Source: Botryllus schlosseri (lineage: Eukaryota). Taken from it: a stretch of DNA of 64,000 bases. Shown here in pieces: positions 1 to 64,000 of this stretch. A program made the position numbers and the translations under genes. How positions within the stretch are numbered: the first letter of the stretch is position 1; each line of letters starts with the position of its first letter. The notes below the pieces were generated by a model. It saw only the letters and a list, made by a program, of their open reading frames with translations, made no database searches and had not been told where the DNA came from. Location of the stretch: assembly GCA_051294905.1 (NCBI GenBank), contig CM119372.1, positions 34,660,001-34,724,000 on the forward strand, given 5' to 3'.

Positions 1-408
1 CATAAAGTACTCCGAATCATAGCTAGGGCCCCAAAGGGGCCTGGCTGCCCATCCAACAAGTCGCTGCTGAAGAGATTCGGCGTCCTAAACATAGAAGATA
101 TGCGGAAACTAGAAAACGCCAAGTTTATGTATCAGTTCCACTGTGGTCGTTGCCCCGAATATTTCAATGACTTCTTTACCTCGGAATCAAAAGCGCACAA
201 GTACAACACACGCGCGTCCACGTCGTCCAAATATCATATGATCGACCGAAAAGATCATCGCTCTATCAAATATGCCGGACCTGATGTGTGGAACAGTATC
301 CCGCCGGCCATCCGACAGTCGACGAGCATGTCCACATTCAAGTCGAAATATAAGCAACTACTACTAAATAAATACAGTCCATCCTCAAGATTACCGGACC
401 ACGACTGA
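1..408 (+). mobile_element. 3' end of a non-LTR retrotransposon ORF2 (CR1/L2-group-like), running off the window start
   Basis: Frame +1 is open from base 1 (HKVLRII...FGVLNIEDMRKLENAKFMYQ...HKYNTR...SIKYAGPDVWNSIPPAIRQSTSMSTFKSKYKQLL). The HxYNTR / WNSLP..IR....FK pattern is typical of the post-RT C-terminus of CR1/L2-group LINEs. A 3' tail follows to about 600. Confidence 0.8.
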
Positions 409-809
409 CCTATCGATCTCGCTTCCCATGACATGCCGCCCCATTTCTTGTCGCTTTCTTTTTCTATACTATCTTCTTTACTTTCATTCAGTGTGCATGC
501 CTCCTCTTTACATCGCCTAGGCCAAGGTGGGTGTCAGATTTCATAGACTAGTCCTTGTCGCTTCGACATCTTCCTGTCTCTTCATTGTATCGCATTTTTT
601 GTGGTGTATTGAACTGATAAAATTGCTAATAAACCAATGATCATGATGATGATGTTGGGCGATATCCCCGTTGAGCGATTCCATATTTTTTGATATTGCA
701 GACAGGGGGTCACGAAATAACATCATGCAACGAAGTCATACCAACGGGTTCGCCCGCCCGAATATGTTTAATTATTAGTAACGGGCCCTACAGTTTCCAA
801 GAAACCTCA

Positions 810-994
810 CAATGTTCGCTTTAAGTTTTGATGAGTCTGCGCACACTCAACAACTCACTGCGCTGACCCTTGGACAACAGTGCGTAACGACTAAAAAAAG
901 GTAATAACTCCGGATTTGTTGTGCGCAACGTAGATTTTATGTGCGCAGAGACCGTGTCAGCACTGCGCACGTGCGCAGCTTAGAGGGAACATTG
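810..994. mobile_element. Small hAT-like MITE
   Basis: Termini CAATGTTC...GAACATTG with imperfect flanking duplication (aacctcac/cacctcac). The same family bounds 45951-50150. Confidence 0.6.
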
Positions 995-1784
995 CACCTC
1001 ACTCAGCTCTACCGGTAAATGTGTTTACGTGAGCAGAGAGAGAATAAAAATTGATTTCAATTTACAGGCAATTCCCGATGATATTGACCAATTCAATCAT
1101 TAATTAGTGAAATTTTTCGCACTTCACGCGACTAGGCGAGAATAGCTGCCTCAGTAAATGAACGCCCAATGTAGATACCTAATAGGCTATCAGCAAATAG
1201 CGGACAGCCTAATGGGGGTCTGGGAGTGAAGTCCCCGGAAGTTTGGTTTATCACCCGATGGGGGCCCAGGACCAACGTTTTTTGTTTGGGGGGGGGCTGA
1301 CGAAGTGCTGTTACGGCCCTGGTAACGAATAATTGTACCTGCGGGCACGCCCGAATATGTTTACTTATTCATTACGTGCCCTTTATTTTCCTATACAACA
1401 GCTCACTCAGAGCTACTGGTAAATCTGATTACGTGGGCTGAGAGGATAAAAAGTTTATAGCGACTTATGTATGTAATTACCACCTATTCATTCATGCATT
1501 ATAGAAAATTTTGGTACCTAGGGCGACCAGGCCACACAAACTTTGCTCACCATCAAAATCATGATATGGGATTCGTGGGGGCGAAGCCCTCAGAAGTTCG
1601 GTTTATCACGCTATGGGTGCGCAAGGCAATCGTTTTTTGGGGGGTTGACGAAGTGATGTTACGGCCCTCCCTCTTACTCATTGTCTTTATTACATTCCTT
1701 ACAATATGAAGTTGGGGGGCGCTGGAGCACGATAATTTTTGAAAGGGGGCGCTGGAAGAAAAAAGGTTAAGATCCACTGTTCTA

Positions 1785-2312
1785 GGCTATTGTAAGACAC
1801 TTGTAATCGTATTGTCATTGATCTAACTAACTGTCCGAAGTGGATGGCCAGGCCCACTATAATATTCGTCAGGTACTATTGGATCGAGAGTTCACAAGTT
1901 TAAGGGGTGTATTGCAACAACTGCATAGTACAATGAAATGGCAAACGCTTCAAGCCAAACAAGACTTCCTCAAATTAAGTACACTCCACTGTACGTTTGA
2001 CTGACGTTGCCACACGGAGAAACGCATCCCCTATGGTTCCACAGCGGTGTCGACCCATTCCCTTTCCATAATAGAAGTCGTCCGTGCTAAAAAGATATCA
2101 ATCATAAATGACAAGCAAAGTAAAATATTAATTATAAAATGAGAAGACACTGACACGGAGCGAGGAAAAGGATACTATTACATCATAGTGTGATACAGTG
2201 GTCTGGACACTACCAAATAAAACGGCTCACTGAGACAGGGTTACCGCGGTTACGATATACGAAGATATAAATTTTACTCTGTTTGTTGCCCTGGAACCTC
2301 CCCTAATCAGCC
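1785..2312. repeat. Old dispersed repeat; second copy split across 34745-34981, 45894-45950 and 50151-50343
   Basis: Collinear shared blocks: gatctaactaac.gtc.gaagtggatg, agtacactccactgta, cacagcgg.gt.gac.cattcc, gcaaagtaaaata, gacactgacacg, gggttaccgcggt, tacgaagatata. Confidence 0.75.
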
Positions 2313-3001
2313 TAGACTTTTTACATTGCAATTGAGTTCAGCATTGCAGCATTCTGGCCACGGTGCAGACGGTGTAGACTAGGGTTATGACTTGGAAAAA
2401 AATTTACCCGTTGCAGGAATGAATGAACATTTTGGTATAAATTATTAAAAGTATATTCATTTTGTTCAAATCGAAAAAAAATCGTCGCGCACAAACTAAC
2501 TTCAAATTTCCTATGCATCATATTCCTCTAAATCGGTTTCTAGACCGCTTAAAATATCTTTAGGTGTTCTACTTTCGCCTTTTCCAACACCCAATTTGAT
2601 TTGTGTCAGACAAATTGAAATTATATGATGGATACAGTCTACATATAAAATCGAAATTAATAAATATTTATTAATTATTTAATGTTGACTGTAAACAAGA
2701 ACAGGATAGGATTAATTCAATCTGCGCAGTCAGAATTCACCAGAATATCATTTTAAATCTTCGCAATTGGAATTGTGTCAGTTAAATTCAAATCAGTCGC
2801 TATATATATTATATAGCCTGTATCTACAAAAGAAAGCCTATCCTTCATATGGTGAAAACTGGAAAATGTTTGTGCGGGAGGTTTTTGTTTAAACAGTCTT
2901 CACTTTTGTGAATTTTGAAATCACGATAAAGTTGATCATTTGTCACTACAGAATACACAGAATTTTGAATTTTATTTCCAATTCATATCCCTAGTGTAGA
3001 C

Positions 3002-3310
3002 CAGCGGTTCTCAAACTTTTTCGACACGACCCCCCCCCCCTTTTCATCATAGTAAAAAATTTCGCCCCCCCTCCTTATCGTCATATCACAAATTGCAACC
3101 AGAATGCTAGCAATCCCGACGAATAGTTTCATGGCATAGAAGGTTATGACTGTCGATGAGAGAATTCTGAAATATTTATTTCGGACTATACACAGACCAA
3201 TAACCATGAATCGGATTTAAATCGTGGAAAGCGCGAAAAATGGAGACCGCAGCTTCGCGATTCCCTTCAGATGCTTTCACGCCCCTCTCCCCTCAGTTTA
3301 ATAACCACTG
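3002..3310. mobile_element. hAT-type MITE
   Basis: Termini CAGCGGTT...AACCACTG. Perfect 8-bp TSD GTGTAGAC at 2994-3001 and 3311-3318. Confidence 0.85.
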
Positions 3311-3548
3311 GTGTAGACGGTGTCTGCGACAAAAACAGTCATAAAACGGCGTGGTTGTGTTGGTGTGATCAAGTGCATATTGATAGAATAAAAAAAGCTC
3401 TTGATACCGAATTGAGAATCATTTCCCGAATCAAATACGGTAATCGGTCAAAACCATGTTTAGCACTTAATAGTTTTAAAAATCAGTCATGCGCGACATT
3501 CATTTCAAACATTTCCAGTATACTTTTGTCTACACCAAAATTGGAAAC

Positions 3549-4290
3549 TAACATATAATACGAAAGCCAGCTTCACGGTAGACCTACCTGGCATATTTTT
3601 TACATTGCTATTTGATTGCAGGTTGTTCTAAATTACATTACACAAACACTTATGAAAATTATGAAAAGAAAAAAGGAAAGGTGGGTGGGTGAGGGGTATT
3701 ATGGCACTCAGCATCTAGGGCTTTGCGCACATGCGCCTGGCCTGAGTGGTAGGGTGGATAGGGGTCTATATTCCTCTTCCAGTCAATATCACGTAATCTA
3801 TTGATGGATGTGCCGTTATAGGATTGCTCAGTAGTACATGAAGGTCCGTTGGAAGGTGTTGCAGATTACACGCCCCAAGTAGGTAACCTCTTTAGGATCG
3901 GTAACGCGTGCATGTAAACAAGAAGTGTTCGAACGTTTCGGGCACTTGGCATCATTCACAGGGACCATTGTGATGCTGGCAAATTCGGTGCTGGTATGCG
4001 ACTGTGCATTTAGTCAACAGTGTCCTGTCCGAAGACGAATCAGGATAGAGTTTTCACGCTGTGTCACTTCATGTAGCTGAGAGGTAGTACCGAGCGAATT
4101 CACCAGGCGAACATATCTGAAGCTCCATCTCTGATCCCGTATTATTCTTCCTAATTAACATATAATACGAAAGCCGGCTTTACGGTAGATTAACCTGGTA
4201 TATATTTCTCATTGCTATTTGATTGCGAGTTGTTGTAAATTACATTACACAAATACTTATGAAAATTAGGAAAAGAAAAAAAGGATAGGT
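3549..4290. repeat. ~135-bp diverged direct repeat (3549-3682 and 4156-4290)
   Basis: taacatataatacgaaagcc...ttacattacacaaa.acttatgaaaatta.gaaaagaaaaaa occurs twice, about 607 bp apart. Confidence 0.8.
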
Positions 4291-4364
4291 TATAAATTGA
4301 AAAAAATCAATGGTATGAAAAAATAATTAGAATTTCGAATTTAGCGCCCGATAAACGAGGATCA

Positions 4365-4625
4365 TCAACGAAAAACTCCAATAACTCCGCTTCTACTAGT
4401 TGGAATTGAGTCAAATTTATTTTGCATCGTCTCCGAAGACAGCTCAACAATTTCATAGGGTTGTCAGAAAAATTTAATTTCAATTTTTTAATTTTTCCTA
4501 ATTAAAAAAATTAATTGGATCTGCAGAACCTTATACTTGTTAGAATTGAACTAAAGTTGGTGTGCAGCGTTTTTAGGGTAACCTGACAATTTAATGACTG
4601 AATGGCTGGAATCCAGAACAAAAAG
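4365..4625. mobile_element. Diverged fragment of the TAGGGTTG fold-back MITE family at 8381-8998
   Basis: aaaaactccaataactccgcttcta...gaagacagctcaacaatttcatagggttgtcagaaaaattt matches about 8718-8822. Confidence 0.7.
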
Positions 4626-4859
4626 TGTACACATGTACACTCGCTGAAAGACGTTGAGTGTGTGAGACTTTTCTATCGCTTATATATCTGGGAAAGTGCT
4701 TTCACAATTTGATATGTTACCAAACACGGCGCACAGATTTAAGGCAAACGCATTGGTAATCATGTCCACTCAAACATTTGGTTCAGTTCTGTTTATTAGC
4801 AATTTCTATGAGTTCGATACAACTGATTGGTTGACCGACGGAACCAAATTATGAAAACA

Positions 4860-6595
4860 ACTGGGAGAAAATCAGGCTAAGTACACGAGATACAGGAAAC
4901 ATATTTACAAATATGGAAAAATTATCTCGTATCGAATACTAAACGAAGCATGTTTCACAAGAAATAAAAAGGAAGAAGCAAACTGGATCCAGTCCGGACA
5001 AAAAATGCTGAAGACAAAATGCAAACTGTGCGGCACTGAAAAAGACACCCTATATCACATGTACGTCGAATGCAATATGTATAAAAATATATTTTATGTC
5101 ATCAGGGAAATTATAGAAAATACCGTTCGAAGCGACATAGACGCCACGGGACACGAAATCTACGACAACAGCTACGATGGACCAAACAAAATAATGGTAC
5201 TGAAGACCTACACCAGAGGTCTCAAACTCAAGTGTGCTCGCGGGCTAATTGCCTACTTTTTGATGGCGCCGCGGGCCGCAGCACCAATAATAGGGGAATT
5301 CAATGTATTTCCAAGTAGGCCATATTTGACGGGACCTTGCAGACTGACATTCCACACGCATCGTAAAAATGTGATTTACTATTGTGAATCCACGCCTGGC
5401 ACGAAAAAAAAAACATTTTTAGATATTTGAATGTTTGTCAAATAGTTGTCGAGACCATGCGAGAGTACAAATGCATCAGGACAGCGTAAAAGCTGTCGCG
5501 TTATAATTTTGCAGCTATAGCGGACATTTGACGTGCCGCAATTATAGGTAGAATTTTAGAATTCCACAAAGATTGATCTGACATCAGAGCAGTAGAGCCT
5601 AATCCGGGTCTCCGGTATACTCCGGATAACAGGCTATTGATCATGTCATTGCCATATGTCAAATTAAATCAGTGTTAGATTTACCTTCGAATATTTCAAC
5701 AGATCAATAACAACTTGAGTGTAATAATTACTGTGTCATGGCAATAGAAATGTCCAATCGCCGAAGAATCCATTCGTGTTAAAGCTGTGAAGCGTAGGCT
5801 ACGACTACTTTATAGTCACCATCGCGATTATAACATGGATAAAGATACCCAAGATGACACAGGATGTAACCAACTAAACATCAAGAAGGCAACATAATGT
5901 CAATGGTTGCCATACCGACCTGCTTATAGATATCTAAATAAGCTACGAGACGCAAGCTACGACCTTTTGACATTTTACTATTTTCCATGCCAGTTTAATA
6001 GTTTGTGGCGCCCGTGGTTGTACCAAGTCACGGCGTTCCGCGTCACAAGAGTCCTTCTATGACTGTATCTTTCAACGCAACTCAACTCGAGCCATTTATA
6101 TTTTATCACCCATTGAGTCCGAGTTCGAGCAATTCTACAGAAGGTCGCGCCCAATTCCAAATCACAATGTTCAGTACGAATCATCAACGGGTCATGTTCA
6201 ACTATCATAAACAAGTAATGTCACGTAAAATAGGTAATCTTTCACTGAGTCGTAACTTTTGAAGGTGATGTCTTAGTGAAGTTTGATGAGTAGTTTCTGA
6301 CTTCTGGAGTAGTTTTATAGCGAATATTAAGTCCTCAAATTAAAAAATGGGAGTTAAATATTGTCGAATACTTCGAAATCCCAAATGCCGTCGCGGGTCG
6401 CACAAAATGATCTTGCGGGCCGCGTGTTTGAGACCTCTGGCCTACACCATCGCCAAACTCGAGATATTGAAATCAAAACGTCCACTTGATATTGCGAATG
6501 AATATGCGACGAAGGACCGAATACGGGCAATAATTAACAGCATATCGAAGAAAGTGGACAGAGAATTACGCGAACTATCGAACAACACGCGATAG
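4860..6595 (+). pseudogene. L1/Tx1-like LINE ORF2 C-terminal remnant with CCHC zinc knuckle, interrupted by a hAT MITE
   Basis: ...ISYRILNEACFTRNK...CKLCGTEKDTLYHMYVEC (C-x2-C-x8-H-x4-C). Removing 5214-6439 plus one TSD joins ...MVLKTYT in frame to IAKLEILKSKR... Confidence 0.7.
5214..6439. mobile_element. Non-autonomous hAT element (Charlie-like)
   Basis: TIR CAGAGGTCTCAAAC / GTTTGAGACCTCTG, subterminal GCGGGCCGC motifs, TSD acctacac/gcctacac (7/8). Confidence 0.85.
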
Positions 6596-7149
6596 GCCTA
6601 AAGGCGACGCAAATAACCGTTTTTACACACGATTGCAAAATGTAGTAAATATGCTGAAATATGACTACATGCACTATTTGATATATAAAATTTTTCCCGC
6701 GTATATATGCATATTGCATAGTCATTCCATATACATGTACTTATATGATTATATATTTTTACGTAAATATGCATCGCCTTTTTCATTTTCCGTATGCAAA
6801 TAAAACTGCCATTTCGTGTTTCAAAATATCATAATTACGAAGATTGGCAAATTACTACAAATGGACAAACCCAGAACATAGAAAATTACCGAGATACAAA
6901 CATGACTGAAAATATAAGTTCAATTTCGTCACGCTCTAATAACACCGCTCACATTCACCCTAAAGACTATGAACCCAAGGACCATCTATACATAAAAACA
7001 ATGGTGAAGGCGTATGAGAAGTGAGATCTTAAGTCTAGCCATCAGAGATTCACATAGGCATGCACTTTTTCTTTTCTTTTCGTGCCTTGCTTATTATGCT
7101 TTATTGTGCACTTTGAAATAAAATCACTAAAAAAGATACACCACAAAAA

Positions 7150-7792
7150 ATTGCGATACAATGAAAAGATAGGAAGGAGAGGGAGAGAAGACGACTTGAA
7201 GTAGTCTTTGGAATCAGACACCCACTTTGGCCTAGGCCAGTGGTTCCCACTCTTTTTCGGCCGATCGCTCCCTTTTCAAGCTCAACACCGATCATCGCCC
7301 CCAAGTTTTGTGTACCGAAAAATGGGCATACAAACTGTAATCACCGGTGGGTTGACTAAAAAAAAAGTCAACTTTCCGGCCCGGTGTTGAATTTGAGACT
7401 TTTGCAACGAAATTTCCGTGGGTTGACTAAACAAAAAAAGAAAAAAAGGTCATCCGTTTTGACGCGTCATCGCCCCCCTCGCTATTTTCGCCCCCTGTCG
7501 CCCCCTTTGTCCATTTTCGCCCCCCCATCGCCCCCTTTGTCATTTTCGCCCCCCTGGACCGCCAAATCGCCCCCTGGGGGGCAATATCGCCCATGTTGGG
7601 AACCACTGGCCTAGGCGATGTACAGAGGAGGCATGTACACTGAAGGAAAAGTAAAAGAAGATAGTATAAAAAATAAGCGACAAAAATGGGATGGCATGTC
7701 ACGAGAGGCGAGATCAATAGGTCATGTCGTGGTCCGGTAATCACGAGGGCGGATTAGTATTTGTTTCGTAGAATTGCTTGTCGACTGTCGGA
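7150..7792 (-). mobile_element. Second, truncated copy of the LINE 3' end seen at ~310-600, inverted and split by a MITE
   Basis: Reverse complement matches ttaccggaccacgac...tatactatcttctt...catcgcctaggcca..gtgggtgtc from 390-540. Confidence 0.75.
7238..7608. mobile_element. hAT-type MITE with TCGCCCC subterminal repeats
   Basis: TIR CAGTGGTTCCCA / TGGGAACCACTG. Perfect 8-bp TSD GCCTAGGC at 7230-7237 and 7609-7616. Confidence 0.9.
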
Positions 7793-8380
7793 ACCAGGGA
7801 ACCAAAAGTTGTACATAAAATGCGCTCCGGCTTCGGCTTAAGAGATCAATTTCCCCAGTACGAAGAGCACAATAACACGGATTGCCTGTTCGTTCAGTGC
7901 AGACGTCTGTCCATAGCTAGAATTAAAGTAGGCGTTGTCCAACTAATATGCAGAAGTACCCAACTTATTCGTAGATTGCTAATGTAATGTTTAGTAGCCT
8001 GTATATATTTCCTTTACCATGCAATTATATTATTCCGGGTCTAATACTCTCATATTAGCAAGGCACGTGGGGCAGGGAATTGTGCCATTTTGTTGTATTG
8101 GATTTTTCCATTTGCGACTTTGCTCGTAAACTATGTCTTCAAGTACCCCGATATAATGCAACGAACAACACATTCATATTCGCAATTTATTAACTCTAAG
8201 CTTTTCAACTGACACTCATCGGGAGCGGCCGTCAGTAAATACGAAGAAACCCCTACTTGAAATCCTAATATAAAATATGATCCTATCGACGAAAATATAC
8301 ATTGTCGTCGGCGGACATCCTATATTGAATAACGCACTTATTGTTGCTGATGATCGAAATGAATATGGAGAATTGAACAT

Positions 8381-8998
8381 TAGGGTTGTTCAAAAAAAAC
8401 TTTTTTTTCCAAATCTCACTCGCCTATTGACTAAATCGTCAGGTTGTCCAAGAAAACGATGCACACCAAATTTGACTCAATTCCAACCAGTAACGGCCGT
8501 GCAATCTTGAATTTAAATTTTTAAATTATTATTAAAAATAAAAAAATAAAAATTCTCAAATTTTTCTGTCAACCCCATGAAATTGTTGAGCTGTCTTCAA
8601 AGACGATGCAAAACAAATTTGAGCCAATTCCGACTTGTAGAAGCGGAGTTATGTGAGTTTTTCGTTGATAAATCGCGGATTATCCACCAATCAAGGATAA
8701 TCCGAGAATTAGCAACTAAAAACTCCAATAATTCCGCTTCTACAAGTCGGAATTGGCTCAAATTTGTTTTGATCGTCTTTGAAGACAGCTCAACAATTTC
8801 ATGGGGTTGACAGAAAAATTTGAGAATTTTTATTTTTTTATTTTTAATAATAATTTAAAAATTTCAATTCAAGATTGCACGGCCGTTACTGGTTGGAATT
8901 GAGTCAAATTTGGTGTGCATCGTTTTCTTGGACAACCTGACGATTTAGTCACTAGGCGAGTGAGATTTGGAAAAAAAAGTTTTTTTTGAACAACCCTA
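8381..8998. mobile_element. Fold-back MITE with ~270-290-bp inverted arms, hAT-like
   Basis: Termini TAGGGTTGTTCAAAAAAA...TTTTTTTGAACAACCCTA with near-identical arms. Perfect 8-bp TSD TTGAACAT at 8373-8380 and 8999-9006. Confidence 0.9.
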
Positions 8999-9031
8999 TT
9001 GAACATTCGTAGCAGCGAATACGGAGAAAAT

Positions 9032-9216
9032 ATGAGGGCACTGCTAGCGATTCTCGTGTGCATCATATACTTCGATACGGTATCTTACACAGTACTTGGA
9101 AAGAAAACAGTCATTGAGCGATTTTCTGCAAACGCAATGGGCGACTCTATTCACACGAGACTTCATGATACCCACAACTCCGGTATACTGGACTGGACTC
9201 CACCCGAGGAGACAAA
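9032..9216 (+). CDS. Candidate first coding exon of a secreted host protein
   Basis: ATG at 9032 starts MRALLAILVCIIYFDTVSYTVLG (signal-peptide-like), then KKTVIERFSANAMGDSIHTRLHDTHNSGILDWTPPEET. A GTAGGT donor-like site at 9217 (phase 2) overlaps the in-frame stop. Confidence 0.45.
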
Positions 9217-10799
9217 GTAGGTGCACTTAGTGCAGGGTTGCCTTATATCCGGAATTTCCCGGACATGTCCGGAATTTCACCGTTAAAACTGCGTCCAGGA
9301 GGAAATTCTAAAATAAGCCAAAATGTCCGGAATTTTGAATGCTTGAAATATGATCAATTTTATGTCGTATATTAACATAAACGATATATTATATTGGGCA
9401 GATTTATGCCACTTGAAAATTCTCTTCGCGCTATGCGAGATTAAGCGTCACAATCATTGATTTGAAAATGCGTACCACCGCTCTCGCAATACATGCAATA
9501 AAAAATAAATATAAATAACCATCATTTACTAAAATAAATCTAATTGTAATCGCAATTGTAGGAGAACGGTATATTCCTAAAGTCGGTAAAGCCGTTTAGA
9601 TGCTTTAATCTGGGGTTCGCGAAGATGTTGTTCGTATTCAGCTTCCGAAATAGGCAGTGAGTAAGTCTGGGAAAAGGTGCTGACCGATTTACAGTAATCA
9701 GCTTATCAAATTCTGAGCTGGGCCACAAAACATTTTTAAATTAGAAATGGAGTCGCGACCATGAAAGTTTGAATACCACCGCTAACTATGATCATGTAGG
9801 TGAAGAGAGGATCACATTTTATAGTCATATATGGAAGAACCAGTGTTGGGATCAAGTCACTACTTTCGAGTCACGAGTCATTTCGAGTCATGGCACATTT
9901 TGACTTGAGTCAAGTCAAGTCAATCGATTTTCAAATATTACTCGAGTCAAGTCAAGTCACTTGATTTTTGGAGGTGACTCGAGTCAAGTCGAGTCAGGTC
10001 GAGTCAAGTCGAGTCAAGTCGAGTCAAGTCGAGTCAAGTCGAATCAAGTCGAGTCAAGTCGAGTAACGTCGAGTCAAGTCAAGTCAAGTCACGAGTCAAG
10101 TCAAAATTCAAGTCAAGTTGACTTTTCGAAGTACGAGGCATGATTACGTCATTGCATTTTGCTAGCTGTCTGAAATACAGATGGAGTGGTCATTGATTTT
10201 GAACCGATGAACGAATATAGAGTTAAATATACACACAAAAAGGCGCTGTATCGCTCACATATAAGTGGAACTGCTAAACTACGTAAATAATTGCATATCC
10301 TCAGTCATAGTTACCAGCCAAAATAGAGAATAGAGAAACGAATTGATAAGATGCCATACATTACCCATTTACAAATTGATATGATACAATTCGAGCCTGC
10401 GCCCATGGTTGAGGACTCTATAATCTATATTTGATTTCAATTTCAATAAAACAAGAGGTTTGGTGAAGGTAAGAGCAGAGAACAGTAGTATACATTTTGC
10501 TCTAAAATTACTTTACTATACTATAAGTTTACGACAACGTAAGCTGTGAACTTCGGTCAATTCGTTTGCGGTCAATTTATTTGTGAGAGAACAATGGAGC
10601 CTCAGTAAAACGCACGATCATTAAATGATTGGTCGCTCTCACGGTTACACCAACGGTTCGCGAACAATCCGATCATATGCAAGAAACAGTCGCTTTTATC
10701 GACACCGATTACTTTATGACTTGAAATAGACTCGTGAATTTTGTTCCGAGTCACGAGTCAATGCACATTTCTGATACGCCAGTAGTTAGTATGATCGCT

Positions 10800-11095
10800 C
10801 GTGATGTGGCAGGGGCTCTTATGGGCGGGGTGGTGAGGTGCCTGAAAACCGGGGGTGGTGAGGTGACCCTTATCTCTTATGGCGGGGGTGGTGAGGTGCC
10901 ATGTGTTCTTATGGGTGCGGTCGTGATTCGCCTTTTCGGGTATAGGCCGCGGTCGTGATTCGCCGTGAAAACTCGTGGTCGTGACTCGCCTTTTTTGCTA
11001 TAGGCGGTGGCGGTGATTCGCCTGTTATGTATTCTTACGGGTTCTGCGGTGATTTACCATGTGTTCTTATGGGTGCGGTCGTGATTCGCACTTTC
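10800..11095 (+). repeat. GC-rich subterminal repeats of element 1 (mirrored at ~23825-24120)
   Basis: Reiterated GGGGTGGTGAGGTG(CC) and GGTCGTGATTCGCC / TCTTATGGG motifs. Confidence 0.85.
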
Positions 11096-14000
11096 AGACA
11101 TCTCTCGCATGGTGTTGAATATGTACGAGTCACCAACAATAACCGCACAAACGGAAACGTGGCTTGTTGTGAGGATTAAGCAGTGCGTGCGACCTATATT
11201 TCGAATGACCTGCGCGCTGAATTGTTTCCGTGAAGTCGTGTGCTACTATCGATTATTACACTAGACCATTCAGTGCGAAATAGTTTGCTAAATCTAGGAA
11301 TCAGTCGCATGGTGTTACTTTAGTAATTAGTTTACCACAGAGCCGGCGTAGCCGGTGATTCGAATACCGACAATAACCGCGTTCACAAACCAACACTTCA
11401 AAAATGTGTGAAATATTTGTAAAACCCTGCGATCGCTGACAAGATAATGTCTCGAACATAACCATCTTTAGCGACTTGGTGTTACAGACATGCCGATCGC
11501 TCACAAGGTAATATTTCCGCAATAAGTTTGTCACAGAGCCGGCGCAGACGGTGATTCGTAAACCAACAATTTGACACTTTCTGGTGGTCGCTATATGTTT
11601 GACACTTCGGAACGCGGTTGACTTTAGTTGTATGATAAGAATCATGCGAAAATGCAAGTAACGTGTCAATTTGTCAACTTGAAATGAAACTTACTACACA
11701 GCTCAAGTTGATTCGTATCTGAATGTGTTAATTCGGTACAATTCTAATTATTTCGAGAAATATTTTCGTGATCTTTTGATTCGACTGTAACCTAAATATT
11801 GCTGACGCCGACTTTCAGCCACATTGAATTATTCGCACATTCCACACCGCTGTTTTCACACCTATAGAATGAATACCAACTATAACTCTACAAGAATCAA
11901 GAATCACAAGTATGCGCATTATACAGTTATTGTCTTTATCAACATGAAATCAAACTCTTAACAAAAACACGCGACTAATCATTTGTCAACTCTAACATTA
12001 TCAAAAAAATTCCAGTATTGTTGATTGAAAATCCTCGAGTCTTTATTTTTAAGAATGTTATAGTACGGTGTCGGAATCCATTCGCGGATGTACTAAAGGT
12101 AAATTCAGATAATCCAGAATGAAATATTTTGACTTTGACATAGTGTGAATTGAAATAGGATTGACAAACATGACTAGCAACTTCCCCACAGTCCCGTTTC
12201 GATATTATACACACATTGATTTGAAACAAGTAATGTAACATTACAACTCTATTCACAGTTTTCCGTTTGTCAAATAGAGTTTCAGTAAATAATTTCACTA
12301 TGCTATCGCGATATTTTAATGTGTTACTACACACAATCAAGTCAATCAATGAAATCGCACCTGTTGTAAATATTTCACACTTGACAACCGCTTGCACATA
12401 ACACGATCGAGTTGCAATGCGATGAGTTGAATCGGAATATTTCAACCTACTTTGTCAAATCGCGATTTGAAGTAGGATCGCCAGACAGACTGGGTAAACT
12501 TTCACTCCAATGCGTTTCAGATTAATTTATTCACACGATCACCATCTCGCTGTCTTCACACTTACACAATCGCGTACTGTTTCCACTCGCAACTTCGGTA
12601 CGATATTTCAACTTGTCACAATAACTGATTATTCACATGTTGATTTGAAACAAAAGAAACCTTGAACAAGTTATCTGGGTATTTTTTGTCGCAATTGAGT
12701 TAATGGAAATAGTATTACACCTCGAAATTTTAACATCTTACCATACTCAAAAGAGTCAATCATGAAAACCTTGTCAAGTAAATCCGTAAACCTTGTCAAC
12801 TAAATCCGTTTGTAACTTACCAGACCAACTAGACAGTACCCGTACAGAAAGAAGACAAGATTACGCGAGTACATACAATCGCTACAAACTAAAATCCATA
12901 ACAAGTTCGGTTGTAGTCATATACCACCAAATCATCTTTGCTCAACTGTAAAAGTCGTTACTACGCTGTAAGATAAAGTAATTACTACTCGGTAAATTTT
13001 ATAAACCAAAGTAAATACTACTCGGTGTGTGGTTTGAGATTAACATATTACATTTGAGTATACGAAATTTGAATGTCCGGACACGTAGTTGAGAATTCTT
13101 ACGATCAAACGCGGGTGTTATATTGAAAATTTTCACGAATTGACACATTGATTTTGACATATGAGATTTTGTAATAGTCGATCATGACTTGATTATTAAA
13201 TTATGACATTATTAGACCAGGGTTGTGTTGAAGGTTATTACGATACCAACAAACTTTTCAGAAACATTGTTATTAGCATATCGATTTGTGAAACTAGATT
13301 AACATGTCTGAAATGTTTTGATTGGGAAGATTAAGCCGTGTTCATAAAAACCACGCAGCGTATTGTGGATATCAGGAAATATTTTACAAATGTAATTGTC
13401 TCCACTAACCAAGACTAAAGATGAAACACCAATTTCCTTTGTTGAACAATAACCGGTACAATACTTTATCATCGTAATCTGCGGTGAGAATTGAAACACT
13501 TTCGCACATTATCCGGTGTCAAGATAGCACACTAGGTGAATTGACATACCGCCGCTTGATTAATGCTTAATCCGTTCGCACCATTTCACATACTTTGATC
13601 ATTACAAAAGTAAATTGGAATATGCTTGCTAGATGCATTCAGTTAGAAATGTCTGGTACACAACAATCGTAATATCAAGGAAGTACTTGCTACACTGTAA
13701 TTCACTTAACGTGTTTTGCATTGTTGTTCATTTGTAGTATTGATTGTTTTTGAACCTCCAAATAATAATTCCCGACATGAAACCAAACCGCTGAAAGTCG
13801 TTACCATCACAACGAAACAATTTGTACGATGTTTGCCAAATGTATCCTATAGTTAGGTGTACTAGAATCACTGGTCCAACACATACACCGACAATGCAAT
13901 CGAAATTTTCCCCATTGTCATCCGTCAAAGTAAAGGTCGTCACAATACTCAACCCATAAAAGATCTTACTTGTATGTGATTGAATCGCAGGTAATTAACC

Positions 14001-15764
14001 CACTAAATCAAACCATAAGGAAATTTCACTCACTCATCGGATATGAAACAGCGTCACTTAATCGGCGTAGATCGTTTTACTAAATGCAAATCATACCTGA
14101 CCAACAGAAAACAATTTTCACTCACCTTGTAATGAAACCAAGTGGTGGGCCTTCGTTCAATATTTTGTCTGTGTCAAATACTTTGTAATAAACACAATGG
14201 AGTGGTTGAGCTTTACATCATCAAGCTGTCATTAATAAATCAAGATTTCGGTAAACTTGTAAATGTATCGTTTAACTAACCGAGTTGTATGCACAGTTTG
14301 ATATTTTTGCCATTTAGTGATTGCTGAACATACCACTTCGAAATACTGCGTTAATCTCAATTCCCTTTGTCCTGATAATCGAAGTACTTTTGTTTTGAAT
14401 TCATAACAACCGACTATGACATGATAAATTAGAAGATTTAGAAGATTGGTTGCATATCACTAAAAATAATATACCACACATATTATTACTGTTACTCCAT
14501 TCATCGGTATTTTTTCCGTTGTCGATTTTCAAACGAGTAAAATTTATTACTTGAGTTGCTCTGCTTACTATATTTAAATGTAAACTCACCCGTCTTTCAA
14601 CAACAAACAATGTTAAAAAAGTATGCAATCAAACACAACAAGTTTTACGATACTAATTATTATCCCACATAACCCATTTCTTACCGAAGACATATGAAAT
14701 ATATTCATGTTACACGAAAATATTCGCTCATGCTACAAACCTGTACAATGATTGGTGGTGCTTTCAAACTGTTTCGATACCTCAAGAACTTTATTGTCTG
14801 AATGGTTGTTCATGTATCGTAATAATCAAGTAGTTCAACACAGAACTAGTATTAACAGAAACACCAGCGTTGTTTACACAAAAGTTTGTATGTGTACAGT
14901 ATGCGAATACCGTGTGTAAGTCCAGCACAATTGTGGTATCCATACGAGTTTAGTTAACACAATTTACGACACCGAGGTCGCCTCATCTTTCGTAAGACAA
15001 CAAACCAAGGCTTCAGGATATGTCCATGTCATAACAATAAATCAGCTACTCCAACAACAGAGTACATATGTTTTCTAGTTACGGTGCTTACATCTTACAC
15101 ACAAATCGACCTACTTTGCTAACGAAAAGCGCTGAGTCATCACAACAATACAACTAAAACATACTATCATACAAATTGGTCGTTATAGTTTGCCCACCAA
15201 CGATACATCGTACAAGTAGCAAGTCTCGAGAATCCAGTTATTCAAAAAACGTGAAAGTGTTTCTACACCAAGTCGGTATGTTGACGAAAGCATATATTGT
15301 AATATCATGATCGATTTACATTCGTTGGTCACAAAATGTCACTACTCTAAATAATTATTTTTCACTCAAAGCCTACTTGTCATCATTCGTTTCATCAAGC
15401 ACGAGTTCAAGAAACCTGCTACGACATGAATTGTTAATTTTATGTTGTGTAAATAGGTAATAATTAATTTTAGTAACACTATATCAACATCATCGAGTTG
15501 TGCGAATAGATTTACATGTGGTCTTGTGGTTTTAATCGAAGTATACAGCACGGTCTAATGTAGAGTCATCTCTATTGTACAACAACTCGGTAATCGAAAT
15601 GCATTAAAATTTTAACAACGATATTGGTTCGTCGCACCAAAAATATGTTTACTATCACGATACTCTACACAGGCCGTGTAAATCCTTTTCACACTCGTAA
15701 TAGTATACCAACAGCTACCGGCGACAACGTTTAACAATACCAACGACACTAAACATACGATACC

Positions 15765-16270
15765 TACCCAAGTAAAATTACCATTTTCACCTGGAGGTCG
15801 GTCGTAACCCGAGTAGAAATACCATTATCCTTTGGAGATTTATCGTTTACCCAGTGTAACAAACCCCTTTTCCTTTGGTAATTTATTTTTCTCTGGGTAA
15901 CAAACCTTTTTCAGTTGGAAATATATTTTTTCTCTGGGTAACAAACCTTTTTCACTTGGAAATATATTTTTTCTCTGGGTAACAAACCTTTTTCACTTGG
16001 AAATATATTTTTTCCCCCGGTAACAAACCTTTTTCCCTGAGCAACAAACCATTTTCACTTGGAAATATATTTTTCCCTGGGTAACAAACCTTTTTCGCTT
16101 GGAAATATATTTTTTCCTTGAGCAACAAACCATTTTCACTTGGCGGGTCGTCGTTTACCTGACTAAAAATATCATTTTCCTTTGGAGATCTGGCGTTTAC
16201 CCAGTGTAACAATACATTTTCTCTTGGTCATCTAGCTTTTCCTAGAGTAACAAAACCATTTTCATTTTGA
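15765..16270 (+). repeat. ~41-bp tandem array in the left arm of element 1
   Basis: Unit GGTAACAAACCTTTTTCACTTGGAAATATATTTTTTCTCTG, roughly 11-12 copies, degenerate at the edges. Confidence 0.9.
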
Positions 16271-17533
16271 AATCTGACAAACACACCTGACAATTTGGTA
16301 TTTGTTGTATTGACGATAGTTTGAAATAGATTACAACGAACAGTGACGGAAATATACACGGACTACCGGTTTCAGAGTATACCCCCTTCAGTCGTATCAC
16401 ATCAATATCATCGGTTACCCACATACAATATCCTCTTGTACACCGAAATGTATGTTTTGGAAAATTGGACAATAGACTTCGATAGTTCTGTGATGTCCGG
16501 GTTCGTGCTTTGGATTTTCCAGAGTCAAAATGTCTGAATAAAACACCTCCTCGACGATGGTTGGTATGTGGATAACGGGGTTCGGAGGACGGTTGGATTT
16601 ATGTCACCCATCGCGATAACAATTCCAGGTCGAATTTTTCCCCGCATGTTTACTATATTGTGTCTTTATTGGTCAATGTATGTCTCGACATTCAGTTTGA
16701 AATCGGAAACCCTGATAAAGTATGTAACCGGATCCGGATATCAACTCTGAATCGATAAACCAATGAACAATATTCAAAGTAAACATGTTACATTCCACGA
16801 AAAAATACCATCCGGACATACGTCGCGCTTGTTTGCCCACAACATATTACGCGTAAATGGAGGTGTGTGACATTGCATGCAATGTGTTGGTATACAAACA
16901 TCGATCCACAGACATTATCATAGCCGGTAGTTTTGATGTAGATCGAATGTCATCACACCCGATAACAATGTCATACCAATAAGCCACATTGCAATGACTC
17001 TGAGTCCGCGCTATTACATCGATATTTCGACACCGTTCACTGATTTATTCGATGGTGTTATCGCAAGATAGTCATGACCCTATCTGTAGACGGACCACCC
17101 AGATCAATTGGATACATCGGTCAATATCCATCGTGTTGTCGACACCGAAGTTTTCTGCTGAGACTACAGCGTTTGATCTAGGTGAACTATCGAAGTACGG
17201 TGCTCGAAATGATTGCGATCAGTCTTTCAGTCACGATCAATGGATGTCGCTACTGCCACATAACGACTCCGGATAAATATCGTGCAAATGTCGGACTGAT
17301 ATTGTGATCAAATAAGGTATGTTTCTGTGGAATGAAGACTGCGATCGTACACCACAATAGAACACTACCTCGTGATTTCACACGCAATCATAAAACACAC
17401 TTTCGTAAGGGTCTAGCTCGTCCGGTGACATTTCGAAACGGTCGTCACCACAAGAGATCGGGGTTGGTCTCGTCATATCGGAGCATTTTGAAACGGTGTC
17501 GTCACAAGGCTATTGACGTCGATTCAGTTGGTC

Positions 17534-17809
17534 ATGTCAATCCGTTTTACAAAGTACCGTTTTTCAAGTCCCTGCACCATAGTGTTACGACACAGACAAG
17601 ATGCGACGGTGGAAATAATAAAACACGGAAGGCACACTTTGGTGTTATTTGACATGGATTTTACACCAGACGAACCTCACATTCGAGCGACGAATTGGAA
17701 TGACCTTTGTATTATTGACGTCGAAGGGAAAGAAATGTATCGATTTATCGGATTTGTACATATCCAACAAAAATCTGGGTATATGATTGTGCATGGTTCG
17801 CATATTTGA
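17534..17809 (+). CDS. Candidate small orphan ORF (91 aa) in the unique spacer of element 1
   Basis: ATG-initiated MSIRFTKYRFSSPCTIVLRHRQDATVEIIKHGRHTLVLFDMDFTPDEPHIRATNWNDLCIIDVEGKEMYRFIGFVHIQQKSGYMIVHGSHI. Composition is protein-like but I recognise no domain. Confidence 0.25.
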   Translation: MSIRFTKYRFSSPCTIVLRHRQDATVEIIKHGRHTLVLFDMDFTPDEPHIRATNWNDLCIIDVEGKEMYRFIGFVHIQQKSGYMIVHGSHI

Positions 17810-18649
17810 CTGTGAACGCTCTATTGGTATATGTTGTACAGTTTACTTTCACCGTCGTGCGAATAACCATGTCAAGTTCCATGTTTGTGTGTCTATATGT
17901 CACGCTTCAGATTGACTCAGAGTCATTGCAATGTGGCTTATTGGTATGACATTGTTATCGGGTGTGATGACATTCGATCTACATCAAAACTACCGGCTAT
18001 GATAATGTCTGTGGATCGATGTTTGTATACCAACACATTGCATGCAATGTCACACACCTCCATTTACGCGTAATATGTTGTGGGCAAACAAGCGCGACGT
18101 ATGTCCGGATAGTATTTTTTCGTGGAATGTAACATGTTTACTTTGAATATTGTTCATTGGTTTATCGATTCAGAGTTGATATCCGGATCCGGTTACATAC
18201 TTTATCAGGGTTTCCGATTTCAAACTGAATGTCGAGACATACATTGACCAATAAAGACACAATATAGTAAACATGCGGGGGAAAACTCGACCTGGAATTG
18301 TTATCGCGATGGGTGACATAAATCCAACCGTCCTCCGAACCCCGTTATCCACATACCAACCATCGTCGAGGAGGTGTTTTATTCAGACATTTTGACTCTG
18401 GAAAATCCAAAGCACGAACCCGGACATCACAGAACTATCGAAGTCTATTGTCCAATTTTCCAAAACATGCATTTCGGTGTACAAGAGGATATTGTATGTG
18501 GGTAACCGATGATATTGATGTGATACGACTGAAGGGGGTATACTCTGAAACCGGTAGTCCGTGTATATTTCCGTCACTGTTCGTTGTAATCTATTTCAAA
18601 CTATCGTCAATACAACAAATACCAAATTGTCAGGTGTGTTTGTCAGATT

Positions 18650-19155
18650 TCAAAATGAAAATGGTTTTGTTACTCTAGGAAAAGCTAGATGACCAAGAGA
18701 AAATGTATTGTTACACTGGGTAAACGCCAGATCTCCAAAGGAAAATGATATTTTTAGTCAGGTAAACGACGACCCGCCAAGTGAAAATGGTTTGTTGCTC
18801 AAGGAAAAAATATATTTCCAAGCGAAAAAGGTTTGTTACCCAGGGAAAAATATATTTCCAAGTGAAAATGGTTTGTTGCTCAGGGAAAAAGGTTTGTTAC
18901 CCGGGGAAAAAATATATTTCCAAGTGAAAAAGGTTTGTTACCCAGAGTAAAAATATATTTCCAAGTGAAAAAGGTTTGTTACCCAGAGAAAAAATATATT
19001 TCCAACTGAAAAAGGTTTGTTACCCAGAGAAAAATAAATTACCAAAGGAAAAGGGGTTTGTTACACTGGGTAAACGATAAATCTCCAAAGGATAATGGTA
19101 TTTCTACTCGGGTTACGACCGACCTCCAGGTGAAAATGGTAATTTTACTTGGGTA
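18650..19155 (-). repeat. Mirror copy of the ~41-bp tandem array in the right arm of element 1
   Basis: ATATTTCCAAGTGAAAAAGGTTTGTTACCCAGAGAAAA units. Confidence 0.9.
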
Positions 19156-22100
19156 GGTATCGTATGTTTAGTGTCGTTGGTATTGTTAAACGTTGTCGCC
19201 GGTAGCTGTTGGTATACTATTACGAGTGTGAAAAGGATTTACACGGCCTGTGTAGAGTATCGTGATAGTAAACATATTTTTGGTGCGACGAACCAATATC
19301 GTTGTTAAAATTTTAATGCATTTCGATTACCGAGTTGTTGTACAATAGAGATGACTCTACATTAGACCGTGCTGTATACTTCGATTAAAACCACAAGACC
19401 ACATGTAAATCTATTCGCACAACTCGATGATGTTGATATAGTGTTACTAAAATTAATTATTACCTATTTACACAACATAAAATTAACAATTCATGTCGTA
19501 GCAGGTTTCTTGAACTCGTGCTTGATGAAACGAATGATGACAAGTAGGCTTTGAGTGAAAAATAATTATTTAGAGTAGTGACATTTTGTGACCAACGAAT
19601 GTAAATCGATCATGATATTACAATATATGCTTTCGTCAACATACCGACTTGGTGTAGAAACACTTTCAGGTTTTTTGAATAACTGGATTCTCGAGACTTG
19701 CTACTTGTACGATGTATCGTTGGTGGGCAAACTATAACGACCAATTTGTATGATAGTATGTTTTAGTTGTATTGTTGTGATGACTCACCGCTTTTCGTTA
19801 GCAAAGTAGGTCGATTTGTGTGTAAGATGTAAGCACCGTAACTAGAAAACATATGTACTCTGTTGTTGGAGTAGCTGATTTATTGTTATGACATGGACAT
19901 ATCCTGAAGCCTTGGTTTGTTGTCTTACGAAAGATGAGGCGACCTCGGTGTCGTAAATTGTGTTAACTAAACTCGTATGAATACCACAATTGTGCTGGAC
20001 TTACACACGGTATTCGCATACTGTACACATACAAACTTTTGTGTAAACAACGCTGGTGTTTCTGTTAATACTAGTTCTGTGTTGAACTACTTGATTATTA
20101 CGATACATGAACAACCATTCAGACAATAAAGTTCTTGAGGTATCGAAACAGTTTGAAAGCACCACCAATCATTGTACAGGTTTGTAGCATGAGCGAATAT
20201 TTTCGTGTAACATGAATATATTTCATATGTCTTCGGTAAGAAATGGGTTATGTGGGATAATAATTAGTATCGTAAAACTTGTTGTGTTTGATTGCATACT
20301 TTTTTAACATTGTTTGTTGTTGAAAGACGGGTGAGTTTACATTTAAATATAGTAAGCAGAGCAACTCAAGTAATAAATTTTACTCGTTTGAAAATCGACA
20401 ACGGAAAAAATACCGATGAATGGAGTAACAGTAATAATATGTGTGGTATATTATTTTTAGTGATATGCAACCAATCTTCTAAATCTTCTAATTTATCATG
20501 TCATAGTCGGTTGTTATGAATTCAAAACAAAAGTACTTCGATTATCAGGACAAAGGGAATTGAGATTAACGCAGTATTTCGAAGTGGTATGTTCAGCAAT
20601 CACTAAATGGCAAAAATATCAAACTGTGCATACAACTCGGTTAGTTAAACGATACATTTACAAGTTTACCGAAATCTTGATTTATTAATGACAGCTTGAT
20701 GATGTAAAGCTCAACCACTCCATTGTGTTTATTACAAAGTATTTGACACAGACAAAATATTGAACGAAGGCCCACCACTTGGTTTCATTACAAGGTGAGT
20801 GAAAATTGTTTTCTGTTGGTCAGGTATGATTTGCATTTAGTAAAACGATCTACGCCGATTAAGTGACGCTGTTTCATATCCGATGAGTGAGTGAAATTTC
20901 CTTATGGTTTGATTTAGTGGGTTAATTACCTGCGATTCAATCACATACAAGTAAGATCTTTTATGGGTTGAGTATTGTGACGACCTTTACTTTGACGGAT
21001 GACAATGGGGAAAATTTCGATTGCATTGTCGGTGTATGTGTTGGACCAGTGATTCTAGTACACCTAACTATAGGATACATTTGGCAAACATCGTACAAAT
21101 TGTTTCGTTGTGATGGTAACGACTTTCAGCGGTTTGGTTTCATGTCGGGAATTATTATTTGGAGGTTCAAAAACAATCAATACTACAAATGAACAACAAT
21201 GCAAAACACGTTAAGTGAATTACAGTGTAGCAAGTACTTCCTTGATATTACGATTGTTGTGTACCAGACATTTCTAACTGAATGCATCTAGCAAGCATAT
21301 TCCAATTTACTTTTGTAATGATCAAAGTATGTGAAATGGTGCGAACGGATTAAGCATTAATCAAGCGGCGGTATGTCAATTCACCTAGTGTGCTATCTTG
21401 ACACCGGATAATGTGCGAAAGTGTTTCAATTCTCACCGCAGATTACGATGATAAAGTATTGTACCGGTTATTGTTCAACAAAGGAAATTGGTGTTTCATC
21501 TTTAGTCTTGGTTAGTGGAGACAATTACATTTGTAAAATATTTCCTGATATCCACAATACGCTGCGTGGTTTTTATGAACACGGCTTAATCTTCCCAATC
21601 AAAACATTTCAGACATGTTAATCTAGTTTCACAAATCGATATGCTAATAACAATGTTTCTGAAAAGTTTGTTGGTATCGTAATAACCTTCAACACAACCC
21701 TGGTCTAATAATGTCATAATTTAATAATCAAGTCATGATCGACTATTACAAAATCTCATATGTCAAAATCAATGTGTCAATTCGTGAAAATTTTCAATAT
21801 AACACCCGCGTTTGATCGTAAGAATTCTCAACTACGTGTCCGGACATTCAAATTTCGTATACTCAAATGTAATATGTTAATCTCAAACCACACACCGAGT
21901 AGTATTTACTTTGGTTTATAAAATTTACCGAGTAGTAATTACTTTATCTTACAGCGTAGTAACGACTTTTACAGTTGAGCAAAGATGATTTGGTGGTATA
22001 TGACTACAACCGAACTTGTTATGGATTTTAGTTTGTAGCGATTGTATGTACTCGCGTAATCTTGTCTTCTTTCTGTACGGGTACTGTCTAGTTGGTCTGG

Positions 22101-22678
22101 TAAGTTACAAACGGATTTAGTTGACAAGGTTTACGGATTTACTTGACAAGGTTTTCATGATTGACTCTTTTGAGTATGGTAAGATGTTAAAATTTCGAGG
22201 TGTAATACTATTTCCATTAACTCAATTGCGACAAAAAATACCCAGATAACTTGTTCAAGGTTTCTTTTGTTTCAAATCAACATGTGAATAATCAGTTATT
22301 GTGACAAGTTGAAATATCGTACCGAAGTTGCGAGTGGAAACAGTACGCGATTGTGTAAGTGTGAAGACAGCGAGATGGTGATCGTGTGAATAAATTAATC
22401 TGAAACGCATTGGAGTGAAAGTTTACCCAGTCTGTCTGGCGATCCTACTTCAAATCGCGATTTGACAAAGTAGGTTGAAATATTCCGATTCAACTCATCG
22501 CATTGCAACTCGATCGTGTTATGTGCAAGCGGTTGTCAAGTGTGAAATATTTACAACAGGTGCGATTTCATTGATTGACTTGATTGTGTGTAGTAACACA
22601 TTAAAATATCGCGATAGCATAGTGAAATTATTTACTGAAACTCTATTTGACAAACGGAAAACTGTGAATAGAGTTGTA

Positions 22679-22945
22679 ATGTTACATTACTTGTTTCAAA
22701 TCAATGTGTGTATAATATCGAAACGGGACTGTGGGGAAGTTGCTAGTCATGTTTGTCAATCCTATTTCAATTCACACTATGTCAAAGTCAAAATATTTCA
22801 TTCTGGATTATCTGAATTTACCTTTAGTACATCCGCGAATGGATTCCGACACCGTACTATAACATTCTTAAAAATAAAGACTCGAGGATTTTCAATCAAC
22901 AATACTGGAATTTTTTTGATAATGTTAGAGTTGACAAATGATTAG
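22679..22945 (+). CDS. Candidate small orphan ORF (88 aa from ATG; mirrored at 11975-12241 on minus), with a frameshifted homolog in element 2
   Basis: MLHYLFQINVCIISKRDCGEVASHVCQSYFNSHYVKVKIFHSGLSEFTFS... Element 2 (~43459-43607) encodes MLHYLFQINVCIISKCEWVKVGRYACQS/YFNSDYVKVEIFHFGLSEFTFS with a 1-bp deletion. Confidence 0.25.
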   Translation: MLHYLFQINVCIISKRDCGEVASHVCQSYFNSHYVKVKIFHSGLSEFTFSTSANGFRHRTITFLKIKTRGFSINNTGIFLIMLELTND

Positions 22946-25457
22946 TCGCGTGTTTTTGTTAAGAGTTTGATTTCATGTTGATAAAGACAATAACTGTATA
23001 ATGCGCATACTTGTGATTCTTGATTCTTGTAGAGTTATAGTTGGTATTCATTCTATAGGTGTGAAAACAGCGGTGTGGAATGTGCGAATAATTCAATGTG
23101 GCTGAAAGTCGGCGTCAGCAATATTTAGGTTACAGTCGAATCAAAAGATCACGAAAATATTTCTCGAAATAATTAGAATTGTACCGAATTAACACATTCA
23201 GATACGAATCAACTTGAGCTGTGTAGTAAGTTTCATTTCAAGTTGACAAATTGACACGTTACTTGCATTTTCGCATGATTCTTATCATACAACTAAAGTC
23301 AACCGCGTTCCGAAGTGTCAAACATATAGCGACCACCAGAAAGTGTCAAATTGTTGGTTTACGAATCACCGTCTGCGCCGGCTCTGTGACAAACTTATTG
23401 CGGAAATATTACCTTGTGAGCGATCGGCATGTCTGTAACACCAAGTCGCTAAAGATGGTTATGTTCGAGACATTATCTTGTCAGCGATCGCAGGGTTTTA
23501 CAAATATTTCACACATCTTTGAAGTGTTGGTTTGTGAACGCGGTTATTGTCGGTATTCGAATCACCGGCTACGCCGGCTCTGTGGTAAACTAATTACTAA
23601 AGTAACACCATGCGACTGATTCCTAGATTTAGCAAACTATTTCGCACTGAATGGTCTAGTGTAATAATCGATAGTAGCACACGACTTCACGGAAACAATT
23701 CAGCGCGCAGGTCATTCGAAATATAGATCGCACGCACTGCTTAATCCTCACAACAAGCCACGTTTCCGTTTGTGCGGTTATTGTTGGTGACTCGTACATA
23801 TTCAACACCATGCGAGAGATGTCTGAAAGTGCGAATCACGACCGCACCCATAAGAACACATGGTAAATCACCGCAGAACCCGTAAGAATACATAACAGGC
23901 GAATCACCGCCACCGCCTATAGCAAAAAAGGCGAGTCACGACCACGAGTTTTCACGGCGAATCACGACCGCGGCCTATACCCGAAAAGGCGAATCACGAC
24001 CGCACCCATAAGAACACATGGCACCTCACCACCCCCGCCATAAGAGATAAGGGTCACCTCACCACCCCCGGTTTTCAGGCACCTCACCACCCCGCCCATA
24101 AGAGCCCCTGCCACATCACGAGCGATCATACTAACTACTTACGCCAAGTCAAGTCATTTTAGCAAAATGACTCGAGTCAAGTTAAGTCATTCGAAAAAGG
24201 TGACTCGAGTCTGACTCGAGTCAAGTCATGACTCGGGTCATCCCAACACTGGGAAGAACCAATATTATAGACAGACTTCATTCACAAAATTAAACGAACA
24301 GATGCATATAGAAACCAGATGTATATAGTAAGCCCTCCAGTAGTTGCATAGATTACTCTATGGTGGGCTCAAGATCAGTGTTCATTTGGACGGGAGGGGG
24401 CTGAAAAAATGTTGTTTCGGTCCTGCTTACAAAATACAAGCACAAAAATGCACCGGCCTAACATGATAGCGGCTCCTGATCCGGATCTTGACCATCTCTG
24501 TCGATAGGCAAATATTTGCTAGTGTGACGTCATATTGACAGACAATGTGTCCTAGCTCATTTTGAAATCCGCTAGTTGGTGCTAAAGAATGCCCGCGGAA
24601 TTTGCTTCACAAAAATATATAACCCTAACCTAATGATGTCTAAAACAGGTCGGAGGTTTATTGGCATTGGCTCAACACTATCAGAAATTTCATCTCGTAA
24701 TCAATAACTTCTACTCTTTACAAGTGGAAGTAGCTATTTTCAAGACCAGACGTTGGTTGTCAGCACCGAAGTACTTATAATTGTCCGGAGTACCTAAGTA
24801 AGTTTTGCCTTTCATACTACGTACTCGAGGGGTTTTGCCTTCAGACCGCTTTCACTTCTACTAAACAGTTTTGACGCAAAACCTTATATTATTTGCCCCT
24901 GGTAGTTTTGCAAAGTAGAAGGTATTTTTTGGATAGGTTTGTATACCTTTTTGAGTGCCACTATCGTATTAACTCAGTCAATCGATCTATTTGTAGTGTC
25001 ATCAGTCATTTTACGTTGTCGTGAAGATTCTCAAAAGTAGCCCAGTCTTCGGTTTAGTACTAAAACCTCGACCAAATGGATCAAAACTCACCCGAGTACT
25101 TTTCCAATCTTTCATTTGCTACTTCTAACTAGTAGTAGTACAGGGGTTGGCAACCCATGGCTCACGAGCCGCATGCGTGAAAGTACTTCTAACTGTACGC
25201 GCGTAGATCACAGTACGTATATTATTTCGTATCACACTGCATCTCACGACCATATGCATGGTCCGTGGTATGTATTTTTCAATTGCAAACCTATATGATA
25301 AAGCTTACCTGAGTATACACATCTATATATATATGCTTCAAATTTCACATGCGGTCTTCAAGTGTATGTTGTTTTGGCTTGCGAAACACGGACAAATCCG
25401 GTCATCTTTGTTTAAACATGTAGATACATAGGGTATTGATATTATCATGTTTTACAG

Positions 25458-25517
25458 ATATCACAACTGCCCTAGGGGATGGAGCCGTTGCAAAAGACGG
25501 TAATTTCCACAATGCAG
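25458..25517 (+). CDS. Candidate small exon
   Basis: Acceptor-like tgttttacag| and donor-like CAG|GTAATG. Joined in phase 2 to the 9032-9216 exon it reads K-YHNCPRGWSRCKRR-stop. In phase 1 it is open (ITTALGDGAVAKDGNFHNA). Confidence 0.25.
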
Positions 25518-25802
25518 GTAATGGTAGTTAGAAAATGTGTATTCAGTGCGTTTCACTGCAGACGGCAAATTGTATAAAATGATATACATGTATTAGGGAT
25601 GTTGTGAATGTTTGGTTCACCTTCGTCTTCGGTGCGAAACAGTTTTTGGATCAAGTCACTACTTTCGAGCCTCAATTCATTACGAGTAGATGCAAATTTT
25701 GTCACGAGTCAAACTATCTCAAATTTTCCGATTGTGACTCATTTTCAAGTCCTAAACTATAATTTTAGTTCAAGTCGTGCAAGTTGATGTGTGGATCTAG
25801 AT

Positions 25803-26986
25803 CAGGGGTCTCCAACACGCGGCCCGCGGGCCGCATGCGGGCCGCGAGGTCCTATTTGCGGCCCGCGACCTGATTTGAACAAATTTCAGAAAAACGCTTA
25901 GTAAATCATTTTTAAACGCTGAAAATTATTTCAATTGAAACATAATGTTGTTGTTGTTCGAAGTAAGCCATTACACTGTGCCCAATATCACTATTCCGTA
26001 CTAGTTGATACGGCTTCGACATGGTAATATCATTCCATGGATGAAGAATTTGCTGGTACGAATGGTCATAATATTGCCTTGACGTGCAATGGCCCACCAC
26101 TGCCAAGACCGAGACGCGTGAAAAACGACTTCGGGCTCTCCAAAAGACCATGCTTTACGAGGAGATAGTTGTTTAGCAAGTAGGCCTACCGTGTCTAGCT
26201 AATCCAAATATTGATTCTTTAATCCAGGGGGGGCCAATCTGCGGTAGCAGAAGGGAAATTATGCGGCTGTCGACACTTTTGATAACAACCCTACGTTTTC
26301 TAACATACCCCCTGCATCAGCTCTATCGGTGAATCTGATCACATTGGCCGAGAAAGGATAAATATTTTATAGTAATATGTGAAACCATACGAATATTGAC
26401 GAAATTCACTAATAAACATGAAAAATTTTTCGCGCTTCGCGCGACTACAGACCGGGGTGTCATGTGGCTATTACAACATAACTACTAACGATTTCGGTCC
26501 GCATAGTAAGCCGATGTGCATAAATTGATTAGTTCGGAGTGTACCGGCAATGGACATGGACAGTTTAACGTGGGCATTTGGCCCCAGCTAGTTTATCACG
26601 ACTATAACAACCGGTATGCGGCCGCAGGCTACATGAGTAATCGAAAAGCGGCCATGAAGAGCAAAAATGTGGGCCACCCCTGTTTTAGCGGCTACAGAGT
26701 GTCAGGTATCGTGTACAGCTCATAGTTCAAAATATAACGAAATTGGAAATTGATGATCATGATACTTTTGTTGTATTTGTGTTTGTTCAATAAAATATTA
26801 TTTCTTTTGTGGTGACTATAACCGTCGCCCATGTTAGAGAGCACAGCATTGTAATAACGAAGAGTTATCAGATGTGGTTGCTGAACTACTTTGCCTACTT
26901 TTATATCGATATTGATGTCCTGCGGCCCGCGGCATCTCGGCATTCGGAAAAGTGGCCCGCGACCCATTTTGAGTTGGCGACCCCTG
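25803..26986. mobile_element. Non-autonomous hAT (Charlie/SPIN-like) element
   Basis: TIR CAGGGGTCTCCAAC / GTTGGCGACCCCTG, GCGGCCCGC subterminal motifs, perfect TSD ATCTAGAT (matches the NTCTAGAN Charlie-type target). Confidence 0.9.
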
Positions 26987-27607
26987 ATCTAGATGGATAC
27001 ACATGTACCTGCATATTGTATATAGGCTAACGGCATACCGCGTTAAACTTGACTCAATGTAATTTCAAAACTACTAAGGCGATATGACTTATGAGTCATT
27101 ATTTTTTCATGTTGGGATGCCTCATACAGAGTATACTTCAAGGTAAATACTATGGTAGCAAAATTCAATGTAAGTGACGCTTATAACAGAAATTTCATAG
27201 AAATGCAACAGTCAGCGCCAAGCTGTAACCGTTGTTTTATATCTGTCCCATCTGCTAAGTCGCTCGATCCCGGTACGTCTGGATGATAGTGAACATCCTC
27301 TTCGGAGAGTTACAAAGATCATATAACGAACGCTTACTTATTTCTGGGGAATTCTGTTATTTCACGGGTAGAACATGCCTCGGCTCGTACAAGGAAAACG
27401 AAAGTGAAACGAGGGTATGCCCTGCTGACCTAACAGCTCATATTGACCGTGCATGGTGATGATTATCATGAAATCCATATTTTCATTATATTGCAATCTT
27501 GAGATGTTTTTGAATTGATAAAACATTCAATGAATTATTGATTAACGGAGTGACTAAATGATTTTTGCAATAAACAACCACAAATTTATGGCGGATAATT
27601 AGATGTA

Positions 27608-30600
27608 GGGGAGACCGGGGACAAATGTAACTAGGGGCGAATGTAACAATCGACCTCACCGCTTGTAGGATGGAGAAATCAGCTTGATATTTTGAGTGCG
27701 CATGCAGTAGTTATCTCTCCTATTATACCTGGAGCAATGATATATATACAATGATTGGAAACTCCAGTGAGCTCTGCGTTTGAGCGCGTCGCGAGTCATG
27801 CTTCACTACAGGTATGAAATCGATGTAAACAACTAACAAACGGTTCGCCAGCAATCTTTCTTCAGGAACTGGCGTTAACGTAGTGAAAGGTTTTTTATCG
27901 AGACCTCTTTTGCACGTGAAATGTGTGCATACTGTACAGGTTTTGGCCAATACCAGTAGCATGGCTTAATATTCAGACGAAACTGATGTACCAGTGTGCC
28001 TACTTGATGAACATTGTGATCGGAGGTGGTCTCGCAGTATCAAATAAAGGTGGATACTTCATAGTACGAGCTAGAGTTGGGATCAGGTCAATTTTTTCAA
28101 GTCATTGCAAATTTTTAATCAAGTCACGAAGTCATTTCTAATTTTTTCAAGTCAATTCAGGCAGGTTCTAAAACTGACTCTGAAGTCAGGCCTTCTGAAG
28201 TAGTGAAAGTAGGCAAAACCTACTTGAGGATATCGCAAAAAGCATCATGTTTTTGAAGTAATAATAGTCATTATTCCTTTGTTACGTGATCCGAATGCTC
28301 ATATATACAAATGAATAAAAATATAAATATTTTTGTTTGATACATATCAGGAGTAATCGTCAGCAGCTTGTAGATACAGTATACAATTGACTAACAGATG
28401 TATACAAAGTAAAGTCTAACTCATTTCTTCATACTACTCGAGTACTTTTCAGACCGTTCATTTTCTGCTTCAACAAGTAGATTTCAATATCCAATTGACT
28501 AAGAAACGTCTGCAAAATCTGGTCTTAACCTACTTTTTCAAACTACGGTACTTCATGAGTACAATTTACCATGATATGATGGTATATCTTATAAGTGTAT
28601 GTGTGCGCAAGAGCGACCCACAATAGGTAGAAAGTTCCTGCCACTGTCCATGTCAGGTTTGATAGACTTGTGCACAGCCAATGATCTATAAATGATTGTT
28701 CACAGCATATACTTTATATCGTCATTAAATTGTAATGTTGACCATGTCCAGTCCAGTTTGTCAACTCTTACGATCATAGTTGACTTGCAAGATGGTGACT
28801 TCGAAGAATGGGACGGAATAGAGGCTATCCAACAATCCCCTTCACTCAACAAATCTCCGAACTTACACATCACCATCTATTCCCTCAACGGTCGAGGTGA
28901 TCATGGAAGAAGTTGATCGAATCCGAGCATCATAACAATGTGTCATCGCATGGGTATTACAGAAGCAGGATTTTGAACAGCTTAAATACCTCACCTCTTC
29001 ATGGACTCCTAAATGCTCTGATACTAGTCGTGTCTAAATTTCAATGAGGATACCAACACCATAATATCATTGAGAATTTTATACAGGGTATGGATATTTC
29101 ATTTACTATAACACTTGAAAACTGCATAAACAACTTTTGTTATCATGTCAGACTTGTTGTCATCTAAATTCAGAATAACAAGAACCAAAATCCTAGTAAA
29201 CGGAAAGCATTTAAGTCAAGTGAATATGTAGCAAAAAGGGATTTTCATGTTTATGCAAATTACAATATCAGATATACCTATGTTTAAGCCATTCGATAAA
29301 TGTACTGTCTGCATCTATTTTTGTTGTAATTTATGAAACTGTGCTGTGCTATTATGAACAATCGAATAACTGTGCCTAGTAGTTGAAAACGTCAATGTTT
29401 CTTGTCACGTAACAAAAATATATATTCTCAAATGTTATTTTTTCGAGCTTTCTTATCCTCTCTTAATGACAATAACAGGACAGCAGTTGGATGGTAGAGC
29501 AGCGATCTCACATGACGTTGAACATCGGAGGGCATTCAAGCATCAAGTACCATGGCATTTGAACACTAGTATGTTTCAAGCCTCTTTAGAAATCAATTAT
29601 TCTTTGAAAATTACCATATCGCAGGTGCGGCCAGATTTCCTGATCAGGATAAAAATGATTCCAATAACGGATCAAGACTCAATCTCTTGGTGATAATGAG
29701 ATAGTCTGCTCGATAGATTGGCAAAAATGTCCGTATCAAATTTATCATTGTTGTTGTTTTCTAGTCTCTTTGATAAGCTTCCCTGCTCACGAATTTCGTT
29801 GCTGTTTCTGCGGCATAAGAATATCTCCAGTTTTGCAGTAGCGGCATATCTTTTTCAAGCTAGTACCAGTGAAGCAATATTATCTGGAATGCAATATGGC
29901 TTAAATGGCAGTTGTAGCTGAACTTGGTTGTCATATTCACAAGGCACACGAAATTATCCACAGGTTGCATTGTAGTGTCCATCTCTTCACCTCTCGTACT
30001 CGAATAATATGCATAGTCTTTCAGCAAGACTATTTTTCTCTGCATCAATCGATCCAATGAGTATCAATCCAATCCGGCACCATTCATCAAAGTATTATTC
30101 ATTTTGACTACAATCTTTGGAAATATCTCAATGTCTGAAGCAAAGTGGAACATGACATGGTTGCTTCTCATGTACGGCCTGGCGTGCCGAAATCCCATAA
30201 GATAATGATTTGCACTTTTATTAAGATCCCTGAATCCTTTTCAATTTCCTCGCGGCTGTGGGTTGCTTTGCGGCTGTTTCAATACACGAACAATCTTTTC
30301 TTCAAAGTTAGAATGGACTATAATTTATCAAAAATGTTAACGATCCTGTAAAAAATTTATGCATTAGACATTTACAGAATGGGAATTTGTTATGTCACAG
30401 TTTTGCCAGTCAACTACAATTGAAATCAAGTTATTTATTCAATCCGTCAAGTATTTTCCGTACTGCCGCATATGCAATATATATGAGCAATGTGCATATT
30501 CAAGAGAGAGATTTTGCATTGGATGGTTGTGGAATGTGGAGTTACATTGCTGGAAAAATAACCTGGGTAGCAGCACATACAATGCAAGTTGATGCTCATG

Positions 30601-33024
30601 CTCAGGTCATAAAGCGTGATGCAAATGACGAAAAGTTATGAAGGTTATACATAAAAAACCATAGACGTACACACTATACAATGACGAAGGTTACAAAATC
30701 ATTTCCTAACCTTTCAATGAATAAGACACCATAGAATGTTGCTCGCAAATGCATAAATCATCTATTTTGTACAATCCTTCCAGCTATCAATCTTAACGAG
30801 TACTCCACGTTAATTTTCAAGGTTTACAGGCAATTCATGGGGAACACTTCACAACGGGTAGTTCATATCAAAGAAGTGCCAAAACGTTTACCAGGTATAT
30901 TTTGAATAAATGGGCATTGGTAGACGCTTTCGGACACCCCGGTGTGAAAGATTCAACTATTGAGAGTAGTACGACATATCACGCCAGGTCGATGTGCACA
31001 ATACCAACTATGGAGTGATTATCCTCAATATCATTCTAGTGCATTGTTTTGCCGATGGAATATTGTTTGGAACAATGCCGATTCTTATCATTGATGTGGA
31101 ATGTGGATTCAACGGCCTGACCCGGTAAAAAGTTATATCTGTTAGCATTTTACCAATCAGTACAATGCTAGTTTCCGGTTAGTTCCGATTTTATATTATA
31201 TTATGAAGGTACAATCGCTATACTGATACTATGGTTGCCAGTGAACTCGGCCCTACAATATTACAATGTATACTATATAAAACAACTTAGTTGCTCACAC
31301 AATTATCGTAATCAACCCTTCTCTTTTAAAAAATCAGGTGACATAAATGCTGCCAGAATATTTTAAAATTCTCTTTTAACAATCCTTCTAGGTTCTGTAC
31401 ATCTATATTGACGCTCACCCACAGTATCTATTAATTTTTTTGGCTGTGTCGTACATGCATGGTTGCAACCGATGCTAAAATGCCTCACAGCTAGTCGGTA
31501 CTTTGATAAATGTGCATTGTTAAAAGTTATATTAGATCCTAGTATGCAGCACTGCCTCACTATGCTCAAGAATCCAACAAAAACTAAACCAATTGGGGAA
31601 AATCAGTGAATTAGTACGCCAGAAAGGTCGATTGCAGCACTCCCCCACAGTCGACATACGCAATTCCGTACGTCTACTCAAGCATATCCCGCGACGGACT
31701 GATTTCGCCGGGAATCTATCTTATAGCGTTAAGGGGCGTGCAGTTTCCAATCATTGTATATATATCATTGACCTGGAGTTACGTTGAGCTACGATGCGAA
31801 ACTCCGGAATAATTTGCAAAAAACGAAATTTTTGACCCTTGAGTAAAGTTTTTCTGGTCTGGAATAATTTGTTTAGACGAATAGTACCTCAAGTAGTTAC
31901 AACGTAATATATGTAGCTGGAACAATATTACCATAGTCTACCGTGATGATGGAAAGAATAAGACTTGCATCGTCGGGAAGGTACCATACTGAGACAATAA
32001 TCATGGTCGAGCGTGTCAGGGGCAATCGTAACACTCTGTTACTTTTGCCCCGTTACAATATGTTATCAATTCTGAATGTCTTTGTTCATATGTTGGTATT
32101 ACCATTCATCTACTGCAAATAATCTTGTAACAGCACGAAGTTCACCAGAACAGATACTGCCTTGCGATACCAATTCTAACATGATCATTGATCATCTGTC
32201 GAAACTGTCATACAATATAGTGGTGATGTGAATATGACGGTTCGGTTATTTTCGTGATTCAACCACCCTTTCTCATGTTGATCGACTTCTGGTGTGTCGA
32301 ACTTCAATGGTCATGACTGAATCCTCGTCCTCTGAGTTTGATCATCGCCCACTTACATTTTGATATTTGATGTGAACAATTTTGTACAGCACAGAAGAAT
32401 GTCATTATAGCGTTGACGCCGCACAATGTTGCGTCCTCGTTTTGCTATACTATCATCGGCCCATTTAACCAAGATATGTTAGCCAGGTCGATTTCGCACC
32501 GTCGCAGGTGACCGAATAACCAACCTCTTATGAACGCTGAAGAACAGAACCTTGGTAGAAGAGGCCGAATATGTGTAGGGAGATGATGGAATGAATGTGT
32601 CTCTTGAACACTTCAAGATTGAACAAGACACGAAGGGTGATATTGCATTCAGATGCCATAACTGCGATAGGCCGTAGCCTGGAAGCGTTCAAACGTCTCT
32701 TCCTTAGTTTCATGCAATATTACAATTTGTGCTTCCGTTTTAGTTGTTCATTGCGTTTGTTTTTAGTTATAAAAAGCTCTGTTACAATTGCCCAGCAAGG
32801 GTGGTACAATTGCCCCTGGGTACGGGGCGATTGTAACATTTGAGCAGCGATTTTTGCGACCCAAAATTTTCATGATTGATTGTTGATTGAGTTCCAATTT
32901 AGTTTTTATATCAACTATCGAGTTGTTGGCTTCTTTATATAAAACTTTGGAAGTGAAATTTCCACGAGAAAAACACGTAATGTTGGAAAATACAAAAAGT
33001 GTTACAATTGTCCCCGGTCTCCCC
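27608..33024 (+). mobile_element. Decayed pogo/Fot1-like (Tc1/mariner superfamily) transposon with internal insertions
   Basis: TIR GGGGAGACCGGGGACAA.TGTAAC at both ends, flanked by TA. Remnant peptides: KLMYQCAYLMNI (CENP-B-HTH-like, ~27980), VAGTILP (~31915), ALTPHNVASSFCYTIIGPFNQD / VDFAPSQVT (32410-32515, resembling the post-DDE_1 T..NI.SGF..TGI.PFN...DFAPS motif), and AFRCHNC (~32645, PHD-like end). Confidence 0.75.
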
Positions 33025-33212
33025 TACTTGTTTTAACCGGTGCTAATTCCTTAGAATGTAATAGTTTTGCAGGACTGATGCAGGGAAGAAAAAATATCTC
33101 GGTTGACATCCTACAAACACTATTTCAACAGTTATAGCGTATTCCGCAAATATATTTGAAGCTATTATCTGCTATCAACCTTCACATTACTATGCGGGGT
33201 AAAGCGATAGGG

Positions 33213-34605
33213 CAGTGGTTCTCAACCTTTTTGTCTTCGCGGACCCCTTTCAGATTCTCACGGACCCCCGCAGACCCCAACGAAGTTTTAGTTCAATTTT
33301 AGCTCAATTATCGTGCAATCGTCATCTGTCTTGTGCAAATGGTACCTGTAGGCTTAGTGATAAACGCATGAACAGCAGCGAAGTTACTTTTCTTGAAAAT
33401 GAGATCATGCTCTTTATGAAGGAATTTGGTTGACTTCCATTATTTCAAAGCAAATTCTGCAACAGCATTTCTTGAAATACGTGGTCGTGTCTTGAAAATA
33501 CGCGCCTCAATTTTACATGAACGAGTGCCGAAAACCTATTTCCACAAATATGGTTGTCGACAAATGTAATAATACCGCGTAACGCTTCCGACGACACATT
33601 TGGGTATGATCGCAACAAATATTGCACCAAAATTGACAAACAAATTTCATGAACATATTACATCAATCCTAGTCATTTCTATCTAGCACAGGGGTGGCCA
33701 ACCCGTGGCCAGCGGGCCAATTATCGAAACTAGTTATATTATCAAAAATTAATTACACAGGTAATTTATTGTGAACTTGCAAGGCCAACCAAAAATTAGA
33801 TCAGCCTGACCGCAAAATTTGTGATGTTGATGACTAAAATATCAGTTCCGACGTATTGGCGTATCCAGGGGCAAGCCACGTTTTTCGTAGATCCTCGTGT
33901 ATGACCATAAAGTAGAATATTCCGCGTATTCGCCGAAATCTTCGATATTGAAAAGTCCAAGTGCTGAATAATGATTGACCTTGCCAAATGAGCCCAGCGG
34001 TATGCAGAGGCGACCAACAATTTATGGAAGCAACATTATTGTTGACCGAATTCATTTATTAACATTGTAAAATTTTCGTGCTGCGCGTGTCTAGGTCCTC
34101 GATGCACACTGAGTCTTCATGTCATAATTGTTATTGATTTTGATGCGCATTGTTATTAGTATCGTTTTCACCATTACCCAATCGTGTAGAGTTCATCAAC
34201 ATTCAGTGGCCCACGCAATGGTTCGTAAATCTCATGTGGCCATTTGGCCGAGAAGGTTGGCCACCCCTGAGAAGCAGTTTATCTTGAAATTAATATGGAA
34301 ATATCGTTGTGTAGGCTTATATCACAGGAGATCATGGATTTTTGTAAACATTTACTCATCCAACTTTTTCCACCCACATCCCAAACAAAACATCTCTAAA
34401 AAGCAAAATGTTTGCATCAGTAGGCTATTGGAAATTTATCCATTAATATGACAGTAGGATATTTGATCTCAGATGGCCATTCTGTTGATGTGAGTTTAAT
34501 TTGTAATGAAGCGAAACTGCCTCGTGATTTTCCGGATTAAAAAAAAATACAAATTAGGTTATCAACTATTTTGAGGCTTCGCGGACCCCCGGTTGAGAAC
34601 CACTG
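33213..34605. mobile_element. hAT-type MITE (GCGGACCCC subterminal motifs) containing a second MITE
   Basis: TIR CAGTGGTTCTCAACC / GGTTGAGAACCACTG. Degenerate TSD cgataggg/caatatgg (6/8). Confidence 0.8.
33689..34269. mobile_element. Nested hAT-type MITE
   Basis: TIR CAGGGGTGGCCAACC / GGTTGGCCACCCCTG. TSD not clearly preserved. Confidence 0.75.
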
Positions 34606-34981
34606 CAATATGGATTCAGACGCATCCTAAATGTAGCTCCATTCATGGTCTGTTGACAACTAGCATACATATTCATTTACACCAGACCGCTCATCATTTG
34701 CAGGATTCATGTGCAGCTGACTTATACCAAAACCCACTTTTGTGCTAGGCTTTTATAGGACACTTATAACCGTCCGATCGTTGATCTAACTAACCGTCTG
34801 AAGTGGATGACTAGGCAGATTTGAGGGATATATGGCAACGAATGCATAGTACAATAAAACGGCAAACGGTTCAGGCCAGACATGTCTTACTCAAATTTAG
34901 TACACTCCACTGTATGTATTGACTTGCCTTGGCACACGAGAGAACCGGATCCACCAGGTTTCACAGCGGCGTGGACACATT

Positions 34982-37900
34982 AGTAGTATATATGATCGGT
35001 CGTGGTGTGCGCTTTTTTGCATGGGGTAGTATAGGCGGGGTGGTGAGCGGCTGGGAAAGCGGGGGTGGTGAGCGGCTCTTATTTCTTATGGCGGGGGTGG
35101 TGAGCGGCTATTGCGTCTTATGGCGGGGGTGGTGAGCGGCTCTTATTTCTTATGGCTGGGGTCGTGAGCGGCTGGAAAACCGGGGGTTGTGAGCGGCTTT
35201 TATGTCTTATGGCGGGGGTCGTGAGCGGCTCTTATTTCTTATGGGCGGGGTCGCAAGCGGCTGGGAAACCGGGGGTGGCAAGCGGCTTTTATGTCTTATG
35301 GCGGGGGGTGGCGAGCGGCTATTGTGTCTTGTGGTCGCACTGGCGAGCGGCTCTTATTTCTTATGGGCGCGGCGGCGAGCGGCTATTGCGTTTTATGGCG
35401 GGGGTGACAAGCGGCTATTACGTCTTATGGCATCTCTCGACCGGTGACCCTTTTCGGTATAGGGATCGCTCAACCGGTGTCTCGATCTTATGGCGGGGTC
35501 GCAAGCGGCTCTTATTTCTTATGGCCATTGTGTCTTATGGAGCCTCTCAACCGGTAACCCTTTTCGGTATAGGGATCGTTCGACCGGTGCCGCGAAAACT
35601 CGTCTTGAACCGGTGACCCTTTTCGGTATATGCATCTCTCGACCGGTGTTGAATATGTATCAAGTAAATAGTCATGTGAATGAATCTTTGTTAATGTGTA
35701 TATCGTGAAAACTCGTGGTCGTGACTCGCCTTTTTTACTATAGGTGGTGACGGTGATTCGCCCACCGTGTATTCTTACGGGATCTGTGGTGATTCGCCAT
35801 GTGTTCTTATGGGTGCGCTCGCATTTCGTACTTTCAGGTATAGGTATCTCTCGCATATCGTACTTTCGGGTATGGACATCCCTTAACAGGAAATTCACTA
35901 ATCCGCAGTGCATTGTGCGATTTTGAAAACCAGATCTTGGCGGTTGTATTTTGACCTGTGTGACCCACTAAATACGTCCGTTTTGGAAATTCGGAGCGCG
36001 CACTATCATATCGATTATTCCACTAATCCAGTCGGTGCTATTACATTCAGCAGTATTCGGTATTCAGCAGCGACACGAAAAGCGACCAACAAATAACCGC
36101 GCTCGTAAATTAACACTTCAAAAAGTGTAAAATAGATTGCAAATCCAGCGATCGCTGACAAGATAATGTCTCGGGCATAACCATTTTTAGTGACTTGGTG
36201 TTACAAACATACCGATCGCTCACGCGGTGAAATTTTAGTAATCAGTTTGTCACAGAACTTGATTTCGCTGGTAAGATTTAATAAATACCGACTAACAGAA
36301 CCATCAGTGTGGGTAACTTGAATAGCAACAAATTATCACTTATTTCCGCCCTAACCCTAATCCTTTGTGAGATTACCACATACTCAAATAGATGCGAAAT
36401 AATTGTAAAATCATACAATCTTTTTAGGAATATTACTTGACTTGACCAACTTTCGGCTCTGTTTTCGATTTCCACACAGTCGCTATAAGTTTCCACGCTT
36501 CTAGAATAGGATTGACTTTAGACACGTCATAAGAATCATGGTAATATTCAATCAATGTGTCAATTTACCAACTCGAAATCTCACTCGCGCTACAAGTGAA
36601 GCTGAATTGTTTCCGAATATGATAATTTACCACCGCTCAGCGCCAAACTGACTCTGTATAACAATATTACGCATGCGCGGTATTTCAGAATGGTATAATG
36701 TCATTATCAGCAAATATTTCACAAACTTAATCGTTTACACGAATCAAAGCTAAAGTTGAAACGACAATATCAAGGTTTGAAACCTTACAACTCGATCAGT
36801 GATTTTTTATTCAACTGTAAAATAAGTTAATATTCTGTAAGACACAACAATTATTGCTCGGGTAATGTGACATTGAGATTACCAAATTGTATATTGAGTA
36901 TACGAGATTTGAATGTTTGACTAGTGATAGACTGAAAAATATCTCGCAAGAGAATCCATGTGTTATAATGCAGGCTATCGTGATACAAACAAATTCAATA
37001 CGGTATACCTATTAACCAATCGGCCCCCAACCCGAGATTCGAGTGTTCGATCAGTGCTCGATAAAAATTATTTTCATGTATACCAACTCTTGCGTTGTGG
37101 TGAAGGGTGTTACGATATGAGCAAAGTTTTAATAAACACCATTATCAGCACCCTGATTGAGAAAAAACTTGATTCGTATGTATGAAAAGTGTTTGATTGG
37201 GAATTTATCCATTTCTTACAATCCCGCCACTGTAATGAGGACTGGTATTATATGATTATTAAATAATATTTCACAAACTCAAGCCACTGTTTTTGAGGAA
37301 TGGTATTATATGATTACTAAATAATATTTCACAAACTCAACCCTAATCGTAAGACTTGAGAGAAATCACGTATTCGCTTGATGATAACACGCATGCGACA
37401 AAAAACATCACCGCGATTTTGTAAACTGATCATACTAATCAGGGTATTTACCATCACGCTTCTAGAATAGGATTGACTACTGAAGGTAAATTCAGATAAT
37501 CCAAAATGAAATATCTCAACTTTGACATAGTCTGAATTGAAATAGATTGACAAGCATACCTACCAACTTTAACCCACTCACATTTCGAAATTATGCACAC
37601 ATTGATTTGAAACAAGTAATGTAACATTACAACTCTATTCCCGATCCAGCTTTCCGTTTGTCAATGAGACATTTTAACATCTTACCATACTCAAAAGAAT
37701 TATTCAAAACATTAACAAGTGTTAAAAATCTAGTTTCCACTTACTTGATTATATCAGTACAACTAGCAAACTTGAATTAATTCATCTGGTTGTATTCATA
37801 TGACCGATAATTTTTATCCCACTGTAAAGGTTGTTATACTATTTTACAAGACAAAGTAATTATTCCTCGATATATTTTGGAAGACAAAAGTAATTTCTAC

Positions 37901-39521
37901 TCGGTGTAGGTGGCTTGAGATTAACATACTATGTTTGAGTGTACGAGATTTGCAAGTCTGATCAACGTAGTTGGGAATTCGTTTCTTACAATCGAACGCA
38001 GGCGTTATATTAAGAATTATCATGATGTAAACATAAGGATTGACACATTGATTTGACATATGAGGTTTTGTAACGGTCTATCATGACTTAATTATTAAAT
38101 TATTCACGATAATTAGACCCGGTGTTGTGGTAAAGATTATTATGACAGCAACAAACTTTTCACTACCACGGTTATTACCATATTGAGTTATAAAACTATT
38201 CGTGTATGAAATGTTCTTGATTGGTAAATTATTCCACCTTGGTACAAATCACTCTGCGTATCGCGGATGTCAGAAAATATTTTACATATGTAATTGTTTC
38301 CAGTTACCGAGACTAAAGATGAAACAACAATTTCGTTTACTGATTAACAACCGGCGCAATACTTCATTGTCGGAATCTGCGACTAAGAACTGAAACACAT
38401 ACCCGCATTACCCTGGTGTCAAGATGTGTGAATTGACATACCGCCGCTTGATTAATGCTTAATCCGTTCGCACCATTTCCCACACACTTTGATCATTACA
38501 AAAACAAATTGGAATATGTTTTCTAGACACCTCCTATTCAACTAGGCTTGAGTAATACAGAAAACTCTTAACATTAATAAAATCGAAACATATGCTTCAC
38601 TGAATACTAAAAAATGTGGTTGCATTGATGTTCAATGTTTTATAGTAGTGATCATAAATTATCATTTGAATCTTATAAAATTGTAATCATAAAACCACAC
38701 CACAGGAGGTCATCAAAAGCATATTGCAGGATGTTTGCTCTATGCATCCTAGTTTGGTAAACTGGAATTATTTGTAGAACGCACACCATCAAAGAAAAAC
38801 ACGCAACCACTAACACGATTCCTAGTTGAGATTGAACTCCTAGTCATTTTCTACGCGTGCACAACTATAGGGTCGTTCTTCTGGATACAAGACCTAAAAT
38901 TTTTGAGTTGTCAAAACGACACACATATTTGAAAATATCACTTACTTGGTTAAAGCTAATGCATCGACGGTAACAACCGACACGGATCATTACTATTTAT
39001 TTCATAATCATTTCAACAAAATTACACACACTGTACATTGTTGCTTTTTGCGTGACACGAGAATAAATCAGATCACAACGAACTTAATGTGTATTTTACT
39101 CACTCGTCGCATTATGAATATTGACCAACATCGTTTCAACGTCGTGCATCGTTTTGCCGAATACGAAATATGTTAGTGTAGCAAATGTTTTAGCGTAACA
39201 GAAAACTATTTTCACTTTCTTGACTTTTGAAAACAATACACGCACATTTTGTTTGTGTCAACTATAGTTACTTGTAAGATACGACTGATAATCCCCGCGA
39301 CTCATACAAAAGTATGAAAGATATTTACATCACGCAAAGTACTCGACCTTACACGATATTTTTGGTACTACGAAACTCAAGAATGATTGCCTACGCTTTC
39401 AAAGTAAAGAATGACGAAAAGTGCTGAGTCATCATATGATTGCCGGCACAACAAAACGACTAGTAGATGGAGCCGTAAAAAAAATGTTCCTAACCCTTAG
39501 CACACCAGTGACAAATCGTGC
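34982..39521 (+). repeat. Left inverted arm of element 2 (4540 bp)
   Basis: Reverse complement of 41569-45893. Mirror ORF sums are 81086-81090. About 211 bp extra in the subterminal repeats. Confidence 0.95.
35030..35650 (+). repeat. GC-rich subterminal repeat array of element 2
   Basis: ~30-bp units TCTTATGGCGGGG(G)T(C/G)GTGAGCGGCT..., followed by ACCGGTGACCCTTTTCGGTATAGGGATCG units. Confidence 0.9.
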
Positions 39522-40199
39522 AATGGATATGTTTTGTCGAGTTGTTGTTGAGCGTCAAGTCTTCGTGTTGAACCGTACATTTGAACAGCGCAACCACGAT
39601 CCAATTGTAACCACGAATCTATTTTCATTTTGACACAAACTGTCGCGTACAGAAAAATAAATTTTCTTTCCTCAACACATACTTGTATCCAATCACTTTC
39701 GTCAAACACGCAACTCAATAAAATTGTTTACTTTCTACAACATCAAAACCCCGATTTAGTTGTACATATTGTTGAGAAATATTTTTATTAATCAAAACCA
39801 TCGATTTCTGTTCATGGTGTTAGTGTGTGCATGTCATACCTGTGGGCCCCTCCGTATTAAAATGGACACGACACGACTGAATGTAAGGGGATAGAAGTCT
39901 ATCGCATCGATTTACATGTGGTCTTCGCTACGGTTTCAAAAAACGAATCATCTATTTTGCATTGGTCGAGACCGAGCGAGTCAGTTACATGTATTCACGA
40001 TAATGATTTTGCTTGTCATATGCGAATGATAGGGTTGCTACTCCGACAAATCAAATCAACATACAACAATCTTCTGACGATCATAATAGCAATTTCATTT
40101 TCTGCCCCTTCGTAACTGTATATGCACGAAAAGTATATTGTACAACTCGGCAACTACGTTTAACAAGACCAATCACACTACCATCGTTGAACACAAGAT

Positions 40200-40895
40200 A
40201 CCTACCCAAGTCAAAATATCATACTGGTTTGGACAACTGATGTTTACCTGTGTAAAATTATCATTTTCACTTGGAGGTCAACCGTTACCTGACTAAAATA
40301 CCATTGTCCTTTGGCGATTTATCGTTTACCCCGTGTAACAAACCTTTTTCCCTTGGAAATCTATTTTTTCTCTGGGTAACAAACCTTTTTCACTTGGAAA
40401 TCTATTTTTTTCTCTGGGTAACAAACCTTTTTCACTTGGAAATATATTTTTTCTCTGGGTAACAAACCTTTTTCACTTGGAAATATATTTTTTCCCTGAA
40501 CAACAAACCATTTTCACTTGGAAATAAACTTTTACCTAGAGTAACTAACCATTTTCTTTTGGAAATATATTTCCCCCTAGGTAACAAACCCTTTTCGTTT
40601 GGAAAACTATCATTTACCTGAGTACCAATACCGTTTTCACTTGGAAATCTATCTTTTCCCTGGGTAACAATACCATTTTCGTTTGGAAATCAATCGTTAC
40701 CTAGAGTAACAACCCATTTTGGTCTGGAAATATATTTTTCCCCTGAATAATAAACCATTTTCGTTTGGAAATATATTTTTTCTCTGAGTAACAACACACT
40801 TTTCGTTTGGAAATATATTTTTTCTCTGAGTAACAACATAATTTTCGTTTGGAGATGCGATGTTTACCCAAGTAAAAATACCATTTGAGTTTTGA
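40200..40895 (+). repeat. ~41-bp tandem array in the spacer of element 2 (same unit as in the element 1 arms)
   Basis: GGTAACAAACCTTTTTCACTTGGAAATATATTTTTTCTCTG-type units, roughly 16 copies. Confidence 0.9.
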
Positions 40896-41568
40896 AATCT
40901 GACAACCACACGCATCAATTTGGTATTTGCTGTATTGGTGAAAGTTTGAAATAGATTACAACGAACAGTGACGAAAATATACACGACAATCGGTTTCAGA
41001 GTATACTCACGTCGGTAGCAACACATCTATATCATCGGTTAACCACATGAAATAACAATATAATCTTGTATATCGAAATGTATGCTTTGGAAAATGACGA
41101 ATATTGTGTGTGTGTGTATGTGTCCGGGCTCGTACTTTAGTTTTTGCACAGAGTCTATACATCTGAATAAAACACCACCTCGACTTTGGTACCTGGTTCG
41201 TACATGGATAACACTACTTGTGATTTTTATCACACGTTTACTATATTGTGTCACTCTTTATTGGTCAATACATACCCCACCGTTCAGTCTGAAATCGAAA
41301 ACCCGAGAAAGTATTAACCGGATCCGGATATCAACTCTGAATCAAAAAACCAATGAAACATGTTACACCCTGTGTTTCCATGAAAAAAACAAGACATTAC
41401 ACATCAAGTAAACTTCACGATTGTTCACAAGTATTCGCGTAAACGAGGTGTGTGACATTACATACATCATGGATAACATCATGGCCGACATTACAAGCAT
41501 CATGGATGACAAATTCATGTTCTCAAGTCTCATACATGAACCGACTCTGTACGTTCAATGTGGGGGTA

Positions 41569-44500
41569 GCACGATTTGTCACTGGTGTGCTAAGGGTTAG
41601 GAACATTTTTATTACGGCTCCAGCTACTAGTCGTTTTGTTGTGCCGGCAATCATATGATGACTCAGCACTTTTCGTCATTCTTTACTTTGAAAGCGTAGG
41701 CAATCATTCTTGAGTTTCGCAGTACCAAAAATATCGTGTAAGGTCGAGTACTTTGCGTGATGTAAATATCTTTCATACTTTTGTATGAGTCGCGGGGATT
41801 ATCAGTCGTATCTTACAAGTAACTATAGTTGACACAAACAAAATGTGCGTGTATTGTTTTCAAAAGTCAAGAAAGTGAAAATAGTTTTCTGTTACGCTAA
41901 AACATTTGCTACACTAACATATTTCGTATTCGGCAAAACGATGCACGACGTTGAAACGATGTTGGTCAATATCCATAATGCGACGAGTGAGTAAAATACA
42001 CATTAAGTTCGTTGTGATCTGATTTATTCTCGTGTCACGCAAAAAGCAACAATGTACAGTGTGTGTAATTTTGTTGAAATGATTATGAAATAAATAGTAA
42101 TGATCCGTGTCGGTTGTTACCGTCGATGCATTAGCTTTAACCAAGTAAGTGATATTTTCAAATATGTGTGTCGTTTTGACAACTCAAAAATTTTAGGTCT
42201 TGTATCCAGAAAAACGACCCTATAGTTGTGCACGCGTAGAAAATGACTAGGATTTCAATCTCAACTAGGAATCGTGTTAGTGGTTGCGTGTTTTTCTTTG
42301 ATGGTGTGCGTTCTACAAATAATTCCAGTTTACCAAACTAGGATGCATAGAGCAAACATCCTGCAATATGCTTTTGATGACCTCCTGTGGTGTGGTTTTA
42401 TGATTACAATTTTATAAGATTCAAATGATAATTTATGATCACTACTATAAAACATTGAACATCAATGCAACCACATTTTTTAGTATTCAGTGAAGCATAT
42501 GTTTCGATTTTATTAATGTTAGGAGTTTTCTGTATTACTCAAGCCTAGTTGAATAGGAGGTGTCTAGAAAACATATTCCAATTTGTTTTTGTAATGATCA
42601 AAGTGTGTGGGAAATGGTGCGAACGGATTAAGCATTAATCAAGCGGCGGTATGTCAATTCACACATCTTGACACCAGGGTAATGCGGGTATGTGTTTCAG
42701 TTCTTAGTCGCAGATTCCGACAATGAAGTATTGCGCCGGTTGTTAATCAGTAAACGAAATTGTTGTTTCATCTTTAGTCTCGGTAACTGGAAACAATTAC
42801 ATTTGTAAAATATTTTCTGACATCCGCGATACGCAGAGTGATTTGTACCAAGGTGGAATAATTTACCAATCAAGAACATTTCATACACGAATAGTTTTAT
42901 AACTCAATATGGTAATAACCGTGGTAGTGAAAAGTTGCTGTCATAATAATCTTTACCACAACACCGGGTCTAATTATCGTGAATAATTTAATAATTAAGT
43001 CATGATAGACCGTTACAAAACCTCATATGTCAAATCAATGTGTCAATCCTTATGTTTACATCATGATAATTCTTAATATAACGCCTGCGTTCGATTGTAA
43101 GAAACGAATTCCCAACTACGTTGATCAGACTTGCAAATCTCGTACACTCAAACATAGTATGTTAATCTCAAGCCACCTACACCGAGTAGAAATTACTTTT
43201 GTCTTCCAAAATATATCGAGGAATAATTACTTTGTCTTGTAAAATAGTATAACAACCTTTACAGTGGGATAAAAATTATCGGTCATATGAATACAACCAG
43301 ATGAATTAATTCAAGTTTGCTAGTTGTACTGATATAATCAAGTAAGTGGAAACTAGATTTTTAACACTTGTTAATGTTGTGAATAATTCTTTTGAGTATG
43401 GTAAGATGTTAAAATGTCTCTTTGACAAACGGAAAGCTGGATCGGGAATAGAGTTGTAATGTTACATTACTTGTTTCAAATCAATGTGTGCATAATTTCG
43501 AAATGTGAGTGGGTTAAAGTTGGTAGGTATGCTTGTCAATCTATTTCAATTCAGACTATGTCAAAGTTGAGATATTTCATTTTGGATTATCTGAATTTAC
43601 CTTCAGTAGTCAATCCTATTCTAGAAGCGTGATGGTAAATACCCTGATTAGTATGATCAGTTTACAAAATCGCGGTGATGTTTTTTGTCGCATGCGTGTT
43701 ATCATCAAGCGAATACGTGATTTCTCTCAAGTCTTACGATTAGGGTTGAGTTTGTGAAATATTATTTAGTAATCATATAATACCATTCCTCAAAAACAGT
43801 GGCTTGAGTTTGTGAAATATTATTTAATAATCATATAATACCAGTCCTCATTACAGTGGCGGGATTGTGAGAAATGGATAAATTCCCAATCAAACACTTT
43901 TCATACATACGAATCAAGTTTTTTCTCAATCAGGGTGCTGATAATGGTGTTTATTAAAACTTTGCTCATATCGTAACACCCTTCACCACAACGCAAGAGT
44001 TGGTATACATGAAAATAATTTTTATCGAGCACTGATCGAACACTCGAATCTCGGGTTGGGGGCCGATTGGTTAATAGGTATACCGTATTGAATTTGTTTG
44101 TATCACGATAGCCTGCATTATATCACATGGATTCTCTTGCGAGATATTTTTCAGTCTATCACTAGTCAAACATTCAAATCTCGTATACTCAATATACAAT
44201 TTGGTTATCTCAATGTCACATTACCCGAGCAATAATTGTTGTGTCTTACAGAATATTAACTTATTTTACAGTTGAAAAAAAAATCACTGATCGAGTTGTA
44301 AGGTTTCAAACCTTGATATTGTCGTTTCAACTTTAGCTTTGATTCGTGTAAACGATTAAGTTTGTGAAATATTTGCTGATAATGACATTATACCATTCTG
44401 AAATACCGCGCATGCGTAATATTGTTATACAGAGTCAGTTTGGCGCTGAGCGGTGGTAAATTATCATATTCGGAAACAATTCAGCTTCACTTGTAGCGCG

Positions 44501-45893
44501 AGTGAGATTTCGAGTTGGTAAATTGACACATTGATTGAATATTACCATGATTCTTATGACGTGTCTAAAGTCAATCCTATTCTAGAAGCGTGGAAACTTA
44601 TAGCGACTGTGTGGAAATCGAAAACAGAGCCGAAAGTTGGTCAAGTCAAGTAATATTCCTAAAAAGATTGTATGATTTTACAATTATTTCGCATCTATTT
44701 GAGTATGTGGTAATCTCACAAAGGATTAGGGTTAGGGCGGAAATAAGTGATAATTTGTTGCTATTCAAGTTACCCACACTGATGGTTCTGTTAGTCGGTA
44801 TTTATTAAATCTTACCAGCGAAATCAAGTTCTGTGACAAACTGATTACTAAAATTTCACCGCGTGAGCGATCGGTATGTTTGTAACACCAAGTCACTAAA
44901 AATGGTTATGCCCGAGACATTATCTTGTCAGCGATCGCTGGATTTGCAATCTATTTTACACTTTTTGAAGTGTTAATTTACGAGCGCGGTTATTTGTTGG
45001 TCGCTTTTCGTGTCGCTGCTGAATACCGAATACTGCTGAATGTAATAGCACCGACTGGATTAGTGGAATAATCGATATGATAGTGCGCGCTCCGAATTTC
45101 CAAAACGGACGTATTTAGTGGGTCACACAGGTCAAAATACAACCGCCAACATCTGGTTTTCAAAATCGCACAATGCACTGCGGATTAGTGAATTTCCTGT
45201 TAAGCGATGTCCATACCCGAAAGTACGATATGCGAGAGATACCTATACCTGAAAGTACGACATGCGAGCGCACCCATAAGAACACATGGCGAATCACCAC
45301 AGATCCCGTAAGAATACACGGTGGGCGAATCACCGTCACCACCTATAGTAAAAAAGGCGAGTCACGACCACGAGTTTTCACGATATACACATTAACAAAG
45401 ATTCATTCACATGACTATTTACTTGATACATATTCAACACCGGTCGAGAGATTCATATACCGAAAAGGGTCACCGGTTCAAGACGAGTTTTCGCGGCACC
45501 GGTCGAACGATCCCTATACCGAAAAGGGTTACCGGTTGAGAGGCTCCATAAGACACAATGGCCATAAGAAATAAGAGCCGCTTGCGACCCCGCCACAAGA
45601 TCGAGGCACCGGTTGAGCGATCCCTATACCGAACAGGGTCACCGGTCGAGAGATGCCATAAGACGTAATAGCCGCTTGTCATCCCCACCATAAGACGCAA
45701 TAGCCGCTTGCCACCGCCGCCATAAGAAATAAGAGCCGCTCACCACCCCCGCCATAAGACGCAATAGCCGCTCACCACCCCCGCCATAAGAAATAAGAGC
45801 CGCTCACAACCCCCGCTTTCCCAGCCGCTCACCACCCCGCCTATACTACCCCATGCAAAAAAGCGCACACCACGACCGATCATATATACTACT
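41569..45893 (-). repeat. Right inverted arm of element 2 (4325 bp)
   Basis: Begins gcacgatttgtcactggtgtgc, the reverse complement of the sequence ending at 39521. Confidence 0.95.
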
Positions 45894-46651
45894 CACATTC
45901 CTTCTCCATAGTCGGAGTGGCCCACTGGTTAAAAGATAATCACTCATAAGCAATGTTCCCTCTAATTTTTCAGGAGTCTTCGTGCACTCACCGACTAAGT
46001 GCGCGGTTCCTTGGACAACATTGCGTAACATTTTGAGATCCGAAGCAGAAGAAAATGTGTTGACTAAAAAAAGTTCATCACTTTGACGAGACAGCTAGGG
46101 TTGTTCAAAATTGGGCTGCCGAAGTGATTTTTCGGCCCGGATTTGCGGATGGCCGGTATAGCTGCTGTAAGGTTTTTTCTTGCGGCACGCATTGTATTCG
46201 TAGTGGCCAGAGTAGCCTGCGTCTGGTGGCAGTAGGCAATGAACAAGGTAGCACGAGAAGGTGCTTGGTTCGACTCCGAAACGCTTCTTTTCTCGATATT
46301 GTCAAAGAGATGAATATTATTAGAGTTGGCGTGGTCGGTTAAACCCACGGCCTTCGGCGCGAAAGACTGTAAACGACTCTCGGCGGTAGCACGTTTATCT
46401 GGACAATGCAATTTTACCTCGACTCAGCAGACTCACTACCATAAAATCTCATGGATGCCATGATGAAGTTAATTAATTACGATCAAAACCCTCTAAATGT
46501 CACTTTCTAGCACCAAATAATTGCAAAAAACGGTTGCATACGTTACATTTTGGCTTCATTTCAACTTTGAAAGTTCACCGGTCCGCCAGACATTTTTTGA
46601 AATTTTACCGGTCCGCGAGGTGAAAAAGGTTGAGAACCACTGGATAGATTA

Positions 46652-49600
46652 CACTGGTCAACACATATTTTTAGGCGGAGAAAGTAAGAGTGGGTTTGGC
46701 GGTTCTGAAGGGCACTGATTCCGAATATGATCGTAGTTTTTTTCCAATTGCCTCTATTTTTGGAGATAATCCAAGGGGCTATTTTGACTAAAATCTCATA
46801 TTTTCGCTGTATGGGCTGGATAAAAATCGGCTCGGTCGTGCTATAAAGTTCAGAAATTCAATCTACTTGTTATTTTGACACGCTGAAGACTGTTTTAAAT
46901 CAAAATACATCAACAGAATTATATCATAATGACAGACTTCCACGGATATCATATACATAAATAAACTTCAATCATGAATATACGTATTTACTTAAATACT
47001 CAAATAACGATGCAATAATTGAATCAGTTTCATGTCAACCACCTATTTTGATTTCAAAATAATCAGTTCGAACATAATATTATTAACTTATCTCAAAGCA
47101 AAATTGGTTCTTCTACTATTTTCGGTTGTAAGCAATTTAGTGCTGTTTTTCGAAAGGTTACAGCAATAATCTGCCATAATATGTTCGTCGCATCTGCACT
47201 GATATATTTCTTTTGATGTATTGATGGAACCTTCCCCCTTTCTATTCTCTCTAATCAACAATATTATCAGAAAATATATCACGATGACTGAACAGGAAGT
47301 GAGATTTAATGCTTATGTTTTCTCCAAGGTTTCCAATTACAAATAACAATTCTCGGACCAACTGTTTGTAGTTGGGTGCTTTGTGATGTTCCAAAAAGTT
47401 TTATTTACTACATCCTAGAAGGGATTCCATGCAGTGAGCCCCTTTCTTAATATGAAATTGTAATCCGAATCTGAGGTCCATCAAAGATTCCAGATTTAAG
47501 CTTCTCGTTTGATATGGATAGGCCTACTAGATATACCCACTTTGTTGGCTTTTCGGAAAATAATCCATTTACAAGTGAAAAGAGATGAGCCGCATATGAG
47601 TATTTTAGTTAAGCTTTCAAGGGACAAACTTGAAAGCTTTATACTCCTCTTTCATCTTGGTAGAATGACCAATTGGTATAGGAGAAAATATATTTCCATT
47701 GTGCAAAAGTACAATTTTTAGGCTTGACAAACTGCTAATTGAACAAACAAAGTTCTCGCAATAGGTCACGTTAATATTGATGGAATAAGCGAGAACGACA
47801 CGAGTGTTCATTAGGGTTGTCCATAATTTGGAAAATCTTACAAATCCTCGGTTGTAATGTCTTATTCGATAGATTATTGATAAAAAACGACACTGAGCCT
47901 GAAAGAAGCTCACAGAAAGGCCGTTAAGATTTCGTGCAAAGCGTTTGAAAGTAGCTGCCGAAGAATGGGCGTGCCACCGACCATAGAACGGCGAGAAGAC
48001 TAGTAATCAAGAAACCACGGCTCTTGATTGGATAATCGGCTATGCTTCAATGACCACGTCAGCAGCAGCTTGCTGATTAGGTGAACAAGGAGTCTGCTAC
48101 TGGCGGCGATTCTGCAAGCGCATTGTATGTAGGTTGACAGATCATGATTTAGGATTGATTAAGGGTATGTTGAGGTACGAAATACATAATGAACAAACAA
48201 CAGCTGCTTCACAAAAACGTCTAAAGCATGACTGCTATATTGTGAAAGAAACCGCCGTAGCCTATATGCCTTGTTTTCAACGAGGGAAAGCATAGGCGCT
48301 TATGCAAGTGGCGACGGATTCCTAGTTTCAGAAATAATATATCATTATTGAATACAACGATAAAGCTTAACAATGACCCTATAGTTTGTGTGATCTCATT
48401 GCGCTCAGGTTGTAGTACATAGTTGAAGTTTTGAAAGCTCTAAGGGTCGGCTGAATCAGCGGGTTATGCTTGGCACTTGCCAGATGCTTGCATCAAACTG
48501 TATTCACTTGCAAGTGTTGTCAGAGTCCTTGATGATGACGCAGAAAAGAGGCGTAAAAGTAAGCACATAATATGCTGGATATGATATGTCAAATTCCTTA
48601 ATAATCGCGCAGAAAAGGGGTATAAAGGTAAACACAGACAATGCTGCATAGTGCATAGTATCCAACATAGTTTGCATATCATATCAAGCAGGGCCTGTGC
48701 TTGCATTTAAACCTCGTTTCTGCGACATCATTAGGGACTTTGAAAACATTTACAAGTGAATTCAATTTGCTGCAAACATCTGATGAGTGCTAAGCCTAAC
48801 CGTCTGATTCAGCCGATCGCTAGAGCATTCAAAACTTCAACTATGTACTGCAACCTGAGCCCAATAAGATCACCTAACTTATAGTGTCATTGTTAAGCTT
48901 TATCTTTGTATTCAATAATGATATATTATTTCTGAAACTAGGAATCCATTGCCACTTGCATAAGCGCCAATGCTTTCCCTCGTTGAAAACAAGGCATATA
49001 GGCTACAGCGGTTTCCTTCACAATGAAGCGGTCATGCTTTAGACGTTTTTGTGAAGCAGCTGTTGTTTGTACATCATGTATTTCGTACCTCAAGATACCT
49101 TGAATCAATCCTAAATCATGATCTGTCAACCTACATACAATGCGCTTTCAGAATCGCCGCCAGTAGCAGACTCCTTGTTCACCTAATCAGCAAGCTGCTG
49201 CTGACGAGGTCATTGAAGCATAGCCGATTATCCAATCAAGAGCCGTGGTTTCTTGATTACTAGTCTTCTCGCCGTTCTATGGTCGGTGGCACGCCCATTC
49301 TTCGGCAGCTACTTTCAAACGCTTTGCACGAAATCTTAACGGCCTTTCTGTGAGCTTCTTTCAGGCTCAGTGTCGTTTTTTATCAATAATCTATCGAATA
49401 AGACATTACAACCGAGGATTTGTAAGATTTTCCAAATTATGGACAACCCTAGACTGTTCATCATAGTCAATTATCTATTTATCCGCAGTATAAAAGTAAA
49501 AAAAAACGAGATATACTTCCTACTAAGTGAAATATACAAGAGTAAATACGGTGATTTTAAGCTTTTTTAGGGGTAATATTATCTTCTTTTCTAAGGCCAA

Positions 49601-49706
49601 TTTGGCAAAACTAATGTGATATTCGTAATCAGCAACCTTGAAAACCCCAGAAACGGCTCCTGGATGTTCTGCCAAAAATTTTGTTTCTTCATTTTGTTGA
49701 CCAGTG
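46652..49706. mobile_element. TIR element with CACTGG termini and 3-bp TTA duplication (CMC/EnSpm- or Harbinger-like)
   Basis: CACTGGTCAACA...TGTTGACCAGTG. Flanks gatagatta | tta-ttgataaaa reconstruct the empty site gatagattattgataaaa seen at ~47868-47885. Confidence 0.7.
47812..49451. mobile_element. Fold-back element with ~650-bp inverted arms (TAGGGTTGTCC termini)
   Basis: TAGGGTTGTCCATAATTTGGAAAATC...GATTTTCCAAATTATGGACAACCCTA. Flanks gagtgttcat/gactgttcat. An older copy of the arm lies at 49707-50080. Confidence 0.85.
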
Positions 49707-52189
49707 TTATTGATAAAAAAAAATAAGCCTGGAAGAAGCTCACGATGAAGTCGTTACGATTTCGGGCAAAGCGTTTGAAAATAGCTCCCGAAGAGTGGGC
49801 GTGCCACCGACCATAGAACGGCGAGGAGACTAGTAATCACGAAACCACGGCTCTTGATGGGCTAATCGGCTATACCTCAATGATCACGACAGCGGCAGCT
49901 TGCTGATTAATAATTCATCATAATTGAATACAAATATAAAGCATAACAATGACTCTATAGTTTGTGCAATCTTATTGGGCTCAAGTTGTAGTATACAGTT
50001 GAAGTTTTGGGTGGTCTAGGAATCGATTGAATCAGCCCGTTATGTTTGGCGCTCTTCAAATGCTTACAGCAAATTAACATATTTTTTTGTACTCGCAGGC
50101 TTTGTCAGCAGTGCGCGGCCGCGCACGCGTTCAACTTATAGGAAACATTGCCAATAAGGGGCACGCAAAGTAAAATAGTGATTATAAAATGATACGAGTC
50201 ATACGACACTGACACGAAGTGGGGACAAAGCTACTGGACACAACCAGAATCATACGGCTAACAGTGATTGGGTTACCGCGGTACTTATTACGAAGATATA
50301 TATTTTATTCTGCTTGTAGCCTGTAACCTTCCCAAATCAACCTCGGCGTCTGCATTGTAATGGAGTTTGGCATTGCGGCATTGGGGCCATGCCATTTCGG
50401 CGTTAGAAGATATTAATATCGAAGGTCGATACGGAATAGCGCACGGTCGGTCGGTCGGTCGGTCGGTCGGTCGCATTCCAGCGGATAGTCGTACTCAACC
50501 ACCTGTAAGTAATAAAACCATGTTTAATTCGAGACTGCATGAGGAAATATACTAATTATACGCACCGAAATAGCGACTATAAGAAAATAGAGCGCGATTC
50601 GTTGTTGTCGGAGCGCAAAAACATATTCGAATTCATGAAAGAACATCGTCAATATGAGTAGCTACACATATTACTATCAAATTTGTATCTTGCTCACCCT
50701 ATTTCATTAGAATTACCGTTTTACCTGATAGATGGCATGAATTTGAAATTTAGGGCACGTATTTTAATGATGGTGCGTTGTCGAGTGGGCCCATTGTTAT
50801 TAATCACTTTATTGCATCTTGTTATTACTTGAATTCCCATCATGATTGTCGGTTATGGTCAAAAGATAGTGGAATCGGCGAAACGTACCAGAAAACAACT
50901 CGTGAGAACGCACACGATTCCAAATTGACACTGTCTTATGGGGCGCCTTCTTTTTCTATGACGTTTGCAATGGTACTGTATATGACTCGCACTGCATGCT
51001 GGGTACTAAAATCGAAAAATTGAATTGCGCTGATCGCGTGAAGCGCGAAGAGAATTTTGAAGTGGAATTGAAATCTCTTCAAAATTTTGGAACCAATAGG
51101 TTTAATTCAAATTGCATAACGGCCGCCAATGCTAATTGCATTACGTGTAAATACACCCGCATAACTATTCGTTTACCGCCGTGGTCACCTCTCATCTAGT
51201 GCAAGATTTTGTTGCACGCAGCGCTGTGTCAGATCAAGAGTATGTGGCTATATGTCCGTAGCCGGAGGGATTCGCACTCGATATACCGTCGCAGGTTATC
51301 GGACACAACGTCCTTTACAGAGGTGGTCAGTAATGAAGTACTTCTACTTTTTCGAAGTACTCAAGAAGTTTTCCTCTACTTCTGGTACTTACTCAAGTAG
51401 GTCATTTGTTCGCTACTTCTACTTCTACTTCGTAATATATTGTGAACTACTTACTTGCTTTTCGCTATTTTCAGTTTGTCAAGTAGAAGTGGTTTAATTC
51501 CCCAATAAGAAAGATAGCCTAAGGAATTTCGGGACTGTTTTCACGTAGAACCAACATTTAATTTTCATAAAAGTCATGTAATACCCAGAATTTTCGTTTC
51601 TCTTCGCGCACAGTAGATATGGAGTGACATATCTGTTCTAACGAAAGTATAGCTGAAAATAATTTAGATACCGGGTTGCGTGGTTCCGTTCACACCGCAT
51701 TGTCATCTATATCAAATATTTTCATCACAGTAAGTAGCCTATGGCTCCCCCATAACGTTTGAAATTACCGTTCCGCAATCTACCAATTACCTATTATACC
51801 TAGCAGCCCATGACGTGTCCTCCTAATCTGGAAAAGTGGACTTTGACTTTTTTAACGTTAGACCTGTTTTAGCAGACCGCCGTTGAAACTTTCTGCACTG
51901 TAAAAAATAAAAACCTCGATTTACCGCGAATGTTTGGAAGCACGGTAGCCAGACATTTCGTGGTAATGCAACATTACCGTTGGTCAATGTAAATTTAACT
52001 TACACTCGTCCGGTAATCTCACTTTACACGCCAGACTGTAATGTTACAGTCACCCACACGGTATATCCACCCAGCAAACACAAAACTTATTTAAGATATT
52101 TTTTAAACATCTTCCATGAGTTCAAAAGATGTTCTTCAATCCTGTGCAAAATATATACATTCGTCGACAGAAATGGATATATATAAGAT

Positions 52190-52325
52190 GTCCTGTAGGA
52201 CATCCTCAAAGATATTCTGATGGACATCCTCAAAGATATCCTGATAAACATCCTCAAAGATATTCTGATGGACATCCACAAAGATATCCCGATAAACATC
52301 CTCAACGATATCCTGTAAGATATTT
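52190..52325 (+). repeat. 24-bp tandem repeat, about 5 copies, downstream of a CCCAGCAAACACAAAA terminus-like motif at ~52070
   Basis: (GG/AA)ACATCCTCAAAGATAT(T/C)CTGAT units. Confidence 0.85.
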
Positions 52326-52963
52326 TTTGTACAGCTCGACCCTGTGTGACCCTGAACCCTGGTTGGCTAAACCTGCTATATGCTGCACTTCACATATGAA
52401 CGAATACGAATCGTCAGTTTTACAAATCATGTATGGCTTTTTGTTCTATATTATACCAGTTCAAAATACAAAAAAAATGCACTGGACTAGACCTTGACGG
52501 AAAATTGCAATAAAAATGGATGAAGAATGAAGGTAAAATAACAGTCCATGACAACACACAGCATACGTTAACAAGAAGTAGACAGCAAGAGGTAGGCCTT
52601 GATTCAGAATGAAAACTAATCGCCAATTTTTAAAATCATTTATATGGCTTTCTGTTCTGTATGAAATCAGTACAAAACACGCCGAAAAAAACTCGGATGA
52701 AGAAAATACACAAGCAAGAATTGGGCCTTGATACAGAATTTTGCAATCACTTCAGCAAATATTTCTGCATTAGCAATAGTCCATGTTATCGGTATCGGAA
52801 TCTTCAGCCTCCTCGATAACAGTCTTGCTCCTGTTTTCTCCTTTATTGACATCCTATAACATAAATGAATTGATTACTTTGATTGATTATATCAGTAGTG
52901 CAAAAGTAATTTATGTGTTTGGGTGCGAGTACCGTGGGACGGTCATGTGAAGTCACATTCATC

Positions 52964-53808
52964 CAGTGTTGGGATGACTCAAGTCCACTTTGTAAAAATG
53001 ACTTGACTTGACTCGGCGCTTCAGAAATGAGGATTGACTCATGACTCGGAGCAAAATTCACTAGTCAATTTCAAGTCATCAAGTAAACAGTGTCAATTAA
53101 ATCATCCTATCTTATCTATGTTCGGGTTGTCCGCGTTACGTCGATGTCACTTGTGAGAGCAATCAGTCATTCACTGATTGTACTAATCACTGACGCTCCA
53201 TTATTACATCACAAATAAATCGACCAATAACTAAACGTGTTCACTGCTTGCGTTGTAGTAGTAGTTGTAGATTAATCTAATAGCAACGTACCTCTGTTTC
53301 TTAGACGGCTCAGTGCTTACATTGCACAGCGCTCACCTTTACCAACACTCTTATATGATTTAAATCGAACGAATATAGTTTATGCCTTAATATTCTCACG
53401 GATGTGTAGGTAGAGTAGATGGATAGTGCCGGTTGTAGCAAATAAATTTGTTCAACTTCTCGAGGCTTCATATTCGATCCTCTATATTGGCTAATAAAAC
53501 CAGACTGTTGCATGTGGACAGTTACTCGCGTGTTTTATTAGCAGTTCTACGTGTGTGTGCGCGATGCAACACCTTTTTGCATGTATATTTAACTTTATAT
53601 TCGCTATTTGATTCAAGATACATGGCCAATTAATCTATCCATCACCAGTTAGCAAAATGTAATGACTTTGCATCACCACTGATACTGCGAAAATTCAATT
53701 TGACTTGACTTGACTCGAGTCACCTCCAAAAACGAGTGACTTGACTCGACTCGAGTCAAAATGTGCAATGACTCGTGACTCGAAGGTAGTGAATTGATCC
53801 CAACATGG
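52964..53808 (-). mobile_element. Uninterrupted copy of the (GAGTC)n hAT-type MITE
   Basis: CAGTGTTGGGATGACTC...GATCCCAACATGG. Perfect TSD CATTCATC at 52956-52963 and 53809-53816. Carries the empty site corresponding to the element 1 insertion. Confidence 0.85.
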
Positions 53809-56800
53809 CATTCATCCAAGGATACCGAACCGTCTTTTGTAAATCACGACGACCTTGGTGGTATGTGACAGCCGTTTACCATCTACTTCGACTTAATTAT
53901 CGATTAAACTCTGCGCGCCAAATTTTGCTCAATTCCAACACATAGAAGCTAAGCCAGGCGCTGAGCCCTCCACGCGGTACAAATGCGACCAGTTGAGGAT
54001 AAACTTGCTTCCCGTGTAGAAATGTGAATTGAAAGGAGTTTGAAATTGAGTGATCGATTATTGGCACAAAAGTTTTGGAGACATTGGTTCCACCGCTAAA
54101 TCTTAGCAAGTGTAACGAGAGGATCAAAAATTTATGCGAGCTGGGCCGACAATCTTGGCAAGATTAAATAATTACTAGAAATTTTTTTTAATTATATCAC
54201 TTAACAGTTTGGGAACCACAGGGATAGTGTTCTGAATATGAATGGTAGCGGTCCTGGAGGTAGCAACGATTCACTTACTGTCAAATAATATGATAAAGAA
54301 CGCAGCTGTCACACAGACGTCAGATTCATAAACAAAATTACCTTGCAAGCTCCAATAACAGTTAGAAATCGTCCCACTTTACTTGTAATTGTTCGACTCT
54401 CGGCCGTAGGATGAGTCACTTTGCATGCTCCTTCAAAGAGAATATAAGTAGATCAGGGGCGGCATTACAAAACAATGCGGCAAATCGGAATATCCGCCAG
54501 CGGTAACAATCTCTCTGGAATGTGATCACCACATAATGTCAAAATTGGTATTTCAAAACATTTCAGACTCAGCACGGAGTTGCGCACTTGTTTGTGATTT
54601 CGCCATGTCGGCAATCTCAGTAGAAGATGACTTCAAACGAGGGCTTACAAGTCCGTGTGGTCAGCAACAATTTGCAATTTAGCTGCAATGATCTTTCACA
54701 AGAATGGAAATCAAAATACCCTAACACTGTAAAAATGCTCTCGAAGACATCGTTATTGAGGGTTTTGTAATCGCGATTGTAATATTAGTTACAACTTACG
54801 TTCAGTAGTCTTGTCACGAGTAAAATTTTGAACTTTTTTTTTTGTCCATTTTTGCTTGTTTGACCTTTCAGGCTGAACAATTGCCATAAATCCTTTGCAG
54901 CTATGCTTGTCATATTTCTGACCGTTGAGGCCAATTGTTCACCCCGAAGTCCATTCAAAGCAGATACCTGTAGTACAAAATACAATACATAGTGGTGTGT
55001 GACAGAATGAAAAATCACTAGACCAGTTCAGTTTATTATTAAATTTCAGGTACTCAATTTTGCCCAGCACAAACAATGTTACCATAGTGTCCTATATGGT
55101 GTGGACAGTAGGACACTGCATTTGGGTTAGGCTACGTCATACTTTCCATTTGAACAAAAGCAACTTTACGGCCATTTTGACCGGCTTTTCGAGTGCAAAA
55201 TCCGATAAAACGTGTGTCAATGGAAAGCTGCTGATATAAGAATCACGTAAATATAAATTTTATTCTGTTCATGCCGGCCCTGGCATCCCTAAAATCAGCC
55301 AGCCGAAAAATCAGTAATGGGTTTTAAAATAATGGCGCGGGGTTTCGATATTTTTCGAATTCACTAATATAGCATCAATTCATTATGGTTAAGTACATCC
55401 GTAAATGACGATTATACAATCTTCTCGTGCTGACGATTATATGCGCATTATCAGCTTGACGACGAGTCCGGAAGTGGTGTTAATTAGCGACTCCCTGATC
55501 TGTCGTGAACAAATAAATACCATCGCATATCAATGCGTCGAACAACTAAATACCGTACGCGCGCTGATCTACGTTCATTTGAAATGACCGTACTGATGCT
55601 AATATTCAGTCGCAAATCAATAAGTCGTATTTTCACTGTTGCGCGAAGCTAATTAGCAAGAGGCGTGTTGCCAAATAGCGAGATTCATCTGTGCACAAGG
55701 CAACGCGACGCCCCACCACCCCGCAACTCGTCGCCTATGGCTGTACAGTACATATATCATTCAATAGAACACCGGCATCTCAATTCGCCCAAAACGACGA
55801 CACATGTTTACTAGATGTTCGGTATAACTAGTATTATTTCAAATGTGCGACTAGAATTGGAACTACTCAATTTTGAAAATCCGCAACTAGAACTACAACT
55901 ACCCAAGAAACCGTTAGTTGGTTGACTTTCAACTAACTAAATGGTTAGTTTGTAAAAGTCACTAAATACGGAAATGACTCGACTCGAGTCAATCTGTGTA
56001 TTGACTCAACTTGGACTCGAGCCATTGCCCATGACTCGAACGAACCAAGTCGGGACAAAGATGGCCAGGACCGATATTTCATCGTAATTTCGAAGAATAT
56101 TAAAGTAACCTCCCTATTGGGATTTCGTCTATTTGTAGTAGTACTTGAAAATGCGATCAGAAACTGCTAAAAGTGAGGAAAACTACTATATTATAAATGC
56201 GAACCATTCAATATCGCCAGACTGAGTTATAAAAAGCGAGTTTAACAAGATTTTAGCTGGAAACTGAGCAGTCAACACATTGACTTGGACTCGGACTCGA
56301 GTCATAATACCATGACTCGGACTCGACTCTCTGATCTATGACTTTGACTTGACTCGGTTGCGAGTTGAAAATGACTCGACTTGACTCGAGTCGAATCTGC
56401 GTAATATGACAATGGCAACAAAGAAGGTTTGAACTAAATGAAAAGAGTGATTTATTGTGATTTTAATTGTCACGACATACTTTGCTACATTAGCTTTATG
56501 TTGAACATGGATTACGCATGCGAGCTTGTGAGGGACGTAGGCTGCGTAACCGCGGTATATTTCCGTTCCGGCCCAGTTTATAAGCTTACGGTTTAATTTT
56601 CAAAAGTAGGTTTTGTGTTTTGAATTTCAAGAAATGGACACGCGGGCCGCTCAGAATGGTTTGCGGGCCGCACTTTGGCCAGGTCTGAGTTAGATAGTCC
56701 GGCAAAGTTTGCTCTAATCAACAAAATCATACCAGTTCAGACTTCTTGCAATCGCAGTTAATCAAGTTCGTTTCCAGTTGTTCCAGATGAGATAAGGTTT

Positions 56801-59043
56801 GACAGGGGTCTTCAATAAGATCTTCCAGCAAGAGTGGGGCTGTGGTACTGTGTTTTTTTGAATCGGTGATGATGTGACCTTTACTGAGATTCATCATCTG
56901 GTTCATCTGCTTGGAGCTGAGGTCCATCATCTGGTTCATCTATAACTTCAATTCTTTGATGTTTTTACGCATCAAAGAAATTGAGTGGTCACTGTATGCA
57001 GATGTTGGAGTTGATGGTGTGCACGGAGCAGCTAAAAAATTATTTGAATATAAGAAAGCTGGATTAATCATATATGTGATAATCTTACCATTACTTTGTG
57101 ATCTAGGCCTCGTTGTTGACAGTCAGAATTTTTCAGTTCAACATTGCTTACACATGAAGGAGCGTCTAGAAAACAGAACGACGCTATACCTCAAATTCGA
57201 GAATGAATCAAAGTGTTAGGAGCTTACTGCATGGGCTAGTTCCCTGCAACTGGCCGCTACATTCAATGTTGGAATCACGCTGTTCTTGAACACTCTCCGC
57301 ATGATGGCAAACTTGCATTGCAAGCATCATTGAAAACAGCACCCTTGCTTGTCACACTTTTATTGCCAGAATCCGGAGATGGCCGCATTCTTAGAATTGG
57401 TATTAGCATGCCTTGTGTCTGAATACTTGGATTACTTTTCTTCTTTGAAGTCCTTCCTTCCTGAAACGCATCATCTACAAAGTATGAAAATTTATATATG
57501 AATATTCTGTGTACAACACATAAGGCAGAATAACAAGAGTATATACCGATACCTTGATCATCATTTGAAACAGAATAATCCTAAAAAATTTTGGGCGGTT
57601 GACGTCTTTGTTTAGACTGTTGTCGTTCTTCATCTTCAGACAATGAAGAGGGGGGCAAGCTACTATTGTCCACAACTTCTTTCATGTCACTATAAGCCTT
57701 CTCCCATACATCTAATACAGATGAATAATATAGTTGGCAAGGTCCCAGATTTGTAAAAACTACTGGATTTTTAGTAAGCGCAACTATAGAATTACTCAAA
57801 TTTGAAAACTCGCAACTAACGACAGGCGCTCTCTAGTTGTTTGGAAACTATTACGGTAGTATTTTTCCAAATGTGCATCTAGCACTAGAACTACGGTACT
57901 GAAAAAACCGTTCGTTAGTTGTCCGTCAACTAACTAAATAAGCAGTCTGTACGAGTCTGCAGATACTTGGTATAGCAGGCAAACCTTCACAAATCATGAG
58001 TTTATACTTACTGGATGAGCATTTGATCCGGATTTTCCACAGAGACCAATTGCCCTTGTCATGTTTTAGTGGCTTCCTGTTTTTCGCCTCATTAGTGGCA
58101 TTCATTGCTTTCGTCTGTGCTTCCACTGTCATATTATACATCTGAGAACTACCAAGTCTTGGCTGAGCCCACAAGCGCCACACTACACTATTATAAACAA
58201 AAGTACAAAAACATTCAATCCACAATGAATGATTTGAGTGACCACCATCTGATGATATTATATAATCCAGTACTGTCACAATAGCTTACGATATTCGCAA
58301 AAGTGCAAACCAAGTTCTATATACTTTGTGACATACCAACACCACACCATATACCTATGTTTCATATTAAGCATGTATAAATTACCATGTACAGTTCAGT
58401 TTTCAGTAATCCTCTGAAGGAATATGGTTAGTTGAACCTCAAAATACCACGATTAATTCCAGAACGCAACTAAACCAAACATTCAACTGTAGCTGTAAGC
58501 CGCCATTACGAGAGCGCTTTGTCTGCCGGAAATATATTTCGCGCCGAGACTTTTGTTCGCGTGGGAGAAATGGCCTCTGGTTTACACTCCGGATCAGGAG
58601 CCGGAGTCGTAGCAGGATTTCAGCGATACAGTACAGCCGGACTGGATGCGGATTCTGAATTCGTTTCGACAGTCGGATTTTAGCAAGATGCTTAATTATA
58701 ATCTTAAATACTATATCATGATTTTGGCAGAAGTTTTTTGGACGCAGAACTGGAAATTCTTCAGCCGGATTTTTCGGACTTTCAAATTGCTACCTAGAGC
58801 CGGGCTAATATGATATTGAAGTTTAGCCGACAAAATCGCAAGAAACAGCGGGGCACTAGGTGGAACATTCGGTAGTGACACTATAGGTGACTAAATCGCC
58901 CTATAAGAGTAAAAATTCATTATAATCTACTGTACATTTATAAACGCCACTCTACCATAATAGGAAGCAATAATCGAATTTGATATTCCTCACAATTATA
59001 TTTTCAGCATTCGACAAAATTTAGCCAAAAGTAGTTGTGCTTC

Positions 59044-59285
59044 AGCACAAGGTATGCACAATAAAAAGATATATTCAAGCTGTGCTTTAGCACAAGGTAT
59101 GCACAAGATATGATTTGGACATGACTGGACAAGAAAAAGATATATTTAAGTTGTGCTGAAGCACAAGGTATGCACAAGATATGATTTGAACATGACTGGA
59201 CAAGAAAAAGATATATTTAAGTTGTACTTCAGCACAAGGTATGCACAAGATATGATTTGAACATAAACGGACAAGAAAAAGATAT
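59044..59285 (+). repeat. 71-bp tandem repeat (about 3 copies plus one truncated)
   Basis: CACAAGGTATGCACAAGATATGATTTG.ACATGACTGGACAAGAAAAAGATATATTTAAGTTGT units starting at 59091, 59162 and 59233. Confidence 0.85.
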
Positions 59286-62279
59286 CCTGACAGGTTCAAA
59301 AGATATCTAGTGTTTGTACAGTGTGATATCTAGTGTTTATACAGTGTTTGTACAGTGTACAGTGTCTAGTGTTTGTACATGTTCTCCTGTACATTTACGA
59401 CCGAGACTGTAATTTTACCGCCACCTAGGATTACATATCAGCTTGTAAATTCACGCACATCCATCCATACCTATCGTAAAGCAACACGATTCAAAAATAT
59501 CGCAAAAGTTTCTTCACACTCCCAAATCGACATTGGAACAAACTGCATATTCATTCACTTCACAATGAAATGGTTACGGTATCGATGGAAAAGTATTGCT
59601 GCTGGTGGTCCAATTCTTCTTTACATCTTCAGGAGACATGCAGTAACACGAGTGGTATCAAGAAATGGTGAATTAATCCCACCACCGGCCAAACTTCCAA
59701 TTGTTTCTTTTTCTCGTCCTCATTCCTCCTGTGTAACTAGCATCTTGCAGTTCCACTAAAAAGAATTCATGCTTAAGTCGCCATATTAAGCAAAGTTGCT
59801 AACCTAGACATGACATTAAAAATACTAAGACAAATAGGACATTAAAAATACTAAGACAAATAGGCTAACAAAAATATAACATGTTCCGAAGTACCGGTAC
59901 TGGTACATTGTGTGATGACGGCTCCGCATTTTACATGATATAGCAGAGATTCATGACTTACTTAATATCTAATGTATTGAAACAAAAGCTTGTTCATTTG
60001 CGGTGGCATGTGTGCCAAACAAATCCAGCAGTGGATGAAAACATCTTTATACTATGGCCCGAAAATGACATTAAGAAGCCAACAGTTTCAACTCCTCCGC
60101 AGCGGAATATGTGGTGTCACAGGTCACTATATTAGTCGACTAATATCCCAAAATAGAACAGAGAATGTGGCGAATGAAATCTTTCAATCATGAAATCAAA
60201 GTCATCCCGGTGGTGTGCACAGTCGTAGATATTGACGGTAACAAATACTATGTAGTACTGTACCTTTTACGATGCGTATCCCAGTGAGCATTACTAGCAA
60301 TCTTCAACGATCGTGTCCACTTTCTTCAAGCAAAAGCTTCGCTACAGCCTTTGCTCAAATCTCAATAATGGCCAGACGACGATACTACACTCTAACGATT
60401 TCGAAAAGTAGTATTCATCCGCTGACATACCACCAATAATATTTACTGGTCACTGTGTTATAATGTTTGATTTAGGTCGTTTTTTTCATACAGAAACATT
60501 TATCATTGCATATATCCCTTTGTTTTCCATCTAATTGCGTATAAATTGATAGTTATTCCATGTCTTGTCACTACTTACCGTACTTACTTAACCAGACGCT
60601 GCTAGTGATGTCACAGATGTGCGTTGGTTGTTTACTACGAATCTCAGTAAAAGCAGTAACGCGTAACGCTAACCTGATGTCACCTAGGTCGCCTTGTCCG
60701 CCATTAACAAATGGTCAACTGAGCATGAGGTGCTGATATTTCTAGTTTCAACGAACAATATTCTATTCCCTAAACTGATTTCATAACTTATCACCCCTAT
60801 CCGTGACAACGAATGTAACCAGCGAGGCCGGCCGTATAGCCATAGCCTTCTACTATAATATAATGGCTATGGTCTAACCACATTAGCTATGATTGTCAGT
60901 TGTTTGTTGTACCCTACTATTCACTATATACTGATATTGGTACTAGGGCCAACAATTTCCGTATGACAGACCCCAGTTTCTCGAACGAGGTTGAATCAGG
61001 TCAAATCACCTCGAGAATGATATATCAGTAACATTCAATTCCACATATACATTGGCTGCAGCGATTTTGAAGCTAATCAATTTTGCCAATAGTCGGGTAA
61101 ACTGCATGAGTAACGAGCAACTGTCAGTAATTTTGCGAAGAAGAAATTCTGGTAACTTGACTTCACAGCTAAATTAAGGTAATATTACATATCAAAATGT
61201 AAAATTACAAGCTACGCACAGTTATTGGGTGTGACCGGGAATTTGTTGTAAAATTTACAGAGATTTCCCAGTAAATCTACCAAATTTTTTACAAAAGACA
61301 TTGCATTGTATTTTTCTTTCAATTACGATTATCATACGTTGAGTTCTGATTATAGTTTGAATTCTTTCGTCTGAAGAACATACATGTTGAAGTATAAAAG
61401 CAAGTGTATAGTAATGCCTTATATTTTCCGAAAATGAAGCTATTCACTATATGGCATTTTTACGATCTGGCATATTTGTAATTACCGTATACTAATTGCG
61501 CAAAGTGTTGAAACCGTATCCGTCACAACTTCTCCGTATTGCTCATCGACAGAACTAGGGGCCTTATAATATGTGGGACGGTGCCAGGCCATGATATTCT
61601 ATAAAAGCGGGTGTTCGAGTAAACAAAGGATTAGTATCGCATTTTCATATCAATATTTTCATTTACATTCCATGATGTGGACGACTGCTTATTCTGTCAA
61701 AAATTGACGCCTCCTGGGATGCATCAACATGAATCGTGCTATTTGCACCTTCCACATAGCTCCATTTGCAGCTTTTGACAGTCCATGCGAACGAATTACG
61801 ATCATTTCCAGAGCTACTTACTTACTTGAGTAGATTTAAAGTCAGTAAATTCTACTTCTACTTCAAGTAGTTTTAGGTTGCTTATGAAAGAAGTACTTCT
61901 ACTCGTACTTGAGTAGATTTTTTCGTCGCTACTGCTACTTCTACTTGAGTAGCTTTCTTGACTACTTTGACCACCTCTGATCCTTTACCACCGCCTGTGT
62001 GCGAAAAGTTCTAATGTGATAGCAAAAAGTCGTCAACTGAGTCAGCTAGCCTTTTAGAATTTCTATGCTTGTAAGAGGTTCTAAAAGAGAATCTACTTCC
62101 CCAACACCGAACTTCACCGCACGTGACTGATTAAATTGATAAAAAATGGCAACGGATTGATTTTTATGCACTTGATCTCTCATTGGACTACGGCACGCAT
62201 GCGCACCATAACGTTGCATGGGACTTCCCCAGCATCAAAGCGAACACGCTTTCGTCACGACGTCGGATCCCATGACCAT

Positions 62280-62993
62280 CAGAGATGAGCATGGATTAGG
62301 ATTAGGTTTTGAAAAAACAGGATTTGTGAAATTTTGTCGGATTTGGATTGGATTTGGATTAGACATTTTTTTCAGAACGGATTAGGATTTGGATTGGATT
62401 GACCTATTTTCTGGGAGATCGAAATGTCGTGTGGCGAATGGCGACAAACTTTATTCAGATCAGTTATTAGGTCCGTGGACATATGAGCATGCGACATTAC
62501 AGCATGCGAGACTTCGGCATGCGACACTTTGGCATGCGACACATGAGCATGTGGGTTAAATTACGGGTTAGGGTTAGGTTAGGGTTGGATTTAGGGTTGG
62601 GTTAGGGTTAGGCTTTAGGTTAGGTTAGGCTATGTTTCGGGTTGGGGTAAGTTTTGGGGTTATACAGTCACATGCTGAAGTGACGCATGCTGATGTGTTC
62701 CATGCTGAACTGTCGTTTTCCATTGTGTCGCATGCTCATATGTCGGGCAACCCAGTTATTAATGTACTTATGGCTACTAAGTTATCTTGAATCAAGTGAA
62801 TCGTTGGTTGTGAAAGGAAATCTTCGAATCCCTCCATTGCATAAATTAGTATTTTTTTCTGAATTTCCAGTTGGAATCGGATTAGGATTGGACATGGACT
62901 TGAATATGTAAAAGTTATGGATTAGGATTTGGATTTGAAGGTTCGGATTTGGATTGGATTAGGACATAGAAATTTCAAATCCGCTCATCTCTG
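62280..62993. mobile_element. hAT-type MITE with (GGATT)n repeats
   Basis: TIR CAGAGATGAGC / GCTCATCTCTG. Perfect 8-bp TSD ATGACCAT. Confidence 0.9.
62470..62752. mobile_element. Mutator-like MITE with an internal TTAGG(G) tract, nested in the GGATT MITE
   Basis: GG...CC ends, inverted GACATATGAGCATGCGACA repeats, perfect 9-bp TSD CAGTTATTA at 62461-62469 and 62753-62761. Confidence 0.8.
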
Positions 62994-64000
62994 ATGACCA
63001 TGCGGTTAAGTTTTAGCGCGACATGACTTATCGAGAGTGGCAATGATGCAGGCGGGTATATTGTTTAGTGACTTCCAGTATAGTTCACGGCTGCAGGATT
63101 TCTATTAGTAGGATATATCGAGTGAATCAGTTATCATAGGAAATGTATGCAATGCATATTATAATCAATACCGTCTTTATGCTATAACTTCTATTATCAA
63201 TAGGCTAGCTTGTAGGTGTTCATGGGAAAGAATAGCCGTAAATCTGAGAACCAATCTTTTGCACCCGATCAAAGGGATAAATAGGTTGTAGCACCCCATC
63301 GCTTGATCAGTAATGACTAGCTTATATATAGCTTATATACTGACTTATATATAAGAGCAGTGTTATTATATCGGCTGATTGTCTCGAAAGCTCACAATGA
63401 ACTATACGCCAGTCCTCTTCAGCCGCGGTCGCTATGTTTTACTCAAATTTACTCAAAATTGCATATCTCAATCCACATAATACATTGAATGCGTACTGTG
63501 TAGTAATTCTAAACGAGATAAGGCTGCAAGGTTTAATACTAGTTAATGCTAAAACCTAACCACGCTCGATATTCCCTGACCGCGACCTCACTAAATGGTT
63601 ATCGAGCGAAGTCTGTGAAGCATTTTCCGGAAAGCCTTTCTGCGAAACGATTGAAAATCAAATTTGTGATAATATAAACCAGGGACGGGCAACATACGGC
63701 CCGCGACGGGATTTTGTCCGGTCCGCGGACAGTTTCCCGTCTTGCATGATAATGTGACCCGCGGCCCCAGTCTGCCGAGATTCCCCACTACTTGCTTAAA
63801 CGTCAAATTGTAGTGACTCTTTGTTATTATATACGTGTGTGCGCAGCGTGCGAAAGTAGAGGTTACGCGTAAGTTCGTTGAACCGAGAAGACTTGCATTA
63901 TCGGCATTTACCATGTACTCAACCCAATGAATTGATATATTGGTCAATTTGCGGTACCGGGCTTATCGAACGCCTTGAAATCTTAATTAAGGATTGCACC

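Follow-up and report, generated by a model that had tools for sequence, protein, structure and literature searches.

Palindromic elements with Polinton-type ends in Botryllus schlosseri: probable non-autonomous passengers with a small gene in the loop

Two fold-back elements in one window

The analyzed window, a 64,000-nt stretch of the Botryllus schlosseri assembly GCA_051294905.1 (contig CM119372.1, 34,660,001-34,724,000, forward strand), holds two related but diverged elements, E1 (10781-24139) and E2 (34982-45893). Both consist mostly of one inverted repeat with AGTAGT...ACTACT ends and are flanked by target-site duplications (TSDs) that are 6 bp long and perfect; re-measurement of coordinates, arms and TSDs reproduced this part of the initial annotation.

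In E1, a left arm of 6,226 nt on the forward strand (10781..17006, beginning AGTAGTTAGTATGATCGCTCGTG) and a right arm of 6,226 nt on the reverse strand (17914..24139, ending ...ACTACT) enclose a forward-strand loop, or spacer, of 907 nt (17007..17913), and the TSD TACGCC at 10775..10780 is identical to that at 24140..24145. The arms differ by 11 mismatches and 0 indels over 6,226 nt (99.82% identity). The terminal region of the left arm (10781..11287, forward, mirrored at 23633-24139) is homologous to a Polinton and comprises the terminus motif, a subterminal array of ~30-bp repeats (GGCGGGGTGGTGAG-type) and a 268-nt Polinton-TIR-like stretch. The same arm carries a forward array of 41-bp tandem repeats (15856..16276, mirrored at 18644-19064), to which an array in the centre of E2 is homologous. 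Within the loop lies a forward ORF of 91 codons, ATG to TGA (17534..17809).

E2 is flanked by the TSD CACATT (34976..34981 and 45894..45899) and consists of a forward left arm of ~4,540 nt (34982..39521, whose subterminal array of 32-bp repeats spans 35037-35431), a forward single-copy centre of 2,047 nt (39522..41568, with the 41-bp repeat array at 40288-40898) and a reverse-strand right arm of ~4,325 nt (41569..45893). Its arms of ~4.5 kb align in three blocks of 97-99% identity (34982-39521 vs 41569-45893), or at 98.8% over 4,282 aligned nt when the subterminal 32-bp repeats, which have fewer units in the right arm, are excluded. The centre is homologous to the inner portion of the E1 arm, and in the comparison with E1 neither the loop nor its ORF was present. 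E2 looks like an older deletion derivative, in whose ancestor the loop with its ORF would have been lost along with one inner arm segment in a single internal deletion; this one event would explain its differing fold-back axis.

The longest ORF with a start codon in the elements is 156 aa, matching the annotated limit of ~156 aa, and the longest stop-to-stop frame (170 aa) lies within a tandem repeat. No above-threshold Pfam match was found in 52 of the 97 stop-to-stop frames of at least 50 aa in E1 and E2 (all of at least 60 aa plus one of 58 aa), nor did any of 13 Polinton ORFs used as tblastn queries match E1, E2 or two other full copies. These searches detected no rve integrase (by Pfam in the 52 E1 and E2 frames, and by tblastn in all four copies), and the tblastn search also no capsid, protease and packaging-ATPase module; the polymerase halves of the co-resident Polinton described below gave no tblastn match in E1 or E2. 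The description of the elements as gene-less fails for E1-type elements, in which the 91-codon ORF is conserved; E2 lacks this ORF.

A high-copy family and its Polinton relative

A 23-nt terminus pattern was matched 560 times in the forward and 536 times in the reverse orientation (1,096 matches) in the 495-Mb genome, whereas the reversed pattern, used as a control, gave 0 forward and 0 reverse matches. Perfect 6-bp TSDs flank 17/17 copies with both ends examined, as expected in the initial annotation, and E2 adds an eighteenth element (18/18); TSD positions 3-4 are CG in 12/18 and CA/TG in 6/18. The element, 11-14 kb in size, has from hundreds to about a thousand copies, and 548 terminus pairs at 14 kb each would make up an estimated ~1.5% of the genome. 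An assembly artefact, for example a false inverted duplication from long-read chimeras, comes to mind given that near-perfect palindromes are a known artefact class and that contigs from sequencing runs were too fragmented to span the structure. However, there are ~550 end pairs, with copy-specific TSDs in those examined, the arms differ genuinely from each other, the fold-back architecture is common to the four full copies compared, and the family was found in runs of several samples and also under a second species label, leaving this explanation a negligible probability.

In 40 copies scored among 975 candidates, the E1 loop is kept over positions 1-907 at 93-99%, and all 40 have the same 907-nt loop with the same boundaries to the arms. 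Two copies, at C9:6.17 Mb and C6:21.86 Mb, have equal length, are 99.8% alike and carry different TSDs. Because the loop is full-length in the 40 scored copies and this near-identical pair occupies different sites, propagation of the family as a unit is supported, in agreement with the earlier proposal that two diverged members reflected a propagating family. The same observations bear on the idea that every copy is an independent copy-back (snap-back) defective Polinton genome, integrated once, its palindrome remade in each replication round. Near-identical arms in every copy and the different fold-back axes of E1 and E2 would fit such an origin, and snap-back/copy-back defective viral genomes, including defective adenovirus DNA, are a recognized class (PMC13506859). 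The constancy of boundaries and loop in 40/40 copies nevertheless largely refutes it, and the equal-length 99.8% pair, the lack of Polinton gene remnants in the arms by tblastn and the derivation of the E2 axis by one deletion also stand against it, so that we consider it very improbable and reject E1 and E2 as genomes of this kind. Since loop and boundaries are conserved, the fold-back axis is inherited and not remade at each insertion; the copy-back analogy drawn in the initial annotation may apply to the origin of the family, but not to regeneration with each insertion.

A full Polinton of 15,302 bp resides in the same genome (G000:C13:14442690-14457991), with TIRs of ~757 bp, termini AGTAGTATAGTAGATCGGTCGTG and AGTAGTTATATAGATCGGTCGCA, subterminal repeats of the GGGCGGGGT-type as in E1, and a 6-bp, CG-centred TSD (CCCGTC). 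It encodes an rve+chromo integrase, an A32-like packaging ATPase, the polymerase (a 1,129-aa ORF with a weak PF03175 match, below cut-off) and a 432-aa ORF placed among DJR capsid-protein clusters with an atlas score of 0.98. The 23-nt terminus motif is common to this Polinton and the fold-back elements, positions 240-507 of E1 (11020-11287) match its TIR at 88.9% identity over 268-271 nt, and the likeness is confined to the outer 0.5 kb of E1, extending weakly up to 1.3 kb. Since this copy matches the outermost 111 nt of E1 at no more than 75% identity, the real helper may belong to a different Polinton lineage. Another polymerase-bearing copy (C1:34877759-34879630) is enclosed by a 16.5-kb terminus pair (C1:34868426-34884932) whose terminus is identical over 23 nt to those of fold-back-length elements. 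The Polinton/Maverick character of the ends, first proposed from the (AGT)2//(ACT)2 motif and the 6-bp TSD, is strengthened by this homology, and a gene-complete element sharing the ends, which the initial annotation had proposed to search for, was found in the 15,302-bp copy with its polymerase, integrase, ATPase and capsid-like protein. Because their ends are shared with a gene-bearing Polinton of the same genome, E1 and E2 are best classed, on sequence grounds, as non-autonomous Polinton derivatives.

Foldback transposons, too, typically have long inverted arms with tandem subrepeats around a short loop, encode no transposase and reach a high copy number. In principle the family could thus belong to another superfamily, such as P or MULE, as a transposon of the Foldback type whose Polinton-like ends were acquired by convergence. 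Foldback transposons such as Drosophila FB and Galileo have, however, TSDs of 7-9 bp and ends that match those of a transposase-bearing partner of P or MULE type, whereas the present TSDs are 6 bp in 18/18 elements, the arms are several-fold longer, and the ends (the terminus motif, the subterminal repeats and a 268-nt stretch at 89% identity) are those of a polymerase- and integrase-bearing Polinton. Assignment to an FB/Galileo type was rejected on the TSD length and the identity of the end-sharing partner, and convergence is highly unlikely.

The loop ORF, arm identity and copy length

The loop ORF is intact and without a stop in 148/150 copies scored among 1,201 candidates. Purifying selection on it is indicated by the comparison between lineages, in which start and stop are the same and no indels occur at 69% nucleotide identity, differences fall on the three codon positions as 31/14/39, and dN/dS is 0.26-0.27; among replicates with random substitutions, only 5% remain open. 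Within the E1-type subfamily, variant codons are close to neutral (18 synonymous vs 35 non-synonymous), and a sample of 13 copies included one with a stop and one with a frameshift, a pattern that is expected of dead copies and by itself adds no support for selection. Neither Pfam nor PDB nor the atlas holds a relative of weight for the ORF, and an overlapping 105-aa frame had no Pfam match at E<=1. A profile search retrieved two WD40 proteins, each by way of 5-6 repeat units (E 4e-6 and 5e-6), and residues 27-73 align to single WD40 repeats at 27-33% identity, a weak likeness; the predicted model is poor (pLDDT 51.6), all-beta and without a PDB match. RNA support consists of a few reads in one run, and the ORF is absent from the co-resident Polinton. 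Because selection has maintained its gene, the 91-aa protein presumably aids the propagation of the element.

Within copies, the arms are 99.42-100% identical in 17/17 cases (over 1.8-2.0 kb). Between copies, in a sample of 18, identity to the closest other one is 80-97%, except for one pair at 99.8%. Lineages thus drift to 70-85% identity, yet the two arms of a copy stay at ~99.4-100%, which requires arm-to-arm homogenization, probably by mismatch correction in a snapped-back single-strand intermediate, by in-situ gene conversion between the arms, or by both. Arm identity owed purely to in-situ chromosomal gene conversion between arms, with no part played by element replication, would fit the patchy distribution of mismatches, which leaves long mismatch-free tracts at different places in E1 (624-4159) and the C9 copy (2509-4522; binomial estimates p ~1e-4 and 3e-4), and it has an established precedent in the palindromes of the human Y chromosome, whose arms undergo gene conversion. 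In two copies, however, insertions of 2.2 and 2.4 kb in one arm have remained unconverted, the arm differences of E2 are evenly spread at ~0.5%, and the divergence between the two 99.8%-alike copies is about that between the arms of a single copy, which fits simple young age. We therefore give gene conversion as the sole cause a substantial chance, though somewhat less than an even one.

Pairs of the same terminus on contig C1 (n=36) have a median length of ~14.0 kb, and 24/36 fall within 12.2-15.5 kb (hand count; one after subtraction of a nested copy), compared with 15.3 and 16.5 kb for the Polinton copies. Because copy lengths cluster just below that of the helper, we infer that they suggest a size-selective step such as encapsidation; the uniform length could also be due simply to young copies of common descent.

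Proposed mechanism, known systems and implications

Combined, the results make it quite probable that E1 and E2 are high-copy, non-autonomous, palindromic passengers derived from co-resident Polinton/Maverick elements. Of the Polinton, each element retains no more than what acts in cis at the ends, namely the AGTAGT terminus, an array of subterminal repeats and ~0.5 kb of TIR sequence, the remainder having been replaced by a non-coding arm of ~5.7 kb in two inverted copies. The rve/chromo integrase of the co-resident Polinton would insert the element in trans with a 6-bp duplication at CG-centred sites; this trans mobilization is inferred because the ends and the CG-centred target preference are shared with the Polinton. 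The protein-primed polymerase of the latter probably replicates the element from the shared AGT-repeat ends. The palindrome arose once or a few times and was inherited thereafter; its most plausible source is copy-back or strand switching in the course of protein-primed replication.

Polinton/Maverick elements were reportedly treated by Kapitonov and Jurka in 2006. In a survey of vertebrate Mavericks, the commonest end type is (AGT)2//(ACT)2 with a 6-bp TSD, and the inverted repeats of intact elements measure 46-1,447 bp with a mean of 402 (PMC8097293, Barreat & Katzourakis 2021); Polintons are usually low-copy, for example <10 in Anolis (PMC3014272). E1 and E2 resemble these elements in motif, TSD, inverted termini and the homology of their ends to a co-resident pPolB-bearing element, but have none of the defining genes, an inverted repeat of 4.5-6.2 kb that makes up almost the whole element, a far higher copy number and, in the E1 type, a loop gene of their own. 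Defective adenovirus DNA was reportedly studied by Daniell in 1976 and by Daniell and Mullenbach in 1978. As outlined in the review cited above, snap-back genomes likewise need a helper and carry two inverted copies of a single replication end, and adenovirus replicates by protein priming from short terminal repeats; such genomes arise anew in each infection and are made of viral sequence, whereas the present family is inherited as a transposing lineage integrated in the germline, has arms of non-viral sequence and carries a gene of its own. Butterfly Polintons also have inverted repeats expanded far past the usual few hundred bp, but, according to the Pannagram preprint (10.1101/2025.02.07.637071), theirs are the ~2-kb TIRs of autonomous elements, in which the hexon and adenain genes are duplicated, whereas the arms of E1 and E2 are non-coding and three times longer and the elements non-autonomous. 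Transpovirons, ~7-kb linear TIR plasmids that parasitize mimiviruses, are described in PMC5499653; they are similarly reduced members of the Polinton-centred class that have lost morphogenesis genes and ride on a helper, but they keep a helicase/inactive-polymerase gene, form no palindrome and use a giant virus as helper rather than a Polinton.

A satellite lifestyle on an animal Polinton virus is a further, speculative and on balance unlikely possibility. In that case a capsid-size-matched palindrome would be replicated from the Polinton ends by the protein-primed polymerase of its helper, packaged in the helper's capsids and integrated by the helper's integrase, and it would bias this machinery towards itself with its own 91-aa protein. 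If true, the two identical arms would serve as stuffer and self-repairing template, and the family would parallel, in an animal, phage satellites and virophage-style hyperparasitism, having outgrown its helper roughly ten-fold in copy number.

The link to a Polinton helper and the loop gene are new here. To our knowledge, Polintons are usually rare in genomes, and their replication and spread have never been shown directly. With this family, claims on how Polintons live and spread would become testable: the retention of Polinton ends only would delimit the cis-acting sequences for integration and probably replication, the lock-step evolution of the arms bears on single-strand or hairpin intermediates, copy lengths just under that of the helper bear on encapsidation, and selection maintains a small gene in an element with no other coding content. 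For annotators, giant palindromes that seem gene-less may conceal short genes in the loop.

Structure of the fold-back elements and of their family

The repeat search resolved E1, the fold-back element at 10781-24139, as a single inverted repeat whose arms (10781-17006 and 17914-24139, 6,226 nt each) differ by 11 mismatches and no indels when compared base by base and enclose a 907-nt spacer, here called the loop (17007-17913). The related element E2 (34982-45893) was resolved as three collinear inverted blocks (34982-39521 vs. 41569-45893; 97-99% identity) around a centre of 2,047 nt; its arms are unequal in their count of 32-bp subterminal repeat units, and outside these repeats evenly distributed differences affect about 0.5% of positions. 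Both elements end in AGTAGT...ACTACT and are flanked by perfect 6-bp TSDs (TACGCC/TACGCC around E1, CACATT/CACATT around E2), and neither holds an ORF with a start codon longer than 156 aa, so the structural description in the initial annotation was accurate. These AGT-repeat ends with a 6-bp TSD match the commonest end type, 5'-(AGT)2//(ACT)2-3' with a 6-bp TSD, of the vertebrate Mavericks described by Barreat & Katzourakis (PMC8097293), who report elements 12.7-24.6 kb long whose TIRs measure 46-1,447 bp. No description of palindromic non-autonomous Polintons was found in the literature searched, and a Repbase or Dfam entry may already exist; a literature phrase search for non-autonomous or defective Polintons/Mavericks returned a single passing mention.

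The scan of 52 stop-to-stop frames from E1 and E2 (of 97 frames of at least 50 aa, taking in every frame of at least 60 aa and one of 58 aa) gave no Pfam match above threshold, and no Rfam family reached its gathering score in window positions 9000-47000. Patches of 70-87% identity are common to the two elements. They cover the termini and several segments of the arms, as well as a tandem array of 41-bp units found in each E1 arm and once in E2, in the centre. A coding explanation for the other conserved arm patches was rejected: these patches match on either strand and in more than one frame, and the conservation there is therefore at the nucleotide level. E2 contains no homologue of the E1 loop, and its arms are also more diverged. 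If an E1-like palindrome lost its loop and one inner segment of an arm, the E2 layout would result exactly; we therefore read E2 as a degraded deletion derivative of such a palindrome, not as a second independent design, which amends the initial annotation.

Within the assembly searched (495.5 Mb, 219 contigs), the terminal 400 nt of E1 or E2 recovered many plus/minus pairs about 13-15 kb apart genome-wide. The pattern AGTAGT-N6-GATCG-N-TCGTG gave 560 forward and 536 reverse matches in the genome, and a reversed control pattern gave none on either strand. The expectation that other genomic copies would also carry 6-bp TSDs was borne out in a sample of 60 terminal loci, where all 17 copies with both ends at hand have a perfect TSD, every one different. 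With E2 counted, 12 of 18 elements have CG at TSD positions 3-4 and the remaining 6 have CA or TG, which points to a CG-centred, partly decayed target. The 100 termini listed for contig C1 sort into 37 pairings with identical 23-mers, corresponding to 36 elements (one has a double terminus), 3 pairs whose termini are unequal, and 20 unpaired ends; by hand count, the median length of the 36 paired elements is about 14.0 kb, and 24 of them lie within 12.2-15.5 kb, one after subtraction of a nested copy. The family is large; it is not chance and not an artefact. One C1 element (G000:C1:33469672-33483361) shows a second terminus motif 153 bp inside each end, symmetrically, so that its TIR contains a terminus that is duplicated or nested.

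Besides E1 and E2, the full sequences compared comprised 12 loops, a Polinton, and two fold-backs, one of 18.1 kb on C9 (C9:18.23 Mb) and one of 15.7 kb on C2 (C2:4.00 Mb). Both these fold-backs have arms that are 99.7-100% identical, and each has a 2.2-2.4-kb insertion in one arm; in the copies labelled L061 and L064, these insertions occupy 4618-6827 and 2982-5399, respectively.

A co-resident Polinton with matching ends

Genome searches with PF03175 at the default threshold and with PF00770 gave no match, but the positive controls were silent as well. At E<=10, PF03175 gave nine weak matches inside long open frames, the best of which was rejected as a Polinton, being a cellular ORF of Pol-delta type. 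Contig C5 carries an intronless 1,075-aa ORF of the Pol-delta catalytic-subunit type (C5:11747082-11750306, in the region G000:C5:11738501-11758500), and this ORF adjoins a long 176-bp satellite array with an inverted block (about 2028-7306 of L065).

The second PF03175 match sits in a gene-dense element on contig C13 (C13:14442690-14457991, 15,302 bp), bounded by CCCGTC followed by AGTAGTATAGTAGATCGGTCGTG... on one side and by ...ACTACT followed by CCCGTC on the other, with TIRs of about 757 bp (95.8% identity over a segment of 311 nt, 99.3% over one of 446 nt). Its ORFs include an rve integrase with a chromodomain (359 aa), an A32-like ATPase (217 aa), a frame with a weak pPolB match (1,129 aa), and a 432-aa ORF that the atlas groups with DJR capsid-protein clusters (0.98). 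This element is a Polinton. It has the terminus motif and GGGCGGGGT-type subterminal repeats in common with E1 and E2; its TIR is 88.9% identical to E1 positions 240-507, and the outermost 111 nt of E1 and the Polinton are 75% identical. A gene-bearing element with the same ends, as anticipated by the initial annotation, is therefore present in this genome, and the end comparison supports the proposal that the fold-backs are non-autonomous palindromic elements using Polinton ends. None of 13 Polinton ORFs matched E1, E2, or the two other full fold-back copies by tblastn, and the terminal ORF of the Polinton does not resemble either of the largest E1 ORFs (159 and 129 aa).

Polinton polymerase DNA was detected across the genome at 82-100% identity (40 scored of 162 candidates), with three of the 40 scored copies about 100% identical over 2.1 kb (C13:14452001, C10:5658320, and C6:16748054). 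Contig C4 holds another two identical-scoring copies, at 12066453 and 12087780, with 21.3 kb between them. The polymerase copy at C1:34877759 sits within a terminus pair 16.5 kb long, and several fold-back-length elements on the same contig have an identical 23-mer.

The loop and its open reading frame

The whole 907-nt E1 loop is conserved, at 93-99%, in every scored match (40 of 975 candidates). The fold-back axis is therefore inherited and not remade, which likewise amends the initial annotation. Each of the 13 E1-type loops aligned keeps a 114-codon frame open, and 11 of them also an overlapping 105-codon frame, the other two having one stop and one frameshift, respectively; in the frameshift copy the two frames are fused. 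The 114-codon frame was rejected as the loop gene, being broken in the C9-type copy (a fold-back of a divergent lineage on contig C9) and without conservation between lineages. Within the 105-codon frame, the 91-codon ORF at 17534-17809 has the same ATG and stop in E1 and the C9-type copy, with no indels and identities of 69% (nt) and 62-63% (aa), and its region is the only part of the two loop types that BLASTN aligned. Differences by codon position are 31/14/39, the Nei-Gojobori dN/dS is 0.26 (0.27 in a second deep pair), and the frame survives in just 5% of random-substitution replicates. When the genome was searched at the protein level with the C9-type ORF as query, all 150 copies scored (of 1,201 candidates) were at least 90% identical, and 148 of these are stop-free. 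Because the ORF is kept between lineages and is stop-free in nearly all scored copies, the E1-type fold-backs are not gene-less, as they had been called. The 91-codon ORF is absent from the C13 Polinton.

The loop protein has no relatives in Pfam or PDB, weak bacterial hypothetical proteins only in the atlas, and one near-identical database protein. When 1.84 billion representatives were searched with a profile, the matches were one orthologue and two WD40 proteins (E 4e-6 and 5e-6), the latter matched through several repeat units, and residues 27-73 are 27-33% identical to single WD40 repeats. The AlphaFold monomer model is all-beta and poor (pLDDT 51.6); a predicted four-copy complex received no support, which counts neither for nor against it. 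A short way upstream of the ORF, about 17331-17480 (150 nt) is almost invariant in the 13 E1-type loops (column variability 0.003-0.015 vs. 0.03-0.11 elsewhere) and may be a promoter or 5'UTR; this stretch gave no BLASTN alignment with the C9-type loop. No RNA runs are on record among the listed runs with window sequence; in a single raw RNA run, sampled to about 6%, coverage too sparse to carry weight (depth about 2, single strand) fell on the bin with the loop ORF.

Arm homogenisation, insertion site, and distribution

In all 17 copies measured, the two arms are 99.42-100% identical to each other, whereas the nearest other copy among 18 sampled is 80-97% identical, with the exception of one pair at 99.8%. 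Near-identical arms in lineages that have diverged down to 69% identity in the loop ORF require arm homogenisation. Arm mismatches are patchy (none in E1 624-4159, none in 2509-4522 of the C9 copy), which favours conversion tracts. The unconverted one-arm insertions and the even spread of E2 arm differences show conversion to work neither quickly nor to completion. The same chance for arm correction would arise in a snapped-back single strand, which would be expected if replication proceeded by strand displacement from protein-primed ends.

E1 interrupts a dispersed host repeat of GACTCGAGTCAAGTCA-like units (9901-10118 and 24146-24240). The loose ends at 10770 and 10780 reveal uninterrupted paralogues of this host repeat, with a single TACGCC each; reads from other host-repeat copies cross a single TACGCC and thus represent paralogous empty sites for E1. 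Part of the window was found in 20 runs from nine studies, a second species label among them; the repeat breaks the assembled run contigs into fragments. The runs X9, X11, and X13, which carry this second label, contain 41-43% of the sampled words of the E1 left half, and contigs from X9, the one of the three so examined, match it at 95% identity or above. The family is therefore common to at least two labelled species.

Follow-up and report, generated by a model that had tools for sequence, protein, structure and literature searches.

A genuine 13,359-bp insertion, Element 1, is present in the window analysed here, a stretch of 64,000 nucleotides of Botryllus schlosseri DNA (contig CM119372.1, positions 34,660,001 to 34,724,000; coordinates below count from its first letter). 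It is a palindrome over 93% of its length, carries the end motif of Mavericks (Polintons), and its short target duplication (TSD) is nested within a MITE that is bordered by a duplication of its own. Element 1 is probably a helper-dependent, snap-back-like Maverick satellite, which would rely on the enzymes of an autonomous Maverick for both copying and insertion. The features on which the argument is based are as follows.

9833..9840, plus strand: left copy of the split MITE's own 8-bp duplication (right copy at 24252-24259)
9841..10774, plus strand: left part of the split MITE, with a CAGTG end and five-letter GAGTC/AAGTC arrays
10775..10780, plus strand: left copy of the Element 1 TSD, 6 bp, TACGCC
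10781..24139, no strand: Element 1, termini AGTAGT...ACTACT (from self-comparison; motif according to PMC8097293)
10781..17006, plus strand: left arm of Element 1, 6,226 bp
10781..11097, plus strand: subterminal region, GC-richer, with short repeats, common with Element 2 (70-87%)
11404..14939, no strand: arm stretch without arm-arm difference, candidate conversion tract (3,537 bp between neighbouring differences)
15780..16276, plus strand: 41-bp minisatellite in the arm (mirror at about 18644-19140), found in Element 2 too
17007..17913, no strand: unique loop of Element 1, 907 bp
17534..17809, plus strand: intact ATG-started frame of 91 codons in the loop, with four relatives at 63-84%
17914..24139, minus strand: right arm of Element 1, 6,226 bp, 11 substitutions relative to the left arm
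24140..24145, plus strand: right copy of the Element 1 TSD, 6 bp, TACGCC
24146..24251, plus strand: right part of the split MITE
34982..45893, no strand: Element 2, 10,912 bp, same end motif, duplication CACATT
52964..53808, minus strand: sister MITE without interruption, 845 bp, 67% identical, flanked by an 8-bp duplication of its own

Comparison of the window with itself yields one gap-free inverted match in which the arms of Element 1 are 99.82% complementary (11 substitutions, 0 gaps). An earlier note on this DNA had described near-perfect arms of 6226 bp that differ at about ten positions without net indel; length, coordinates and the absence of gaps are confirmed by the alignment, which sets the count at 11. 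A second copy of the 907-bp loop is not found within the 64-kb window. Tandem repeats make up less than one tenth of the arm, and the subterminal region (10781-11097) is a candidate for the origin and the integrase-binding region. The chance of a six-out-of-six hexamer match at the borders of Element 1 is about 3 in 10,000, and the 6-bp duplication agrees, together with the nesting of the duplications, with the proposal of the earlier note that the whole palindrome was inserted by an integrase-type reaction.

When Element 1 and one hexamer are removed, the split MITE (9841-24251) measures 1,046 bp and has CAGTG ends. Because this MITE possesses its own 8-bp duplication, both flanks of Element 1 are halves of one MITE copy, which, judged by the ends and the 8-bp duplication, may be of the hAT type. 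Its sister shares 67% identity over 729 columns and agrees with the hexamer at four of six letters. The sister had been regarded as the visible empty site, and it does read through the insertion point on the minus strand with a single hexamer; it is, however, a paralogue at 67% identity, and what it displays is the family without interruption, not the empty allele of this locus. The insertion had also been called clean, which holds for the duplication; behind it, the number of five-letter array units differs between copies: two in the split MITE, three in the sister, and four in the loose ends of closer relatives among public contigs. Array slippage and a minor loss during insertion are indistinguishable as causes of this difference. 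When public contigs were aligned on 10120-17960 at 90% likeness, those of uninterrupted MITE relatives departed at exactly 10780 in all four public runs (165, 57, 2, and 41 contigs) and ran on in MITE sequence, with two five-letter units more than the split copy. These contigs represent the uninterrupted form of the family and fall short of proof for an empty allele at this locus.

Inverted repeats are difficult to assemble, and the palindrome could in principle stem from a fold-back read or from two alleles joined head to head in the assembly or library. In favour of such an artefact, none of the public contigs reaches across the entire stretch, and the 15 joints listed include neither the arm-loop-arm joint nor the right junction. 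A fold-back artefact, however, would mirror the flanks as well, whereas the mirror symmetry extends precisely as far as the end motif, and on either side lie direct halves of a single MITE whose nested 8-bp duplication argues against both folding back and mis-joining. In addition, the second and diverged Element 2 shares the same build, and words of the loop and of both arm-junction regions occur in runs of eight studies besides the likely source study. Words from 16700-18200 were found in 20 of the 24 listed runs, half or more of them in 16 of the 24; the runs come from nine studies and two coded organisms, and the best holder of these words may be the sample of the assembly itself. In each of four public runs, contigs cover all 30 bins over flank, arm, and loop, and this coverage, along with the nested duplications, upholds the argument against a fold-back artefact that the earlier note had made. 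We regard the artefact as extremely improbable; Element 1 is a real insertion.

Both Element 1 and Element 2 start with AGTAGT, end with ACTACT, and are flanked by a 6-bp duplication. In the Mavericks described in PMC8097293, the commonest type of terminus is (AGT)2//(ACT)2 accompanied by a 6-bp duplication, (AG)3//(CT)3 is an alternative end motif, and intact vertebrate copies are 12,723-24,620 bp long with TIRs of 46-1,447 bp. Element 1 thus resembles autonomous Mavericks in its ends, its duplication, the possession of TIRs, and a length within the range of 12.7-24.6 kb. It differs from them in that its arms reach 6,226 bp, that 93% of it is self-complementary, and that none of eight core genes (as covered in PMC8097293) was found in it. 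Neither the Maverick/Polinton end motif nor the loop frame figured in the earlier note.

Genes for the protein-primed polymerase B, the integrase, the ATPase, the protease, or the capsid were found neither in Element 1 nor in Element 2, and the longest stop-to-stop frames comprise 159 and 170 amino acids, respectively. No Pfam family scored above cut-off in the 26 of 48 Element 1 frames (20 right-arm mirrors and two edge frames were excluded) or the 17 of 51 Element 2 frames that were scanned. The same was true at E<=0.05 for every one of the 12 read-through frames of the two half-elements, six of them from Element 1, a search which heavily frameshifted remnants could escape. Pfam likewise revealed no single-strand-binding gene in the arms of Element 1, and no gene remnant was found in the arm that ties the element to a Maverick parent. 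The 159-aa arm frame (11975-12454, minus strand) was rejected as a gene: none of seven candidates scored, none of five viral stretches was confirmed, and the corresponding sequence of Element 2 is broken over two frames. The end pattern had no matches in viral contigs and none in metagenome contigs, arm and loop had no match in phage records, and Rfam gave 0 matches.

Element 1 is accordingly not an autonomous Maverick, though its ends are the same; it is very likely a Maverick-dependent element, the link being a motif of six letters and the length of the duplication. The family has many diverged copies, with 57,620, 75,371, and 73,671 contigs in run X1 at 99% and above, 95-99%, and 90-95% identity, respectively (MITE flank included). 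Element 1 combines what characterizes a non-autonomous Maverick derivative (Maverick ends and duplication, no core genes, many copies) with what characterizes a snap-back or copy-back form (self-complementarity, identical ends, and an unpaired loop).

Element 2 has arms of 4,540 and 4,325 bp around a centre of 2,047 bp, which is homologous to the inner arm of Element 1 up to about position 16918; left arm and centre together amount to 6,587 bp. Blocks with 70-87% identity follow the same order in both elements, and the loop frame is absent from Element 2. Like Element 1, it splits a repeat, an uninterrupted sister of which lies at about 1770-2100. Element 2 is probably a full palindrome that has lost its loop together with the inner portion of an arm; alternatively, the order may have been reversed, with arms that grew inward.

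The 11 differences between the arms of Element 1 are distributed unevenly: the 623 bp nearest the tip contain two, the next 3,537 bp none, and the inner 2,067 bp nine. For the largest gap, the P value is 0.001, or 0.011 when the two minisatellite differences are left out and a close pair is merged (post hoc), and a Kolmogorov-Smirnov test gave 0.006, weakening to 0.09 after the same post hoc pruning. Difference rates are 0.44% in the inner arm of Element 1 and about 0.3-0.4% in the regions on both sides of the tract, and an even 0.45% in Element 2, where 18 differences outside repeats are evenly spread (P 0.66) and no difference-free tract occurs. At variant arm positions compared with other copies, both arms of Element 1 are alike at 20 of 22 (among 40 of 356 rows listed). 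In the best shared block, they differ at none of 725 bases and the arms of Element 2 at one base and a 4-base gap, as against 119-121 differences between the elements. As 20 of the 22 listed variant positions are shared by both arms, the arms of Element 1 have been copied from each other since their lineage split from the other copies.

This uneven distribution, with no difference over 3,537 bp, makes the arm divergence of 0.18% unreliable as a clock; a partial re-equalisation of the arms is probable, which leaves their identity a poor measure of age. Ages of 0.09-0.9 million years, calculated from the 11 differences at assumed rates of 1e-8 to 1e-9, were not relied on. The insertion had previously been called young, and the intactness of both duplications fits a recent event; the near-identity of the arms no longer serves as clean evidence for it. 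An internal conversion tract is the simplest reading of the difference-free stretch, whether it formed in the chromosome or within a folded single strand, and patchy chromosomal conversion fits it no worse than re-copying that starts at the tip. By a narrow preference, we would tie the matching of the arms mainly to replication.

The only single-copy part of Element 1 is the loop, and its frame has relatives in four protein clusters with eight members, none of them named, at 84, 68, 64, and 63% identity; all have the same start and nearly the same end, the representatives are 91-93 amino acids long, and there is no internal gap. Blocks of the arms, compared between Elements 1 and 2, contain about seven gap openings per length of the loop frame, and the gap-free relatives therefore favour a constrained frame, with the proviso that the database holds open frames only. 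Amino-acid changes were not significantly conservative compared with the neutral expectation (P 0.10-0.22). For the protein, neither Pfam at E<0.1 nor PHROG below E 0.037 yielded a family, and no solved structure matched; no longer relative was present among 3,602 candidates and none in viral contigs, and matches in the Atlas were weak or absent. WD40-type repeat proteins, encountered as two extra cluster representatives and three metagenome loci, were rejected as homologues and are a faint lead at most, the scores of the representatives being sums of weak repeats with a best single stretch of 11.8 bits. The AlphaFold2 model was unusable (pLDDT 36), no RNA dataset with words of the loop region was among the matches listed, and a scan for bacterial promoters, which is inapplicable to Element 1, stayed at chance level. 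On the sequence evidence it is reasonably likely that the frame is a working small gene; a role of its product as an accessory factor directed at helper or host is a guess.

For Polintons, a model derived from sequence analysis holds that a single strand folds into a racket via the TIRs, followed by protein-primed synthesis and integration (as relayed in PMC4196379). Element 1 could have originated in a snap-back or copy-back event that placed a copy of one end at the other, both ends then sharing the origin. The protein-primed polymerase of the helper would start at the AGTAGT end and displace a strand, which would fold into an extreme racket with a stem of 6.2 kb and a loop of 0.9 kb. Pairing of the arms in this structure would keep them alike, probably aided by chromosomal gene conversion at a later stage. 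With TIRs over 93% of its length, the folded strand would be a near-complete duplex with an intact end, a possible substrate for both the polymerase and the integrase of the helper, and the latter, an enzyme of the retroviral type, would insert it and leave the 6-bp duplication. The loop would be the sole part present in a single copy and likely contains one small accessory gene. A more far-reaching version, which we put forward tentatively and consider rather doubtful, is a dedicated class of Maverick satellites: a self-complementary genome of about helper length, of which one displaced strand snaps into a ready duplex with a working end, might out-replicate the helper and be packaged in its capsid, with the loop gene acting on helper or host.

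The main competing explanation accepts dependence on Mavericks and assumes that the arms were equalised mainly by gene conversion of the host after insertion, so that the palindrome would have no role in replication and the insertion might be older than 0.18% suggests. The internal tract of 3,537 bp between regions at about 0.3-0.4% and the agreement of the inner rate of Element 1 (0.44%) with the even rate of Element 2 (0.45%) speak for it, and long inverted repeats are reported to be maintained in chromosomes (PMC1803023; PMC7999016). Conversion by the host alone, however, leaves unexplained why the family has kept its 93% palindromic shape, which the host also erodes, to judge by the apparent loss of part of the centre in Element 2, and a folded single strand with patchy repair would produce tracts too; we therefore judge this explanation unlikely. 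Still less probable, and indeed very unlikely, is a giant fold-back DNA transposon (FB, Galileo, or Mutator-like) that is moved by a cut-and-paste transposase and resembles Mavericks at its ends by coincidence. Fold-back elements are non-coding and have long arms with internal tandem repeats, and Element 1 shares the long arms, the internal tandem repeats, and the lack of a coding core. FB, Galileo, and Mutator elements, however, make duplications of 7-11 bp, and fold-back arms are built largely of tandem repeats, as opposed to less than one tenth of the arm here; the exact (AGT)2//(ACT)2 ends with 6-bp duplications in both elements also stand against this origin.

If Element 1 is a snap-back-like Maverick satellite, it can be placed among several known systems. 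Short non-autonomous Polintons are contained in Repbase, and panhandle repair is a system of adenovirus. MITEs and fold-back transposons are non-coding, palindromic, and moved in trans, as Element 1 would be, but the latter is 13.4 kb long, compared with about 1 kb for the split MITE, and has the ends of a self-synthesising virus-like element. The nearest described form is found in butterflies, in which polintons lacking polB are mobile and others have gene-bearing TIRs of about 2 kb (bioRxiv 2025.02.07.637071). These share with Element 1 the apparent mobility without a polymerase of their own and the enlarged TIRs; in contrast to it, they retain other core genes, and their TIRs reach about one third of its arm length (bioRxiv 2025.02.07.637071). 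The closest working analogue may be the snap-back genome of AAV (PMC8235507), which, like copy-back defective genomes, is self-complementary from one end, has a single-stranded loop, and depends on a helper (PMC8235507, PMC13506859). Such genomes are transient by-products of infection, whereas Element 1 is integrated with a target duplication, belongs to a diverged family of many copies, and has arms without a recognisable parent gene. In the literature on palindromic and non-autonomous Mavericks, the form represented by Element 1 was not found described, and the word 'palindrome' does not occur in the accessible part of PMC6431247; TIR tables in supplements or Repbase could hold cases. What Element 1 newly contributes is the nesting of the duplications, the occurrence of uninterrupted relatives in independent runs, and an arm tract free of differences.

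Long near-perfect palindromes are usually regarded as fragile, and this animal genome carries many of 10-14 kb. Long spacers reduce the risk posed by inverted repeats (PMC7999016), and the loop of 0.9 kb may be a reason why the palindromes are tolerated. Such elements are readily taken for assembly errors and are overlooked by gene-based searches for Mavericks. They indicate which sequences are sufficient in cis for mobilisation, and in a family with 6-kb arms each copy records how two ends are copied from each other, which the tract of Element 1 makes measurable. The likely re-copying of the halves would give a handle on the replication of Mavericks. If the more far-reaching version of the satellite reading is true, an endogenous animal DNA virus would have in these elements its heritable defective-interfering genomes, and the differences between their arms would be a record of the replication mechanism.

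The inner end of the arm of Element 1, a 13,359-bp palindrome with Maverick/Polinton-type ends, is formed by two adjoining short palindromes of 10 and 11 bases (16985-17006), and the second of these has five letters identical to those of the array in the MITE split by the element. The pair may mark a template-switch point. About half of the words of the Element 1 centre (16700-18200, comprising the loop and both arm junctions) were present in a second organism, organism B (public runs X10 and X16), and in run X10 all 30 bins of flank, arm and loop were covered at low depth. These words may derive from a related species, from contamination or from transfer, any of the three.

Besides Element 1, the window contains the following elements:

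34982-45893, Element 2, a second Maverick-ended palindrome
47812-49451, fold-back element, its 777-bp arms (93%) flanking an 86-bp centre that contains a 69-bp repeat
8378-9001, MITE with 242-bp arms (97%)
4356-4599, diverged relative of the 8378-9001 MITE

The arms of Element 2 differ by 26 substitutions and 3 indels (99.4% identity), and the element has probably undergone a central deletion. Its insertion interrupts another repeat, an unbroken sister copy of which is located within the window at about 1770-2100. The fold-back element and the 8378-9001 MITE have the same termini, which read TAGGGTTG.

A 141-aa frame at 5005-5430, which gave a weak reverse-transcriptase zinc-binding match in the Pfam scan (E 0.003, below the cut-off), may be a retroelement remnant. 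A short telomere-like array of the TTAGGG type is located close to the window end (62565-62629). The observed/expected ratio of CpG was 0.94-1.09 in the flanks, 1.2 in the arms and 1.44 in the loop, i.e. CpG is not depleted across the window; this points to the host having little CpG methylation decay.

Follow-up and report, generated by a model that had tools for sequence, protein, structure and literature searches.

A lopsided Polinton-ended palindrome of Botryllus schlosseri and the probable loss of its centre

Why do two related palindromic elements of Botryllus schlosseri, located in the same stretch of DNA, fold back at different points? The question was raised by a 64-kb window (the whole stretch of DNA analyzed, 64,000 nucleotides with a GC content of 39% and stop-free frames that never exceed 191 aa), in which self-comparison revealed two giant inverted repeats, here called elements 1 and 2 (Table 1). 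The initial annotation described the single-copy centre of element 2, its apparent spacer, as arm sequence in element 1, and put forward two origins for it: either the arms arise by copy-back at variable positions during replication, or the native arm is long and element 2 has lost its centre together with the inner part of its right arm. The analysis reported here favors the second origin, which fits best, and gives no support to the first as the origin of the family's arms.

Table 1. Features of the two palindromic elements, in window coordinates.
Feature	Position	Strand	Remarks
Element 1, whole	10781-24139		Delimited by self-comparison
Element 1, target-site duplication copies	10775-10780 / 24140-24145
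Element 1, left arm	10781-17006	+	6,226 bp
Element 1, 41-bp array	15856-16276; mirror 18644-19064
Element 1, single-copy loop	17007-17913	+	907 bp; without match elsewhere in the window
Conserved 91-aa ORF	17534-17809	+	In the loop of element 1; family not recognized; element 2 lacks it
Element 1, right arm	17914-24139	-	Against left arm: 11 substitutions, 0 gaps
Element 2, whole	34982-45893
Element 2, target-site duplication, 6 bp	Left 34976-34981; right 45894-45899
Element 2, left arm, still-paired part	34982-39521	+	4,540 bp; begins with (AGT)2
Element 2, subterminal GC-rich tandem array, 32-bp unit	35037-35431	+	Exceeds its mirror (45655-45816) by 211 bp
Arm segment private to the subfamily of element 2	38798-39413	+	Mirrored at about 41677-42292; lacks a good counterpart in element 1
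Element 2, "spacer"	39522-41568	+	2,047 bp; probably the inner part of the original left arm, its mirror partner gone
Element 2, 41-bp tandem array in spacer	About 40203-40900	+	Row 40288-40853, 13.7 copies; overlapping row to 40898
Conserved inner-arm block with three motifs	40905-41466	+	Against 16280-16881
Final 102 bp before the junction	41467-41568	+	Family sequence to at least 41562 (contigs)
Putative rearrangement junction	41568-41569		Long left arm abuts the right arm, which begins at the mirror of 39521
Element 2, right arm	41569-45893	-	4,325 bp; terminates in (ACT)2

Both elements carry the end motif (AGT)2//(ACT)2 and a perfect 6-bp target duplication, and the unoccupied target sites of both are visible in paralogous host repeats within the window; for element 2 this repeat runs from 1778-2059 onward and holds a single copy of the hexamer. 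Arm-to-arm identity is 99.8% in element 1 and 99.4% in element 2, whose arms differ from each other by 26 substitutions and 3 indels, two of them falling in the subterminal GC array and amounting to 211 bp altogether.

Several further observations concern the surroundings and the inner structure of these elements. The host repeat around element 1 (9832-10780, 24140-24240) is rich in short palindromic tandem units, and its paralogue with an empty insertion site lies at 53015-53818. Within the arm of element 2, one of the segments 36832-37241 and 37788-38527 is a diverged partial second copy of the other; the block matches 12996-13369 of element 1 at 61%, and the pair, which both arms contain, goes back to an old duplication within the arm. 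Elsewhere in the window, there are two smaller palindromic elements (8378-9001, 625 bp, 95%; 47812-49451, 1,640 bp, 90%), the ends of which start with TAGGGTTG and which are unrelated to the Polinton-ended pair, as well as a telomere-like degenerate TTAGGG run in an internal location (62565-62660).

We then focused on the spacer of element 2. Nearly all of its 2,047 bp proved to be collinear with the inner arm of element 1, as the initial annotation had proposed. The three motifs that had been reported from both arms of element 1 each have exactly three occurrences in the window, one in the spacer (40948, 41316 and 41436) and one per arm of element 1 (16323/18597, 16726/18194 and 16850/18070), and the 41-bp array is likewise common to the spacer and both arms, as seen in tandem-repeat rows and by BLASTN. 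The alignment on which the proposal stood or fell, that of 40200-41470 with 15765-16880, is strongly significant: BLASTN joined 40330-41466 to 15767-16881 at 69% over 1,202 columns (E 2e-160), with an equal match to the mirror at 19153-18039. Since the block that follows the array scores 516 on its own (40905-41466 against 16280-16881, with identity at 444 of 528 columns and no more than 45 in any of 200 shuffles), the homology is independent of the 41-bp array. Compared with the right arm of element 2 itself, the same block scored 49, below the shuffle maximum of 56, and is thus single-copy in element 2, with no second copy in that arm. The likeness also includes the first 680 bp of the spacer (39522-40200 against 15216-15765, score 105, maximum of 51 in 1,000 shuffles), and the anchors are collinear from the left end of each element through 16881, which corresponds to 41466.

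Past this last shared anchor, 102 bp lead to the junction in element 2 and 125 bp to the arm end in element 1, placing the junction within about 25 bp of the arm-end position. The earlier claim that the spacer ends near the point where the arm of element 1 ends was thus borne out by position, but not base for base, as the last 102 bp (41467-41568) showed no significant alignment to element 1 (p about 0.16) and the last 69 bp matched its loop in neither orientation (p 0.47 and 0.95). With breaks distributed uniformly, and assuming a shared arm end, 0.7-1.7% would be expected within 25 bp of the arm end and 2.7-6.7% within 100 bp, figures that were calculated post hoc for one case. A break so near the arm end suggests that the arm/loop boundary of the parent was located here and directed the break. 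Between elements 1 and 2, blocks of about 70% identity alternate with unrelated segments, which indicates different subfamilies, element 1 serving only as a proxy for the parent of element 2. On the retained side of the junction in element 2 no microhomology is visible, although a short overlap with the parental bases beyond 41568 may have existed, and no hairpin at the four inner junctions is stronger than in shuffled sequences (z -1.2 to 0.7).

The arms of element 1 end in a short interrupted palindrome (16996-17006, 17912-17925) with 5-6-bp arms, which does not rise above shuffles. The innermost motif block (16850-16881, mirror 18039-18070, and 41436-41466 in element 2) is directed into the loop from both arms; speculatively, it might serve as a binding site or promoter through which the loop gene is controlled from either flank. 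In addition, an ATG-started frame of ~33 codons (41470-41568, noted by eye) reads a few codons past the junction into the right arm.

The loop of element 1 is unlikely to be an arbitrary leftover, because its 91-aa ORF is conserved, at constant length, in five other protein clusters. These hold nine proteins of 90-98 aa with 62-84% identity, the longest contigs of which measure 671, 922, 965, 1,064, 1,064, 1,075, 1,117, 1,192 and 2,005 bp; seven of the nine (922-1,192 bp) would correspond to the single-copy loop assembled between collapsed arms. The gene is present in element 1, yet tblastn with six relatives plus a profile found no trace of it in element 2. A search of 1.84 billion representatives with the loop protein returned nothing beyond the known clusters except two false matches, P0009 and P0010, which are WD40 proteins and were rejected as homologues; there was no Pfam match, and the Atlas recognition score was below threshold. 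Among five structural models, one reached a pLDDT of 75 and was all-beta, the other four remaining at 35-37; Foldseek gave no match at E<=0.001, and a small-heat-shock fold was not accepted, its matches being weak (E 0.007, TM about 0.4). An alignment of the loop protein against viral contigs confirmed none of 71 candidate loci. Three of 102 metagenome loci were confirmed, but rejected for their 60% GC and for lack of any DNA match to the window; one of them, L001, resembles a WD40 repeat in translation. For the second loop ORF (17052-17276) no homologue was found.

To which class do the elements belong? Polintons/Mavericks have the end motif (AGT)2//(ACT)2 or (AG)3//(CT)3, to which both elements conform. 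Nevertheless, neither pPolB nor integrase, ATPase, protease or capsid genes were detected in either element (none of 17 selected frames reached the Pfam cut-off), the longest stop-free frame inside either being 170 aa, and the arms of 4.5 and 6.2 kb lie outside the TIR range of about 0.1-1.5 kb of autonomous Polintons/Mavericks. A Cys_knot assignment for 11304-11690, below the cut-off, was not accepted. The elements, which do not pass as autonomous Polintons, would nevertheless work like a defective, helper-dependent genome. They are multi-copy and recently inserted, judging by contig depth and by arms that are 99.4-99.8% identical, in keeping with a non-autonomous Polinton derivative. Galileo/Foldback-type cut-and-paste transposons produce a target duplication of 7-10 bp; here, the duplication has 6 bp, and no transposase of the P-element or Mutator type was detected. 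Exact scans with the 26-mer motif gave 0 matches in viral contigs and 0 in metagenome contigs, and 30 viral loci retrieved with the end-motif pattern were attributed to chance, none of the 30 having a BLASTN match to the window.

In the accessible parts of the published sources, vertebrate Mavericks have (AGT)2//(ACT)2-type ends, 6-bp duplications, intact elements of 12.7-24.6 kb and TIRs of 46-1,447 bp (PMC8097293), and butterfly polintons have gene-bearing arms of about 2 kb, the longest Polinton arms that we found reported there (bioRxiv 10.1101/2025.02.07.637071). The elements described here have the same ends and a perfect 6-bp duplication, and their size of 11-13 kb is near the 12.7-24.6 kb of the vertebrate elements (PMC8097293), but core genes are undetected and the arms measure 4.5-6.2 kb, as opposed to 46-1,447 bp in vertebrates and about 2 kb in butterflies. 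Gene-poor Polinton-ended palindromes with 6-kb arms were not found in the literature covered, partly as excerpts, which comprised sources other than the founding Polinton papers and the Repbase reports. Long-TIR non-autonomous Polintons have been entered in Repbase. Copy-back or snap-back defective viral genomes, according to the text available, are also helper-dependent, with one end duplicated and a single-copy middle, but belong mainly to negative-strand RNA viruses (PMC13506859), whereas the present elements are integrated and inherited and have an apparently conserved centre.

Two other systems are informative for the lopsided shape itself, again as far as the available text of the sources goes. 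Galileo of Drosophila mojavensis resembles element 2 in its long, internally repetitive TIRs, in a tandem-unit number that differs between arms and in one-sided TIR loss; in the shortest TIRs, one end has lost TIR sequence and the remainder "is not repeated any more" (PMC3573991). It differs in being a cut-and-paste transposon of the P-element superfamily with TIRs of 18-1,250 bp (PMC3573991); here the arms are five times longer, the ends are of the Polinton type and the loop contains a conserved gene. In a 15.4-kb mouse palindrome, symmetry-breaking deletions make up 93% of 118 rearrangements (PMC8701086); the similarities are a deletion through the centre, the size and a former arm left as spacer, but the mouse palindrome is perfect and its deletions are mostly small (PMC8701086), compared with a probable ~0.9-kb loop and ~3 kb lost here. 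Because one-sided loss is known from both Galileo and mouse palindromes, the lopsided copy itself is an ordinary type of event; it is the family that is less ordinary, by its arm length.

Public contigs over the region 40905-43700 were compared in 4 runs of 24, from 3 samples (X1, X2, X15 and X16 are among the run labels), and the assembly may itself derive from X1 and X2, in which single-copy sequence has a depth of about 10 and 50, respectively. Where contigs match the arm of element 2 at 98-99% identity, they reach depths of 1,333-1,594 in X2, about 30x single-copy depth, and 733-930 in X15. This high depth argues for a multi-copy subfamily that is present in another sample as well. Deep bins flank the junction on both sides, which makes the spacer family DNA up to its end. 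Moreover, record 2 of X1, at single-copy depth and 88% alike, aligns over 41428-41562 and runs on with 88 unlike letters, and thus shows that there is a family copy without this junction. No contig among the pieces listed (32 of 24,523) bridges the junction, an absence that proves nothing, and neither a strand-changing joint nor a loose end falls at 41568/41569 among 15 of 32 joints and 24 of 1,056 loose ends listed. A "from_end" value of 53-54 at 41623 is equally consistent with a contig end at the junction and with one at 41676, and the mirror of the subfamily-specific arm segment is accompanied by low-depth bins (41845-42408) and by loose ends at 42293.

Within the spacer, the letter of element 2 itself has a depth of 1,201 (X2) and 816 (X15) at 40939 and of 1,537 (X2) at 41289, near arm level, which hints weakly at relatives carrying the region twice. 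At 40990, 41009, 41063, 41275, 41298, 41387 and 41488 this depth is only 0-320 in X2, and at 41289 it is 0 in X15 and X16; near-arm values were hence obtained at two of the nine distinct spacer positions used (41491 was left out), and summed depth, as the tool itself cautions, does not measure copy number. In the environmental metagenome runs X5, X7, X9, X11 and X12, 33-40% of the sampled words of the arm and loop of element 1 were present, probably as host DNA in the samples; seawater and other-organism runs contained 29-47% of the words.

We favor, with a probability of about 70%, the reading in which element 2 is a centre-deleted copy from a long-armed, helper-dependent, Polinton-ended family, the parent having had ~14 kb and ~6.6-kb arms and having lost ~3 kb on one side, because the spacer is collinear with the arm of element 1 nearly throughout, the loop ORF is missing from element 2 and the junction lies near the arm-end position. 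The normal form of this family would have two arms of 6.2-6.6 kb and a loop of about 0.9-1.1 kb with one small conserved gene, and both elements would be non-autonomous, borrowing polymerase and integrase from an autonomous Polinton; the shape of the parent and the helper dependence are what we infer from the observed features. The parent of element 2, of about 14 kb, would have retained its left arm essentially whole (6,587 bp, or 6.59 kb, to about 41568), and a single event would have taken out the gene-bearing loop along with 2.05 kb from the inner side of the right arm, with about 3 kb lost at 41568/41569. The inner left arm, now unpartnered, would then mimic a spacer.

This event may have been one of host repair, in which a chromosomal stem-loop would be processed and then end-joined, or the work of a strand-displacing polymerase that would switch template at the stem/loop boundary of a folded single strand; we give the two roughly even odds. 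Deletion and a single template switch, if the template is already palindromic, yield identical sequences. A folded single-strand "racket" intermediate has been proposed for Polinton replication, although, according to the accessible text of that source, it has never been observed and rests on inference (PMC4196379). In a more specific and tentative version, to which we give about one chance in four, the junction would be a fossil template switch, left when a protein-primed polymerase copying the folded single-stranded element had traversed all 6.6 kb of the stem, came to a halt at the stem/loop boundary and resumed synthesis 2 kb farther along the displaced arm. Against loss of the centre in general, it can be said that the contigs listed revealed no close sibling of element 2 in which the centre is intact, that the final 102 bp do not align significantly to element 1, that the hint from own-letter depth fails at seven of the nine spacer positions, and that most deletions of the mouse palindrome are small and located at a perfect centre, whereas here 3 kb spanning a 0.9-kb loop would have been lost.

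It is also conceivable, if improbable, that the loss is older, and that element 2 belongs to a sub-lineage that has spread since then by repeated replication and insertion of the 10.9-kb form lacking the loop gene. Such a history is suggested by the intact ends and target duplication of element 2 and by the lineage-specific variants shared by both arms; for some of these variants, the letter of element 2 itself has a depth of 73-134 in X1, compared with about 10 for single-copy sequence, which may mean several close copies. However, overlapping contigs inflate depth, and the pieces listed from the four runs and three samples include no contig that bridges the junction.

The shared variants bear likewise on the other origin put forward in the initial annotation, copy-back at variable positions. 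In this view, the arms would be made anew at freely variable points on a parent that was not itself palindromic, each of the two elements being an independent fold-back. From the best 40 of 417 rows of variant positions, those up to 42676 gave a selected set of 19 (41623-42676). Of these 19 listed positions, 4 are changes confined to the right arm, where the family has the left-arm letter, and 15 have the same letter in both arms; at 11 of these 15 at least 89% of the X2 depth has another letter, while at 41712, 41948, 42002 and 42189 the majority of the X1 and X2 depth matches element 2. Variants that are rare in the family and yet occur in both arms argue that one arm was copied from the other, as copy-back would do at these 11 of 19 positions, and copy-back would also explain arms that are 99.8% and 99.4% identical. 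It yields an arm-spacer-arm structure with a single-copy middle collinear with the left end, as in element 2; a one-sided deletion gives the same, and copy-back from a linear parent and loss from a long-armed parent are indistinguishable by shape alone. Nevertheless, a folded intermediate with repair, or gene conversion, homogenizes the arms without shifting the arm end and with no new boundary, so that high arm identity is no evidence for fresh copy-back. Moreover, copy-back leaves unexplained why the switch-out point of element 2 coincides with the arm end of element 1, offers no reason for diverged copies to keep the same 91-aa gene on loop-sized contigs, and has to account for arms in which no recognizable remnant of a Polinton gene was detected (0 of 17 frames at the Pfam cut-off). 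As for the many break points among copies that it predicts, the comparison comprises two elements, and the 15 of 32 joints listed include no strand-changing one. Altogether, we regard copy-back as a doubtful origin, at about one chance in ten.

An assembly error in a difficult 14-kb palindrome is the least probable explanation, for even though no contig crosses the junction among the pieces listed and palindromes are hard for some long-read platforms (PMC8701086, in the text available), the two sides of the junction have no visible common repeat to invite a false overlap, the arms differ at 26 positions and the family backs the left-arm letter at 4 of 4 listed right-arm differences, as expected of two real arms, and element 1, a longer palindrome 11 kb away, was assembled whole.

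Overall, loss of the centre from a long-armed parent means that ordinary one-sided damage most likely accounts for the difference in fold-back point, which is then no evidence of birth by variable copy-back. The comparison also helps to define the family, as the long arms and the gene-bearing loop look inherited, with the arms kept alike. Under the fossil-switch reading, lopsided copies across the family would break at the arm/loop boundary on one side and at variable positions on the other, and some of them would have spread after loss of the loop gene. If the junction is indeed a fossil switch, then, together with the variants shared by the arms, it would be a genomic footprint of the Polinton "racket" replication intermediate, and breakpoints clustering at the arm/loop boundary, if found, would allow the folded single-strand model of Polinton replication to be tested statistically.
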